A stretch of DNA of 63,285 nucleotides, counting the filler, from Bonamia ostreae (taxonomy: Eukaryota), in the NCBI GenBank assembly GCA_040357525.1. It is 50 parts of 50 records of this genome, joined end to end, with 100 filler letters (N's around TTAATTAATTAA, not from the genome) between each part and the next. Parts side by side here need not be neighbours in the genome. Positions count along the whole stretch, not along the records: positions 3,829 to 5,004 come from JBDODL010002445.1; positions 5,105 to 6,279 come from JBDODL010002446.1; positions 6,380 to 7,553 come from JBDODL010002447.1; positions 7,654 to 8,827 come from JBDODL010002448.1; positions 8,928 to 10,101 come from JBDODL010002449.1; positions 10,202 to 11,375 come from JBDODL010002450.1; positions 11,476 to 12,648 come from JBDODL010002451.1; positions 12,749 to 13,921 come from JBDODL010002452.1; 42 more parts are not named here. One strand, written 5' to 3'. Positions 1 through 63,285 of the stretch are shown in pieces; position 1 is the first letter of the stretch, and each line of letters opens with the position of its first letter. The position numbers and the translations under genes are program-made. The notes beneath the pieces were generated by a model that did not search any database, had not been told where the DNA came from, and was given only the letters and a program-made list of their open reading frames with translations.

Positions 1-60
1 ACGGCACCTGCTGCCACCTAGGGGGTGTCTAAGGGTCCGTGCTTGCCAAACTTTAGAGTT
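1..60 (-). repeat. Fragment of an abundant oyster-like interspersed repeat (GAAAGGTGAAGATAACGAACAGTGATCAATCTCAT... family)
   Basis: Related segments recur at about 325-365, 1826-1905, 7535-7553, 14570-14715, 22795-22820, 36370-36520, 38147-38215, 51935-51947 and 60385-60430, often at contig ends. Confidence 0.65.
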
Positions 61-1176
61 TGTCTCGCTGAAAGGTGTTGTAAGATTTATGACTAATCGT
101 TATCTCCACATTTCATTTTATCTTTCATAAACTCTTGCATAAATCATTATGTGCATACTGATATAAAGTTATTTAATACATACTATTCAAAGGTTATGTA
201 TTGTTCTTTTGCATGCAATACAGATTCTTATGACCTTAGAAGATATTCAATTCATTTTTAATAGCACTTAGCAACATTTACATATACATGCTTTTAAAAC
301 TTCATTTCATATTTTCTACTAAGTGAAAGGTGGAGATAACGAAAAGTGACCAGTCTCATAGTTCCCACAAATATGGATCTAGGTGATGTTGCATTGTGTA
401 TAATTTTGTCTAAAGAATATAAGTATGGCGAGTAAAATATACCGCATTAGTGACACCGATCATTTCTTACCCCTTCAAACATCTTGATATTGCCAAGAGA
501 TTTTAAATAGCTGAAGCCAGGGGTTTCATATTTCATATGTGTATCTTTTGTGACAGTACCAAAACTGTTTTTCTAATTTCCACTACTTTGGAGTTTACGC
601 TTGTAAAACGTTAAGTTGTGAATGGTTTTCATATTGCTCATGGGTAATCCCTGTGATAGGACATTTCTCTTGGGTAGTAAAACTGATTTGTTTGTTTCAG
701 AAACACATTTTGCCTAACAATGATAGAGTGGACATTACACATTGGGCAGTATCGATAGTAGAAGTTCGAAGCATTATCTGTTTTTATTTCTTTAATTCCG
801 TAGCATATTATGTTGAATTATTGCAATAAGTATAAACGAAATTGTTGGTTTATTTTACAAAAAATCATATCATGAAATGTTGAAAACTGTATCCAAACTA
901 CTTTTTTATTATATGTTTAAGATGGGAAAATGATAGCCTCCATGCATGGTAAACTTCAAGATTCTAAATCAATAATAGGTGATCTTATTGATAATTGATT
1001 ATTATTTTCTTCTCTTTCAGAAAATACTGCATTATTGAAACCTGCCTGGCAAGCGCATCCTTATCACGGGGTTTTGGGTGTTGCCGGTGATGCTGTAGAT
1101 GGTGGGAAAACTAACCTATCTTATTGGGGAGGACATTGTACTTCATCTAATGGTAATCAGCATACAGCCACATGGT

Positions 1177-1276
1177 NNNNNNNNNNNNNNNNNNNNNNNN
1201 NNNNNNNNNNNNNNNNNNNNTTAATTAATTAANNNNNNNNNNNNNNNNNNNNNNNNNNNNNNNNNNNNNNNNNNNN
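1177..1276. other. Artificial contig linker N44-TTAATTAATTAA-N44 (first of about 49 copies, spaced about 1.26-1.28 kb apart)
   Basis: Identical 100-nt spacer with six-frame stops between blocks of steadily decreasing length (1176, 1176, 1176, 1176, 1175 ... about 1158 bp). Confidence 0.99.
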
Positions 1277-2663
1277 TTCTTATGTGGTAAAATATATTTC
1301 TACAGTTTCTACGTGATAAGAAGAAATTACTTGCTCTGGCCTTCAAATAGGAAATGAAATAATCGACGATGTATTTCACTTTACTGTTACTATTTATGCG
1401 TGTGAACTTTCTTATCCTAGTAGTCAAATAGAATTGTAGATGCTCTCTCGTGTTCTGCCTGCTGATTAATTGATATGACCTACCGGTATTTTGATTGGTT
1501 TTGAACTTCTGACGAGATGACCAATTTTCTCCTTTTTTACACATCTTTAGAATTAGACGAATAGACACAGTTTTAAAATAAACTTCATATTTCCCCTAGT
1601 ACATATGGCAAAAAGATAAATGCAACATGTAACATGCGTATAAGCTATATCATTGATGCTTGTGTTCATGCAGAATTAACAATTTATACGGTCAGTGAAA
1701 TCAAACTAATTATGTGCGACAGTTCTTTGACGCTTTTGTCGATCAGTTCCTTATGTATTCTTTAAGGATTGTATGGAATCATTCACTTTTCGTTATCTTT
1801 ACTTTTCATTATTCCGTTTATTGAATGAAGATGCAAGGCTCACGGCAGATGTGACAGGTTAACAAGGGAAGCTTACACCCCCTCCCCCCTTAAGCACTTG
1901 ATCCTATATGTCGCCTTTCTAGATATTTCCATATTTGCACATTTCAATTGTATATTCTCTAAGTTAATCTAGAGATTAATAACGTGTTCCTAATTTTCAC
2001 TTTTTCTAATAATACCATTTTTTGCATTCGCGTTTTTTTTTTCTTTTCATCTCTTGTCATCTCTTTCGCTTAAACTTCGTACTCCAGGTAGAAAATTTTC
2101 TATAATTTGTAAAGAACAAATATCTAATTGTTGTTAAAGGAATAATTTAGTTTTACCTACTGAGACTATATTCTCAGGTGGACTCAAGCTGAGCTATTCT
2201 TCATTAAGTTTATAAACTGAACCTGACCTACACTGTACCATGAGCTCGTATAGTCGTATTGCGTTATTTAGATATTAAATGCCAGTTAAACATATCATCT
2301 TTTCATCCATTCAAAAGGTGATTCCGTCAGATGAAGCACTTTACCGAATATGTTGACATAAACCTGCTATGGAGTATTGCTTAATGACATGCGGTTAAGA
2401 TAGATACAGCTGGAACAAACGTTCTACTTCTACAATAATGTTTTGGAAAGTTNNNNNNNNNNNNNNNNNNNNNNNNNNNNNNNNNNNNNNNNNNNNTTAA
2501 TTAATTAANNNNNNNNNNNNNNNNNNNNNNNNNNNNNNNNNNNNNNNNNNNNGAAAGAAAGCGCATCTTCCGGTTTGTTTTCAGCCATTTTTTCAACATT
2601 GTCGAATATTTTATAACCAATTTTTCATTTATTCTAATTTTTGATAACATTTTCATCTTCGAA

Positions 2664-3077
2664 TTGTCTCCCAATTTTATTAATTTTTCGATAAGAGTGT
2701 TGTTGTATGTTTTCAGCGGTTTGTACGGGATATTTCCATTATGCCATTTTGCGATAAAAAATGGATTGGGTGACTACTTTTCTTTACTCTTGTTGATGGG
2801 CGCAGTTTATCTGGTCGGCGCTTTTATATACGCGATCAGATTCCCAGAAGTCTATCTGCCAGGGCGATTTGATTACTTTGTTTACAACTTTTTCATCTAA
2901 TTTGCTTTTTGTTTCAAATTTTGTGTCAAATTTTATAAATAAAAGTTCAATTCGCATCAACTTTGGCACGTGGCAGTTTTTATGGGAGCGTTCATACACT
3001 ACTTTGCGGTATTGAAAATGTACGACAGTTCTGTTTCTCAATTTTTATCAATGTCTCTCAGAATACAGAACGGATAA
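2664..3077 (+). CDS. PAQR/adiponectin-receptor (hemolysin III family) membrane protein, 3' part (protist)
   Basis: YAIRFPEVYLPGRFDYF | intron 2880-2945 (GT..AG, 66 nt) | FNSHQLWHVAVFMGAFIHY gives the PAQR C-terminal PGxFD...SHQLWH motif; stop at 3075-3077. Confidence 0.9.
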
Positions 3078-3310
3078 AGATAAAATTTTATCCAATTCAT
3101 TTTGTTTTAACCAATTAAAAATCAAATATTTACCAAAATTATCTTAAATTATATTCCCGCAGAAGAAAATAAAAAAGAAAATCATTTATGTCAACTGAGT
3201 GATTTTAATAAAAATTTTTAGACAGTTTTTAAAACTTTAAAGCGATTAAGTTATTTTTATCGATTTTTATATAAATTTTTGAACAGTTTTTAAATTTAAT
3301 TTATGTACAT

Positions 3311-3728
3311 TTATTGGATTATTCTTATTGCGCACATCACCCATTCACCTTCAAACAAAATATAAATCTGTTTAGATTTTTAAAGATAATTATTAGAACA
3401 AAAACATAAAAGTTTGTACAAAAATAATTTTTATTTACCGCCTTTCTCATGTTTCTATTGTAGCTGACCCCGACATATGTCAATTCGGCGTGGAAATACC
3501 GACCAAAACCCTCGTCACGCTTTAAATAGCTTCTTCACAGAATAAGAATTGAAAAAATAGCATATTTGGTGCTGAAACTGAAACTAACACTTTTTATGAT
3601 GAAGTTCAAAGAATCTATTTCTACAGCGAAACAAGGAACATAAAAAGATATAGAGGCCATGAATAAATTTTGAAAAACGAGATCCTTGAAGAATGAATAC
3701 ATGAACACCCACGAACAACAAGAATTGA
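3311..3728 (-). CDS. Hypothetical protist protein, 3' exons, convergent with PAQR
   Basis: Exons DEGFGRYFHAELTYVGVSYNRNMRKA and IYILFEGEWVMCAIRIIQ* can be joined across a GT..AG intron; family not recognised. Confidence 0.4.
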
Positions 3729-3863
3729 NNNNNNNNNNNNNNNNNNNNNNNNNNNNNNNNNNNNNNNNNNNNTTAATTAATTAANNNNNNNNNNNNNNNN
3801 NNNNNNNNNNNNNNNNNNNNNNNNNNNNTAGTGTCAAATTTCAATTTTTAATTACAAAAATGG

Positions 3864-4331
3864 TCAATATCCTATTTTAATTACATCCCATTCCTTAATA
3901 CCGGCCATATCAAGAGAGACTTCCCAGTTCGACAAAAATCTGTTTCCGACACTAAAATTGATTTTTCTGTTTTTCAGATTGCTGTAATTGGAAGCGAGTT
4001 GAATGTAGAGATCCCAAAAAGTCGCTGATAACGGCATTTCTTTTAATACGCACACGCCCATTCCTTCGATATGTAGCATTAAGTTGTTGGCGTTATTTTT
4101 GGCTATAGCACTCGTGAACGGTGCGTTTTTGGCAGAATCGTTTTTGTGGATTGAGTCGATTATTCTTTTTTCGTCCGTGAACAAATATTTGCTTGTTGAC
4201 TAAATTTTGTTCAACTTTACTAATGGCTCGGAGAAGGACGGAGATCTCTCGGGCAGACCGAAATCGATTTCTACGAAGGACAGAAGCGAGTTTGATTCGT
4301 GGTGTTGTTTGTAATTGTTGTTATACGCCAT
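3864..4331 (-). CDS. Small protein with probable C-terminal ubiquitin-like domain (protist)
   Basis: ATG at 4331; a 21-nt intron 4200-4220 (gtaaag..atttag) joins two ORFs in frame; the C-terminus (INFSVGNRFLSNWEVSLDMAGIKEWDVIKI) has a ubiquitin-fold pattern. Confidence 0.6.
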
Positions 4332-4432
4332 TTTTACAAAATCTGGAAATACAATTATATGAGAATAGATTAATGTGCAAAAATAGCTTTGGAAAATATA
4401 GAATTGATGCCATAAAGTGCAATTAGCCAAAA

Positions 4433-4932
4433 ATGCTGAAATCGAGATTGAAGAATTGTTTCTTAAGAGCAAAACCTTATTTGTCTGTGGTTAGAGCGAA
4501 TAATCAAATCGGCACTTATTTACTTTTCTTTCCATGCGCATGGAGCACTGGTTTCGAAATTATATTTTATAAAGCTTTTGGAGCAAGTAATGGCTGCTTT
4601 CCCGACTTGAAAATTTTGACACTCTTTTTAAGTGGTTCTTTTGTTATGCGAAACGCCGGCTGCATCGTCAACGATTTAATTGACGTTGATCTTGATGCCA
4701 AAGTAGATAGAACTAAAAACAGACCATTATCTAGCGGACTTTTAACTAAATCAAAAGCCATATATTTCTTGATAAGTCAGCTTTTGATCGGATTAATGGT
4801 CCTCGCTCAATTCAATACGAAAACGTAATAAAATTAATTTGAAGTTTCATTTTAGGTTTTGGGTCAGTACCTTTGTTTTTGGTTTATCCTTACATGAAAA
4901 GGTTGACTTACTGGCCACAGGTTTTCCTATCG
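4433..4932 (+). CDS. COQ2: 4-hydroxybenzoate polyprenyltransferase (UbiA family), 5' part
   Basis: MRNAGCIVNDLIDVDLDAKVDRTKNRPLSSG and VYPYMKRLTYWPQ motifs; introns 4551-4574 (24 nt) and 4825-4844 (20 nt). Confidence 0.95.
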
Positions 4933-5104
4933 TGATAATAGATTATCAAAATTTTATCGCAAAAAATAAAAACTATCAAAAATTTTTCTAAAAATTGCCA
5001 AACCNNNNNNNNNNNNNNNNNNNNNNNNNNNNNNNNNNNNNNNNNNNNTTAATTAATTAANNNNNNNNNNNNNNNNNNNNNNNNNNNNNNNNNNNNNNNN
5101 NNNN

Positions 5105-6064
5105 ATCTGATGATTTCTGAATGCTCTTTGCTTAGTATGTTGAAAGGAACATTCCTTGCAAAGTGCCTCAGGTTCAAGACATGAAAGGCAAAAGGAAGTT
5201 GCGTAGCTAATTTGACTATCCAGGATACATAGTTCACATTTGATTGCATTTTCGTCCATGTGTATAATATATGCCGGCATATCATTAGACAAAACGTGTC
5301 CTCGAGTATTCCTTTGTCGAGTATGATGTCGACCACAGTTATTGCATAATGGTTCTGGCAGCTCGCAAGAAGTACACCAGCATGATGCTGTAATCGACTC
5401 TTCATTTTCAGCGCAAAGGCTACATTCCAGATTTGTTTTTATTTTATCTCTACTGTGCTGTGTATCCTGTAATTATATGCAGAGATGTTTTTTTTTATTC
5501 AGAGAAATAAGTAAATGTGTGCATATTGGATATTTTGAAGACAGTTACATTTGTTAAAAATATTCAAAATTGTCTGATACGAATATATATTAACTTGGAA
5601 GCGTCCCAATTGTTTCCATATTTCATTCCATTGCTATTCATTGAACTTGAATTCATAGATAAATTATTGAAAATAATTGATACCTGTTCAGAAGACTGAG
5701 AATTATTTGGTTTATTTTCCAAATCCGTTTTGATAGAATGACTTTTAAACATTTTTGATCCTGTGTGTTTCTTTGAGCATAAAAGACACATGTACTCTGG
5801 GTCTTCGCAAGTATCGCAATACCCATGGGCTGGCACCCTTTCGTTTTCACCGAAGCAAAGTTCACATAATACTTCTTTTTCCCTGTCTTCCTCAATAGTG
5901 ATTACTTTATGTGACTTAGTTGCACGTTGGGTTTGATGTCGCCGTCCGCATGGCTCACAAAGGTGTATCTGTTCTTCTTTACATACCAGAGAAGCATTTA
6001 CGGATTCACCAACACCATAGCAAACATCACATAAGCTGGTAGAGCAGATATTGTCATCGTCCAT
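5105..6064 (-). CDS. Multi-B-box zinc-finger (TRIM-like) protein, host bivalve, partial
   Basis: Repeated CxxC..C..C..CxxCxxxH..R.TKSHK B-box units across two exons; such genes are expanded in oysters. Confidence 0.8.
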
Positions 6065-7653
6065 CTAGAGAAGATAAGTTATTATTTACTACCTTATAGG
6101 TTCATTTTAAAAGTAAATAATGCTTTCATGTGACATTTACAAATATTTAGAAATCACATAGAATTTGCAGGTCCAATGTTTTACCTGGTTCACAAAGGTT
6201 ACTTTTCTGTTTGAAAATAGCAATTTGAACGCCGCTTTGATTCACCTTGTTCTTCGCTTATTCATGAGTTTTCCTAACGNNNNNNNNNNNNNNNNNNNNN
6301 NNNNNNNNNNNNNNNNNNNNNNNTTAATTAATTAANNNNNNNNNNNNNNNNNNNNNNNNNNNNNNNNNNNNNNNNNNNNTTCTTAGTGAGCATTGCTTAC
6401 AGTAACTCAGTAACATGTCAATCTCTTGTTAGTTTTATTCTATGCATTGTGCATAAGATTTAAATTCCTTTGGGCCTTTCATTTTGTGTTTTCCCTATGA
6501 TCCTTTTCAGAATCATTAACTTTTAGATATAATGTCTTGGTATCAAATATGAAAACCCATCCTTTCTTCATCATTAGGTACATAGGAGTATTTACGTAGA
6601 ATGTTTTACCAAAACTTACAGCTATCGATCCTACTGCATTCTTGACTCAAATACACATGCGCATGTAAAACAAACCGCATAGAAAACACTCATGTAGGAT
6701 AAATGATTATTACAAGCTATTGCAAAAACAGAAGAATAAATTGATGCTGTTATATAATATGCCTTCACAAAATATACAACATATTGATGTAATGATTTCA
6801 GATAATATCCCTTTATAGGCCCTATAAGCTTAGTGCCATAATTCTTGAGAAAAACGAGGTCAAATATAACTCTGACAACGAGGATTTGTTTCTGTGAAAT
6901 AAAAGAAATTCAGAGGAATGTGTAAAACTATAAATGAATATTTTACCTGAATAGGAAGTTCGTCTCAGAATGACATCGATTACAGTGTGACTATCGCTTT
7001 ATCTTTTCTGTCGTGGACTTTACTATTGTATGTGCTTCTAAATTAAGATTATCAGCAGATTTTTCATTGAATCAAAAATGAAAGGACTCAATGTGTGTAT
7101 ATACTGATAGTGGAATTTCCATGTCAATCTTTTCATAAACACGTTTAGCTTAGACGATGATATATCGAATAAAAAAACATGATGTTCCAACAACTATCGA
7201 GTAGAAGTGAGCAGGTCTTAAGTGAGGTAAGAGGCTGTGTAATATTTTAGAATTACGAAAGGATGTTACATACATGTATATAAAAGAAATCCTATCATTC
7301 AATGAACTTGTTGCTATTCAAACAATCCAATATATGTATTTCCCAATTGGATTGCATGTATGTAGTATGACTTTATTGATTAATTCATGATTTAAATATT
7401 TAAGATTTCAAATAACAAGTGGTACTTCAAATTATGAGTTCACAGACATAATTTCAAACATGGATGTTTTTGGTTTTCACGGTAAGTACTGTATGGAAAA
7501 TTGAATTTGTCGTCAGAAAAAGGTCAGTTAGTAAATGAAAGGTGAAGATAACANNNNNNNNNNNNNNNNNNNNNNNNNNNNNNNNNNNNNNNNNNNNTTA
7601 ATTAATTAANNNNNNNNNNNNNNNNNNNNNNNNNNNNNNNNNNNNNNNNNNNN

Positions 7654-7895
7654 TAACAAATATTTGTAAATCGCAAAAAATTACAAAAATCGCGCTCGAT
7701 AAACAAACGAAAATAGAAAAGCAATAAATTACAAAAATCGCGTTCAATAATAACAAATATTTGTAAATCGCAAAAAATTACAAAAATCGCGCTCGATAAA
7801 CAAACAAAAATCGAAAAGCAATAAATTACAAAAATCGCGTTCAATAATAACAAATATTTGGAAATCACAAAAAATTACAAAAATCGCGCACGAAA
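7654..7895. repeat. 97-bp tandem repeat (about 2.5 copies) inside the RPN2 intron
   Basis: Unit starting TAACAAATATTTG at 7654, 7751 and 7848. Confidence 0.9.
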
Positions 7896-7918
7896 AACAA
7901 CAAAAATCCAAAAAAAAC

Positions 7919-8692
7919 TCCGTTCTGGACAATCTCATTTCCGTCCGACTTTTTAAGCGCGTCAACGAAGAAATCCAATCGCTCCGTCCCGTGCCCGGAA
8001 TGCATCAGACCCGCCGCGAACAAGGCTCCCCCTTCTTGATACGGACTACGCCTCACGCCATTCTGCGGCAAATGGGCCTTCAGAAGTTTTTCGAACTCGA
8101 GCGCGTTGCCTTTGTGCACCACTCCGAGACTCGCCACGGCGGAGAACTTTGTCCAGTTCGAACATTCGGCAAACCAAGAAGTGTTTCTGCGCACAAAGCC
8201 GTCTTGGGCTGTGCCACAACGCGCGAATCCGTGCGCGATAATAAGTGCGCCCGTCGAAATCGGATTTTTGTTTCCGACGCTCTGCAACACGGCTCCGAGT
8301 TCCGCCGCGCCGCGTTTACAGGCGCCGTACAGAAACTGCAATTGCAGAAAGTCGAGGAAATGGCCGGTCAGAATTCTCCGAATGGTGGTAGCTCGCGCAA
8401 AGTGCTCCGGGAAAAAATGTGATGAGATTTTAATTAAATCGTCTTTCGTAATTTTTGCGCCGTTTTCTCGCAATTTCTTGAAAGTTTGTTTAGTTTCGTT
8501 CAAAGCGGTTAAAGATTTTTCGACGTTGAAACTTGCGCCGCTGTTTGCGGCGTTTTCTAGAATTTCTTCGAGCTTTATTTTTGTTCCGGCGAGTTCGACT
8601 GTTTCGTCGTCGCAGTAAAACGGAATCATCAAATTTTCGACGACTCTTTTGATCAACTGGCGATCTGTTGTTTCAGCGATGTCGAAAGCGAT
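7919..8692 (-). CDS. RPN2: 26S proteasome regulatory subunit Rpn2/PSMD1, internal exon
   Basis: IAFD..; CGTAQDGFVRRNTSWFAECSNWTKFSAVASLGVVHKG..SPYQEGGALFAAGLMH; exon bounded by AG (ending 8693) and GT (starting 7918). Confidence 0.93.
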
Positions 8693-10917
8693 CTGTTAAA
8701 ATTTTTCAAAAAATTGTTTTTTCGAAATATTTAAAATTTGTTCTTTTATAAAAAGAATTATTTTTTCAATATATTTAAAAATTAATCTATTCTAAAAAAT
8801 TGTTTTTCGAAATATTTTTTTATAATANNNNNNNNNNNNNNNNNNNNNNNNNNNNNNNNNNNNNNNNNNNNTTAATTAATTAANNNNNNNNNNNNNNNNN
8901 NNNNNNNNNNNNNNNNNNNNNNNNNNNTACTCCTACAATCGATTCTCAACTTATGACACCTTCTATCATTTTGTTCAAATTGTCCTAGGTCCAACAAACA
9001 ACACTAATTCATGGAATTCAGAAATACTTATTTTTTATTCAACTTTATTCCAGAAACTTCCATCTAACAGAACCATTCGTACTTTGAATGTGCTCTAGCA
9101 TAATGATATTTGCCCGTGGATATATTCTTAAGTTATCATAATATTACACATTAATATTAACAATCACAGAGAAAGTCGTGTAAACAGTCATAACAAGTGG
9201 AATCCCTTTCTTAATAATTCTGTTTAGAATCTTCTTAAAATGACGTCACCTACGTATTAGAGTTACTCGGCAATGGAGGGTCCGGCGCCTTGTTCCCATT
9301 CCTAACAAAATTGATTTATTTATTGTAGAAATATGTACCCAGCCATTTTTAATGTGTTGATTATTGAAAATTAGAATATCATCAAATTCTAGACTTACTG
9401 AAATACCTTTATTTATTTATTTACACTTGATATTCTAAAAAACACATTGTCAAATTCAAATGAATCATCTCATTGTTTTAATCTTCATCAAACATATCTA
9501 ACTCCAGTCGCAGTTTCTTATTCATTAATTGATAATAAATAATCTGCTCATGGATCTTCTTCTTCTGCTCCACTAAGACTTCGTACTGCATCCAGGTCAA
9601 GTCAGTGGGCTTTATCTTATTTGTGTTCCTGCGTTGGCCAACCACTGGGTTGTGTTGCTGTTTGCAGTCTACAAAAGTGTTTAGATATAAATAAATTTTG
9701 TACATGTAGAAGCGAAGTTCTTCTCAGTTTATTGATTCTTATTTACAATGTGTTATCCATTTTTTCCATGTTGTAACCCATAATCCAGTAGAACATGCCT
9801 TTCAATATGTAAAGGCTGTCAGATGTGGTGACTTTCATGCTCCAAAAATGGTCCAAGAAGTCAAAAACGCTTTATCTACTTAACGGTTCTGGGACAAAAT
9901 CAGACCTAATAATGAACAATGGATTGATACCAGGGAAAAGGTTATGAACGATATGATTGAAAATAAATGCGTATAGGTGCCAATGCTTCTCGAAAAGTTG
10001 AGGGCAGTAAGAAATGACAATGTCTTCGCTGAATCAACTCATAAAGATGCATGGAGCGCGGGCTTGGAAAAACAAGGTACATAACAGTCCAAGATAGAGT
10101 CNNNNNNNNNNNNNNNNNNNNNNNNNNNNNNNNNNNNNNNNNNNNTTAATTAATTAANNNNNNNNNNNNNNNNNNNNNNNNNNNNNNNNNNNNNNNNNNN
10201 NCCAGTGGCAAATGTAGTAGTTAAAAGCATTTGTTGTCAATTCGAAGTGCTGATAATTTTCTGTTCTGAAACAATCAAAATTGATTCATACCGAGCAACA
10301 TTAGGAATACAGCTTCAGTTTCATTTAATTGAACGTTAAATTATACATAACGACTAAACATGACCATTGTTTTGCTCGATTAAATGGTAAGCTTGCATAT
10401 ATGTTTATATACAAGACGGGTAAATATTGCAGGATCCAGTAAAAATAAACCAGGTCCAAGCGAAAATGTTAATTGCTAACTATATGTTAACATTGTCTTA
10501 TGAACGTACAATTTAACATTTGAAATAATGGTGTTAGAAATGTGAATTTCTTCAACGTACAACGAATACTTGCTAGGAGCGTGATAGGAATAGCATCGGC
10601 ATGTTCGTGGTTTTGCATAGAAAAATAAGGAGATATTAAAATAGATTATAAATTAGGAACATTTCCTGAAATATGAATTGATGAGGGAAGCTTCATGTTT
10701 ATGGGTGCGTTAGAATATATGCGGCATTGCTTACACTTGTGGAAAAATATTTCCTAACAATGATGCTCTATACCCTTTCAATTTTGTTGCTATCTATCAA
10801 ACGCATGGGATTTAAAAAATGTAATGGGTAAGTCTTCCATATTCATTTCCACTATCATTATAGAGTGTGTGCATTTGTAATACATTGCTCTATTATGTTT
10901 GATTTTCCATTATTTAA

Positions 10918-11253
10918 GTCCCAATGGTATCGTTTGCTGTTCCGGTTTCTACTTTAACAAAACCTTGGACAATTGTTCCAGTAAGTTTTGAATTACGTCA
11001 AGCAGCATGCAAACTAATTGTATTTTCTCCTACATATATTATCAATTTTGATATGTAACACAGCTTTTAAGTTTTGTATTTTGTGATATTTTGCTTGCAT
11101 TAACTACTGTTGCATTTAGAGTGTTCCCCGGGCTTCTATGGTATCAACTGTTCTTCAAAGTGTTCCCCTCCTAGATATGGACAAAATTGTCAGTTTGAAT
11201 GCAATTGTGATGATCATGATTGCCATTTTTCCTATGGCTGCTTTGTATCCACA
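10918..11253 (+). CDS. MEGF10/laminin-EGF-like repeat protein exons (host)
   Basis: PNGIVCCSGFYFNKTLDNC and ECSPGFYGINCSSKCSPPRYGQNCQFECNC..CHFSYGC exons with GT/AG borders. Confidence 0.8.
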
Positions 11254-11994
11254 GGTGAGGATCAGTTTCTAACAAAGATAACGAACAGCGTAAAGTATAT
11301 ATGAAAGAATTGATAATTAATGGATTCTAAGATTGTATTCAATGGATATTAATCCCGTGGGGATCCGGGTTAGAANNNNNNNNNNNNNNNNNNNNNNNNN
11401 NNNNNNNNNNNNNNNNNNNTTAATTAATTAANNNNNNNNNNNNNNNNNNNNNNNNNNNNNNNNNNNNNNNNNNNNTTAATCACAAGTTATTGACAAATAA
11501 TTTGATGACAAAGATTTTTCAACAGTATGCTTTGAAGCAAAAACTAGCAAATTGTAAATTACTTATGAGTGGTAATTCACTGCAAAGTCACTAAGAATCA
11601 TAGAAAATGACTTTGCAAGGATGACGACTAGTAGATAGTGATTTTCATCAAACTATCTCTATTATTATTTTTAACATATTCTAGGTGTGTGTTATATACC
11701 TAGGGTCATGAGATAGAAATGTTACAATTTCATTGTAACTTAGTTATAGTGTATAAACAGTGAATAGGAGACAAGGATCAGGAGGAGTTTGCCAATATGA
11801 TGATGGACTAACTACCTAATGCCATGTCTTTTTTCTTTGTAGTTAATGTGGCAAATGCTGGGGGACTGCAGAAAGATCGAGTGTGTCATTTAAATTTCAT
11901 TATATAACCTTTCATTTTTATTTTTACTTAAAGCTCAAGTGAGCTAATATGATCACCCTTTGCCTGCCGTCTGTCCGTTCGTCCATCTATCCGT

Positions 11995-12135
11995 ATCACG
12001 TGGGAATCTGGGTTAGAATATGTCCTAAGTATCCCATCCTTGTCGTAAACGGTGACTAAATGGGTGGACCTACCGATGAAATCGCAAACACCAAGGCCCC
12101 GTTTGAAAGAAAGTGTGGCATGATCAAATTAAAAT
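11995..12135 (+). repeat. Bivalve SINE-like repeat fragment (GGGATCCGGGTTAGAA family)
   Basis: The same motif closes the contig at 11352-11375. Confidence 0.55.
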
Positions 12136-12851
12136 TCTCGTTCAACAATAAAGAACCAATTATCTGTCCCTCCGTCTTTCCATACTTTTTTAACATAATC
12201 ATCTTTTCTAGAACCACTGGGCTAATTGCATTCAAACTTAGTACAAATCACTCATGGGTACAGGTGATTCAAGTTTATCTAATGAAAAGTCATGCGACTT
12301 CAAAGCGGAGACAATCACAAAAAGGCAAAACATAGTATGTGACCATTTCAGAATTTTTTTAAGAACCACTGGGCCAGACATGTTTACATCAATGATTCTT
12401 GGCATAGTGCATGTTCGTGTTTGTTAAAATATCGGATCCCAGGAGCAGGATGGAACCATAACCGGGGATCAAAATTTTACATGTGAATATCCTGGAAATT
12501 TCTAAAGATCTTCTCAAAAACCACAGGGACATGAATGTTGAATTTTTTATGAAAACTTCCTGACATAAGGTTTACCTAGAAGTTAGACCCACTTCCCATA
12601 GAATTTCCCATATTGAAGTATTAAAAGTAGATCTTTCATATCTTGGATNNNNNNNNNNNNNNNNNNNNNNNNNNNNNNNNNNNNNNNNNNNNTTAATTAA
12701 TTAANNNNNNNNNNNNNNNNNNNNNNNNNNNNNNNNNNNNNNNNNNNNGAAATTAGACATTTGGGATGTTTATAAGCGAGGCTTAAAAAACACAGCAAAA
12801 AAGTAAAATAGACCTTTTTTCATTGAGTCATGGGATCGATTCCTTATAAAT

Positions 12852-13415
12852 TTGGCTTACCATTGCCAACAGGTCATTAACTCCAGGAATGAAAACGATA
12901 CATTCTATTTTCATGAACACTTAAGGCCTATCGTATCACAATTGTATCTACACTTTATTGGTGATCATAGATTCAAAGGTGATCTAAATGCAGGAATAGT
13001 TCTGCATGGAGCCAAAGGAGTAGGTAAAACAACCCTATTAGAGGGGTATGTTAAATACATAGATGCTTCATGGAACAGAAACTTTACTTATTGGAATGCT
13101 CGTAGGTTATCCCTATTAGTAGAGAGAGAAGGGGAACATGTACTTACCAATATTCAAAGAAAGCCTTTGATGTTGGATGAAATAGGGCAAGAGGTAAAAG
13201 AGGTTCTTCATATGGGAACCAGGATAAAACCTATTCCGGAATTAATCAACCTTAAATATGAGGTTGGTTCATGGTTGTTTGGTACATCAAATTACTCATT
13301 CCAGAAATGGGGCGAGATGTATGGAACAACAATATCTACCCGAATTGGTAAAATGTCCAATAGGATAGAAGTAGAGAATATCAATTTAAGGAGAGACAAT
13401 TTAATCAAATTATAA
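12852..13415 (+). CDS. Phage/bacterial P-loop ATPase, DnaC/IstB-like (replication loader-type)
   Basis: Walker A GAKGVGKT, Walker B LMLDEIGQE, then GTSN..YGTTISTRIGKMSNRIEV; intronless; stop overlaps the next ATG (TAATG). True start uncertain. Confidence 0.8.
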   Translation: MAYHCQQVINSRNENDTFYFHEHLRPIVSQLYLHFIGDHRFKGDLNAGIVLHGAKGVGKTTLLEGYVKYIDASWNRNFTYWNARRLSLLVEREGEHVLTNIQRKPLMLDEIGQEVKEVLHMGTRIKPIPELINLKYEVGSWLFGTSNYSFQKWGEMYGTTISTRIGKMSNRIEVENINLRRDNLIKL

Positions 13416-13900
13416 TGCCAGAACAGAAGACATATTGGGATATCAGACGTGTAGAGGGCAAAAGAATAGTACTAGAGCTATTCGATCAAAACAACATGGT
13501 TTTGAGGATGGCCGAAAAGTTCCTAAAGAATAACGCAGTCAGAGCAAGACTTTCGGCGACATTTAGACCAGAGTCCGGAAAGAAGACTAATCCACAAATG
13601 CGGTATTACAGAGGACATCTTCTTCCCTGCATTCATGACGCAATGGTGGAATTAGGCAATAACTTTGAGATAGATCAAACACACGATTTGCTTAAAGACA
13701 TGTTTTATAATGAACGCATGTATATAGAGGGATTGGACCAGGAAATGAAAATCCATGAATCCCTGGCAAGTGCAGGAAAGGAGCGAATGAGTAAGTTCAT
13801 TAATAAATGCTTTGTGTTTGCTCGTGAGGATCTAGGGATATTGGTACATACTCCAGAGGAGTATTATTCAATGATTAAAAAATTAAGTGAAAAAAAATAG
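13415..13900 (+). CDS. NinB-like phage protein
   Basis: KTNPQMRYYRG..HDLLKDMF..SLASAGKERMSKFINKCFVFAREDLGI pattern resembles the NinB family; translationally coupled to the upstream ATPase. Confidence 0.6.
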   Translation: MPEQKTYWDIRRVEGKRIVLELFDQNNMVLRMAEKFLKNNAVRARLSATFRPESGKKTNPQMRYYRGHLLPCIHDAMVELGNNFEIDQTHDLLKDMFYNERMYIEGLDQEMKIHESLASAGKERMSKFINKCFVFAREDLGILVHTPEEYYSMIKKLSEKK

Positions 13901-16677
13901 AAATATTAATTACAATTAAATNNNNNNNNNNNNNNNNNNNNNNNNNNNNNNNNNNNNNNNNNNNNTTAATTAATTAANNNNNNNNNNNNNNNNNNNNNNN
14001 NNNNNNNNNNNNNNNNNNNNNCAATCATTATTATTATTATAATAGTAACCAGAGAACCAGTTATCTCGGGAAGATATCAAAGCAGAATGGAGGTGTATGA
14101 AAAGAGTACTCGCTAGTTTTAGCGACTAGTTTTAGCGCAATACTTTCCCAGTGGTTGTTTTTTGGAAGTGTTTCTTACAATAGGGAACAGTTTCCAAACT
14201 TAAATGTACTGAGCTGGTCCTTATATCAGCAGTACACTGCTGGTTGTGAGAAGGAACATTGCAAAATCAAATATTAACCAAGCTAGGTTACTGTTGACAC
14301 CTAAGGGAAATTGGTGAGTGTCAATCTGTACACTCTGGACAAAAACGCTTTAAGTATGCAGAAATCTGATAAAATGCGAAAGATATTTCTCTGAGGGATG
14401 TAACAAGACTAAGCTTTTTCCTTGGCTTGTTTTGTTTTTTACATGTGATTGTCAAGCTGTTTGTCCGAAAGAGTACAATTTGGACTCTTTGACTTTAGCT
14501 TGGGACTTGTTATTATAATCAAGGAGGGTCAACTAGACTCATAATATCCATTTTAAAAAATGAATCACTGGAAAGCGAACAGCGATTAATCTCGAAAATA
14601 CAATAAAAACACAATATTGAAAGTAAGAAAAAACATGGATCTCTAGAAACATCAAAGAAATGGGATCAGCATCAGCTACATGTACCTACAGTGTAAGAAG
14701 AGTAGGTGAGCCCTATATCATGATCAGGTATNNNNNNNNNNATCCATAGTCAAAAATCGGTATGTAAGAGCGATTTGACAAGTGGTACAAATCAACATGC
14801 ATCTGTTTTATTTCTAGCATAAAAGGTGAAGATAACATGTTAATGTAAACAAAGACCCCTGCAAACATCAAATGTGGGTTCAGGTGGCTAGCAGGAGTAA
14901 TCTCTCTTTCAGTAACCATTGCACAAATTTCACCGATTGACATATCATTGTTTGCGGGGGCGGTATGTAAACGATGGATAAATTACCTAAACGTGTCTCT
15001 ATCCTTATAAAACTACTTTTAGATTGATTTTGAAAAGGATCCATGTTTTTTTTACATTATTTTCCACAATGCGGACGACAAGACAATGTGGCTGTTCGCC
15101 CGCTGTGAGCCCTCTGAACAGAATAATCCGTAGTCAACGATTTCTTGAGTCATTTATCCTAGAATTGTTGGTTATTACAAAATGTTTCGAAGTNNNNNNN
15201 NNNNNNNNNNNNNNNNNNNNNNNNNNNNNNNNNNNNNTTAATTAATTAANNNNNNNNNNNNNNNNNNNNNNNNNNNNNNNNNNNNNNNNNNNNAAACCTA
15301 AATAATTTGATGTATCCAAAATCTTGGGTATACTATGACCTTAGCGTTTCTTTGGGTTCATTTCGTTTCTATCCTTCCAGAATGACTGCTGTGGAAAAAA
15401 CCACGTAGTTTACAAGAACAAAAATACTTTTGATAATAAGACCAGATAACTCTCAAATATTACCTAACACACAATATCGCATTTTCAACCACAATTACAC
15501 GAAATTTAAAGACACAGACAACAGTTTAAATGACCAGTGCAGTTAAAAAAAATCAAGAATATATGTACACAGATTGACTTAAATTGCGTGCACAAGCAAT
15601 GTAAATATTTTTTCAAAGACGTTCATCTTTCACATCTCTGTCATACATTGATTATGCATTGACCACATGTTTTGTGAACCACAACACACAAACGAAAGTG
15701 CAAATTCGTGTAATTATACTATGTAAATCTATGATAATCATGTTCACGGTGCTCCATCACTCTCAGGTGGTAGTTTTGGGTCTGTTATTGATCCATTTTA
15801 AAAAAATTAATTGGCGGAAGTAGCTGCCGTTTCAAAAAATGTGTCACCTATCTTCCTTTGAGTATAAGTCATCCTAGATAAAATTTACAATCTCAAAGTC
15901 ACTGCTCACCACTGCCACTCATATCCACGCTACAGTCATGATTCCATTTGTTGGTTTTAGGCCTCGGTACTTAAAATAATATCACTGGTACGGTTTATTA
16001 TATCTATCGTAGGGTGTTATGGTTTCCCCCTTTTCTAGCTGCTGCCAGGGATACAGAACTGTATCCTTCAGTCGTCAGGTAGGACACGAATAAAATGAAT
16101 GAAAAACGTCTGATGTCACTACTACACTCAACAGTCGTTTCCCGTGTGTGTGTGTCTTCTGATAAGTTTACTATTCGTTTAGCACAGTAAGGAAAGACAA
16201 CTTGTAACCTCTTCTTCTCACTTTGTTTCTATAGTACACAGATTTTTATATATCTATAGATTGTTTATGTCACGTGCATAACTGTCTATAATAAAACCAA
16301 CTAAAATATTATTACTTAATATTATTCAAAATCACGCATTATAGTTTTCACCTAATACATTTAAAAAAAAAATGAATTTCATTTTAAATATATAAGAGCT
16401 TATGAACGGCTACGCTTCAGGCCGACATATTTTTCATGAAGCACTGTACATCACCATGTTTAATGNNNNNNNNNNNNNNNNNNNNNNNNNNNNNNNNNNN
16501 NNNNNNNNNTTAATTAATTAANNNNNNNNNNNNNNNNNNNNNNNNNNNNNNNNNNNNNNNNNNNNAATTGCTAAATTTAACATTAAAAATTTAAAAAATA
16601 TTTTTAAAAATTTTGTAAAAGATGTCAAATTTTCATAATTTATTGACTGATTTTGGCTAAGTTTTATATTGAAAAAC

Positions 16678-17543
16678 GGAAAGGTCTTGTCGAATAGATT
16701 TCATTTGTTCAATATATTTAATGTAGTTTTTGTCTTTTGACCATTTTTGGCTAAATAACTTAAAAGCTTTTTTCAATATTGGCAATGGACGAATTTTTGA
16801 TGGATCTGGTTTCTTTTGTTTTTAAATTTCAATAAAATTACAATAAAATAATTTAACGCAATAAAAATTAGCAAAAAATCACAAAAAATCAACAACAAAA
16901 TCGCAATAAGTTAACAAAAAAATTAACAAAAATCGCTATAAAAATTAACAAAAATAACAAAAAAATTACCAAAAAATCACAAAAAATTTAAAAAAAAAAA
17001 TCGCAATAAAAAATAACAACAAAAAATCGAAATAAGTTAACAAAAATAACAAAAAATTACCAAAAATCTCTATAAAAATTAACAAAAAAATTACCAAAAA
17101 ATCACAAAAAATTAACAAAAAAATCGCAATAAGTTAAATAATAACAAAAAATTACCAAAAATCGCTATAAAAATTAACAAAAAAAATCGCTATAAAAAAT
17201 AATAACAAAAAGTAGCAATAAAAAATAACAAAAATCACAAAATGAAATTACCAAAAAATTAACAAAAATAACAACAAAAAAATCGCAATAAAAATAATAA
17301 CAAAAATGATAAAAAAAATCACAATATAAAAACAGAAGTCAGCCGCAAATAAGGCTTTTCCAAATTTGTACATTCGCCTTTAATAATTCCCCAATCATTT
17401 CCTTTTTTGTCCGTATAAAAACTGAATTTACTGTCCGGGAAATTTAGCTTTTGACTATTCAAGTTTTCGTTATTTTTAAATCTGTTTTTTCTTTCGTTTA
17501 TTTGTTGTTGTGTTGATAATGTTTCAACTTTCAAATTGCTCAA
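16678..17543 (-). CDS. SAC3/GANP-family THP3/LENG8 protein, partial
   Basis: IIKGECTNLEKPYLRLTS | 521-nt intron 16813-17333 | KPDPSKIRPLPILKKAF..EQMKSIRQDLS matches LENG8/Thp3. Confidence 0.88.
16850..17320. repeat. Degenerate A-rich tandem repeat filling the THP3 intron
   Basis: Repeated AAAATCGCAATAA / AAAAATTAACAAAA / AAATTACCAAAAA modules. Confidence 0.85.
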
Positions 17544-18060
17544 CTTTTTTGTTTTGAAAACAGTAAATTATTTTATTTTGTTTTTTGTAAAATTGTTAAA
17601 ATTGTAAAAATTAAAACGATCGATTGTTTTTTGTTTTGTTTTACAGACCCATTTTTCGGAACTAAAACATTAATTTTCGTTTCGCTGTTTTGATCGTTTT
17701 CGTCATTTTGGGAAAATTTTCTCGGTTTGGATTTAAANNNNNNNNNNNNNNNNNNNNNNNNNNNNNNNNNNNNNNNNNNNNTTAATTAATTAANNNNNNN
17801 NNNNNNNNNNNNNNNNNNNNNNNNNNNNNNNNNNNNNACAACAAAATTTGACTTTTTTACAAAAAAATTTATTTTTAACAAGAAACATATTCCGAATCAA
17901 TTTTACTAATTTTGACATTTAGTCGATTCAACTCAGACAAAATGTTTTTATTCAAAATTTTGTCTTCCCGTTTCCCCATCGCGAACATCAAATATTTCAG
18001 TTCCTTGAAATTTATGAAATAAGTTTTGCGCTCGCAATTTAACAAAATAAACATATTCCT

Positions 18061-19008
18061 TCAGACTCAGTTTCTTTATTTTCTTCAAATATTCGAAGCA
18101 ATATTCCACTTTTCGGCAATTTAACGTTTTCCTAGAACTTTAACAAACAACCTAAAAGCTCTTAGACACAATTCTTGATAGAGTTCTGCGTTGTCGTCTT
18201 CGTTTAGGTTTTCGACAAACGCGAGACCTTTTAATGTTTTAATTTACATCTTTTGAGCGCGAAGGAATTTTGATAAACGAGAAAAATCTCTTTCGTTATT
18301 ATTTCGGCTTTCCGTCTGTCATCGCACAGATCTTTGTCGTTCATTTCACTAAAAAGCTGCACCGCCATCTTTATTCAGATTTAAACGTTTGGACAAAAAT
18401 AGCAAAATTGAAACGTCGATTCTCTCCTGTTTCGTCGTATCTCTTCCTTCCAAGCTCAGATTCGGAGTTTTCAGCGTTTTTCTGATGCACTGAATCATCC
18501 TTTGGTAACTGTAGAAGTTCTTGGCGATCCCGTGTTTGTCCATCAACTCCAAAACGGCGATCGTGACGTCCAAGTTTCCCATTTGTGACGTGGCTGTTTT
18601 TAGATGGCAATGACATTACAAATGGAACCGAGCAAAAGAGAGTTGTAGCTTTCCACGTTGGGCTTTATTTTGGATTTGCACATTCTTTTGAAAAGGTCGA
18701 ACGCTTTCGAAGCGCCGCTGTCCTAAAGAATATTTTTGATTAAAATGCAACGAATTTCGAGTCGCCCGAAGCGCAAGCCAGAATGGCCGCGTTGAAGGTT
18801 TTCAGTGTCGGGCGGATACCGGATATTTCGTATTGCTCCAAAATATTTAAAGCCTTTCTCGGATTTTGTTCCTTTTGTTTAATTTAAAACTTTGGCGCAG
18901 ATTTTCAGCGCGCAAAGAAGCGTTTTCTCGTTTAGCGGTATTCCGTCTCTCATTATTTTGTGGTACCATTTCCAAGCTTTGACGATGTTTCTTTCTTTGA
19001 GATAGAGG
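18061..19008 (-). CDS. Pentatricopeptide-repeat (PPR) protein, partial (protist)
   Basis: Consecutive PPR motifs (GIPLNEKTLLCALKICAK; GIRPTLKTFNAAILACA; KIKPNVESYNSLLL; GIAKNFYSYQRMI) joined by 19-, 29- and 35-nt GT-AG introns; 3' limit approximate. Confidence 0.85.
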
Positions 19009-19324
19009 NNNNNNNNNNNNNNNNNNNNNNNNNNNNNNNNNNNNNNNNNNNNTTAATTAATTAANNNNNNNNNNNNNNNNNNNNNNNNNNNNNNNNNNNN
19101 NNNNNNNNTTTTCAAATAACGATTTTTTTTTGTTTTTTTGTTAAATAACGATTTTCTCAAATAACTAATTCGCAAAAAATATTCAAATTCCAGAAAATGG
19201 CCATTAAATTATTCAAATATTCAAATAACACTAAAAATTGCAAAAAATCTTGCACCATATAATTCGAAAACTCAACACCGAAAAGTCTTAATGACATTGT
19301 AAAACTTAATTCAAATCAAAAACG

Positions 19325-20077
19325 TATTCTCGGTCGACCAGATAATTGACCAGCCGCGCAATGTTCGCGACTTGATCGTCTTCCGAGTAAACGAGCCCGC
19401 GAGCGCCCAATTCTCGCTGCAATTCCTCCTGTGATAACCTCGCAGGACAGAGTTTGCTGTCTGGTTGCGACACAGACGAGAATTCGCCGCGCGGAATCAC
19501 TTGGGCCATGTCTTGATACATTTGTGGATTGGCTGCGGCCATCATGTCAATGTTCGCTCCGGCTTCTCCCATTTGAGGGCTTCCGACGCCGTAGCTGAAG
19601 TTTTCGTCTGTTTGGGGAATCTGCCCCTGAAAATTTTGGCCGAAGCTGCCTGGGAACAAAGAAGTGTTTTCGTTTCCTCTAATTTTTAAGAAAGAGCAAA
19701 CTCGGCGAAAGCGTAATTTGGAATGTTTTGTTGTTGCATTTCAGGGATCGCTCCGGGTTCGCCGAACATCTCGCCCATTTGAGGAAAGAAATTGGGTTCC
19801 CCGGGAAAATTGGAATTCAGCGGAGTTTGTTCGAAGACGTCTTTTTTCTGTTCTTCGGTTTGATTTTCTTGTTGATTTTCTTGTACGTCTTATTATTGTA
19901 AAATGAGTTTAAACCATTTTTGGTTGAAGTTTGGTTTTCAGATTGTGGTTCAGATTTGTTTTGGTCTGTTTGTTCGATCTGTTCGTTTTTGGTTTCCTTC
20001 GGGACGTTTTCCGTTTCGGGGGAAGTTTTTGTTATGTTTTCCGTTTCAGTGATTGTGGCGCTTTCTTCTTGAGACAT
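19325..20077 (-). CDS. SAP-domain protein with E/T/Q-rich low-complexity N-terminus, 5' part
   Basis: ATG at 20077; 26- and 23-nt introns link three ORFs; ARLSQEELQRELGARGL..NIARLVNYL resembles a SAP motif. Confidence 0.65.
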
Positions 20078-20379
20078 GGATGGTTAAGTTTTAGCTTTGT
20101 TGGAGGGTGATTGTTTTAGACTTTTTCGATATAATTATTTTTGTTTAAAACTGTTTTCATTGTTTTCAGTAAAGTAACATATACCGAAAAGTTTTAAAAT
20201 GTTAAAGCTTGAATTTGTTTTTGTGGATTGGTTTTAGATTAAGACAATTTTAATGTTCTTTGCTAGATTTATCATTCTGNNNNNNNNNNNNNNNNNNNNN
20301 NNNNNNNNNNNNNNNNNNNNNNNTTAATTAATTAANNNNNNNNNNNNNNNNNNNNNNNNNNNNNNNNNNNNNNNNNNNN

Positions 20380-20675
20380 CGAAAGCGATCAAATTTTATA
20401 CGAAAAGAGCTCAACGCTTAAAGTCCGAAATGGCGGAAAAATCTGAAATAACAAAAATGCCAAAAATGGAAAAAATGGCAAAATCTGAAATAACAAAAAT
20501 GCCAAAAATGGAAAAAATGGCAAAATCGGAAATTATCAGAGAAAACGGTGTTTTAATGACGGAAAATAAAAGAATCGAGGCGATAAGCGTAAAGAGAAAA
20601 ATAGATTTGGAAGAAAAGCTTAAAGAAGAATTGATGAATAGGCGGAAAAGGGAGTTTTTGAATAAAAAATTTTAA
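20380..20675 (+). CDS. 3' end of a protist gene with a 14-aa tandem repeat (KSEITKMPKMEKMA x2)
   Basis: Open from the contig edge to TAA at 20673-20675; 42-bp duplication at 20439 and 20481; the tail EELMNRRKREFLNKKF only weakly recalls ISY1. Confidence 0.5.
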
Positions 20676-20832
20676 AGGCTATTTTGTTTAAAATTTGTTA
20701 AAGACGAATTTTGCAGTTTAATTTTGCATTAAAATGTCTTAAAATTTTATTTTTGTACTAGCACCAAAAACTTAAATTTGGGAATTTTGCAAAACGACAA
20801 AATTTTATTTAAAATGGCTATTTTAGCACAAT

Positions 20833-21550
20833 TCAATTTATTTTACTCTTGATTTTCCCAAAAGTGGGCAAAAACATGTTCGTGCTGTTTCTGTAATCTT
20901 CATACTCTTCGTATTTTGATGATGTTATCTCTTCGGTCAGTCTTGTTGAAAATTGAAAGAGGATGGTGTAAGTAACAAATCCAATTATCGACCAATTTAT
21001 CATTTTTGTAGAAACAGTGAAACAATAAACGATCGCCCAGTTCATTATTTCGCAAGTAAAATTGGGATGTCGACAGTAGCGAAAAAGCTTTTTACTCAAA
21101 AATTTTCTGTTTTGTTTGTCTTTTTCTTTCTTTAAGTTATATGTTGTAACAACAAAAATTGGTCAAATGTTTTTTATAAAAACGGTTTGGAAATTCCACA
21201 TTTGTTGATCAGCGATGGTTTCGATCGAAAGATTGATCAAAAATAGAATGATTAGAAAATAATCAAAATAATTAATTTCATTGTTGCCACATTTGGAAGC
21301 ATAATAGCTTGGCAAAGTTATAAATAGCAAAAGGAGGTTTTGAAACATTGAAATAAATGTTATATTCAATATCTTTTTATAATAAAAAACTTGAAAAGAA
21401 AAGAAATTCATTTTATTCCGCACAAAAGACCATCTATAATCTTCACTGCCCTTTTTATAACCACCTTTTCGATAATAATTATATGAAAGTCTCATTCCCC
21501 ACATTGAAACCAATATGGCGATGACTTTTTGTCGATCAAAATTATAATTG
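20833..21550 (-). CDS. DUF1295 / steroid 5-alpha-reductase-family membrane protein, 3' part
   Basis: WGMRLSYNYYRKGGY..EDYRW, IETIADQQMWNFQ, LFRYCRHPNF motifs; 18-nt intron 21373-21390 plus an intron of about 54 nt. Confidence 0.9.
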
Positions 21551-22920
21551 NNNNNNNNNNNNNNNNNNNNNNNNNNNNNNNNNNNNNNNNNNNNTTAATT
21601 AATTAANNNNNNNNNNNNNNNNNNNNNNNNNNNNNNNNNNNNNNNNNNNNCATACTTGCATGTATTTCACTTAGAGCTTCACATTGTGTCGGATATTTTA
21701 TCCCTGCAAATATTTTCATAACCTGTCTTAGAGTAACAGCGTAAATTTTGCGTTATTATAAGGATTATACAGGAGTTTAGATTATGTATAGGAAGCGATT
21801 GACATCAAAATAGTTGATTTCTGACAACTGAATATTCTTGTAACTGAAACAAACATTCGAGACTTGTTGTGAGACCTAAATAAGATAAGTTTTGTCTTTC
21901 ATTGATTTATTGTTTTTGTAAAGAATTGCAAATGAATTCTGAAATCATTGAAGTGTTTGTGATTTATTTCTGCTGATCTTCTGTTATTCTGACCCATGAA
22001 GACCCAGTCAATGCTCTATCTAAGGATATGACACACCTGTCGTCAGGTCACTTGCTAATTGTTTTCATTACATCATCTTATTCATTACCTTTTGTCGTTT
22101 GCAATCAACATCATACAATGCCTTTATGAGTTGATCTGATGTTTTGACATTTTCTTCTGTGTTTTGTCTTGCGAAGTTTATCTTGGTGGAAACGACTACA
22201 TCACAATTGTCGATAAAGGATTTGATATCTCTGAAATATGCATTGTATGTTCATTAAAAAATGACTTGAAAAAGGTCAAGTTATTTTTACACTAGAAACA
22301 TTTTTTTACACTTTGTTCTCTGTGTTGTATGTATTCAAAGTTACGCCTTGCTTTTGAGAATATAAACCTCTTTCAAAACAACTGAAATTCAATCAATGAA
22401 ACATTGACAATGATCTTGATCAACGAATAAAAATATGTATTAATATCTTACTCAATATGCACTCTTATTCTTTTGTTTTCAGTTTTTGTGATCACTCTTT
22501 TCAATAAATCTTGAAATCTGTTAAATTCTTCTGGATACTGCGAAACCTAGGAGTTAAAGCATAATCAATGTGATGTGTTCAGGATAGATAGATTTACACA
22601 TACTGTGATTCGTACAAAAAATGTGAGAAAAATCCAAACTCACAAACAAGAGCATATCGCTAGAAATATTTGAAATCAACTATTGCTAATGATGTGAATT
22701 GACACATATATGTTGTGATTTACATAAATTACATGTGGAAACACTGGGATAAATTACAATATACTTATTATGTCTAATTATTATTTGACATTCAAAATGA
22801 AATGTGAAGATAACGAACAGNNNNNNNNNNNNNNNNNNNNNNNNNNNNNNNNNNNNNNNNNNNNTTAATTAATTAANNNNNNNNNNNNNNNNNNNNNNNN
22901 NNNNNNNNNNNNNNNNNNNN

Positions 22921-24090
22921 CATTCAATACTACTGGTATGTATACCATAACTACCAAAATTGATCTGCTCATAAAATATTCGCTCGACGACTTAATATAC
23001 TTGGAAATTATCAATGTGGCTACTCCACTGCCAATCCTTGAAATGAACCCATTGTTTCCGATGTAAATGGCTTTTCTATCAATTCCATCTCGTTTGTCTC
23101 GATTTATGAGAAAACGGAGCATTTTCCTTAAACAGAAAGTACTCGTAGATAACGAAATTCCTCTTAAAAAACAAGCAGCAATCAAGATGATCACAATGCT
23201 TATATTGGCACATAAGAAGAGAGCGAAAGAGAGAATTGATAATAGCATGCTAAGTACAAGCATGTTCTTGGTTCCAAGTTTTTTCTCCGTTTTATCACAG
23301 AAAAAACTATAAAACAAATTTGAAGATGTCATTATCACCAATGACCAAATGAGCCAAGATTTACGACTTAAAATTAAAATAAAAACTGAACATAGTACTC
23401 AAGATATTGTTTTAGGTTTGATATCACTAGTTGATTGCATATTTGAAACAGAAAATTCATTGTAGAAATAGCAATGAAGTAGCAATGTCTGTAAGAAGTC
23501 ACAATGTCGGAAATCCTACACTTTCTTAAGTTCTCATTGTTCTTTTTCTTTACTTCTGGAATTCTTGTAAGAATTAAGAATATATAGAAGCAAAAAAATA
23601 AGAAAAAGGCTGAATAAAATCCTGTTATGGTCAATTTTTCGGACTCATTGTCACTATCATCAGTTGTCACCCAGATCGCTATTCCAGTACCTATTTGAAA
23701 ATTTATGTAATTTTATAAAATGTGTCAATTATTTCTAAACGAAAAACTCAAAAGGGAACCAAACGAGCTGAAAAATGATCTACAGGCGATATATTTATTT
23801 ATGTTTCCATCGTTTGCCAATTCTGAAGCCATTGCCGAATGAGGCACTTTTACAAGACTTTTACCCAAGTTTAAGAAAATGAGCACTGTTATACAATAAA
23901 TCATTTTTGATGAATTGCTGCTAAAATGCATTTTAAGAAAAAAAGAAAAATATGCCAATGGTAGAACAAAAGAAGCAATGAATATGAATATAACGCGGCG
24001 ATATTTTTTCTGGATGCAATCAGACATAGCTCCAAGAATGAAATCAAATGGAGCTGTTAAACACCATACAAGAATGCCAATTGTGCCAAA
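22921..24090 (-). CDS. MFS transporter, MFS_2/GPH (MFSD2-like) family, partial
   Basis: GAMSDC, VPHSAMASELA, DKRDGIDRKAIYIG motifs; three ORFs joined by GT-AG introns, including a probable 20-nt one at 23367-23386. Confidence 0.8.
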
Positions 24091-24650
24091 NNNNNNNNNN
24101 NNNNNNNNNNNNNNNNNNNNNNNNNNNNNNNNNNTTAATTAATTAANNNNNNNNNNNNNNNNNNNNNNNNNNNNNNNNNNNNNNNNNNNNTGCTTACCTT
24201 TTAAGCTCAAAAAAACACATATCTACTATTAAAAAAACACAATATAAATAAATAAAAAAACCAATTTAAAGTTAAAGCCAGCAATCAATAATATGATAAC
24301 AAATCTATACCTCATAAAAAAATATGAACCTCAAATTACAAAGTTTAATTTTTAACAAATTTAAAAAAAAACAAAAATATAATGCAACAGATTATACCAA
24401 ACTTCAATAAAAATAAAAAGATAACAAATTTACAATATAAATAAATTAAAAAAGATAAAAAATATAAATAAGATCATTTTTATTCAAAATAACCTAAAAA
24501 TCACAAAAAATCAACAACGGTGATTATACAAGAATTTTATTCAAATTATCAAATAAAAACAAAAATTCTCACTATAGTAAAAAAACACAATATATCCAAA
24601 ACTACTATAAAAATAAACAATTATAAAATCAATAATAAAAATATTAATAC

Positions 24651-25360
24651 TGGACTAGTAAAATCATCTAGATGCATCTTTGGTTGCTTTAGGTCTTTGT
24701 AAAAAATCTTGACAAGGTCTACCGATGTGTCGTGTAGTCTTTTTACCGAAGCGCCCAACACTTTTGTTGTATCATACATATCCACGTCTAGACCAAACTG
24801 ATTAAAAGGATCGGTATATAGACAATCGTTATACTCGGGTAATTTTAGTAGTATATTACTACACACCGAATCATCGACGTTATCGATCATAGAATCGAGC
24901 GTACGAGGTGTTTCTATTATCAGCTCACGAAGTGATTGGTCTTTTGTAATTTGTACGTCATTATCCATGCGTACCAGTGTTCGGGGTGGATCGATCAAGA
25001 CCATATCGTTTAGCTTATCCCACAATCTGATCATTTTAGCAATATCAACAATCTTCTTGAAATCTTCTATTTTCAATACTGGTTCGTTTTGACCATTCAC
25101 AGGTATACCAATTGTCTTTAGCATATTACAATATCTAAGTCCATAATTCACCTCGTAACCATCGGTTGCGGTGAATATATCCTTATTATCGTCATCTGGT
25201 AACACCTTCGGTATGGTATCCCCAATTAAAAAGATGTCTGGTAACAGATCTACACATGATGATGGCCACGAATCTTTCGGTTGTTTCGACCCGTTTCTTA
25301 CGTCCCAATAATTTTTGATCAAAGACTCTTGATTAATAGGTTCCTCGACAGGTTCATTGG
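24651..25360 (-). CDS. Orphan ORF/exon (at least 236 codons), unknown origin
   Basis: Open from the contig edge to an abrupt switch into T-rich low-complexity sequence beginning with GT at 24650. Confidence 0.6.
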
Positions 25361-25572
25361 NNNNNNNNNNNNNNNNNNNNNNNNNNNNNNNNNNNNNNNN
25401 NNNNTTAATTAATTAANNNNNNNNNNNNNNNNNNNNNNNNNNNNNNNNNNNNNNNNNNNNTTTTCATTTTTTATTAAAAATTTGTTATTGTCAAAAAATT
25501 TTATTTTAAAGTCAATTTAACAAATTTCCATTTTTAGGTTATCAAAATTTGAATTAACTTGTCTGAATTTAC

Positions 25573-26409
25573 CTTTTAACGTTTCCAAATTTTGTTTTAT
25601 AAAATTTCAATAGCATTTGCAAGTTTTTGTATTCTAAAAATCTTTCTGATTCGTTTTGTTCAGACTTGAAGACGAATGGATTTATTAAGGGATATCCAAG
25701 TTGATCGAAAATGTTCTCGTCGAGTGGAGATCGATGTCCTTCCTAATTTTAGTTACGATCATATTTTCAAATTTTAATGAGCTATATTTAGACAAATTTT
25801 GATCACCATTTCAAACAAATCAAATTCGAATTCTTTAATTTTGTTTTTGGAAAGACAATTTTTGCAACTAAAATCGGATATTCCGCCTTTAAAATAATTT
25901 TGAAGCAAATCTCTCAGATTCGGTTCGCAGATCGAATCGTCATTGTGATTAAATAAAGTGCCTTTGTAGCCACTAAAAACGGAATTAAAGGACATATCTA
26001 ACGAAATCGATTGAAAAATCTCTTGTCTAAAGTCGCTATAATAATCGCACTGGCGACAATAATTGCAATGCACCAATTTGCCGACAAACGGGTTATTTTC
26101 AGGGAACAAACTTAAAACGAAAGACAAAAATTCGTGCGCGTCTTCTTGAACAAAAGGACTAAAAAATGAACGTTTGGCTAAAATCGCAAAAAGACCGTTA
26201 ATTTGACTTTTGGATGGTTCGATTAGCAGCTTTTTCAGTTGGTCTATAAGTTTTTTCTCGAGAAGGTTATTTTTAGAGATTTTACAAGAAGAAAGATAAA
26301 TCTTAAAAGTTTTTAGTGTTCTAAGTGATTGGACGACAGAATTGAGATAGCAACTATTTCCCAGATTAGGCAATCCAGTTGGTCTCTTATTTTTGTTTTT
26401 GGCCGTCAT
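25573..26409 (-). CDS. Ubiquitin-specific protease (USP, peptidase C19), 5' part
   Basis: Cys box GLPNLGNSCYLNSVVQ, QEDAHEFL, zinc-ribbon CxxC pairs; continues into a second exon after a GT-AG intron. Confidence 0.92.
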
Positions 26410-26730
26410 TTCTGATTTTTGAAATTTTGCTAAAGATCGTTATAAGTAACAAATCTTTAACTGGTTATTTAGACTAAAATGGTAAAAAAAATTGATATTT
26501 TGAAACAAAGTTTCGTCCTGTATAAAAATTGCCTCTGTCCCTTTTATTTTTTTTATTTTTTTTTTATTTCTGAGAAAATAAGTCTTTCTCAGAGCAGAAA
26601 TTTTATTTTTTACAAATTGTTTTTTCTTCTNNNNNNNNNNNNNNNNNNNNNNNNNNNNNNNNNNNNNNNNNNNNTTAATTAATTAANNNNNNNNNNNNNN
26701 NNNNNNNNNNNNNNNNNNNNNNNNNNNNNN

Positions 26731-27040
26731 CAAAAAAATTTATTGCAAAATTTCTTTTTTGTCGATAATAAAAAATTGCAAAATTACAAAAAAATTTATT
26801 GCAAAATTTCTTTTTTTGTCGTTAATAAAAAATTGCAAAATTGCAAAAAAATTTATTGCAAAATTTCTTTTTTGTCGTTAACAAAAAATTGCAAAATTGC
26901 AAAAAAATTTATTGCAAAATTACAAAAAAATTTATTGCAAAATTTCTTTTTTGTCGATAATAAAAAATTGCAAAATTGCAAAAAAATTTATTGCAAAATT
27001 ACTTTTTTGTCGTTAATAAAAAATTTTAAAATTACAAAAA
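26731..27040. repeat. Tandem repeat of about 56-57 bp, intronic to the eIF2-alpha kinase
   Basis: TTTATTGCAAAATTTCTTTTT..GTCGATAATAAAAAATTGCAAAA units at 26739, 26795, 26852 and onward. Confidence 0.85.
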
Positions 27041-27064
27041 TATTCACAAAACAAAAATATCCAG

Positions 27065-27900
27065 ACACCTCAAAAACGCGCTACGAACGCGATTTTGACC
27101 AAATTGCAGAACTCGGAGCCGGCGCGTACGGCGTCGTTTACAAAGTGCGCAACAAACTGGACGGAATGTACTACGCGATAAAACAAATCGTGATTAACGA
27201 CCGCCACAAAATGAAAATGTTGGAGAAGTTGCTTTCTGAAGTGAAAGCCATCGCTCGTCTGTCACATGTCAATGTTGTGCGGTATTATCAAGCTTGGATC
27301 GAAGATGTCGATCCGATCGACTTTAGTCTCGGCGATTCTTACGACTCGTCGCAGGAAATGTTGGACAAACTGGGAGTTGAGTGTTATGACAGTAATCTCG
27401 AAGATTGTTTTTAATTTTTTGTTGATCAAATTTTTGGCGACGAATAAACAAAATTTTATAAAAATAGACGGAAGTGATTGGGAAATTGGACGAGAAATGA
27501 TCAAAAACAGAGAAGAAGAAAAAGAGGGCGACAAAGTAACCGTTCTTTTTATTCAAATGGAATATTGTGAAGGCGACACACTCAAAAATTTAATCGATTC
27601 TGGTAAAATTTATAAAAATTTAATCCATTTTTCAAATCGCAAAAAATTTTTTAAGAAAAACCGATTCCGAAAGAGTTAATTTGGAAATTATTTGTTCAAA
27701 TTTTTGAAGTTGTTGACTTTATTCATTCCAAAAAAACTATTCATCGGTTTTTAAAATTTATTTTTAATTCGTTGAAATGAGTACTTAACTTTTTAAAGAT
27801 TTCACTGAAACAATCAATAAATTTATTGACTGAACCATTGAAACAAGTACATAAAAATATCGAAAAAAAGGGACTTAAAAACGACGAACATATTTTTGGA
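27065..27900 (+). CDS. eIF2-alpha kinase (GCN2/PEK family) catalytic domain, partial
   Basis: RYERDF..LGAGAYGVVYKVRNKLDGMYYAIK, VVRYYQAWIE, kinase insert, LFIQMEYCEG, HRDLKTTNIFL rebuilt across introns 27407-27467, 27603-27655 and 27747-27870. Confidence 0.93.
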
Positions 27901-28000
27901 NNNNNNNNNNNNNNNNNNNNNNNNNNNNNNNNNNNNNNNNNNNNTTAATTAATTAANNNNNNNNNNNNNNNNNNNNNNNNNNNNNNNNNNNNNNNNNNNN

Positions 28001-29170
28001 CCCTAACGTTCCACACATAATACCCACAGACCATAGCATCTGTCTATTATGTTCCAATGTTCCTAATGATTGATCAGCAAATTCGCCCCAGGTCTTTGTA
28101 TCTTTAGCAGCTCCCATCATATCTGAGAACTTTTCCTCAAGAGCTTCTTCAAATCCACCTTTAAGTAATCCTAAAAATCCTTTTGCATCTGCAACGGCAC
28201 TACCTGTCTGTGTAAGGAATCTACGTACAGCATTTTTTTGTCCTACTCCAGAAAATTTAGGCTTGAACAATCTCTCTGATATATTCTCTTTAAAAGTATC
28301 GTAATAAGAATTTCCAATGGCATCTAACACACACTCACCTTTGGATATTTTTGTCGCTACGTCTTTATAAAAAGTAGGCATTGCTGCTGTTTGCATTCCA
28401 GATTGGACTAGTTTAGCAGTAATATTTTTGACTCCTCTAGTGATTGCTTTTTTCCCTACTGCCTTAACACCCCCACGGATAGCAGTAGCAGCAGCTTTAC
28501 CAACACCACCTGTTGCTATAAACTCAGCCATAAAACCTAATGATGCACCTAATCCCTCTCCAACTCTATAAGATTCTGGGATTCTCTTATCTATAGCTTT
28601 GTGTATCTCTATATTAGCTCTTAGAGAATTAAAGAGCATCTTTTCTTCTTCAGATAATGTCTTAAATCCACCAGAGGATAACTTTCTATTTAAATCAAGA
28701 AGGGTGCCATTTTGTTTAAGATCATCAATAAGAGTGGCACATTCTGCTCTATATCCAAAAAAGCCTTGTTGCACTCCTGCCAAACCTCTGCCAACAGTTG
28801 AACTTTCTTGGAGTTCAGTGTATAAATCGCTTATCTTTCCTGTATCTGCATTAAGTTTTTGAATAGCACTGATGGCTTCACTATTATATGGTTTATTAGC
28901 AGCAGCTTTGTATGCATAGCCCATAGGACTATCTTCAAATTTATTCATTACTTGCCTTGCTTCAGCATGTCTACCTTGAGTCTCTAATAATCTTATTTGC
29001 TCTGCTACTTGTGGAGCATAAATTTTTAGTACTTCTTTATTCTTCTCTTCAGTTTTCTTTCTTATTTTTAAATCCATATTATCAATAAGATAAAAAGCTG
29101 TATCTCTGGCTTGTTCTACTTCTGATTTTATTCCTTCTTTTGCTGGCTTTTCTTTGATAGGCTTTATATT
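28001..29170 (-). CDS. Fragment of a large intronless phage-like protein (possible internal virion/ejected protein)
   Basis: Whole contig open in one frame; Gly/Ala-rich amphipathic segment GEGLGASLGFMAEFIATGGVGKAAATAIRGG; composition unlike host or protist. Confidence 0.55.
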
Positions 29171-29417
29171 NNNNNNNNNNNNNNNNNNNNNNNNNNNNNN
29201 NNNNNNNNNNNNNNTTAATTAATTAANNNNNNNNNNNNNNNNNNNNNNNNNNNNNNNNNNNNNNNNNNNNTGATTATTTTTTCGAATTTTGATATTCAAT
29301 TCCTTTATTTGCTTCATTAAAATACAATTTTCTTTTTATATTTTTTTGAATTCGAACACGGGAAATATTAAATTTAAATCGAAAAATAGAGAAATAGATA
29401 TCAAATGAATATTTATT

Positions 29418-30368
29418 CTAAACTGGGAGCTCCATATGTTGTCCCAGCCATTTACTTCGCGCGTAGTAATAGAAAAAATCTGCGTAAAGCACAGTTTGCA
29501 CTATTCCCGCAAACCAAGAAATGTAGTCTCTGTATCCTCGTTCTGTAATGCTCCTGTAAATCCAGTTCAAAAGATAAAACGCCCTATACCCGCCCTGTAC
29601 AATGTTATGACATAGAATGTTACCAGACAAACTACGTAGTGCGTAGTCAAGTTTTCTATGCGCCCGCTCTGCTCTTTCGCGGATTTGTACACAACTATCA
29701 ATTGGGGCACCAACGCAACTGATTCTAAGAATATCGAAAAAGCCCAAAATGTCTAAATAAGTTAATACACAAATTGTCGCCATTTTAATTTACAAAGTTT
29801 CGCTAAATAATTTAAAGCTTTAGTTGATAACTAAAATTATAATTTCGTTAAGCCATTAAAGGCTAAATTTGGATCAGGGATTACAATGCAACGAGGATTT
29901 TTATTTGGTTGCGCAAAATCAATTTTGACGGCCAATTAATAAATCACTAAAGCTGATTGCCGAAATCCGAAAACATTAAGGACCTCGAATATGTTGACGG
30001 ATAAGTTGCAAATGATAGCGAGAAAAGCGCTTGGAGCGACCAAAAACCAAATGTTAAAAGAGTCGTTCTTTTCGTCGTACGTCTTGCAATAAGGCGATTT
30101 GTATTTCATTAAGTACACTATTTCGATCGACGAGCAAATGAAGATGATCTTCATTATCGAATTATAAATCGAATAAAAGTTCCACAGGATATCCAAATAT
30201 CTCGCTGAAAACACTACTGCGTACAAAATCTGCGTCTTCAAAGAAATCCCTCGACACGATTTCTGCGATAGAATTTTTAGAAGAATAAGCAGAACACTCC
30301 CCTAAAAAATCAGGCTAAAAATATGAAACTAGATGAAGCATGTCTCCCAAAAAACGAAAAACGTTCAT
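29418..30368 (-). CDS. ERD2: ER lumen protein-retaining (KDEL/HDEL) receptor, complete
   Basis: MNVFRFLGDMLHL..SCRGISLKTQILY..WAFSIFLESVALVPQL..GGYRAFYLLNWIYR..GIVQTVLYADFFYYY; introns 30302-30329 (28 nt), 29753-29983 (231 nt), 29595-29623 (29 nt). Confidence 0.96.
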
Positions 30369-30597
30369 TCCTGCGACTAAAATTTAACTATTTTTATAAA
30401 GCGTAATCTATATCGCATTGTCTTATTAAAATAATATTTNNNNNNNNNNNNNNNNNNNNNNNNNNNNNNNNNNNNNNNNNNNNTTAATTAATTAANNNNN
30501 NNNNNNNNNNNNNNNNNNNNNNNNNNNNNNNNNNNNNNNACAAAATTTGTAAAAAGACAATAACAAAAATAAGATCCCAAAAAATCCAAATCAAAAA

Positions 30598-31486
30598 ATG
30601 TCGAAATTGATTTTTATTTTTGTTTTGAAACTAATAATTTGTTTCAAAACAGAAGCAAAAAATGGCGGAATAATCAATTTCCAGATTTTATCTAAAAACA
30701 AATTGATTGTTGAATGTGTCAATGGTCATTTCTACAATAACGTTTCTTCAATGTTTTTCGACGACAAAACCAATTTTGTTTGTGAAAGTTTTTTGCATTT
30801 TAAAAAATCTAATTTTTGCAATTTGAAAAGAAAACAAAAAATCGAAAAATTACGAAAAACAATTTTCAAAATTTATTCAAAAAACAAACAATAATTGTTT
30901 CAAAAAGTGCTCAAATTTTAAAAAAAAATTGCCAAAAAATGCAAAAATATTTTGTTCTCCAAAATCGAAGATTGTCTACAAAATTCCTAAAATACCAAAT
31001 TTTTGTGTTGTTACTTGTCCTTTCGGCCACTTCCAAAATTTTACAAAAATTAATAAAGAACACACTATTTTAATATTTTGCGATTCGAATTACAAAAAAT
31101 TTAAATTTGCTGTTTACGGCGATAACAGAATTTTTGATTTCCCAGATAATCTCTTTTGTTCTAGCACAAGCGACAACAAAGAAAAAATAAGTGTCTATGG
31201 AAACAGTAACAATGAAGACAAAGATAACAACAATTTACAATCGACTTTAAAAAATAAAAATGAGTGCTCATTTTTATCAAAAAATGCCATTCTGTCAAAG
31301 TTTGGTGTTTTCGTTAAGATTCTAGAATGCTTTGAATCGAATGAAAATAAAAAATTGTGCGCTTTTGAATGTTTTGGGAAAGATTTTGGGAAGAGACCTT
31401 TTCCTTATTTAGTTTCTGGAGATGGCGAGAAAAGGGGAATGATGCAGTGTGATGATCCATTTGTGGAGCAGATATTTTGTTATTAA
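30598..31486 (+). CDS. Secreted cysteine-rich orphan protein (protist)
   Basis: Signal-peptide-like start MSKLIFIFVLKLIICFKTEA; a 43-nt intron 30788-30830 joins it in frame to ORF 30929-31486; many spaced Cys. Confidence 0.65.
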
Positions 31487-32082
31487 ATTTTTCTGTTATT
31501 TTGAAATTTTGTTATTTTCGTTGTAACCAAACCAACTGTAAAAAGCATAAAAATATTAATTTTGCTGTCAAACAAAATTAAACTTTTTTGTGTTTATGCT
31601 TTTGATCGAATAAAATTGTTTAAAGAGTCAAAGCCTCGTCAGAAATAAAGTAAGGTACTTCAAAAAAGCAAAAAATATTAATTATTGAACAAAAATTAGA
31701 AAAAAATTNNNNNNNNNNNNNNNNNNNNNNNNNNNNNNNNNNNNNNNNNNNNTTAATTAATTAANNNNNNNNNNNNNNNNNNNNNNNNNNNNNNNNNNNN
31801 NNNNNNNNCTGATCATTTCGTGTTTTTGACAAAATGCTGTTCAAAGTAAAAAATTAAAAAAAATTAGATGTTAACTTGCAAATGGAAAGAATAGATAAAA
31901 AGGAATGTACAATTTGAATTTGCTCAAATTTAATTATACGCAATAATCAGATCCAATGTTATATTTTAGTTAGTCAATACGATAAAGAAAATATAATTTT
32001 GGTGTATCAAATCTGATATTGAATATTAAATGAGATATTAAAGAAAATTTTTTATTAATTGAGAATTTAATCATCCAAAAAT

Positions 32083-32958
32083 CTAACTGTAAATCACATA
32101 AACAAATTCCCAATCTTCGTACGTTTTCATCTTAGCAAACTTGCAGGTAGACATAAAGACGGCAAGAAAATGCGAGTTCTTTTTGAAACATCGTACTCTG
32201 AATTGGTGTCTGCCAGAATTCACTTTGTGCTCACTTTGATCTAAACGGGCGATAGAATAAGGTACATAATAGTCAGTGAATAAGTAAAAAAAGTTTCCGA
32301 CATTCAAACCGAATAGGAAAATTGATTGCGCAGGCTTATCAGGAGCAGATAATGAACGGTACAAATCAGTTCCATTAATCAAACATTCTCTTACGTGGCT
32401 TGCGAGATGGAAAAAGTCTTCAGATAAGTTATCTTCGTAAAGTGTGTAAAGCGATCGAAGCAGAAAATAACAATGCCTGTCAACAGTCTCATTGTTTGGG
32501 TCTTCTACATATTCGCATTGGATTAAATTGAAGACAATTGCGCCGCTTGGATCAAAGTTCACTGTGCCAGTAAAATCAATTTCGTCCACAAGATAAATGT
32601 TATAACTAACTAAAGTTCGTATCATTATCAAAATTTGTATATGGATTCTCACTTTGTTTGTAAAAATTAAACCGTAATCTTTCGGTTGTAATTCTTGTCT
32701 TTTATTTTTAAACGATTTGTTGTTTAAATTCATGTTTGTCGCGCGTCTATAGAAAAGAAAATAGGGGGAATATAATTCTTGTTGCAACTGAAAAATAAAT
32801 GGTAACAAATGGCAGATATTCTGAATTATCTCTGCTGTTACTCTGTCTCGTTCAGAATATTCAACAAAATTTTTTGAAATATAGAATGAAAATGGTTTCC
32901 CAGAAGAAAATTTGTCACAATCAACTTCAATAAAACTTTTGACTTCGTCTGGTGTCAT
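32083..32958 (-). CDS. Hypothetical 291-aa single-exon protein
   Basis: Long complete ORF in AT-rich context; no family confidently recognised. Confidence 0.7.
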   Translation of the reverse strand: MTPDEVKSFIEVDCDKFSSGKPFSFYISKNFVEYSERDRVTAEIIQNICHLLPFIFQLQQELYSPYFLFYRRATNMNLNNKSFKNKRQELQPKDYGLIFTNKVRIHIQILIMIRTLVSYNIYLVDEIDFTGTVNFDPSGAIVFNLIQCEYVEDPNNETVDRHCYFLLRSLYTLYEDNLSEDFFHLASHVRECLINGTDLYRSLSAPDKPAQSIFLFGLNVGNFFYLFTDYYVPYSIARLDQSEHKVNSGRHQFRVRCFKKNSHFLAVFMSTCKFAKMKTYEDWEFVYVIYS

Positions 32959-33076
32959 ATTTAAAAATATATAAAANNNNNNNNNNNNNNNNNNNNNNNN
33001 NNNNNNNNNNNNNNNNNNNNTTAATTAATTAANNNNNNNNNNNNNNNNNNNNNNNNNNNNNNNNNNNNNNNNNNNN

Positions 33077-33205
33077 GTATTTACGTCGACTGGTAACCGA
33101 TTCGTCAATTTCAACGATCCTATTTTCACCCGATTTTATTTGTTTTCTTATTTAAATACAATAACTTCTCTTAAAAATATTTGTAAAATATTTTTTATCG
33201 TCAAT
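33077..33205 (-). mobile_element. Decayed Merlin/IS1595(ISXO2)-type DDE transposase fragment
   Basis: KQIKSGENRIVEIDESVTSRRKY matches the IGG-G-IVEIDES-RKY motif; upstream FLREVI lies in a shifted frame with stops. Confidence 0.7.
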
Positions 33206-33486
33206 AATTTGTTCATATTATATTCTAAATTCCTATAATTTTTTATAAAAAATGGCCATTTTTTGTACTCAGAAGGTCGTTTTATCTCAAATCTCAATAA
33301 AATTACGCTTTTCACAACATTTGTTGCAACAAATATGCAAAATTCTTAAAATCTTTAAGCTGTGATCTATTTCCATATTATATGTAAATCCACTAAGCAA
33401 AAAATAAAAATTCGAAATTACAAATTATTAAAAAATATCATATAATTTTGATAAACGAAACCTAAGTTTTAAAATTTAGACTATCG

Positions 33487-33761
33487 ATGCCTGTAGATCT
33501 TCTTTACCCAGACCCACAAGAGGAACAAAGAAAACACAAGCTCAAAAGACTTGTGATGAGACCAAACTCTTTTTTCCTCGACGCTGTCTGCGATACTTGC
33601 AATACGATGTTTCATCTTTTAAAGCCAACAGAACTACTATTTTCAGCCACGCTTCGACAGTCGTTTTTTGTCCGAAGTGCAATAAAATCTTGTCCCAGCC
33701 ATCTGGCGGCAAAGCGAGAATTAGTAAAGGCGTAAAGTGCAAGCGCAAGGAAGAGTACTAA
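33487..33761 (+). CDS. RPS27: 40S ribosomal protein S27 (eS27), complete
   Basis: [31 protein letters not shown] | 23-nt intron 33609-33631 | [30 protein letters not shown]. Confidence 0.97.
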
Positions 33762-34029
33762 TAAAAGCATTTTGCTTGTTTTCTTTTTTTCTGATGTACC
33801 ATTTTTAAAAATAAAGCTTCGATTTTTTAAATAGTTTAAAATTTTGTAATATAATTATTAAAGTTTTAAATAAATATAAAGCCGATGCGATATCAAGCGC
33901 ATAACTTTTACAAATAAAAATAAAAACATTAATAAAAATAAAAAAATAGAAAGATAAGCTTAAAAGCTAAACATGTAATTATGTAAAACTGATATAAATA
34001 AGATTTAGCAGAAACAGTTTAGACGAAAA

Positions 34030-34244
34030 ATGGTTTTTTTTCTAAAATTATTAGCCTTTGCGTTTTGAGATCAAGGTTGATATTTTCTATTTTAGAAGGA
34101 ATTTAGTTGTTCTTGTGATCGAGTAAAAAGTGTCGATTTCCATCCGACGGAACCCATTCTCATTCAAAGTTTGTATACTGGCTTTATTCAAATTTGGAAT
34201 TATCGAACAAACAGTTTAGAGAAAACTTTTGAGGTGACCCAATC
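34030..34244 (+). CDS. COPB2: Coatomer beta'-COP (SEC27), 5' end
   Basis: M | 22-nt intron | PLRFEIK | 20-nt intron | KEFSCSCDRVKSVDFHPTEPILIQSLYTGFIQIWNY..KTFEV; not in the ORF track. Confidence 0.95.
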
Positions 34245-34554
34245 NNNNNNNNNNNNNNNNNNNNNNNNNNNNNNNNNNNNNNNNNNNNTTAATTAATTAA
34301 NNNNNNNNNNNNNNNNNNNNNNNNNNNNNNNNNNNNNNNNNNNNTTTTGTAAAGCTGATATTTTAAAACTATATTAATCGATTATGTTATGCTGCGATTT
34401 TTATCATACTACACATTCACTTCATAGCGATTCTTATTGCAATAGTTGAGAAGAACAGATCACGTGACTCACATCTGTAATCATAAGAGGGAGCTCGTAG
34501 CTTCGTTACGCGATGGGAGCTTCGCCTGCTATCAAAATATTCACATGATGGTTT

Positions 34555-34840
34555 GCATCGGTTGTTGTAGCCTAGCGATTAGGGCTCTGACTTCGTTACC
34601 CAGAGACCTAAACTCGATTCCAGATCACGGCACCGTTAAACTATGGCATTGGTAGTGACGGTACATTCACCAAGCGTCCGGTGTCGGAAGTGAACGTCAT
34701 GGGTCTTTCAGATATGACGTTCAAATCCGAGGTCACGCGTCACGGTAGGCGTAGTCACGATGAGGACCACCCTGAGCGTCTTGCATAGATACAAAGTCGT
34801 GGCAATTAGCCTAAAATTATCGAATGAAATGTTAAACAAC
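34555..34840 (+). mobile_element. tRNA-derived bivalve SINE, degenerate
   Basis: A/B-box-like head (TAGCCTAGCGATTAG..ACTCGATTCCAG), central GTAGTGAC..TGGGTCTTTCAGATATGACG..CGAGGTC segment, TGTTAAACAACAAA tail. Confidence 0.6.
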
Positions 34841-36968
34841 AAATACATGCAGACAAATAAAGTCCTTGAACATTACAGCGTTGTGTCCATTATTTCGAGC
34901 AATCCTGTGTTAACATTACATTAGGATGTGTTTAGTGCTAATCTATTTATCTTCTATATCTACGAAGTATTTCAGTGACACAAAACTAAGATGTTCTTAG
35001 ATAATTTTGTATATATTCTTAGTGATAAAAAAAATTATGCATTTGTCAAATGTGCGTCCTTAAAGAATGATTGCAAAAATAAAGCGCTTGGGAATATATG
35101 ATTTATAGCATTAATAAAGAAAAATGCGAAGCCAAACCTACCGCTTCCGATCCACATGCAAAACACTTTTCTTTTCCGTTCAAGTTCGGCGGTTGAAAAT
35201 ACATTGTAATCTGTAAAGAAGGAAAATAAAAATCTGAGATAAAGAAGTTAACACACTTGGTTTTGTTTTTATCTAGATTGTTGGTCACCTGTTCACAAAT
35301 ATTCATTTTTCCTTGTTTAAATGGTTTAAAGTCAAATTAATAGCACAATGTGTATATAAGAATATCTAGCCACATGTAATCAGAACGCTTTGCGTCATAG
35401 CAAAGGCACGCCACGATGTAGTTACGTCAGCGATGAATTCCCTACCGAACGTAAGCAATATATTGATAGTTATGATTTATCCCAACCATGGGGTTTCCGA
35501 ACTATCTATTTTNNNNNNNNNNNNNNNNNNNNNNNNNNNNNNNNNNNNNNNNNNNNTTAATTAATTAANNNNNNNNNNNNNNNNNNNNNNNNNNNNNNNN
35601 NNNNNNNNNNNNACCCCTGAAGGAAGACCCTGATTTGGAAGTTTGAAGTGTGTCGCATTATTTATAATGGAATGACTATGTGTTGTGAAATTCCGTCGAA
35701 AAACTTTTTTTTTCATTAGTTTGTAATGATAAAATACTAACTGTTTGGTAAGTGTGCAACTCTAGTCCTGGATGAATAGTTTTCCACTTTTGATGCGTTT
35801 TCTTGGCCACTATGTACTGTGCTTTATGTATGCATGTGCATCTGAATTTTGGAAGAACTGAATGAGAATAATAGATAATAACACTTTGTGCTCTTATCTT
35901 ATTCCAAATGACAAGTTATTTTGCTGCATTTGTAGATGTTATTGACATGATAACTGCAAATAGAATGCAAGAAAAGCTTTTCCCGCATTTATGTTTTTAT
36001 TTAAACTTTCAAAATGTTTCGCTCAAATATGATTTGTATTTTGTAATTTTTAGCATGGTGACTAAACATATGCTGAATTTCAAACTATTGCAAAACGTTT
36101 TATTAAGCAAACATACATTGCAGGATTCCGACAAATCCTTTCCTCTACTTATAATTATATCGTATAACAGACTATCCAGTAGCTGTGGATTACTTTAATT
36201 AAAAGGGTTCCTCCTGAACACGTTATTCCGCCTCCGATATTTGTAAATGTCCATTTCTACCCTTATTTGATTTTGCTTTGGCATGGAATTGATGAGACTA
36301 TTCTTTATTTCCCCCTTTACCCATGCTATTGATGCTGTTATGATGTACTGTGCAATGTAATATTTTAAGTCAAAATGTGAAGGTAACTAACAGTGAACAA
36401 TCGCATAGTTCCTGTAAAGAATACAAAAGTAAGAATGAGGCAAATGAGGACATCTGGGCATACTAGAGAAGGTATTAGGTGCCTAGTAGGTATCCCCTGT
36501 CAACCGGTCACACCGGTGAAATAAGCCATCAGTTCAGGATTGGCATATATATCAGTTTGAAATCATGGAAATTATTTTAAGATCGTTATAATTATCCATT
36601 TATAGTTAGAGGTTCCTTCCAAATATATTTATTTTACATGTTTGTTTGCAAGCAGGAAACCTCGATGGAAGTGTTGCTATACATGGACTAGCAGAATTAC
36701 CACCATCACTGATGAGCAATCAGGTCCATCCAATAATTCCAAATATACTAGGATAGCTTGTCATTTCGAAAGAATGTATNNNNNNNNNNNNNNNNNNNNN
36801 NNNNNNNNNNNNNNNNNNNNNNNTTAATTAATTAANNNNNNNNNNNNNNNNNNNNNNNNNNNNNNNNNNNNNNNNNNNNTAATATGCATTAATCAACTTT
36901 GCTTTGTTACAACGATAAACCAATAAATATTGTTACAAGAAACAGACAAAACTTGTTTAAGTTTGCCG

Positions 36969-37964
36969 CTAAAACACTGGCACAATAGCGGCGTCTGCTG
37001 AGATCATTTTGATGCTTATAACTGTTCTGTTAAATTTGTCTCTCATCGATCCACTCACTCGCCCAGTTTGTACAAACTTTACCAATTGCTCAAAGTTATC
37101 TTTTAGTTGATTCGCAGTTTCCGTCGGTTGCGCTTCTAAGAGAGCCTTTGCGAAGAATTGCAGCAGAACTGGTTTGAACACGAAGACGGAACAGAGCGTC
37201 CGTGTTAGAGAAAATTGGTTGTTGCAATTGTCGAATAGAACCAATTGAAACACGTCAGAAGTGAGCTTCATCAAACGGTCGATTTGGCTTTCCATTTGTT
37301 TCAGCAGTTTCTCAAAGTTGTCTGGCTTCCTCGTCTTAGACTGGTTGTCGATTATATATAAACACAAATGATCCAACTTTTTATATTCAGTTTATGTAAA
37401 AGGGTGTAACAATGGAATATTTTTAACTATGAATTATGGCTAATTTTAAGCCACTGAAAGTTAATTTTAGCTAATTTTAGCAACTGAAAAAGATTTTGGC
37501 TAATTTAAAACGGAATTGGCTGCTTTGACTGAGTGATTTGAATTAGTGCTTTGTACACCGTCGCAAACAGTAACAAAGATTTTATTAAAAATGTCTTCTG
37601 TAAAATCGCAGACCAAAGCAATGTGCTTTTCGAACAGCGTTTCGATCAAAGAATAATGGATCGCCGCCATTTTTGGATAACTCTGTTGATTCGTAAAAAA
37701 TTAAAAAAAATTTGTTTTTATTATTTAAACAAATTTTTATATTAAAATATCAAAAACATAAATAGTTTCAATGGGAATCGATAAAACGAGGTTAACAACT
37801 GAACTGACTATTTCCTTCAAAGTATTGTCTTTATAGAATTCGAAGGAACCGAAGGGAATGTAATTTCCAGAAAGCATTCTGAAAGTTATTTCCATCATCA
37901 AAATTATTCCCTTTATTCTTTTTTATTCTTTGTTACGACATATCAAAATTACTTAAAAACAACG
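36969..37964 (-). CDS. XPO7: Exportin-7/RanBP16, C-terminal exons
   Basis: IKGII..LSGNYIPFGSFEFYKD, YPKMAAIHYSLIE, LFDNCNNQFSLTR, RDKFNR motifs; includes a 19-nt (or 22-nt) intron ending at 37918. Confidence 0.85.
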
Positions 37965-39412
37965 CTAAATTTGTTGTTACAAAACATAAAAAGTATTTTT
38001 AAATCAATTAATTACAAAAAACAATGTTACAAAACATAAAAAGTATNNNNNNNNNNNNNNNNNNNNNNNNNNNNNNNNNNNNNNNNNNNNTTAATTAATT
38101 AANNNNNNNNNNNNNNNNNNNNNNNNNNNNNNNNNNNNNNNNNNNNAAGTGATCAGTCTCATAACACCTATAGTGAGTACAAAATAGAGAGCTTGGCAAA
38201 CATGGATATACCAGAGTTCATTTTTCTTTATTAGTCATACAGTAGTTTATTTCTGTGAATGGAACTATACCGTCATGAAATATCATGCGAATGTGGAGGT
38301 GTTGTATTCCAATATACGATCTGTCATACGTTCTGCAACAGGGAATGTACATAACAACAGACATCCGGAACTGGTTTACAGAAACAAATGAGCGTCATTT
38401 AATGGTCAACCTCCTCTTCTGCCTTATAATGCCACTAAAAATGTGTGGTAAAACATGAGACATCATCCAAATTGGAAAACTTCATTGATGAGCGTCTGGA
38501 TGGGTGTGGATCAGTCACAAAGAAAATCTTGTAGACAGTGTATGTATAAATCAGCGAATTGTTCAACATTTAGAGAGGCAGAGAGATCTTACTGATCATT
38601 GGTGTTAAAGATATCAAACTAAAACCACTTAATATACATACGTATTAACTAAACAAAATTGTTTCCAAATTAAATTATCGTCAAAATAGCCATGATTGTG
38701 TTATATATTATCTCAGTTAAACAAAATATCTGAAAAGAAATAAATCGAATGTTTACGAGTAGGTTCCTTTTTGATTGATTTTCGTTTGGACATCTTAAGT
38801 TGGTCCCAATTGCATAATGTAAGCATTGTGGCCGCCTTAGTCACATGTGGTCGAAAAGAAAATAGCGTCCGTAAATTGGACATTGGGAAAATATCACTTG
38901 GTATCACTTGGTATGCTGATAAGACTATCACGTCTTCAGCACTCTGTTTGTTTTGGGAAAAAAGTGTATAAAAAGACAGATTGTATTTTGAAACCACGTT
39001 CTTATTATTCAATAAGAACCGTAGTATTAATATCTTCATTAAAAAAATTAAATCTAACAAAAAATTTGAAGTATTTGTAATTTGAAAATTATTTTTATTG
39101 AAATTTTCTCCTAAGAATAGAAATCTCAAATGTGTGTCATTGTCATTGAAATATGAAAAGTAGATGTCGGTAATGGAAGGAATTTCTGATCAAAATCCCG
39201 GTAGTGCTGAAACAAAATTTCACTTATCATTGGTCATAATAATCGTTGTTCTGGTTGAGCAGTTCTATCGAGCTCTTCATACACATGTGCTAAAGTGTAC
39301 ATATACAAGTACNNNNNNNNNNNNNNNNNNNNNNNNNNNNNNNNNNNNNNNNNNNNTTAATTAATTAANNNNNNNNNNNNNNNNNNNNNNNNNNNNNNNN
39401 NNNNNNNNNNNN

Positions 39413-39642
39413 AAACAGACTTTGCACAAACTTCCTCCAATGTCAAGACTGATCACTCTATCTGAAGGGCTATTTGTAGAAAATCGCTTTGGTGCGATTT
39501 TCTTTTTCGACAAATTTTGCGTTTTGGAATTTGTGTTTTTGAGATAGTTCTTAATAAAATTTATTGTTTTTGCGGGGTCCTCTTGTTTTGACAAATCGTC
39601 TTTTAGGTCGCTAAGAAACTTATCCAAATTTTGAGCCGACAT
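39413..39642 (-). CDS. Type II (eukaryotic) pantothenate kinase, N-terminus
   Basis: ISLDIGGSLCKV ATP-binding motif at the contig edge. Confidence 0.7.
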
Positions 39643-39889
39643 TAATGACACGAGCTTGAATTTTGGCTATTTTATTGGATATGTTTAAAAAGTAAGGCTG
39701 GTTTTGGCGCATTAATTTCGCTATTCCTAAAAAAAGCAAATAAGCCTTCTCTCCAAGGGCAGCATTTATGTCCTCATTGTACGATTTATGCTCTGTCACA
39801 AGTCGACTTATGATACCCCCTTAGACACAACAATATCTTTAGAGATTGGAAAGATGAAGGAAGATAAATAACGGAAGGAAGATAAATTC

Positions 39890-39897
39890 AAAAAAAA
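39890..39897 (-). terminator. Pol III oligo-T terminator of the SRP RNA
   Basis: T8 run immediately after the 3' strand of helix 5. Confidence 0.75.
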
Positions 39898-40185
39898 CTG
39901 CAGTCAAAGCTGGACAACCTAAGCAATTCCACCGTTCCATTCTCTCTTGCAATCCGCCCACGAGTTCCAAGCACGAGGTAAACGCTGCTCCGTTACCCGG
40001 CCTGACGCGGTATCCCCGCTTTCAACGACTGCGATAAATTTTCCTCCGAAAAGTTTCCACAGCCGACTCAGAACTTGGACTGGACAAGAGATCAACATGA
40101 AACAATGGCCCTAAGTCGTCTACAACACTTATTCAAACAGCTTTAGTCCCCGCTTGGGCTACAAGTCTGCGCTAAAAGACCCGAC
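39898..40185 (-). ncRNA. Eukaryotic SRP (7SL) RNA, about 288 nt
   Basis: Alu domain GUCGGGUC..GACUUGUAGCCCAAGCGGGGAC with UGUNR; long helix 5 (UAAAGCUG/CAGCUUUG, CCAUUGUUUCAU/AUGGAACGGUGG, UCUCUUGU/GCAAGAGA); helix 6 UUUUC-GGAG-GAAAA; helix 8 CAGG-CCG-GGUAA-CGG-AGCAG. Confidence 0.93.
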
Positions 40186-41019
40186 AACAAAATTACAAAG
40201 ATCATATATATACTTGATAAATTATTTGGAAAAAGAAATGGGATTTAGGCTTAATTCAATAATAATATTTGCTATAATTTAAAAGATAGAAATATTTTGG
40301 TATTTTAAAAACTGAAATTATTAATATGCACAAAAGTATTATAATTATCTGAATAACTTTTTTTATTTCTCTTATCGTATATAAAAGCTGCGAATAATGG
40401 CAACTTTTGATTTCTTCACTTTGCTGAAAGAAAAAAGTGATGACATCACAATTAATTGTTATTCTGAAACAGACGCTTCGCAATTTAGGGTTCGGTCAAA
40501 GGGCTATTTGGAGGATTGGTTATAAAAATCAAAAGATAATTATTTGTTCAACATCGAAAACTGATTTAATTTCAAATTNNNNNNNNNNNNNNNNNNNNNN
40601 NNNNNNNNNNNNNNNNNNNNNNTTAATTAATTAANNNNNNNNNNNNNNNNNNNNNNNNNNNNNNNNNNNNNNNNNNNNACTTCCTCTAAATAAATATTAA
40701 ACTTTGCACTCCACATCTAATCAGTCGAATAAAGGATTGTTATGATTATACAATTTGATACTACTTATTGCTTTCAATCATGGACTTTGTAGTTTAAAAT
40801 TTTCAAACACAAATCATACAATTATAGTCTAAAAATACAAGACAAACATCGTATGCAAAAACTGAAAGGATGAGCAGTTATTGGTTATTACAGTTTATCA
40901 TCTTTTAATTATAACATAACTATATATGTACATACATACAATGATCACACGATTGTATTCCTCAGAGTGCATGCATTTACAAGTTAGAATTTCTACTGTA
41001 GTTTTGATTCAATATTCAG

Positions 41020-41811
41020 TTAGTAGTTATTCATAAAGGCATATGAATCTTGTATGATTTTTTCCAACATCCTCTCAACATGTTCTAATTTTTCTGTTAG
41101 TCTACCTAAACATTCCTGTTGTTCAATTATTTGTTCCCGATTATCAGAGAGATCTTTGATTGTTTCTTTTAGGAACTCAATTCTTTTGTCAAATATATTG
41201 TGTGTTAGCGTTTCTATGAGTTTATGCAATACACTCCCATACACTCTATTTAGTGCGTCACATACAAGCGTACAACAGGTTGTTTTGTATTTTGCATATT
41301 CCTCATCTATTATCTTCTTTTTCCTGGCATCCCTTCCCAAAAAGGCAATGACTGGTGCTATAAAAGGTAACGACACGATTGCGATGACAACAGCGGTAGC
41401 CAATAATGGAATCCATATTGGGGACGTAGCAATAAGACCAGCAAAAAAAGGTGCATGAGATTCACCTCTGTAGGACACAGCTTCCTCGATTTCTTTCTCA
41501 TCAGACCCTTTCAATTCATTTTCCATGGTTTTTAATTCTGATGACAACTTTTCATAGTATTGCAATATTTCATCTTGAATCTCATTGAACTCTCCAATAA
41601 CCTCCGGACAATTTACGATACTATCAATATAGCGTCTTACTCTATAACCCACCGCATCATCTAGTGACGAAGAACTCTCTTTTATGATTGGTTTCCTTCC
41701 CCTCGGATTCAATATATTTTTCTTTCCTTCATCCGAAGACATGTAACGCAAACTTTTGGTTGCTTGATCATCTATAAACTTTCTCATGCGGTTGCTCCAT
41801 TTTGCTACATT
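41020..41811 (-). CDS. Host uncharacterised protein, last exon; resembles the C-terminus of bivalve dynamin-like/mitofusin-like GTPases
   Basis: Helical region, hydrophobic hairpin (AGLIATSPIWIPLL..) and terminal coiled coil; the GTPase domain is not in the contig. Confidence 0.55.
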   Translation of the reverse strand, partial: NVAKWSNRMRKFIDDQATKSLRYMSSDEGKKNILNPRGRKPIIKESSSSLDDAVGYRVRRYIDSIVNCPEVIGEFNEIQDEILQYYEKLSSELKTMENELKGSDEKEIEEAVSYRGESHAPFFAGLIATSPIWIPLLATAVVIAIVSLPFIAPVIAFLGRDARKKKIIDEEYAKYKTTCCTLVCDALNRVYGSVLHKLIETLTHNIFDKRIEFLKETIKDLSDNREQIIEQQECLGRLTEKLEHVERMLEKIIQDSYAFMNNY

Positions 41812-41943
41812 CTAAAATGTTTTAAGATGTACAAACATTATGANNNNNNNNNNNNNNNNNNNNNNNNNNNNNNNNNNNNNNNNNNNNTTAATTAATTAAN
41901 NNNNNNNNNNNNNNNNNNNNNNNNNNNNNNNNNNNNNNNNNNN

Positions 41944-42157
41944 AGCAGAAAAACTGAAGTCGAAAAGATATGATTTGATATGTAATATCGTTCACGACGG
42001 AGAGGATAGCAAAAACGGCGTGAAGAGAGCTTATGTTCTACATAAAGCGAACAACAAATGGTACGAAACTCACGATTTGAATATCAACGAGAGCATTGCG
42101 CAGCTTGTATCAGTAGCTGAGAGCTACATTCAAATTTGGGAACTAAAAGATTTATAA
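41944..42157 (+). CDS. USP39: U4/U6.U5 tri-snRNP protein Sad1/USP39, C-terminus
   Basis: YDLICNIVHDG..VLHKANNKWYETHDL..AQLVSVAESYIQIWE. Confidence 0.88.
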
Positions 42158-42677
42158 TTTTTCCAATAAATCTTTAAATGATCTGTCCAAATAATTTTAA
42201 AAATTATTCTGTCCAAACTTTTTTCAGATTGATCAAATTTTTCAATAAGATCATCGTTTAACATTGCAATTTTTTATATTTTGTTAGTTTTTCTCGAAAA
42301 AGTACGTTGTTCCGCCAATTCATTTTTGTTCAAATTTGCTTTTCCATTGTTTAAATAAATTTGCTCATCCGTTTTAATGATTTTTGCTGATTCAAAAGTC
42401 AATCCAAATTTAGTTGCCGTTTCTTGAGGTTAGTTATCTTTTATATCTTAACGCAATTGGAAGATTGTTCTTCACTTAAATTTACATTATTTAACGTGTT
42501 TTCAGATTGTATGGACTGGCTAATAGAGTCATTTGAATTCATTTTATATTTGCCATTTAAATAATGTTTTTTGGGCAGATAAAAAATCTTTAACAAAAAA
42601 TCGATTTTTAACAAAAAAATCTTTGACTAAGAATTGTTTGTATAATATTTAAACTAAAAATTTTAAAAGTGCTCAAT

Positions 42678-42749
42678 GGTCCTATGGTGTAACGGCTATC
42701 ACACGAGACTCTGAATCTCGTAATCTGGGTTCGAATCCCGGTAGGACCT
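42678..42749 (+). tRNA. tRNA-Gln (anticodon CTG)
   Basis: 72-nt cloverleaf: acceptor GGTCCTA/TAGGACC, anticodon stem CGAGA-CTCTGAA-TCTCG, T-loop TTCGAAT. Confidence 0.96.
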
Positions 42750-43321
42750 TATTAATAAATTTTGTCTTTTTGAAATGACTATTTTGTTCGTTTGGCAAAT
42801 TAAAAGAGCTAACGAGGAAATTAGTTTCGAGGATTTTCGACTATGAGATTTTGCTCAGTACAAGACGGAATTTGGCAATAAAGTTTTCATTATTAAAACA
42901 AAATTAAATAAAGAATACAAAATTGAATTTATTAAAAAGACTTTCTGGTTTTCTTTTTAGTTTTCTCTTTTTTATCGTTGTTCAAAAAAGTGCTTTTGTC
43001 TTTGGAAGAAAAGAATTTTATCAATTTTTTTCTTTTCATTATTCTTTTTTCTGGCGCATTATATTTCAGTTTTATATTCAGTTTTCCCAAAATAAAGCAA
43101 CCATCCGGNNNNNNNNNNNNNNNNNNNNNNNNNNNNNNNNNNNNNNNNNNNNTTAATTAATTAANNNNNNNNNNNNNNNNNNNNNNNNNNNNNNNNNNNN
43201 NNNNNNNNTAATATAATTGGTAACGTTGATTAAAATGTAGTGCACGATACACTAATAGCATGCAGGAATATTATTCCATATAATGTTTCTATGGTATTTC
43301 TAATTTTGGAACTGATGAATT

Positions 43322-43454
43322 CCGTTTTGCTATTTGTCAGGTGCGAAGTGTGCCGAGATTAATAACGGTGAAAGACCAATCCAAGGTAGCGGACACGAAC
43401 GAGCAAAGTGTCAGAAGTGTCCCGGGTTTTATCTGTCCACTGACGCATACAAAT
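43322..43454 (+). CDS. Host exon of a Cys-containing uncharacterised bivalve protein
   Basis: AG|GAKCAEINNGERPIQG..KCQKCPGFYLSTDAYK|GT. Confidence 0.5.
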
Positions 43455-46400
43455 GTATGTAGTATAGTTGTCTAGTTTGAACATTTTTAAACTTTTTTGA
43501 ACATTTTTAAAGGTATTAGATAATTGTTTGGTGAATTGTATGAAATGTAAAATACCGTCTTACTTTTAAGTGTTTGATTTCGTTTTGACGTTCAATATGA
43601 TACACTTAAGTGTTACATATTAATCGTTTTTAACTATAGATCTTTTGAAATATCTGGGAACTCTAAATATGTATACAAAGATATAGGGCACACATTGGTC
43701 AACAGGAAATACGTACGTGAGCCACCTCTTGTATGTTCAGAAATTCGTGTTAGCCAAAATCTTAATTTTATATTGTGTTTAGGAATTATGAGATTTATTA
43801 CTGTTTGTCATCTTCACATTTTCATTAAGTATACCCAAGTGTTCGGAACAATAAACATTAATAAAACTATGAAGCATTCCCTCTGTATCTCGGTCTTATT
43901 ATTACCACTTCTTGCCTGTAACAAGCCGGTATTCAATGTTTAGGACAGTTCTTGCAACTGCTTGCATGCATCTAAAACTGTTCATAAACAAAAAAAGGTA
44001 GTATATGATCCATATGACCCAAGCTTGATAACGTAATATCTCTTGTAGGAGTACAAAGGTCTCGTGTACTTAGAAACAGCAAGGAAAAAGATCATTCTTT
44101 CCCGATTTTTCTTTTCTGAAATTGAGATGTATGGATTTTGCTTTTCTTTTTAGCAGAAATATTTCTGATAAGTGTGTAATAACAAATGAAAATGAGGAAT
44201 TGATACTGAACGATACGGCTACATTTTTCATATTATTGCAGACCATTCTTGCTATGACGCTGTTAAAAAGAAGAAAAAAGATGAAGATGTAGAGATGGAA
44301 ACTACCTCTGATTATTTGCATGTATTGTGGTAAGAGTTTAGAAGACCTTTCTCTCTCGTTACTGCAGTTGATNNNNNNNNNNNNNNNNNNNNNNNNNNNN
44401 NNNNNNNNNNNNNNNNTTAATTAATTAANNNNNNNNNNNNNNNNNNNNNNNNNNNNNNNNNNNNNNNNNNNNGTTGCGGGGCATCACGATGAAGAGTGGC
44501 GCGTCCACAGGCACTCCCCAGACATCGGTCAGGCGGAGAGTGGACCAGATTATGCAGTGAAAATATGAAATAAATTAGTGAAATTGTGAATATTGGGTGA
44601 ACTTATCACATTCAAGCACGGTATTTTGTGACAAAAAATTTACTTATCGTGATTTTTGTCAGGCAAAGTGTTATAGGATGCTTAAGTTTCATATACTTTA
44701 TCTATTGTTTAGATTGCAGTATATCGTGTAAATAGATTTATTCGTCTCTGTAATGAATAAAACACCAGAAAGAAAATGTCTTTGATATTGCAAAATTTAA
44801 CATATGTCTTGTTGTGACCTTCAAATTGATGATATTTTTTCATATGCAAATTGATCAATGTTCTTCTATATGCATACAGAAATTCAGGAATGAGGTGCGT
44901 GTATCTGGTAGCTGTTATCCACCAACAAATTTATTAGACAACTGACAGGTGTGATATCCCCCTCCTTAGTGTATTAAAAAAAGCACAAATCAAAATATTT
45001 AATTTGAAATAACTTTATACATACATTGTTGAGGAAATGTCCACTTATCAATTAGTAGACGTGCTATAAATAGCAGTATATAGTTAGATAATTATGTTTC
45101 AAATCTAGTGTTTGTAGATACCGGAGATAATGCATATTTACTATGTAGGCCTTTCGGTGTGTTATTAAAATGAACATACTTTATATAACAAAGTTAAACT
45201 ATAAATGCATACGTCATAAATCAGCAACCCAAAATTAAAAAAAAAAATCAAGATTTATTTTATCGTTAGAATACTCTACGTCGATTTAAAGGCTTTTCCA
45301 AATTAGAGTAGATGAAGCTATCAGAAAAGATTAAATTGATGAATCACATTACTTGTTGAAGAAAGAAGAAAATAGATAATTGATATCCAGGGAATTCCTC
45401 AACGGAAATAAAGCGAGATATACAGGAAATTGAAATCAATGTATAATTTTTCCTTCTTTGCTATTGACTTTACTTTTCATGCCAAACCAAAATTTCTCGG
45501 GGAAGCATATGGTCACCGTTGTGTCTGTCTGTCTGTCCGAACGAGCTCATATCTCCTAAACGTTCCATTACAAATTGATCTAGTTTGATTACAATTATTT
45601 TCTTTGAACAGGAACTTTTTAACCAATGTCATTTTNNNNNNNNNNNNNNNNNNNNNNNNNNNNNNNNNNNNNNNNNNNNTTAATTAATTAANNNNNNNNN
45701 NNNNNNNNNNNNNNNNNNNNNNNNNNNNNNNNNNNGCTAAACAATATTTAATCAATCACCGTTGGTATATATAAGTGTCGATTTGAAGATCACAGCAAAA
45801 TAAGTCTCTTTCACCATAAACTTTGAATAGTTTTTGACTATAGAAATTTAAGACAGGACACCTAACAAAGAATCATGAGTCGTACGCATGAGAATTGCAA
45901 CAGATTGTTGGAAGACCTAATTACCAAAATCATTGATGATATTATCTGTGTGGAACTACATCTTTTCAATATCAATTAACGAGTATTTGTGCGTAGACAT
46001 TCATGTTTTACATGACTGATCAAAGATATGATATGGAATTTCCCCCATGTCTTATTCCATTTTAAAGGTCCTGGAATTGCCAAACCTTTCATTTATACTG
46101 AGGAATAGTCCGGAGAAATTCTGATGTCTTACAGTTTAATGCTGTTGATTTATAAAAAGTTATGTGAATTTAAATTTACGGAAGGCTGTTGACATTTATT
46201 TTGATAGCAGATCATGGATGCGTTCAGAAGTAGTNNNNNNNNNNACGTCCTACATGCAATTTTTGTGATTTTATTGCATTTATTGGGATTAAATATATCG
46301 TATCAGAGATCATGTACATGTGTTTTTCTACAAAAAATATATTAAAGAAACTGATAAACTTGAAATCACAACATTTCTTCTTCAATCGACATTAAGACGT

Positions 46401-47532
46401 ATGACTTTTCAACACAACCATCATATACGGTTGATTTGTAAGAGAAGTTTCAGTAGCATTGTTTGGAGTCAGCATTTAGGAAATTCACTGGTTTTTGTAG
46501 TTGGTTTGTCATTTCAGATTGTCAATGAGTCAGGTGCTGTGTTGAGTATTTCAAACCAAATGTTAGACCCCCATTTAAAATTAATGATAGATTGTTCCGT
46601 TTGCAAGATCGGGATGTTAGCCTCAATTGTGATTGATTTCTAGGTCCCTGATCTTACCTCTCGTATCTGTAGGGATTGGTGTTTGCCAAACCCTTAAATT
46701 TGTTTTCCTTATGGGATTTTTTACATTTGTTGTCCTCATTTTTGGGTATTTTCTGGAAATTGACTTTCAACGAAATGTATGAAACATTTTGATTATGATT
46801 TTTTAGATCAACTGATTCAAAACGCAATAGATTGTGCTTGGTATGACCATTTTGTTTTAGATCGAGGGAGGTTACTAACAAACAAAAGTTGATGGTACNN
46901 NNNNNNNNNNNNNNNNNNNNNNNNNNNNNNNNNNNNNNNNNNTTAATTAATTAANNNNNNNNNNNNNNNNNNNNNNNNNNNNNNNNNNNNNNNNNNNNTT
47001 TAAATGTCGTTATTTGCAATAATCCGGTCTCTTAAAATTAAATTTTGCAAATTTATCTCAAAAGTTATTAATAATGTTTTCAAATAACTGGTCAAAAATA
47101 TTAAATTATTAATTTATTGTATTTCTTCAATATATTTATTTCCAACATCTTTACCTCCTAAAAAGATTGAAGACATCTCGAACTTTTTTCCCGACTTTTT
47201 ATTTTCACTTAAAGTTGTAATCGAATTCATCATTATATCAGCTATTCCAGTCATTGTTGTCAAAATTGTTAATACGAGTAGAGCTAAACGTTTGTCTTTA
47301 GAAACATTAAATTTAATTTTCCCAAATAAAAACATAAAATTACCATTTCCGAACAATTTTTAATTTTATTGAACAATTTAAAAGAATAAAAATGAATACT
47401 TATGTGGATTAATTTCTCAAAATTAAAATATGCATTTTATTTAGTTTTCCGAAACTTAACAAAAACGAATTTTAGTTATTGTTTTGTTTTTTTACTAACA
47501 ATTACTTAAACAACAAAAAAAGGAAATTAATA

Positions 47533-48084
47533 ATGGCTTTTATAAAATTTATTTTTGTTTTGCTATCAGCAATCACGTTTGTAAAAAACGACAACGATAA
47601 CACTGAAATCAATGCCGAAACCAGTGTTTGTAAAATAGATAATTTTAGTAAAATCAATTTTTAAAATAATTTATTTTTATCTAGTTTAAAATAATTTGAT
47701 CTTTTAATCAATCCCATCACATTTTTTAGTGAAATAAAGCAATTTTATATTCAAATTAAGACAAACCACAACAGAAGTTCAATCCCTTCAATACAAAATC
47801 CTTATATCTGCAATGTCAATGATATTCCAGATGGTTTCAAAGATTATTGGCAAAACTATACTATTCTGAATGACATCAATGTCGCCAAAAATCTTATCAG
47901 AAGATGGTTTCTATTCGATGTGGACAATAATTATATGCCAATTCTTCATTTTTATTGCGTTGATGGAAAATATGCTCATTTTGTCAACATCAGAGATTAC
48001 GAACCGTTTGGATATGCATTGTGTGTTAACGGTCATTTTTTGCCGCCTCCACTTTGTTTGGATTTACCAGAGTCTGAATCTGAA
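47533..48084 (+). CDS. Secreted Cys-containing orphan protein (protist), multi-exon, partial
   Basis: Signal peptide MAFIKFIFVLLSAITFVK; downstream open frame ICNVNDIPDGFKDYWQNY..FYCVDG..ALCVNGHFLPPPLC is missing from the ORF track; internal exon joins not resolved. Confidence 0.6.
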
Positions 48085-48641
48085 AGTAAATAAATGGTAA
48101 AAAAATTTGGCTGATTTAAAATCAATAATTTTATAAATTTGGTTGTCTGAAAATTTTGTAGNNNNNNNNNNNNNNNNNNNNNNNNNNNNNNNNNNNNNNN
48201 NNNNNTTAATTAATTAANNNNNNNNNNNNNNNNNNNNNNNNNNNNNNNNNNNNNNNNNNNNCTAAGTAATTTCTAATGTAATTTGCTGAAGAGTAATGTC
48301 TATAAATCAGAAGAAAAAGCAGATTTGTTGAGGTGAAAAACGTTTTGTTTTGTCATTGGTAAACAATTTACATTTAAAACATGCACACAGTATGACTGCT
48401 AGTATATTATTTTGTCATCAAAGCTATTTTGACGGCTCATATAAGGCCATCATACGTATGGCTAAAACGCATACATCAAAAACATGCCACTAAACGTTTA
48501 GTAGCTCTCTTACCTGTTATATACCATGCTATGTAATGTTTAGATAAATATTAGTACATGTTACAAGTTTTGGTTATATATGTTGCAGGAGATATGTCAA
48601 AATCGTATTCGCATAATTCCCATCCTTTTGTTTCGGTTAGA

Positions 48642-49010
48642 TCAAGGATGCTACAGATACATTCAACATAATTCCTTAACTACATCATCGTCTACAACTT
48701 CACCTGAGATGAAATATACGTCTACATCTCGACCTGTGACAAAACAAAGGAGCAATCAAGACATGTAAGTGAAATTATCTTAATCCAACGATGAATAAAG
48801 CACGTATTGTGTTCCTTTTCCAGGACAGTGTACCGTAAAAAATTATACAATTTCCTTTTTAGATCACCAATATGGATTTCTATAATAATTTTGGCAGCTG
48901 CCGTCGGAATTATAGCACTGGTAGTGTGGCGTTTTACTTCTAGAAAATTACACCAAACTACTGAAGATCAGCCAAACGAGCAAATGCGGGAAATGCTTAG
49001 CGTGAATTGA
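48642..49010 (+). CDS. Host single-pass membrane protein, last exons (Ser/Thr stalk plus TM)
   Basis: S/T-rich exon followed by SPIWISIIILAAAVGIIALVVWRF. Confidence 0.55.
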
Positions 49011-49523
49011 AGACCGTTTTTTTTTGGGCTAGGATAACGATGAACACCCGTGTATTACAGAGGGAAATAGGACCGACGGGTTGAATTCTTTTTTCCGTAG
49101 AGCAAAACACACAAAAATTAACATACCTTCATAATATCAATTTTTCAGCGTTTCACAGATATCTGTCACGGCATATATTTTTTAAAAGTACACAATATGT
49201 TGTCGATATTTATATTAAAAATTTAACAGTTTTGTACGTGTGCCATATTCACTCGACGTATAATTATGACGTCATCAGTTTGATTTTAGATTGAATCAAA
49301 CATAGATTATACGTCAGTAGTATAACATTTCCTGTTTGTTTCTTTCGATCTTAGTAGCTGCATGGATTATTCTACGCATGGATAAAACTTATATGGAAAT
49401 GAACTAAAAATTGTATACATGCTNNNNNNNNNNNNNNNNNNNNNNNNNNNNNNNNNNNNNNNNNNNNTTAATTAATTAANNNNNNNNNNNNNNNNNNNNN
49501 NNNNNNNNNNNNNNNNNNNNNNN

Positions 49524-50475
49524 CAAAATATTTCAAAAATTTGTCGATGGCGACAACCACAAATTTATTGACCAATAACGCCATAAAATTTTTCTGAAAA
49601 GTGTTTCGGCATTTTTTCTCTTCCTCGGTTAGTTCTTCTATTGTTATATCAAATAATTTTCTTGCGATTTCTATCAAACTGTCTTTTTCTTTTTTGTCAA
49701 AATTGAACAAAACTCAAATTAAATTTCAAAAAAATTATCATTTTTGTCAATTAATATTTATTTTATCAATTTGTTAAATAACCGCTCAAATTATTAAATT
49801 CGAAATCGATCGATTTATCAAGTTTTTTTGCAAAAAGTTTTGATCTCGAAAGAGAGTAAATCGCTAAACCCGTTGATTGCATATTCAAACGAGCTACAAT
49901 CTTTGACAAATCTGTCAATTTGTCGTAATTTTGTTTTAATAGCAAATCTTGGCTTTCTTCGGATAATCTTTGTTGTAACTCGATTTCACGGTCTTTCAAT
50001 TTTTTGAAAATTTCTTGTTCTGTTGTTTCAAATTCATAACAGTTCTTTGATTTTTAACGAAAAATAATAAACAATAAATAAGCGAATATTTAAAAATTAC
50101 ATTTTTGTGCAATATTTCGTTTAATAATTTTGAGGCGTTTTCGAATTCTGATATTTCGCAAAATTTTTCAATCTTTTCCGCGTTTTCTTTTATTTTAATA
50201 AAATTGTTTATTTTGCTTATGTCCTTTTCAATCTTTTCCTGAAGACTTTTGATACTCTCAATTCTTTTTTTCACGGCCAAAGTTATATCGCAACACTCTC
50301 CGAATTGATTAAGAATCGAATTGTAATTTTGTCCAAAATCAACTAAGTCCAAAAACGTCTTTTTAAGTGGTTCTATTTCCGAAGCTTTAGAGACGACAAA
50401 TAGTTTTTCGAGGACCGCGAGAGATGATTCTAAAGTTGGATTTTGCTGGTTATCCTCGTTCTCTTTCTTTGCCAT
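49524..50475 (-). CDS. COG complex subunit 4-like protein, 5' part
   Basis: Three ORFs joined by GT-AG introns; coiled-coil N-terminus ending SEFENASKLL resembles COG4. Confidence 0.55.
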
Positions 50476-52230
50476 TTAAAGGCTTTTAGTTTCCGGAGAT
50501 TGTATAATTATTGTTTTGATATAATTATGGTTTTGGATTTAATTATTGTTTTGGATTTAATGATTTTTGTAAAATGGTTAATGACTGAGAGCTGTCATGA
50601 CATTGCTGAACATGTTTCGCTGTTATTTTGAATTAATAAATTTGTAAATCGCAAAAAAGGATATTTCCAAATCGCAATTTTGGTTNNNNNNNNNNNNNNN
50701 NNNNNNNNNNNNNNNNNNNNNNNNNNNNNTTAATTAATTAANNNNNNNNNNNNNNNNNNNNNNNNNNNNNNNNNNNNNNNNNNNNTATTGATAAAAGGAT
50801 GGATTGAAGAAAATGAAAATGGTTAAGACCTTACACATAAACAATCTTTACAGATACTAAACAACAGAAAATTGATACGTTAAATGTATAGTTTACGTAT
50901 AATAAACATGAAATGATTGATAATATAATGTTTCCCACTGAGTGTGCGAATCGTCTGTCACAGTTCGGTCAATACTATGCTAACATAAGATACTTGATAT
51001 GTACTTATTTAATCGAAATAGAATTTATATTTACTTTGATACACATGCGTAGCGTTTATGATATGCTATATGTTATAAACATCTTAAAAACGTCTACATA
51101 TGAATGAAACATTCTCGAGAGGGCCGTTNNNNNNNNNNGATGTGTCACTTTGTTGGACATATCGGGATATACATATAACATTTATCTTATTTTTCAAAAA
51201 GTAAAGGAACCATGGACATGATGCAATGACGGTCAAACTCACTCTAGATATGGCTTATATTGCTTTGAATTTTATATAGTTTGGACACATCCCCTGAGAG
51301 ACGCGCCGTATAACTTACAACATGCGTTGTAGATATTCTCGCCGCTGAAGAAACTAAACTTGAAAATTAATTTGTGTAAAGAACTTTCAACTTATTCAAC
51401 TTCCATTTGAGGTTCACTAATCCACTAGTCATCTGACCTGTGATTCTTGGGGAAGGAATAGGTAAATTATCAACACAATTCATGTGCATGTAAGGTAGGT
51501 CAATTTTTGACTTGAGAAAACGAAGTAATCTTATTATACAATCATGTTTTCTATATTATGTATAACAAGGAATAGTAGATTGAGTGTTTGATTTTCTCAT
51601 CATATTTAAACAAATTAATTTAAGCCCCTAAGTCAATAAGAGATAACAAAAACACACATGCATGTATTTTACGTATCTTCGTCAGTCTGCGGCACTTCCT
51701 ATGGTAGGATGAACCACGAAATAATTTATAAAGATGTCACATTATCCTCCGCATTTTGGATATAGTTCTATGGGAAAATTCCTTTGAAGTACTAGAAATA
51801 TTTTTGTGTGTATTTGGTGTGTTCACAGCACATAAGATTTATAAATGATACATGTACATGCTAATTATTAAATGCATATTGGTTACAGGGCTATTGGGTA
51901 ATTTCTTTTGCAATCATTTCTGTGCATTGATTGGACGAAAGGTGAAGNNNNNNNNNNNNNNNNNNNNNNNNNNNNNNNNNNNNNNNNNNNNTTAATTAAT
52001 TAANNNNNNNNNNNNNNNNNNNNNNNNNNNNNNNNNNNNNNNNNNNNTTTAAAAAAATTAGCCGGTAATGCCGTTTGAAGAATGTTTATATAGTTTAATT
52101 GCAATCGCTGCAATGAATGTTATTTTGGGGATTGGGACTATTATTTTGTTTGTTCAAAGATTGAAGAAAGTAAAAAATAATTAATTTTTGGAATTTTTTT
52201 TGTACAAGAAATTTTGAAATTTACAAAAAT

Positions 52231-53166
52231 TTAAAGTCGAATGCTTTTGACGACATTTTCTTTGATTCCGGTCATTTCGCCGATGTAACTTTTTTTCAAC
52301 GGTTTGTATTCTGGTCTCATCCCTTTAACTCTTATTTGTTTCCGACGCCATTTTTCGCGTGTTTTCGTTCTGGCATTTTTAAATTTTTTGCTGCGATATC
52401 TTTTCAATCCTTCATTTTTGCGCATTTTTTCAGTGATTTTTCTTCGTTTTCGATCATTTTCTTCGGAATTTTCGGTTTGCGAAAATTTTCTTTGGTTGCT
52501 TTCTTCATCCAAATTAATGTCATTGACGTTTTTTGAGTTTTCGTCGGAAATTTGGTTTTTCTGTTTTGTCTCGTTTCGGAGATTGTCAAAAAAATTTTTA
52601 TCGATTATATCAATTTTCGGGTTTATCTGTTTTAACAGATAATCCGAAATTCCGATTTTACCGCCAATTTTTCTATTCTTGAAAATATCATTTTCGGGCT
52701 TTCCTAATTTTTTGAGCTTTTCGAATATTGTTTCATCTTTTTCATCCTTTTTCGATATTTGTTTGTTGTTTTTGAGAACAGATTTATCAAAATTTCCAGA
52801 AGCCATTTTTCCCAAAATAAAATTTTGTGTTTCTTCATCATCGACAAAATCGTCTTCGCTTAATTTTTCATATTCCATTTTTCGCAGCATTTCGACTTCA
52901 TCTTCTTCTTCTTTTAATTTGTCTTCATCTGAAGTAATCAAATCGTCTTCTTCGTAATATAGACTTTTTTTCCTTCCCCACAAATCCTCTCTGTTTTTGG
53001 TTTTTGGAATGTTTTCGTTTACAGAGAAATCTTGATATTCGTCGCTTTCTGAATCTTGTGACTTTTTTCAATATTTTTAATAAATTTTTGCAAATTTAAG
53101 GGGAACATCAATGTAATTGTTGAAGTTCTGTGCATTGTTCTGATCAATTTCTTCCGATTCACTCAT
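52231..53166 (-). CDS. UTP3: SSU processome component Sas10/Utp3, complete (about 296 aa)
   Basis: WGRKKSLYY motif and C-terminal RKITEKMRKNEGL..YIGEMTGIKENVVKSIRL; ATG at 53166, 45-nt intron 53062-53106. Confidence 0.92.
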
Positions 53167-53322
53167 TTTAAGAGCTTTAATTCTTATATATTTGCTATAT
53201 TTTTAAAANNNNNNNNNNNNNNNNNNNNNNNNNNNNNNNNNNNNNNNNNNNNTTAATTAATTAANNNNNNNNNNNNNNNNNNNNNNNNNNNNNNNNNNNN
53301 NNNNNNNNTTAATAAAATTTAG

Positions 53323-53708
53323 GTTTGGTTGATGCCATAAAGTACTCGATCTATGCAAGTCTCATCCCTAAAAACCACGAGGGAAAATATATGGGACTGT
53401 TCTTTTTCGGCAACCGATTAATGGACTTTTTTGTTTCTTCAAAATTTTTTTGTTTCGTCGATAAAATTAAATTTTGTAAATAAAAATTGCTCATTTTTGC
53501 GAGTTTTGATGATATTTGTTAAAAGGCAAATTTGATGATATTGTTGCTGCTTCGAGTCTTCAAAATAGAAACAGTGATATCGATGACGAGCATTCTGTTC
53601 TTCTCGTCTTTTTCTATTTTAGCCGTCATTGTCTTCAAAGGAGTCGAAAACAGTCCAGAGGACTCGGTGGAAGTCTCTCAAAGTGAGATTGATTTAAGCG
53701 CGTCTTAA
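53323..53708 (+). CDS. MFS transporter (ATG22/UMF1-like), 3' exons
   Basis: YSIYASLIPKNHEGKYMGLF then a TM exon to TAA. Confidence 0.55.
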
Positions 53709-55829
53709 TATTAAATTCAATATTTAATTTATGTCAATTTTTCTTTTTTTTGTTCGTTTGTTCAAATGACAATTTTTCTTTTTATTGTTATTTTGTCTTC
53801 ACGCGATTTATTAATGGCGTCCAATAAGCTTTTCATTAAGCAAGATTTTAGCCGAACTTTTTCCAGTTGAAATCGTTTATAAATCGTTAGATGGGACATC
53901 TGTCAAATATCATTAATAAAATTTTTTACGAACTGTAAAAAATGGCAATAATAAAATCAACAAATGCATCAAAAAAGATATTTTCCAATTATAAATGGTT
54001 AATAGCTCTGTACAAGATATTGGCAGAGATATGGTCATCGACAAAAATCGTGGTCGTTAGTTGCCGATTTTAAAGACATAATATGAATAGTAGAAAGCAA
54101 TCGATTTTTAAGAGATAATGTACCCGTCTACAGATACGAAAATATAGAAAACAATGTCTTACATTGTTGAAAACGATGAAAAGAATTCAAATCAGACGAC
54201 GAAAAAGATATTTGAAAGATTGATTATTAAAATAACAAAGATATTTGAAAAAGATATTAAAAGATGACAAAATTGAACGACAACGCACTTCAGAATAAAT
54301 AGCATCGCGATTTCGAACGAAAAATAAAATTAAAAATTTTTAAATAGTGATTCTCTCCAACTTTTAAAACTCCCAAAATCAACAAATTAAAAAAATCCTC
54401 GAAATGAATGTAAAATTAATCAAAAAATCGGCAAAAATGGGACGTTAATTTGTAAATAATCCAGTGGGANNNNNNNNNNNNNNNNNNNNNNNNNNNNNNN
54501 NNNNNNNNNNNNNTTAATTAATTAANNNNNNNNNNNNNNNNNNNNNNNNNNNNNNNNNNNNNNNNNNNNGTCAATGAAATATACAGGTATGAAGCAGATG
54601 TTGAAGATTATGTGGTGTCTTATTTCGAGTACGTTGGGATATATCTAATCGACATAGTTTACATACTTTGCCTCCCACTATTTGTGACGACGATATTAAT
54701 GAGATATACCCCATCTAATTTTAGAGTAGCAGTGATAGAGTGTGAGAAGGTAGATGTAATATTTAAGGTTTCAAGTGAAAAATTCATTCCATGTAGGGAC
54801 CCATCCACATTACTATTTGAGAAATTGAAGTCAAGAAGGGTGGGGGTTGAAGCAGTTTGAGTTGAGAAATACCGCCCCCAACATACACGTATACGATTTA
54901 GGGTTTTGAATGTCGGACAAAAGGATCATTTTTGGTTTTTATTGTTTTCTCCATGCAACTTTAAAAAATATAAGTGATTTTAGCAAGGGGCTCTAAGAGG
55001 TTAAATCTGCAGTTTGGCCATGTCTCCTCTTTCAATAAACCTTCTTAATTAAAATGTTTATCGGCCTGTGTATGTATAACTGGCATATTTCATGCAAATG
55101 GGAAAATATTTTTTCGCCATGACAGAACTAGTGGCATTCAGCTAATGCGGGTATTTGAAATTACTACAAGTGTTTGATTTCTAGCAAAATGTGTGAAATA
55201 TATGTGGTCGGCGAAATGCAGATCTAGGGAACGTGTTGATAACCGAAAATAGCATATTCCATGCAAATGCAAATGGTTTTCGCCACAACTGATTTGGGTA
55301 TTTGAATGTTTGATTAGCAATAAACGTGAAATATATTGGGTTGGCACAGTAACATATCTCGTTCATGTGTATCTTGCGCCGACACATTTTCACACATTTT
55401 GCAAGAAGTAAAACATTTAATCATGACTTAGTTCCATTGTGGCAAAGGCCATGGGAATTTGCATGGAATATATTAGTTATACATAGATCATCGTTTTATC
55501 CAGACATTCCCGATTAACAAATTGTGATGAAAATATCTATCAAAGTATATAACTCCCGGTTAAATGTATGATCTTTCAAAAAAAAATGATGGTTTGTATT
55601 TTGCTTTCTATTGATATATGTTATAACTAATTCCAATTTGTTAATCATCGACATATCAAATAAAGTTGATTTGACTAGATGCATACAGAAATTTTATAAT
55701 GAGGAAATACTGTACCTTAAACACAGCTGNNNNNNNNNNNNNNNNNNNNNNNNNNNNNNNNNNNNNNNNNNNNTTAATTAATTAANNNNNNNNNNNNNNN
55801 NNNNNNNNNNNNNNNNNNNNNNNNNNNNN

Positions 55830-56775
55830 AAAAATCCAAACCGATAAAATGCAAATATGGCGATTCTTGTTACAATAAACATACTTGTATGTTCTATCAC
55901 GAAGGATATTCGAAAGTTTTTTGCTGTTTTCGAAAATTAATTGCAAATTTTAAATCGATGAAAAACAGAATTTTTGTAAAAATTTTAAAAAAGGTAAAAA
56001 TCGATTGCAAATTTGGCAAATTTTGCACTCGCAAAGATTGCTTTTATTTCCATCCAGGCGAAATAATAGATGAAAGATCTTTGTACTCTTCAAAAAACAT
56101 TGTTAATCTTTTGTTATCTCCTGAAAATTTAAACCTCGAAAACAAAGATTTAAAAGTGCAAACAAAATTTAACAATTTTGAAAAATATTTCGTATTGACA
56201 GTTGAAAACCATTTTTCAGAATATCTACAATTTATTAAAGAAATTGAACCGAAAAATGTCAAAGCTGTTTGTTACAAAGATAAAAATCACTATTTTTTGA
56301 GTTTTCAAAATGCAGAATTGAACGATTCAGGTTAATTTTTACGGTCAAAATTGTTTTTTGGTGAATTATTTTAAAACGGAGTTGAAATTTTTGTTATTTG
56401 TGAGATTGGTTCAATTTTCATTCAGATAAAAATTTAGAAAACAACTTCTCGTTATTGAAACACGGAAAAACATTCCATTTCATTTTAAAATATTGCGAAG
56501 AAAATAAAAGATTTACGGTTTATTCAAAGCACTCAAAACAAATTTTCAATTCTGTAAATAAAAATTCTAGAAAGAAAGTTAATCTCAGGTTTTATGGATA
56601 CGCCGGAAATTTTTCCTCAAATCTATTTTCGATTTGCAAATTTTACGAAAAAAATAAAGATGAAACTTGTCAAAAATATGAAAAATTTTTAATGAATCCG
56701 GAATTCAATTTTAAAGGGAATTACAAATCTGATGATTTTGTTTATGATGAAAATTGTAATACCACTCAAGTTTAG
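55830..56775 (+). CDS. CCCH zinc-finger protein, 3' part (protist)
   Basis: CKYGDSCYNKHTCMFYH and CKFGKFCTRKDCFYFHP fingers separated by a probable intron. Confidence 0.65.
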
Positions 56776-56989
56776 AAATTTTATTTTTCTAATCAATTTT
56801 TGTCGTCTTTAAAAATTGTTTTATTTTTCTAATCAATTTTTGTCGACTTTAAAATATTAGAAATTTTATTTTTAATCAATTTTTGTCGTCTTTAAAAATT
56901 ATTTTATTTTTCTAATCAATTTTTTTCATCTTTAAAAATATTAGAAATTTTATTTTTAATCAATTTTTGTCGTCTTTAAAAATTATTTT
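56773..56989. repeat. Tandem repeat of about 40-43 bp
   Basis: TTTTATTTTT(CT)AATCAATTTTTGTCGTCTTTAAAA repeated about 5 times. Confidence 0.85.
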
Positions 56990-57089
56990 NNNNNNNNNNN
57001 NNNNNNNNNNNNNNNNNNNNNNNNNNNNNNNNNTTAATTAATTAANNNNNNNNNNNNNNNNNNNNNNNNNNNNNNNNNNNNNNNNNNNN

Positions 57090-58249
57090 TGGAAATAGAC
57101 TAAAAAACCATATGATGAACATGAGTCGGAATGAAGGTGAGTTATAGATATATCGGCTAATCCAGTTACACAACTTGTTGCAATAATTACAATTTACATC
57201 ATCTTCAGAATGTCTGGAAAACAAAACTTTCAAGGCAAATCTTAGTAAACCATAAGGTCGGTCCCCTTCCTTATAGTTAAAGGATAATTCTACCCCCTTC
57301 ATGTCTTCATTTTCTCTCTCTCGGCTTGACTCGTTGGTCTCCTCTTCTTTCTGCACATCCTGGTGGTCAGATTCCCTTTTGCCAATTTCCAAAATTACAA
57401 ATATCCAAACAAATTGAAGCGACAAGAAAAAGGATATAAATGGAGCGACAAGAGGAAAGTCATCCTTTTTCAGATATATGGGCTTTCCACCTTTGGAAGG
57501 ATCCCTAGTGCAATTCAAGTCATATCCGATCCATATCGTTGTTAAATAATATGTGATATTTCTGAATTTACTGGTTTCGAATTGTCTATTGCATAAGATA
57601 TAGGTAGTAAAATTGGCTAACATTTCTTTCCAGAGTAATGTATGCATAGCATCAATAATGAGATGCTTATTATCATCGGTAATTTCACAATTGGAATCGT
57701 TCATATTTAAAGATACATGTATATCTGGTAAAACTCTCTCCTCCTTGTCTACCATGAGCAGGTTAAATGTAATGAGGTCAAAATCCACTGGTAATTGTGC
57801 AAGAAATGTTTCTTTCTTCTGAACGAATTGCCAGTGAAGGAAGTCATTTCTAAATTTATATGGCTCTTTCAAATTCTTTGTTAATTCATCGAAAGAAGGA
57901 TAATTCAAATGGATTTGAAAGAGGAAACCATGGCCTTCCTCACTGCGATCAGAATCTATTTGTTCTCTTGCTTTTTTCACATCATTTTTGTCTAATTTAA
58001 AGACCGGGATACATATGATTGATGCATTCCCTTGCGCGTTGTGTGGATTTCTAAACTTTCCAGTAATATCAGGATTTAAGTTTTTGCTATGTAAATGCGA
58101 TTCCCTTTTTAAGATTCTTTTTTGCAATGGATGAACTTTGATATCATCTTCAGACTTAACAAATTCTTCCTCTGTGTGAAATTTCCAATTTTGTCCAAAC
58201 GTTTGAACCATAAGCAGTAAACTAATTGCCATTACGACTAGGAGAATAA
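57090..58249 (-). CDS. Host uncharacterised membrane protein, large exon
   Basis: Whole contig open; signal-like N-terminal segment and TM helices. Confidence 0.65.
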
Positions 58250-60955
58250 NNNNNNNNNNNNNNNNNNNNNNNNNNNNNNNNNNNNNNNNNNNNTTAATTA
58301 ATTAANNNNNNNNNNNNNNNNNNNNNNNNNNNNNNNNNNNNNNNNNNNNTACAAAACTTGAACACCCCAATATACTGTTGGTTAAGAATGCTACATTTAT
58401 TCCATCATGTATATTGATTTAATATCTGATTCAGTCTTTCCATCAAACAATGCTAGAAGGCATGTCAGACAAGATTCTTTTACAAGGACACTAACCGATT
58501 ATATGTGGAAAAAAAAAAAAAAAAAACGTTCTTAGAAGATACTTTTCTGTTTTCATATTATTTTTTATTTCGTCGCATTTTACTCTAATGAGCGTTTACC
58601 GGGTAGGTCTTTTCATGCAGATATTTGAAGCCCAATTTCAGGCAGTACTTACGTCTTAAATTATTTAGGGATATAATACAGCATGTTTTCCTTTGGCATT
58701 TTTGCCATTGTCTTGATACATGTACATACGTTTAATAATTCAATAACACAGCAATGAAGTCTAACAGGTTTTGGTTAATTCATCTCTTCATGACGTGAGG
58801 ATATACATTACACATACTACATTAGTAAATAGTTCTATTGTCTAAACAGTTTTCATATAATATCATTTGTGATCCAAATTTATAGTTCGTAAGCTATTGA
58901 TTAAGCATACATTATCACAAGTGAAGTAAAAGATGCAATTGATCATAACTTTTTTATTTGAAGAACAATACCTCGATTTTGAATCCTTCTTGAATGTTCT
59001 GTTCCCTTCTTACGAATTTTCGATAAAACTTGATACTTCTCGACTGAAAGTATAATAGATCAGTTATGTTGGGATTAAAGTGAAGGAAGTATATCATTCC
59101 TTAGAAATGTAACAGATGTGTACTTCTATATGTCGAATGCGTGTAATAAGTATTTTACAAAATGAAGTTGAATTATCTGCGTAATTAAAAAATAGTCTTG
59201 ATTGAGAATTATCCAGTACCCATTATCAAATACATGTATTTCATATGTTCTCTGATTGTGACACATTGAATGGTATATCGATGAAAATGATCTCAAAGTT
59301 AAAGGCTAGATTGATATTCTTACGTTAGCATTATATGATATTAAGTGCTAATAAGTTTGCATTGATATTAAAACGCATTCAAATAACACCTTGCTATTCA
59401 GTTTGTTACATTTCAGTTTTTGACCAGAAATTTCCTCATTATAGCATCTTTACACACTAATTAGAAACATTTTTTTGGCAATCAGAATAAGATACCCAAT
59501 AAAGTTATNNNNNNNNNNNNNNNNNNNNNNNNNNNNNNNNNNNNNNNNNNNNTTAATTAATTAANNNNNNNNNNNNNNNNNNNNNNNNNNNNNNNNNNNN
59601 NNNNNNNNGTTTTTTTTTTCTCCTCATTGTCAACAAACTCAGTCATGTAAGTACATTTACTACCGTAGCCGTAACATTTAGTGAAACGGTCGTTCGTGTA
59701 CGTGCTAACCTTTACGTCGTTTACAAATTATGATCAGTTATTGAAACAGACAACCAAACGGCCAATCTGGCAATGACCCCGTAAGCTTAATTTAATCAAA
59801 CTTCTTTTGTGATCTGCTTTTAAACCACTTTTTTTCGAGCTAGTGGCGATACTTTTCGATCACCGGGACTTGACGTTTTCCCTGTAAACAAACTTTTGAA
59901 GTGAATAGTTTAATTACAGAGAGACAGGTTATTTGTTCTTTAACAAATGACGTGTCCGCTTCTTGGTCAGGGCAGACGACTTCATTGCCACACATGACGC
60001 TCATTTTCACTTACTCACCTCCAAAATACAAGCAATGCGGTCATTTTGTACGAACTTAGCAGCTATCTTTGAAAACGTAAGACAGTATAAGGTTTAAGAT
60101 AAAAACTAATCTTAACTCTAAGCGATTTGTGTGTGATCCACTTGAAGACCACTCTCAATATTCAAGTGCAACTTTATTGACAATCTCAAAGTTTGAAACT
60201 GCTTCATGATCCCGAAGCCAAGGCCTCTAATGGACTTTTGTACTTTCAAATGATACAATTTGTGCTTCTTTATCAGCCAACCATTTTGTGTTGTATTCTT
60301 ATAAAGAAGAAATTATTTAAAAAAAAACAACAACATATTCATGAAAATAAAAAAAAATCCTACCAAGGTCTTCAACTCGGCATTTGCATTATGGATTATG
60401 AGATTGATCACTGTTTGTTGTCTTCACCTTGCATGGATCTGCTATGTAAAAATGGGATGTCTTTAACTGCTCGGTCGTTAACTTCCAAATTAATGTTGCC
60501 ATATTCTATTGTCACCTGCATATGATATGTATGTCTCTAAGCTGATTCGATGCACGATAGCATATTTTGAATGTATAGTTTTTAATCACTGGTCATTGAA
60601 AAATAAGTTGATGTCATAGACTTTTTAACAGCCTCGTTTAAAGAAAGCAGTTCGCAAATCCATGTTCTTAATGAATGGATATCAATTGCAAAGTCGCTGA
60701 GGGGCGTATCTAATGATATTACAAGGATGATTAGCTGATGAATTTTCAAAGACTTAAAAATTCATTTNNNNNNNNNNNNNNNNNNNNNNNNNNNNNNNNN
60801 NNNNNNNNNNNTTAATTAATTAANNNNNNNNNNNNNNNNNNNNNNNNNNNNNNNNNNNNNNNNNNNNTTTTTAAATAACAAAAAACATTTGTTGCGATTT
60901 TTTATCGATAAATTAAATTTTACAGAGAATTTAAGTTGAAAAAGTCCTAATCAAT

Positions 60956-61975
60956 TTACTCATTTGGCGTCTCCTCTTCTCCATCATCATCTTCTTCGAA
61001 GACTTTTGGAGCCAAATAAAATCGCAGAAACCCGAAATCGTCAATTTCATATTCGACTAACAACGGCGTGTTCTCAGAAATGCACAAAGTGACGTCGTTC
61101 GCCAGAGACGATGCTTTAACGAAACTGAGAAGATAACTTAAAGCGTATTTTTGTGACAAAGTCTTTGTATCTTCGTTCATCACAATTTTCATTCTTTTTG
61201 TTGTCCCCTTTTTTAAATTTTTAGAAAAAATTGATTAAAATATTATCGAAAAAAATTATTAAAAAATTGATTAAAAACGATCTAAAAAATTTGAAAAAAT
61301 TATAAAATATTCGAAAAAATATTAAAAACGATCAAAAAAATTTGAATAATAAAAAATTGAAAAAATGATAAAATTTTCGTAAAATTATTAAAAACGATCA
61401 AAAAAAATTGAAAAAAAATTTCGAAAAATTATTAAAAACGATCAAAAAAATTTGAAAAATAAAAAATCGATTATTCAAATAATCAATTTAAAAATGAAAA
61501 AAAATCACTTCATCGCCACTCTGCCTCATCTCGATCTTCCCACTACCAGCCTCGCCCGAAACCTCAAAAACCACTCCTTTCCCGTCGGCCGACAAAGTGA
61601 CCGTCTCATCCAAATTGCTCAAATCCTGACAAACGCGCGCAAAATCGCTCGAATTGATGTTTATGTTACAATCGTAATCTTTTTCTGGAATATTCAGTCT
61701 TTCCGAGTCGATATTTAGTTTTTTGATGTCGAAAGAATATTGTTCTTTGTCGTTTTCCGTCGATTGGATGCAAAAGTTGACGGTGTCAGCAGACTCGTCT
61801 GCGCGCAGCGTCAGAATGTTGTTGTTGTCCAGTCGTCGGAGGATTTTGGAGATCATCCGCGTGTCCACGCCGAGCGAGAAGTTGCGGTCGACGCGGTAGT
61901 GCTCAAAGTTCTCCGCTTTAATGGAAAACGAGACAACGGCGACGTGCGACGAGTCCATCGCTTGGAGATGTATTC
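60956..61975 (-). CDS. PCNA: Proliferating cell nuclear antigen, exons 61509-61975 and 60956-61207
   Basis: GIHLQAMDSSHVAVV..FEHYRVDRNFSLG..YALSYLLSFVKASSL..GFLRFYLAPK; 301-nt repeat-filled intron 61208-61508. Confidence 0.97.
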
Positions 61976-62278
61976 CTTTTGTTGGAATATTATCGCTCCA
62001 TTTTCGTAATTTTGCAAAAGCGAAAANNNNNNNNNNNNNNNNNNNNNNNNNNNNNNNNNNNNNNNNNNNNTTAATTAATTAANNNNNNNNNNNNNNNNNN
62101 NNNNNNNNNNNNNNNNNNNNNNNNNNATTCTTTTGCATGTATGTCTTCTAAATCTGATTTCAAAACTGGCTGGAAGTTTTTCTTTTTGAAAACTGCCCTC
62201 TGTTTAGTTTTCTTGTCTTCTTGTAAGTTTAAACTATTGCTTAAACGATGTCTGAATATAATGATTTTGATTCTTCAA

Positions 62279-62880
62279 GGATGTCAAGCTCGCCATTACG
62301 GACCAAACTGCGATTTCTGTGATGAGAAATGTTTAGATAAACAATGCAACGTTTTTGACGGTTCGTGCATTTATGGTTGTACAAATTCGTCCATGAAACT
62401 TCCACATTGCAACAGTAAGTTTTACAATACAGTATATCTGCTTTTATGATCACTCTAGCTTATATTTGTTGCATTTTTAAAGCCGTATCCCTCTACAGAA
62501 TGCCTTGCTTAGCAGGGTTTAATGCAATACGGTACTTGCGAGGTTGGTCGTTCTTTATAACAGTAACATTATAATAGGGGGATGAATGTCAAAGAACAAA
62601 TTCATTAAGTAAGCTGAATGCTGTAGAACAGTTCACAACATATTTTTGGATTTAAAGGAGTAAGTTAACTTACTTAAACATTTGGAATAAATGTATACAG
62701 ATGATCGTTGATTCCCTGATGTCTGAAATATCGATTAAACATAGTTTCAGATTGTCTAGATGGTTATTTCGGCATCCCATGTAGGAAATGTGGTAAGTGC
62801 TTAAACCAAGCACCATGTAATAAGATTACTGGAGAATGTCAGAGATGTAAAAAACACTGGAAATCACCACACTGTTCTGT
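62279..62880 (+). CDS. MEGF/laminin-EGF repeat protein exons (host)
   Basis: CQARHYGPNCDFCDEKCLDKQCNVFDGSCIYGC and CLDGYFGIPCRKCGKCLNQAPCNKITGEC. Confidence 0.75.
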
Positions 62881-63285
62881 TAAGTCACAAGCTTTCTACT
62901 TTTAATTTCAGCATCATTACATTTTAAATTATTATTTTTTTAATTTTTTTTTTTTTATTTTTTAATTTAGTGAGCAACATAAGGTAACTAGAGTGATTCC
63001 TCAAATAATGTTATTTCATTTACATGCCATGTAGATTTTCAAAAATCGACAAACTGTTCCGAAAACATAAAAAAACCGAACTGAGTGTATGTCTTTTAAA
63101 GACATACATACATGTGTAAATACTTATATATGAATAGAAAATATGTTTATGTTTTTATAAATGCGTGCAAATACGCATGCATGTTCATATATGTATGTTT
63201 AGAAATCCAAACAACATACTTATATATGCACATGCATGTACACATACAAATACAAATACATTCAACCGTCCAAATATACATACAT

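Follow-up and report, generated by a model that had tools for sequence, protein, structure and literature searches.

Near-minimal introns with a long length tail in Bonamia ostreae, and two donor classes that may be shared between two predicted U1 genes

The window analysed here, a stretch of 63,285 nt from the Bonamia ostreae assembly GCA_040357525.1, consists of 50 unrelated contigs of about 1.16 kb, about 22 of them protist. The assembly is fragmented and mixes protist contigs with host-like contigs, and a search for nuclear SSU rRNA returned only a mitochondrial-looking contig. Eleven segments listed as ultra-short introns in a first-pass annotation all run from GT to AG and have the lengths given there; as putative introns, seven are backed by homologs, two by reading frame or model, and two have alternative boundaries. 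Posteriors come from an intron model self-trained on 717 kb of the genome with a flat 1/L length prior, in which introns were counted at a posterior of at least 0.9 and stopless introns of 3n length are undercounted.

The DUF1295 gene shows an 18-nt intron (21373..21390, minus strand) with a GTT donor, a 3n length and no stop codon. Its removal gave the best of 16 variants (HMM score of 166.7 bits vs 156.0 when retained), and against the homologs the window ORF has exactly six extra residues by 83 of 120 and two to five by the other 37. A PPR gene on the minus strand contains a 19-nt intron (18872..18890, GTT donor, posterior 0.99), flanked on both sides by PPR matches in different frames, and a 29-nt intron (18723..18751, posterior 1.0); a 20-nt predicted intron with a GTAA donor (18228..18247, minus strand, posterior 1.0) was absent from the earlier list. 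The UbiA/COQ2 gene, on the plus strand, has a 20-nt intron with a GTAA donor (4825..4844) and a 24-nt intron of 3n length without a stop (4551..4574). Among 248 variants, the one lacking both scored highest (164.7 bits); keeping the 20-nt segment lowered the score to 116.2 bits and keeping the 24-nt segment to 160.9 bits, so that removal gains 48 bits for the former and a modest 3.8 bits for the latter. Because reading frames stay open when the 18- and 24-nt segments are kept, the claim that conserved proteins are restored only by removal fails for these two.

The two halves of RPS27 (eS27), matching chain residues 2-44 and 41-82, lie in two frames around a 23-nt intron (33609..33631, plus strand) found by homologs and model. 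In the beta'-COP gene, homologs and model likewise place a 22-nt intron immediately 3' of the ATG (34033..34054, plus strand) and a second one of 20 nt (34076..34095, plus strand); the exon after the latter begins at residue 7-9 of solved chains, and the ATG plus the 21-nt exon give eight residues. ERD2 (KDEL receptor) carries a 28-nt intron (30302..30329, minus strand), present as claimed together with the 29-nt PPR segment. A 23-nt intron (19679..19701, minus strand, posterior 1.0) is predicted purely by model and frame. On the same basis a 20-nt intron is probable in an MFS transporter gene (23367..23386, minus strand, posterior 0.56), where MFS matches on both flanks differ in frame and the composition of the contig is ambiguous (LLR -0.011). 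At 4192..4220 (minus strand) a short intron measures either 21 nt (4200-4220, the earlier choice) or 24 nt (4192-4215), and the model favours the second (posterior 0.94 vs 0). The segment at 37918..37936 (minus strand) is a candidate intron end with a plausible acceptor, needed because of an in-frame stop, and 11 possible donors; no upstream exon with a match to homologs was found. It lies in a gene with homologs of about 1,100 aa, which we take to be exportin-7-like. Outside the earlier coordinates, PCNA contains a 301-nt repeat-filled intron (61208..61508, minus strand); with it removed, the protein matches a Bonamia ostreae database entry at 100% identity.

Across the 717 kb, the model returned 714 GT-AG introns, about one confident intron per kb, vs 96, 85 and 93 for three decoy dinucleotide pairs, whose lengths form no peak. 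This is a 7- to 8-fold excess, and false positives judged from the decoys are at most about 13%. Intron lengths begin at a floor of 18-19 nt and peak sharply at 19-22 nt (286/714), with a median of 25 nt and a tail that reaches about 700 nt (102/714 exceed 100 nt). The histogram keeps its shape in a blinded rerun with donor and acceptor matrices hidden from the model (432 introns). The lengths had been described as a continuum instead of a narrow peak; the distribution is not flat, and joins a sharp mode to a long tail. Neither are the introns confined to a range of 2-4 nt, since 247/714 are longer than 35 nt and RNA-like contigs skip segments of 73 and 323 nt. Lengths of neighbouring introns correlate (rho 0.39, n=350), median intron length falls with locus GC (rho -0.58, 74 loci), and 87 of the 184 long introns contain tandem repeats, compared with 36 after shuffling. 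The DUF1295 variant test and an 18-nt skip in the RNA-like data speak against a strict lower limit of 19 nt.

These data come from run X1, which we guess to be RNA; it is made of contigs, carries no splicing rates, and was aligned to L029, a 10-kb stretch of the genome separate from the window. X1 skips 13 segments of 18, 19, 20, 20, 21, 23, 25, 28, 29, 31, 73, 73 and 323 nt, all 13 of them GT..AG (chance 0.054 per segment). A single gene in one RNA-like contig shows skips of 25, 73, 28 and 31 nt, and adjacent genes show skips of 73, 323 and 18 nt. Short and long introns are spliced side by side in these contigs. Among the 25 introns predicted on L029, 12 are skipped exactly, one uses another donor (21 nt, not 15), four are bridged unspliced and eight are undecidable; those unspliced despite posteriors of at least 0.93 include introns of 19, 20 and 26 nt. 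One intron with a GTAA donor is spliced in X1. A second RNA-like run, X2 (share 0.09), covered few 3' ends on L029 and gave zero junctions. We regard it as practically certain that the Bonamia segments are real introns with a peak-plus-tail length distribution.

Donors of the 714 introns are GTT in 651 (+3U in 91%) and GTA in 48. They form two coupled classes, GTTT (505/714) and GTAA (37/714), with 172 donors in neither; in extended form the majority is GTTT(T) and the minority G|GTAAWTTT, while GTTTGT occurs in 15/714. The coupling is seen in +4A, present in 37/48 GTA vs 53/651 GTT donors (p 5e-27) and, in the blinded run, in 46/58 vs 45/356. GTAA donors more often have T at +6 to +8 (blinded run: 80/138 vs 285/738; p 3e-5) and -1G (26/46 vs 60/246), +5G being found in 1/37, whereas +6G is slightly commoner in GTTT donors (77/505 vs 200/2020, p 0.001). 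On the exon side, GTT donors have -2A at 0.57, are enriched in -1G (0.30) and are depleted in -1U (0.16 vs 0.36 in exonic decoys). Acceptors are AAG, TAG or CAG, with no pyrimidine tract (short introns have a pyrimidine fraction of 0.51 and long ones of 0.43). A is enriched 7-9 nt from the 3' end (0.63 and 0.55 at -8 and -7, vs 0.27-0.28 at -5 and -6), and in long introns TAA ends at -8 in 28 cases vs 10.8 expected. Neither donor class nor U1 type sorts short from long introns (medians 24 vs 25 nt, p 0.56). Loss of METTL16 as the origin of +4U donors was rejected, as PF05971 matches are present on protist-type contigs.

Two U1 genes are predicted in the genome. U1a (G000:C1288:766-921, minus strand) matches RF00003 over model positions 1-166 with an E-value of 2.7e-10 and a score of 47.4, under the Rfam gathering cut-off of 69.5. 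Its four-stem fold is complete, with 70K and U1A loops, an Sm site and one change in the SL II loop. At positions 4-8 it has AAAAC in place of the CUUAC of the Rfam consensus, and as sequence AAAAC is complementary to the GUUUU donor start. U1b (G000:C414:3711-3826) carries the canonical ACUUACCUG, which fits GUAA donors; the gene is truncated by the contig end so that its 3' half is not visible, its stem I bears an additional hairpin and its 70K loop is altered. An identical 15-nt element and a TATA-like box lie 5' of U1a, U1b, U3, U4 and U5; these five are the sole exact copies of the element, which with at most one mismatch occurs 29 times vs two for a control. By the spacing of +45 to +47, U1a would begin at AAAAC or immediately ahead of it; were the start about 16 nt earlier, upstream DNA could fold over this segment. 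By pairing, 357/505 GTTT donors fit better with U1a and 61 with U1b, and 103 of the 172 donors of neither class pair better with U1b. The -1G and the T at +6 to +8 of GTAA donors are as the U1b 5' end predicts, and +6G in GTTT donors as U1a predicts; U1b also predicts +5G, rare in GTAA donors, and A at U1a position 9 predicts -1U, in which GTT donors are depleted. Given U1b, the Entamoeba pattern of one rewired U1 was discarded.

Genes for U4 (94.4 bits) and U5 (68.2 bits) were found, while the U2 candidate is doubtful (21 bits, E 0.95) and a U2 pattern search gave nothing above control. For U6, in this incomplete assembly, the Rfam family search gave three weak matches (E 0.2-1) among the matches listed, pattern searches stayed at control level (137 vs 116; 38 vs 32), and none was seen among 40 small candidate stretches or by a duplex scan against U4. 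L113 looks complementary to U4 and was rejected as U6 because it has none of its features.

We propose that Bonamia ostreae introns are major (U2-type) introns shrunk to the smallest size that the spliceosome accepts. The A at -7 to -9 would be the putative branch point, at a near-fixed distance from AG, so that an intron of 19-20 nt would consist of the donor, about 11-12 nt, the branch and AG. Long introns would be built on this module too, with filler between donor and branch that is AT-rich, often repeated in tandem and presumably added by local slippage. Rewired U1a would read GUUUU donors and canonical U1b GUAA donors. As donor class is independent of intron length, two U1s leave the two length extremes unexplained. 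That two U1 snRNPs operate, a rewired one for about 90% GUU(U) and a canonical one for about 7% GUA(A) donors, on introns down to 18 nt, seems to us somewhat favoured, and we lean to the same degree towards a division of donors between these two predicted genes. The whole account, from minimal U2-type introns and the repeat-lengthened tail to two donor classes shared by two U1s, we judge probable.

Explaining the segments as misassembly, or as coding insertions within pseudogenes, would find some room in a fragmented assembly with host-like contigs mixed in and in the three high-posterior short introns retained in one RNA-like contig. With GT..AG in 13/13 skips, a clear-cut minimum length, strong signals at donor and branch, the 7- to 8-fold excess over decoys and homolog alignments restored by removal, this explanation is exceedingly improbable, and the refutation by assembly error foreseen in the first-pass annotation is largely excluded. 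It is possible, if rather unlikely, that the introns are real and only canonical U1b works, GUUU being read by mismatched U1 pairing and other contacts (exon-side AG, U5 loop 1, and U6 through +4U with its ACAGA box), U1a then being a dispensable variant or having a role outside splicing. The exon side of GTT donors (-2A, -1G, depleted -1U) indeed fits canonical pairing and not A9 of U1a, U1a falls under the Rfam cut-off, and budding yeasts, Mamiellales and Thecamonas show atypical +4 with an unchanged U1 in the available text of bioRxiv 10.1101/2022.06.08.495308. However, U1a retains promoter element, TATA spacing, four stems, 70K loop and Sm site, it is altered exactly at the bases facing +3 to +5 and to the complementary base, and +3U dominates donors whose GTTT class mostly pairs better with U1a.

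A takeover by U1a as in Entamoeba, with U1b as a decaying relic and GTAA donors as leftover ancestral sites, is improbable: the promoter element and recognition segment of U1b are intact, the -1G and +6 to +8 T of GTAA donors fit U1b specifically, and a GTAA intron is spliced in X1. This stands against the 93% of donors that are not GTA, the near absence of +5G from GTAA donors, and the extra stem I hairpin, changed 70K loop and unseen 3' half of U1b.

The Bonamia ostreae genome paper describes introns merely as "canonical" in its available text (PMC11069148), and four of its supplementary files do not mention intron length; its other supplements may bear on it. Judged by title and opening of the abstract, none of the papers listed, mostly open-access and not including the transcriptome paper of the species, deals with Bonamia intron lengths, donors or U1 genes. 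The first-pass annotation had left out the most unusual feature, the two donor classes with two U1 genes. With its tiny introns, Bonamia joins the lineages close to the smallest size that can be spliced; its mikrocytid relatives stand at 16-17 nt, and it may display such a length distribution before loss of the tail. The U1 pair touches the open question of how a genome-wide splice-site consensus is rewritten without breaking existing introns. Entamoeba represents an end state with one rewired U1, and Bonamia, if the reading with two working U1s is true, would be a lineage in the midst of U1 co-evolution that reaches a new donor consensus through duplication. The available part of a 2026 tunicate paper regards U1 duplication as a plausible route, not taken there and perhaps constrained; because both U1 versions coexist here with two statistically matching donor classes, this route becomes testable. 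Gene prediction in Bonamia ostreae has to set the minimum intron size no higher than 18 nt.

Known systems are compared here as far as the available text of the cited papers extends. Mikrocytos mackini and Paramikrocytos canceri, Ascetosporea as is Bonamia, have 224 introns, all of 16-17 nt and conserved in sequence, and a reduced spliceosome in which that text identifies no U1; splicing is incomplete, at 37-63% (PMC10245619). Bonamia shares GT-AG-type spliceosomal introns close to the minimum length, and its retained introns hint at incomplete splicing, but its floor lies at 18-19 nt, the lengths have a long tail, the intron sequences are weakly conserved and two U1 genes are predicted. Introns of 18-21 nt in the chlorarachniophyte nucleomorph and 15-16 nt in heterotrich ciliates (summarised in PMC10245619) have a minimum similar to or slightly below that of Bonamia, in a narrow range without a tail. 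Short-median introns beside longer ones are already described in myxobolids and dicyemids, with medians of 22-27 nt, introns above 100 nt in the same genomes, a GTa donor and no altered U1 reported in the portion available (PMC13644364). Bonamia resembles them in a median below 30 nt with longer introns present, no pyrimidine tract, a bare AG acceptor, a weak A stretch as the putative branch point and the clustering of short introns beside short neighbours, and differs in its mostly GTTT donor, mode of 19-20 nt and U1 pair. Entamoeba, treated together with Mastigamoeba, combines an intron-poor genome with 88-90% GUUUGU donors and a single co-evolved U1 (AACAAAC) (bioRxiv 10.1101/2022.06.08.495308). 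U at +3/+4, with the facing U1 bases changed to A, is common to both, as is a branch point, putative in Bonamia, some 8 nt before the 3' end; unlike Entamoeba, Bonamia has GUUUU donors that are degenerate and lack +5G, a second class of donor (GUAA) and a retained canonical U1. In Fritillaria borealis, U2AF is duplicated at 3' sites and two U1 versions have identical 5' ends (PMC13326754). There too the proposal is that, through duplication of a recognition factor, the major spliceosome serves two classes of splice site, whereas the 5' ends of the two predicted Bonamia U1s differ.

All 11 candidate introns of 18-24 nt placed in the window by the first-pass annotation start with GT and end with AG, and seven are supported by homologs. 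The annotation also held that the proteins are restored only when such segments are removed. This does not apply to the 18-nt segment of a DUF1295 gene (21373-21390), whose frame is open when the segment is kept, although its removal scores best: with an HMM of 120 homologs it was the best of 16 variants (166.7 bits removed, 156.0 kept), and the window ORF shows exactly six surplus residues in relation to 83 of the 120 homologs and two to five in relation to the other 37. In COQ2, joint removal of 4825-4844 (20 nt) and 4551-4574 (24 nt) was the best of 248 variants, with a gain of 48 bits for the 20-nt segment and only 3.8 bits for the 24-nt one. RPS27 lies in two frames that meet at its 23-nt segment (33609-33631); a short element upstream of this gene (33077-33284) has 14 more matches, with 79-100% identity, on nine other contigs. 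The two beta'-COP segments (34033-34054, 22 nt, and 34076-34095, 20 nt) flank a 21-nt exon after the ATG, and the third exon begins at residue 7-9 of solved chains, which corresponds to the ATG plus this exon. The 19-nt PPR segment (18872-18890) has PPR matches on both sides, in different frames. For 19679-19701 and 23367-23386, the support is limited to the frame or the model. The short candidate intron at 4200-4220 has rival boundaries at 4192-4215, and 37918-37936 requires its acceptor but allows 11 donors, none of which gave an upstream exon matching homologs. The tiny introns of this genome are almost certainly real.

The 50 contigs of the window are unrelated, have 1,159-1,176 bases and are separated by a spacer of N44-12-mer-N44; the source genome contains 7,503 contigs and 10.29 Mb. 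When composition was scored against a host-like background, 22 of the 50 scored as protist, and the other 28 point to much host-like or other DNA among the short contigs of the assembly. A PCNA exon shows 100% identity to a protein named Bonamia ostreae in NCBI and UniRef; therefore, the protist of the window is B. ostreae, a haplosporidian oyster parasite. Excision of the 301-nt PCNA intron (61208-61508) reproduces the database protein exactly. The window also contains a tRNA-Gln(CTG) gene (42678-42749) and, at 12807-13900, two overlapping intron-less ORFs of non-protist composition, one with a weak AAA ATPase match, which are possibly phage or bacterial. Long intron-less ORFs at 28001-29170, 57090-58249 and 24621-25360 (389, 385 and 245 aa scanned), also of non-protist composition, gave no Pfam match. 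A genome search for SSU rRNA matched a single, AT-rich contig (G000:C7503), which has mitochondrial-looking rRNA genes.

Intron lengths were analyzed in the 80 longest contigs, each to at most its first 10 kb; a CpG filter removed one contig and kept 717,487 bases. On these, a gene model was self-trained whose prior on intron length was flat 1/L between 14 and 1,500 nt. The model gave 1,229 Viterbi introns, 714 of them with a posterior of at least 0.9. Among these, 75 have 19 nt, 115 have 20 nt, 38 have 21 nt and 58 have 22 nt, and only seven have 14-18 nt; 373 have up to 25 nt, 247 exceed 35 nt and 102 exceed 100 nt, with a maximum of 699 nt. The continuum of lengths in place of a narrow peak, as proposed in the first-pass annotation, was not borne out, as the modelled bases show a sharp peak on a floor, followed by a tail. 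Three decoy dinucleotide pairs returned 96, 85 and 93 introns without the peak, and therefore the false fraction may reach about 13%. Blinding of the donor and acceptor matrices left 432 introns with an unchanged shape of the length distribution. Stopless introns of 3n length are undercounted by the model, which gave a posterior of 0 to the true 18-nt intron of the window.

Two sequence runs cover part of the window. One of them, labelled "RNA?" (X1), aligned to L029 (G000:C25:1-10000), omits 13 segments of 18, 19, 20, 20, 21, 23, 25, 28, 29, 31, 73, 73 and 323 nt, all of them GT..AG (chance 0.054 per segment). A cDNA lacks exactly such segments, and X1 was read as RNA-like because precisely the intron-like segments are missing. 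The alignment of a second run, X2, to L029 shows no splice junctions. Of the 25 L029 introns in the model, 12 agree exactly with X1, one has another donor, four are bridged unspliced and eight are undecided in the output listed. One of the unspliced introns is in a doubtful gene; the other three, high-posterior introns of 19, 20 and 26 nt (L029:9299-9546), are kept in an RNA contig that splices upstream 18- and 21-nt introns, and splicing here may be incomplete or inefficient. At L029:3741-4880, a single RNA contig spans two converging genes, which suggests that the genes overlap at their 3' ends or that the contig is a joined one. In X1, introns of both length extremes are spliced out in adjacent genes.

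Acceptors rank AAG > TAG > CAG, and a pyrimidine tract is absent. Counting from the 3' end, introns of 19-25 nt show A frequencies of 0.63 at -8 and 0.55 at -7 versus 0.27-0.28 at -5/-6. In long introns, a TAA whose last base is at -8 was observed 28 times versus 10.8 expected. From these sequence patterns we infer a branch point whose spacing from the AG would vary little, and such a near-constant spacing would set the minimum intron length. Long introns are AT-rich, with a tandem repeat in 87 of 184 (36 when shuffled). Median intron length declines as locus GC rises (rho -0.58, 74 loci) and adjacent intron lengths are correlated (rho 0.39), with an intron of up to 25 nt beside one of at least 100 nt in 25 of 350 adjacent pairs. 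The length tail is likely the product of slippage that expands introns locally, while a deletion bias works the other way.

The 714 donors comprise 651 GTT (GTTT, 505), 48 GTA and a single GTAAG. Positions +3 and +4 are coupled, with A at +4 in 37 of 48 GTA versus 53 of 651 GTT donors, and in 46 of 58 versus 45 of 356 with blinded matrices; homopolymer bias in introns (P(A|A) 0.57, P(T|T) 0.54) accounts for this coupling only in part. Two U1 snRNA genes were found. The rewired U1a (G000:C1288) was matched by Rfam search with an E of 2.7e-10 and 47.4 bits, under the 69.5 cut-off, and its positions 4-8, in the register set by the closing helix, are AAAAC, complementary to GUUUU, versus CUUAC in the Rfam consensus. 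The canonical U1b (G000:C414) shows ACUUACCUG and is truncated at the contig end. Both adjoin protist genes bearing 20-22-nt introns. U4 and U5 matches are above the cut-off, and a 15-nt upstream element identical in U1a, U4 and U5 has five exact copies in the genome, before U1a, U4, U5, U3 and U1b. Starts at +45 to +47 from this element, as read off Rfam alignments and the positions of motifs rather than RNA ends, place the beginning of U1a at AAAAC or slightly ahead of it.

GTAA donors are enriched in G at -1, the last exon base, and in T at +6 to +8, as predicted for U1b; against the match, +5G is wanting. GTTT donors show a slight +6G surplus, as predicted for U1a; however, -1U, its predicted partner, is depleted in GTT donors. 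Furthermore, 172 of the 714 donors belong to neither class, against a two-class division. On this sequence evidence, we lean slightly towards the two U1 genes dividing the GTTT and GTAA donors. In a supplement of PMC11069148, the only orthogroup annotated "U1 snRNA binding" is among 145 B. ostreae gains, non-significant after correction and shared with M6MM; it is a weak outside hint that split gene models could explain. A METTL16-like gene (PF05971) is present on protist-type contigs (G000:C606 and C1632), despite the +4U donors.

Also against the proposed division of donors, U6 was not found among the listed matches of Rfam and pattern searches of this fragmented, incomplete assembly, and the U2 candidate is doubtful. 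In this U2-like sequence (G000:C951:368-514, minus strand), the branch-recognition segment is intact; a 2-nt insertion lies right before it, and stem I has a 24-nt loop. The candidate has no copy of the 15-nt element ahead of it and overlaps the place where a neighboring gene is predicted to begin; it may be a functional U2 or a relic. U5 (G000:C1871) has a canonical loop 1, and promoter spacing suggests a start about 30 nt ahead of the sequence matched in Rfam, which would give it one more hairpin at the 5' end. One-mismatch copies of the 15-nt element followed by TATA-like boxes at G000:C462:2705, which has no Rfam match, and G000:C2018:1324 mark possible unknown small RNAs.

In the passages on introns of the B. 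ostreae genome paper (PMC11069148), canonical introns, two per mRNA, are reported and no more is said. Among openly accessible papers, the searches listed no description of intron length, donors or U1 in Bonamia, and the tiny introns of B. ostreae are apparently undescribed in print. Mikrocytid introns are described as 16-17 nt only, nucleomorph ones as 18-21 nt and heterotrich ones as 15-16 nt (PMC10245619), a narrow range that Bonamia does not share. Myxobolid and dicyemid introns are reported with medians of 22-27 nt, longer ones too, bare AG acceptors, weak A stretches and GTa donors (PMC13644364); the Bonamia length pattern is thus already known in kind, although its donors are mostly GTTT. 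In Fritillaria, U2AF is reported as duplicated and both U1 versions as sharing identical 5' ends (PMC13326754). Entamoeba is reported to have GUUUGU donors and one rewired U1 (bioRxiv 10.1101/2022.06.08.495308). Bonamia would work in a similar way, but it retains a canonical U1, and its donors include a second class. This pairing of two donor classes with two U1 genes is a variant on known donor/U1 co-evolution, and its putative division of labour is slightly more likely than not.
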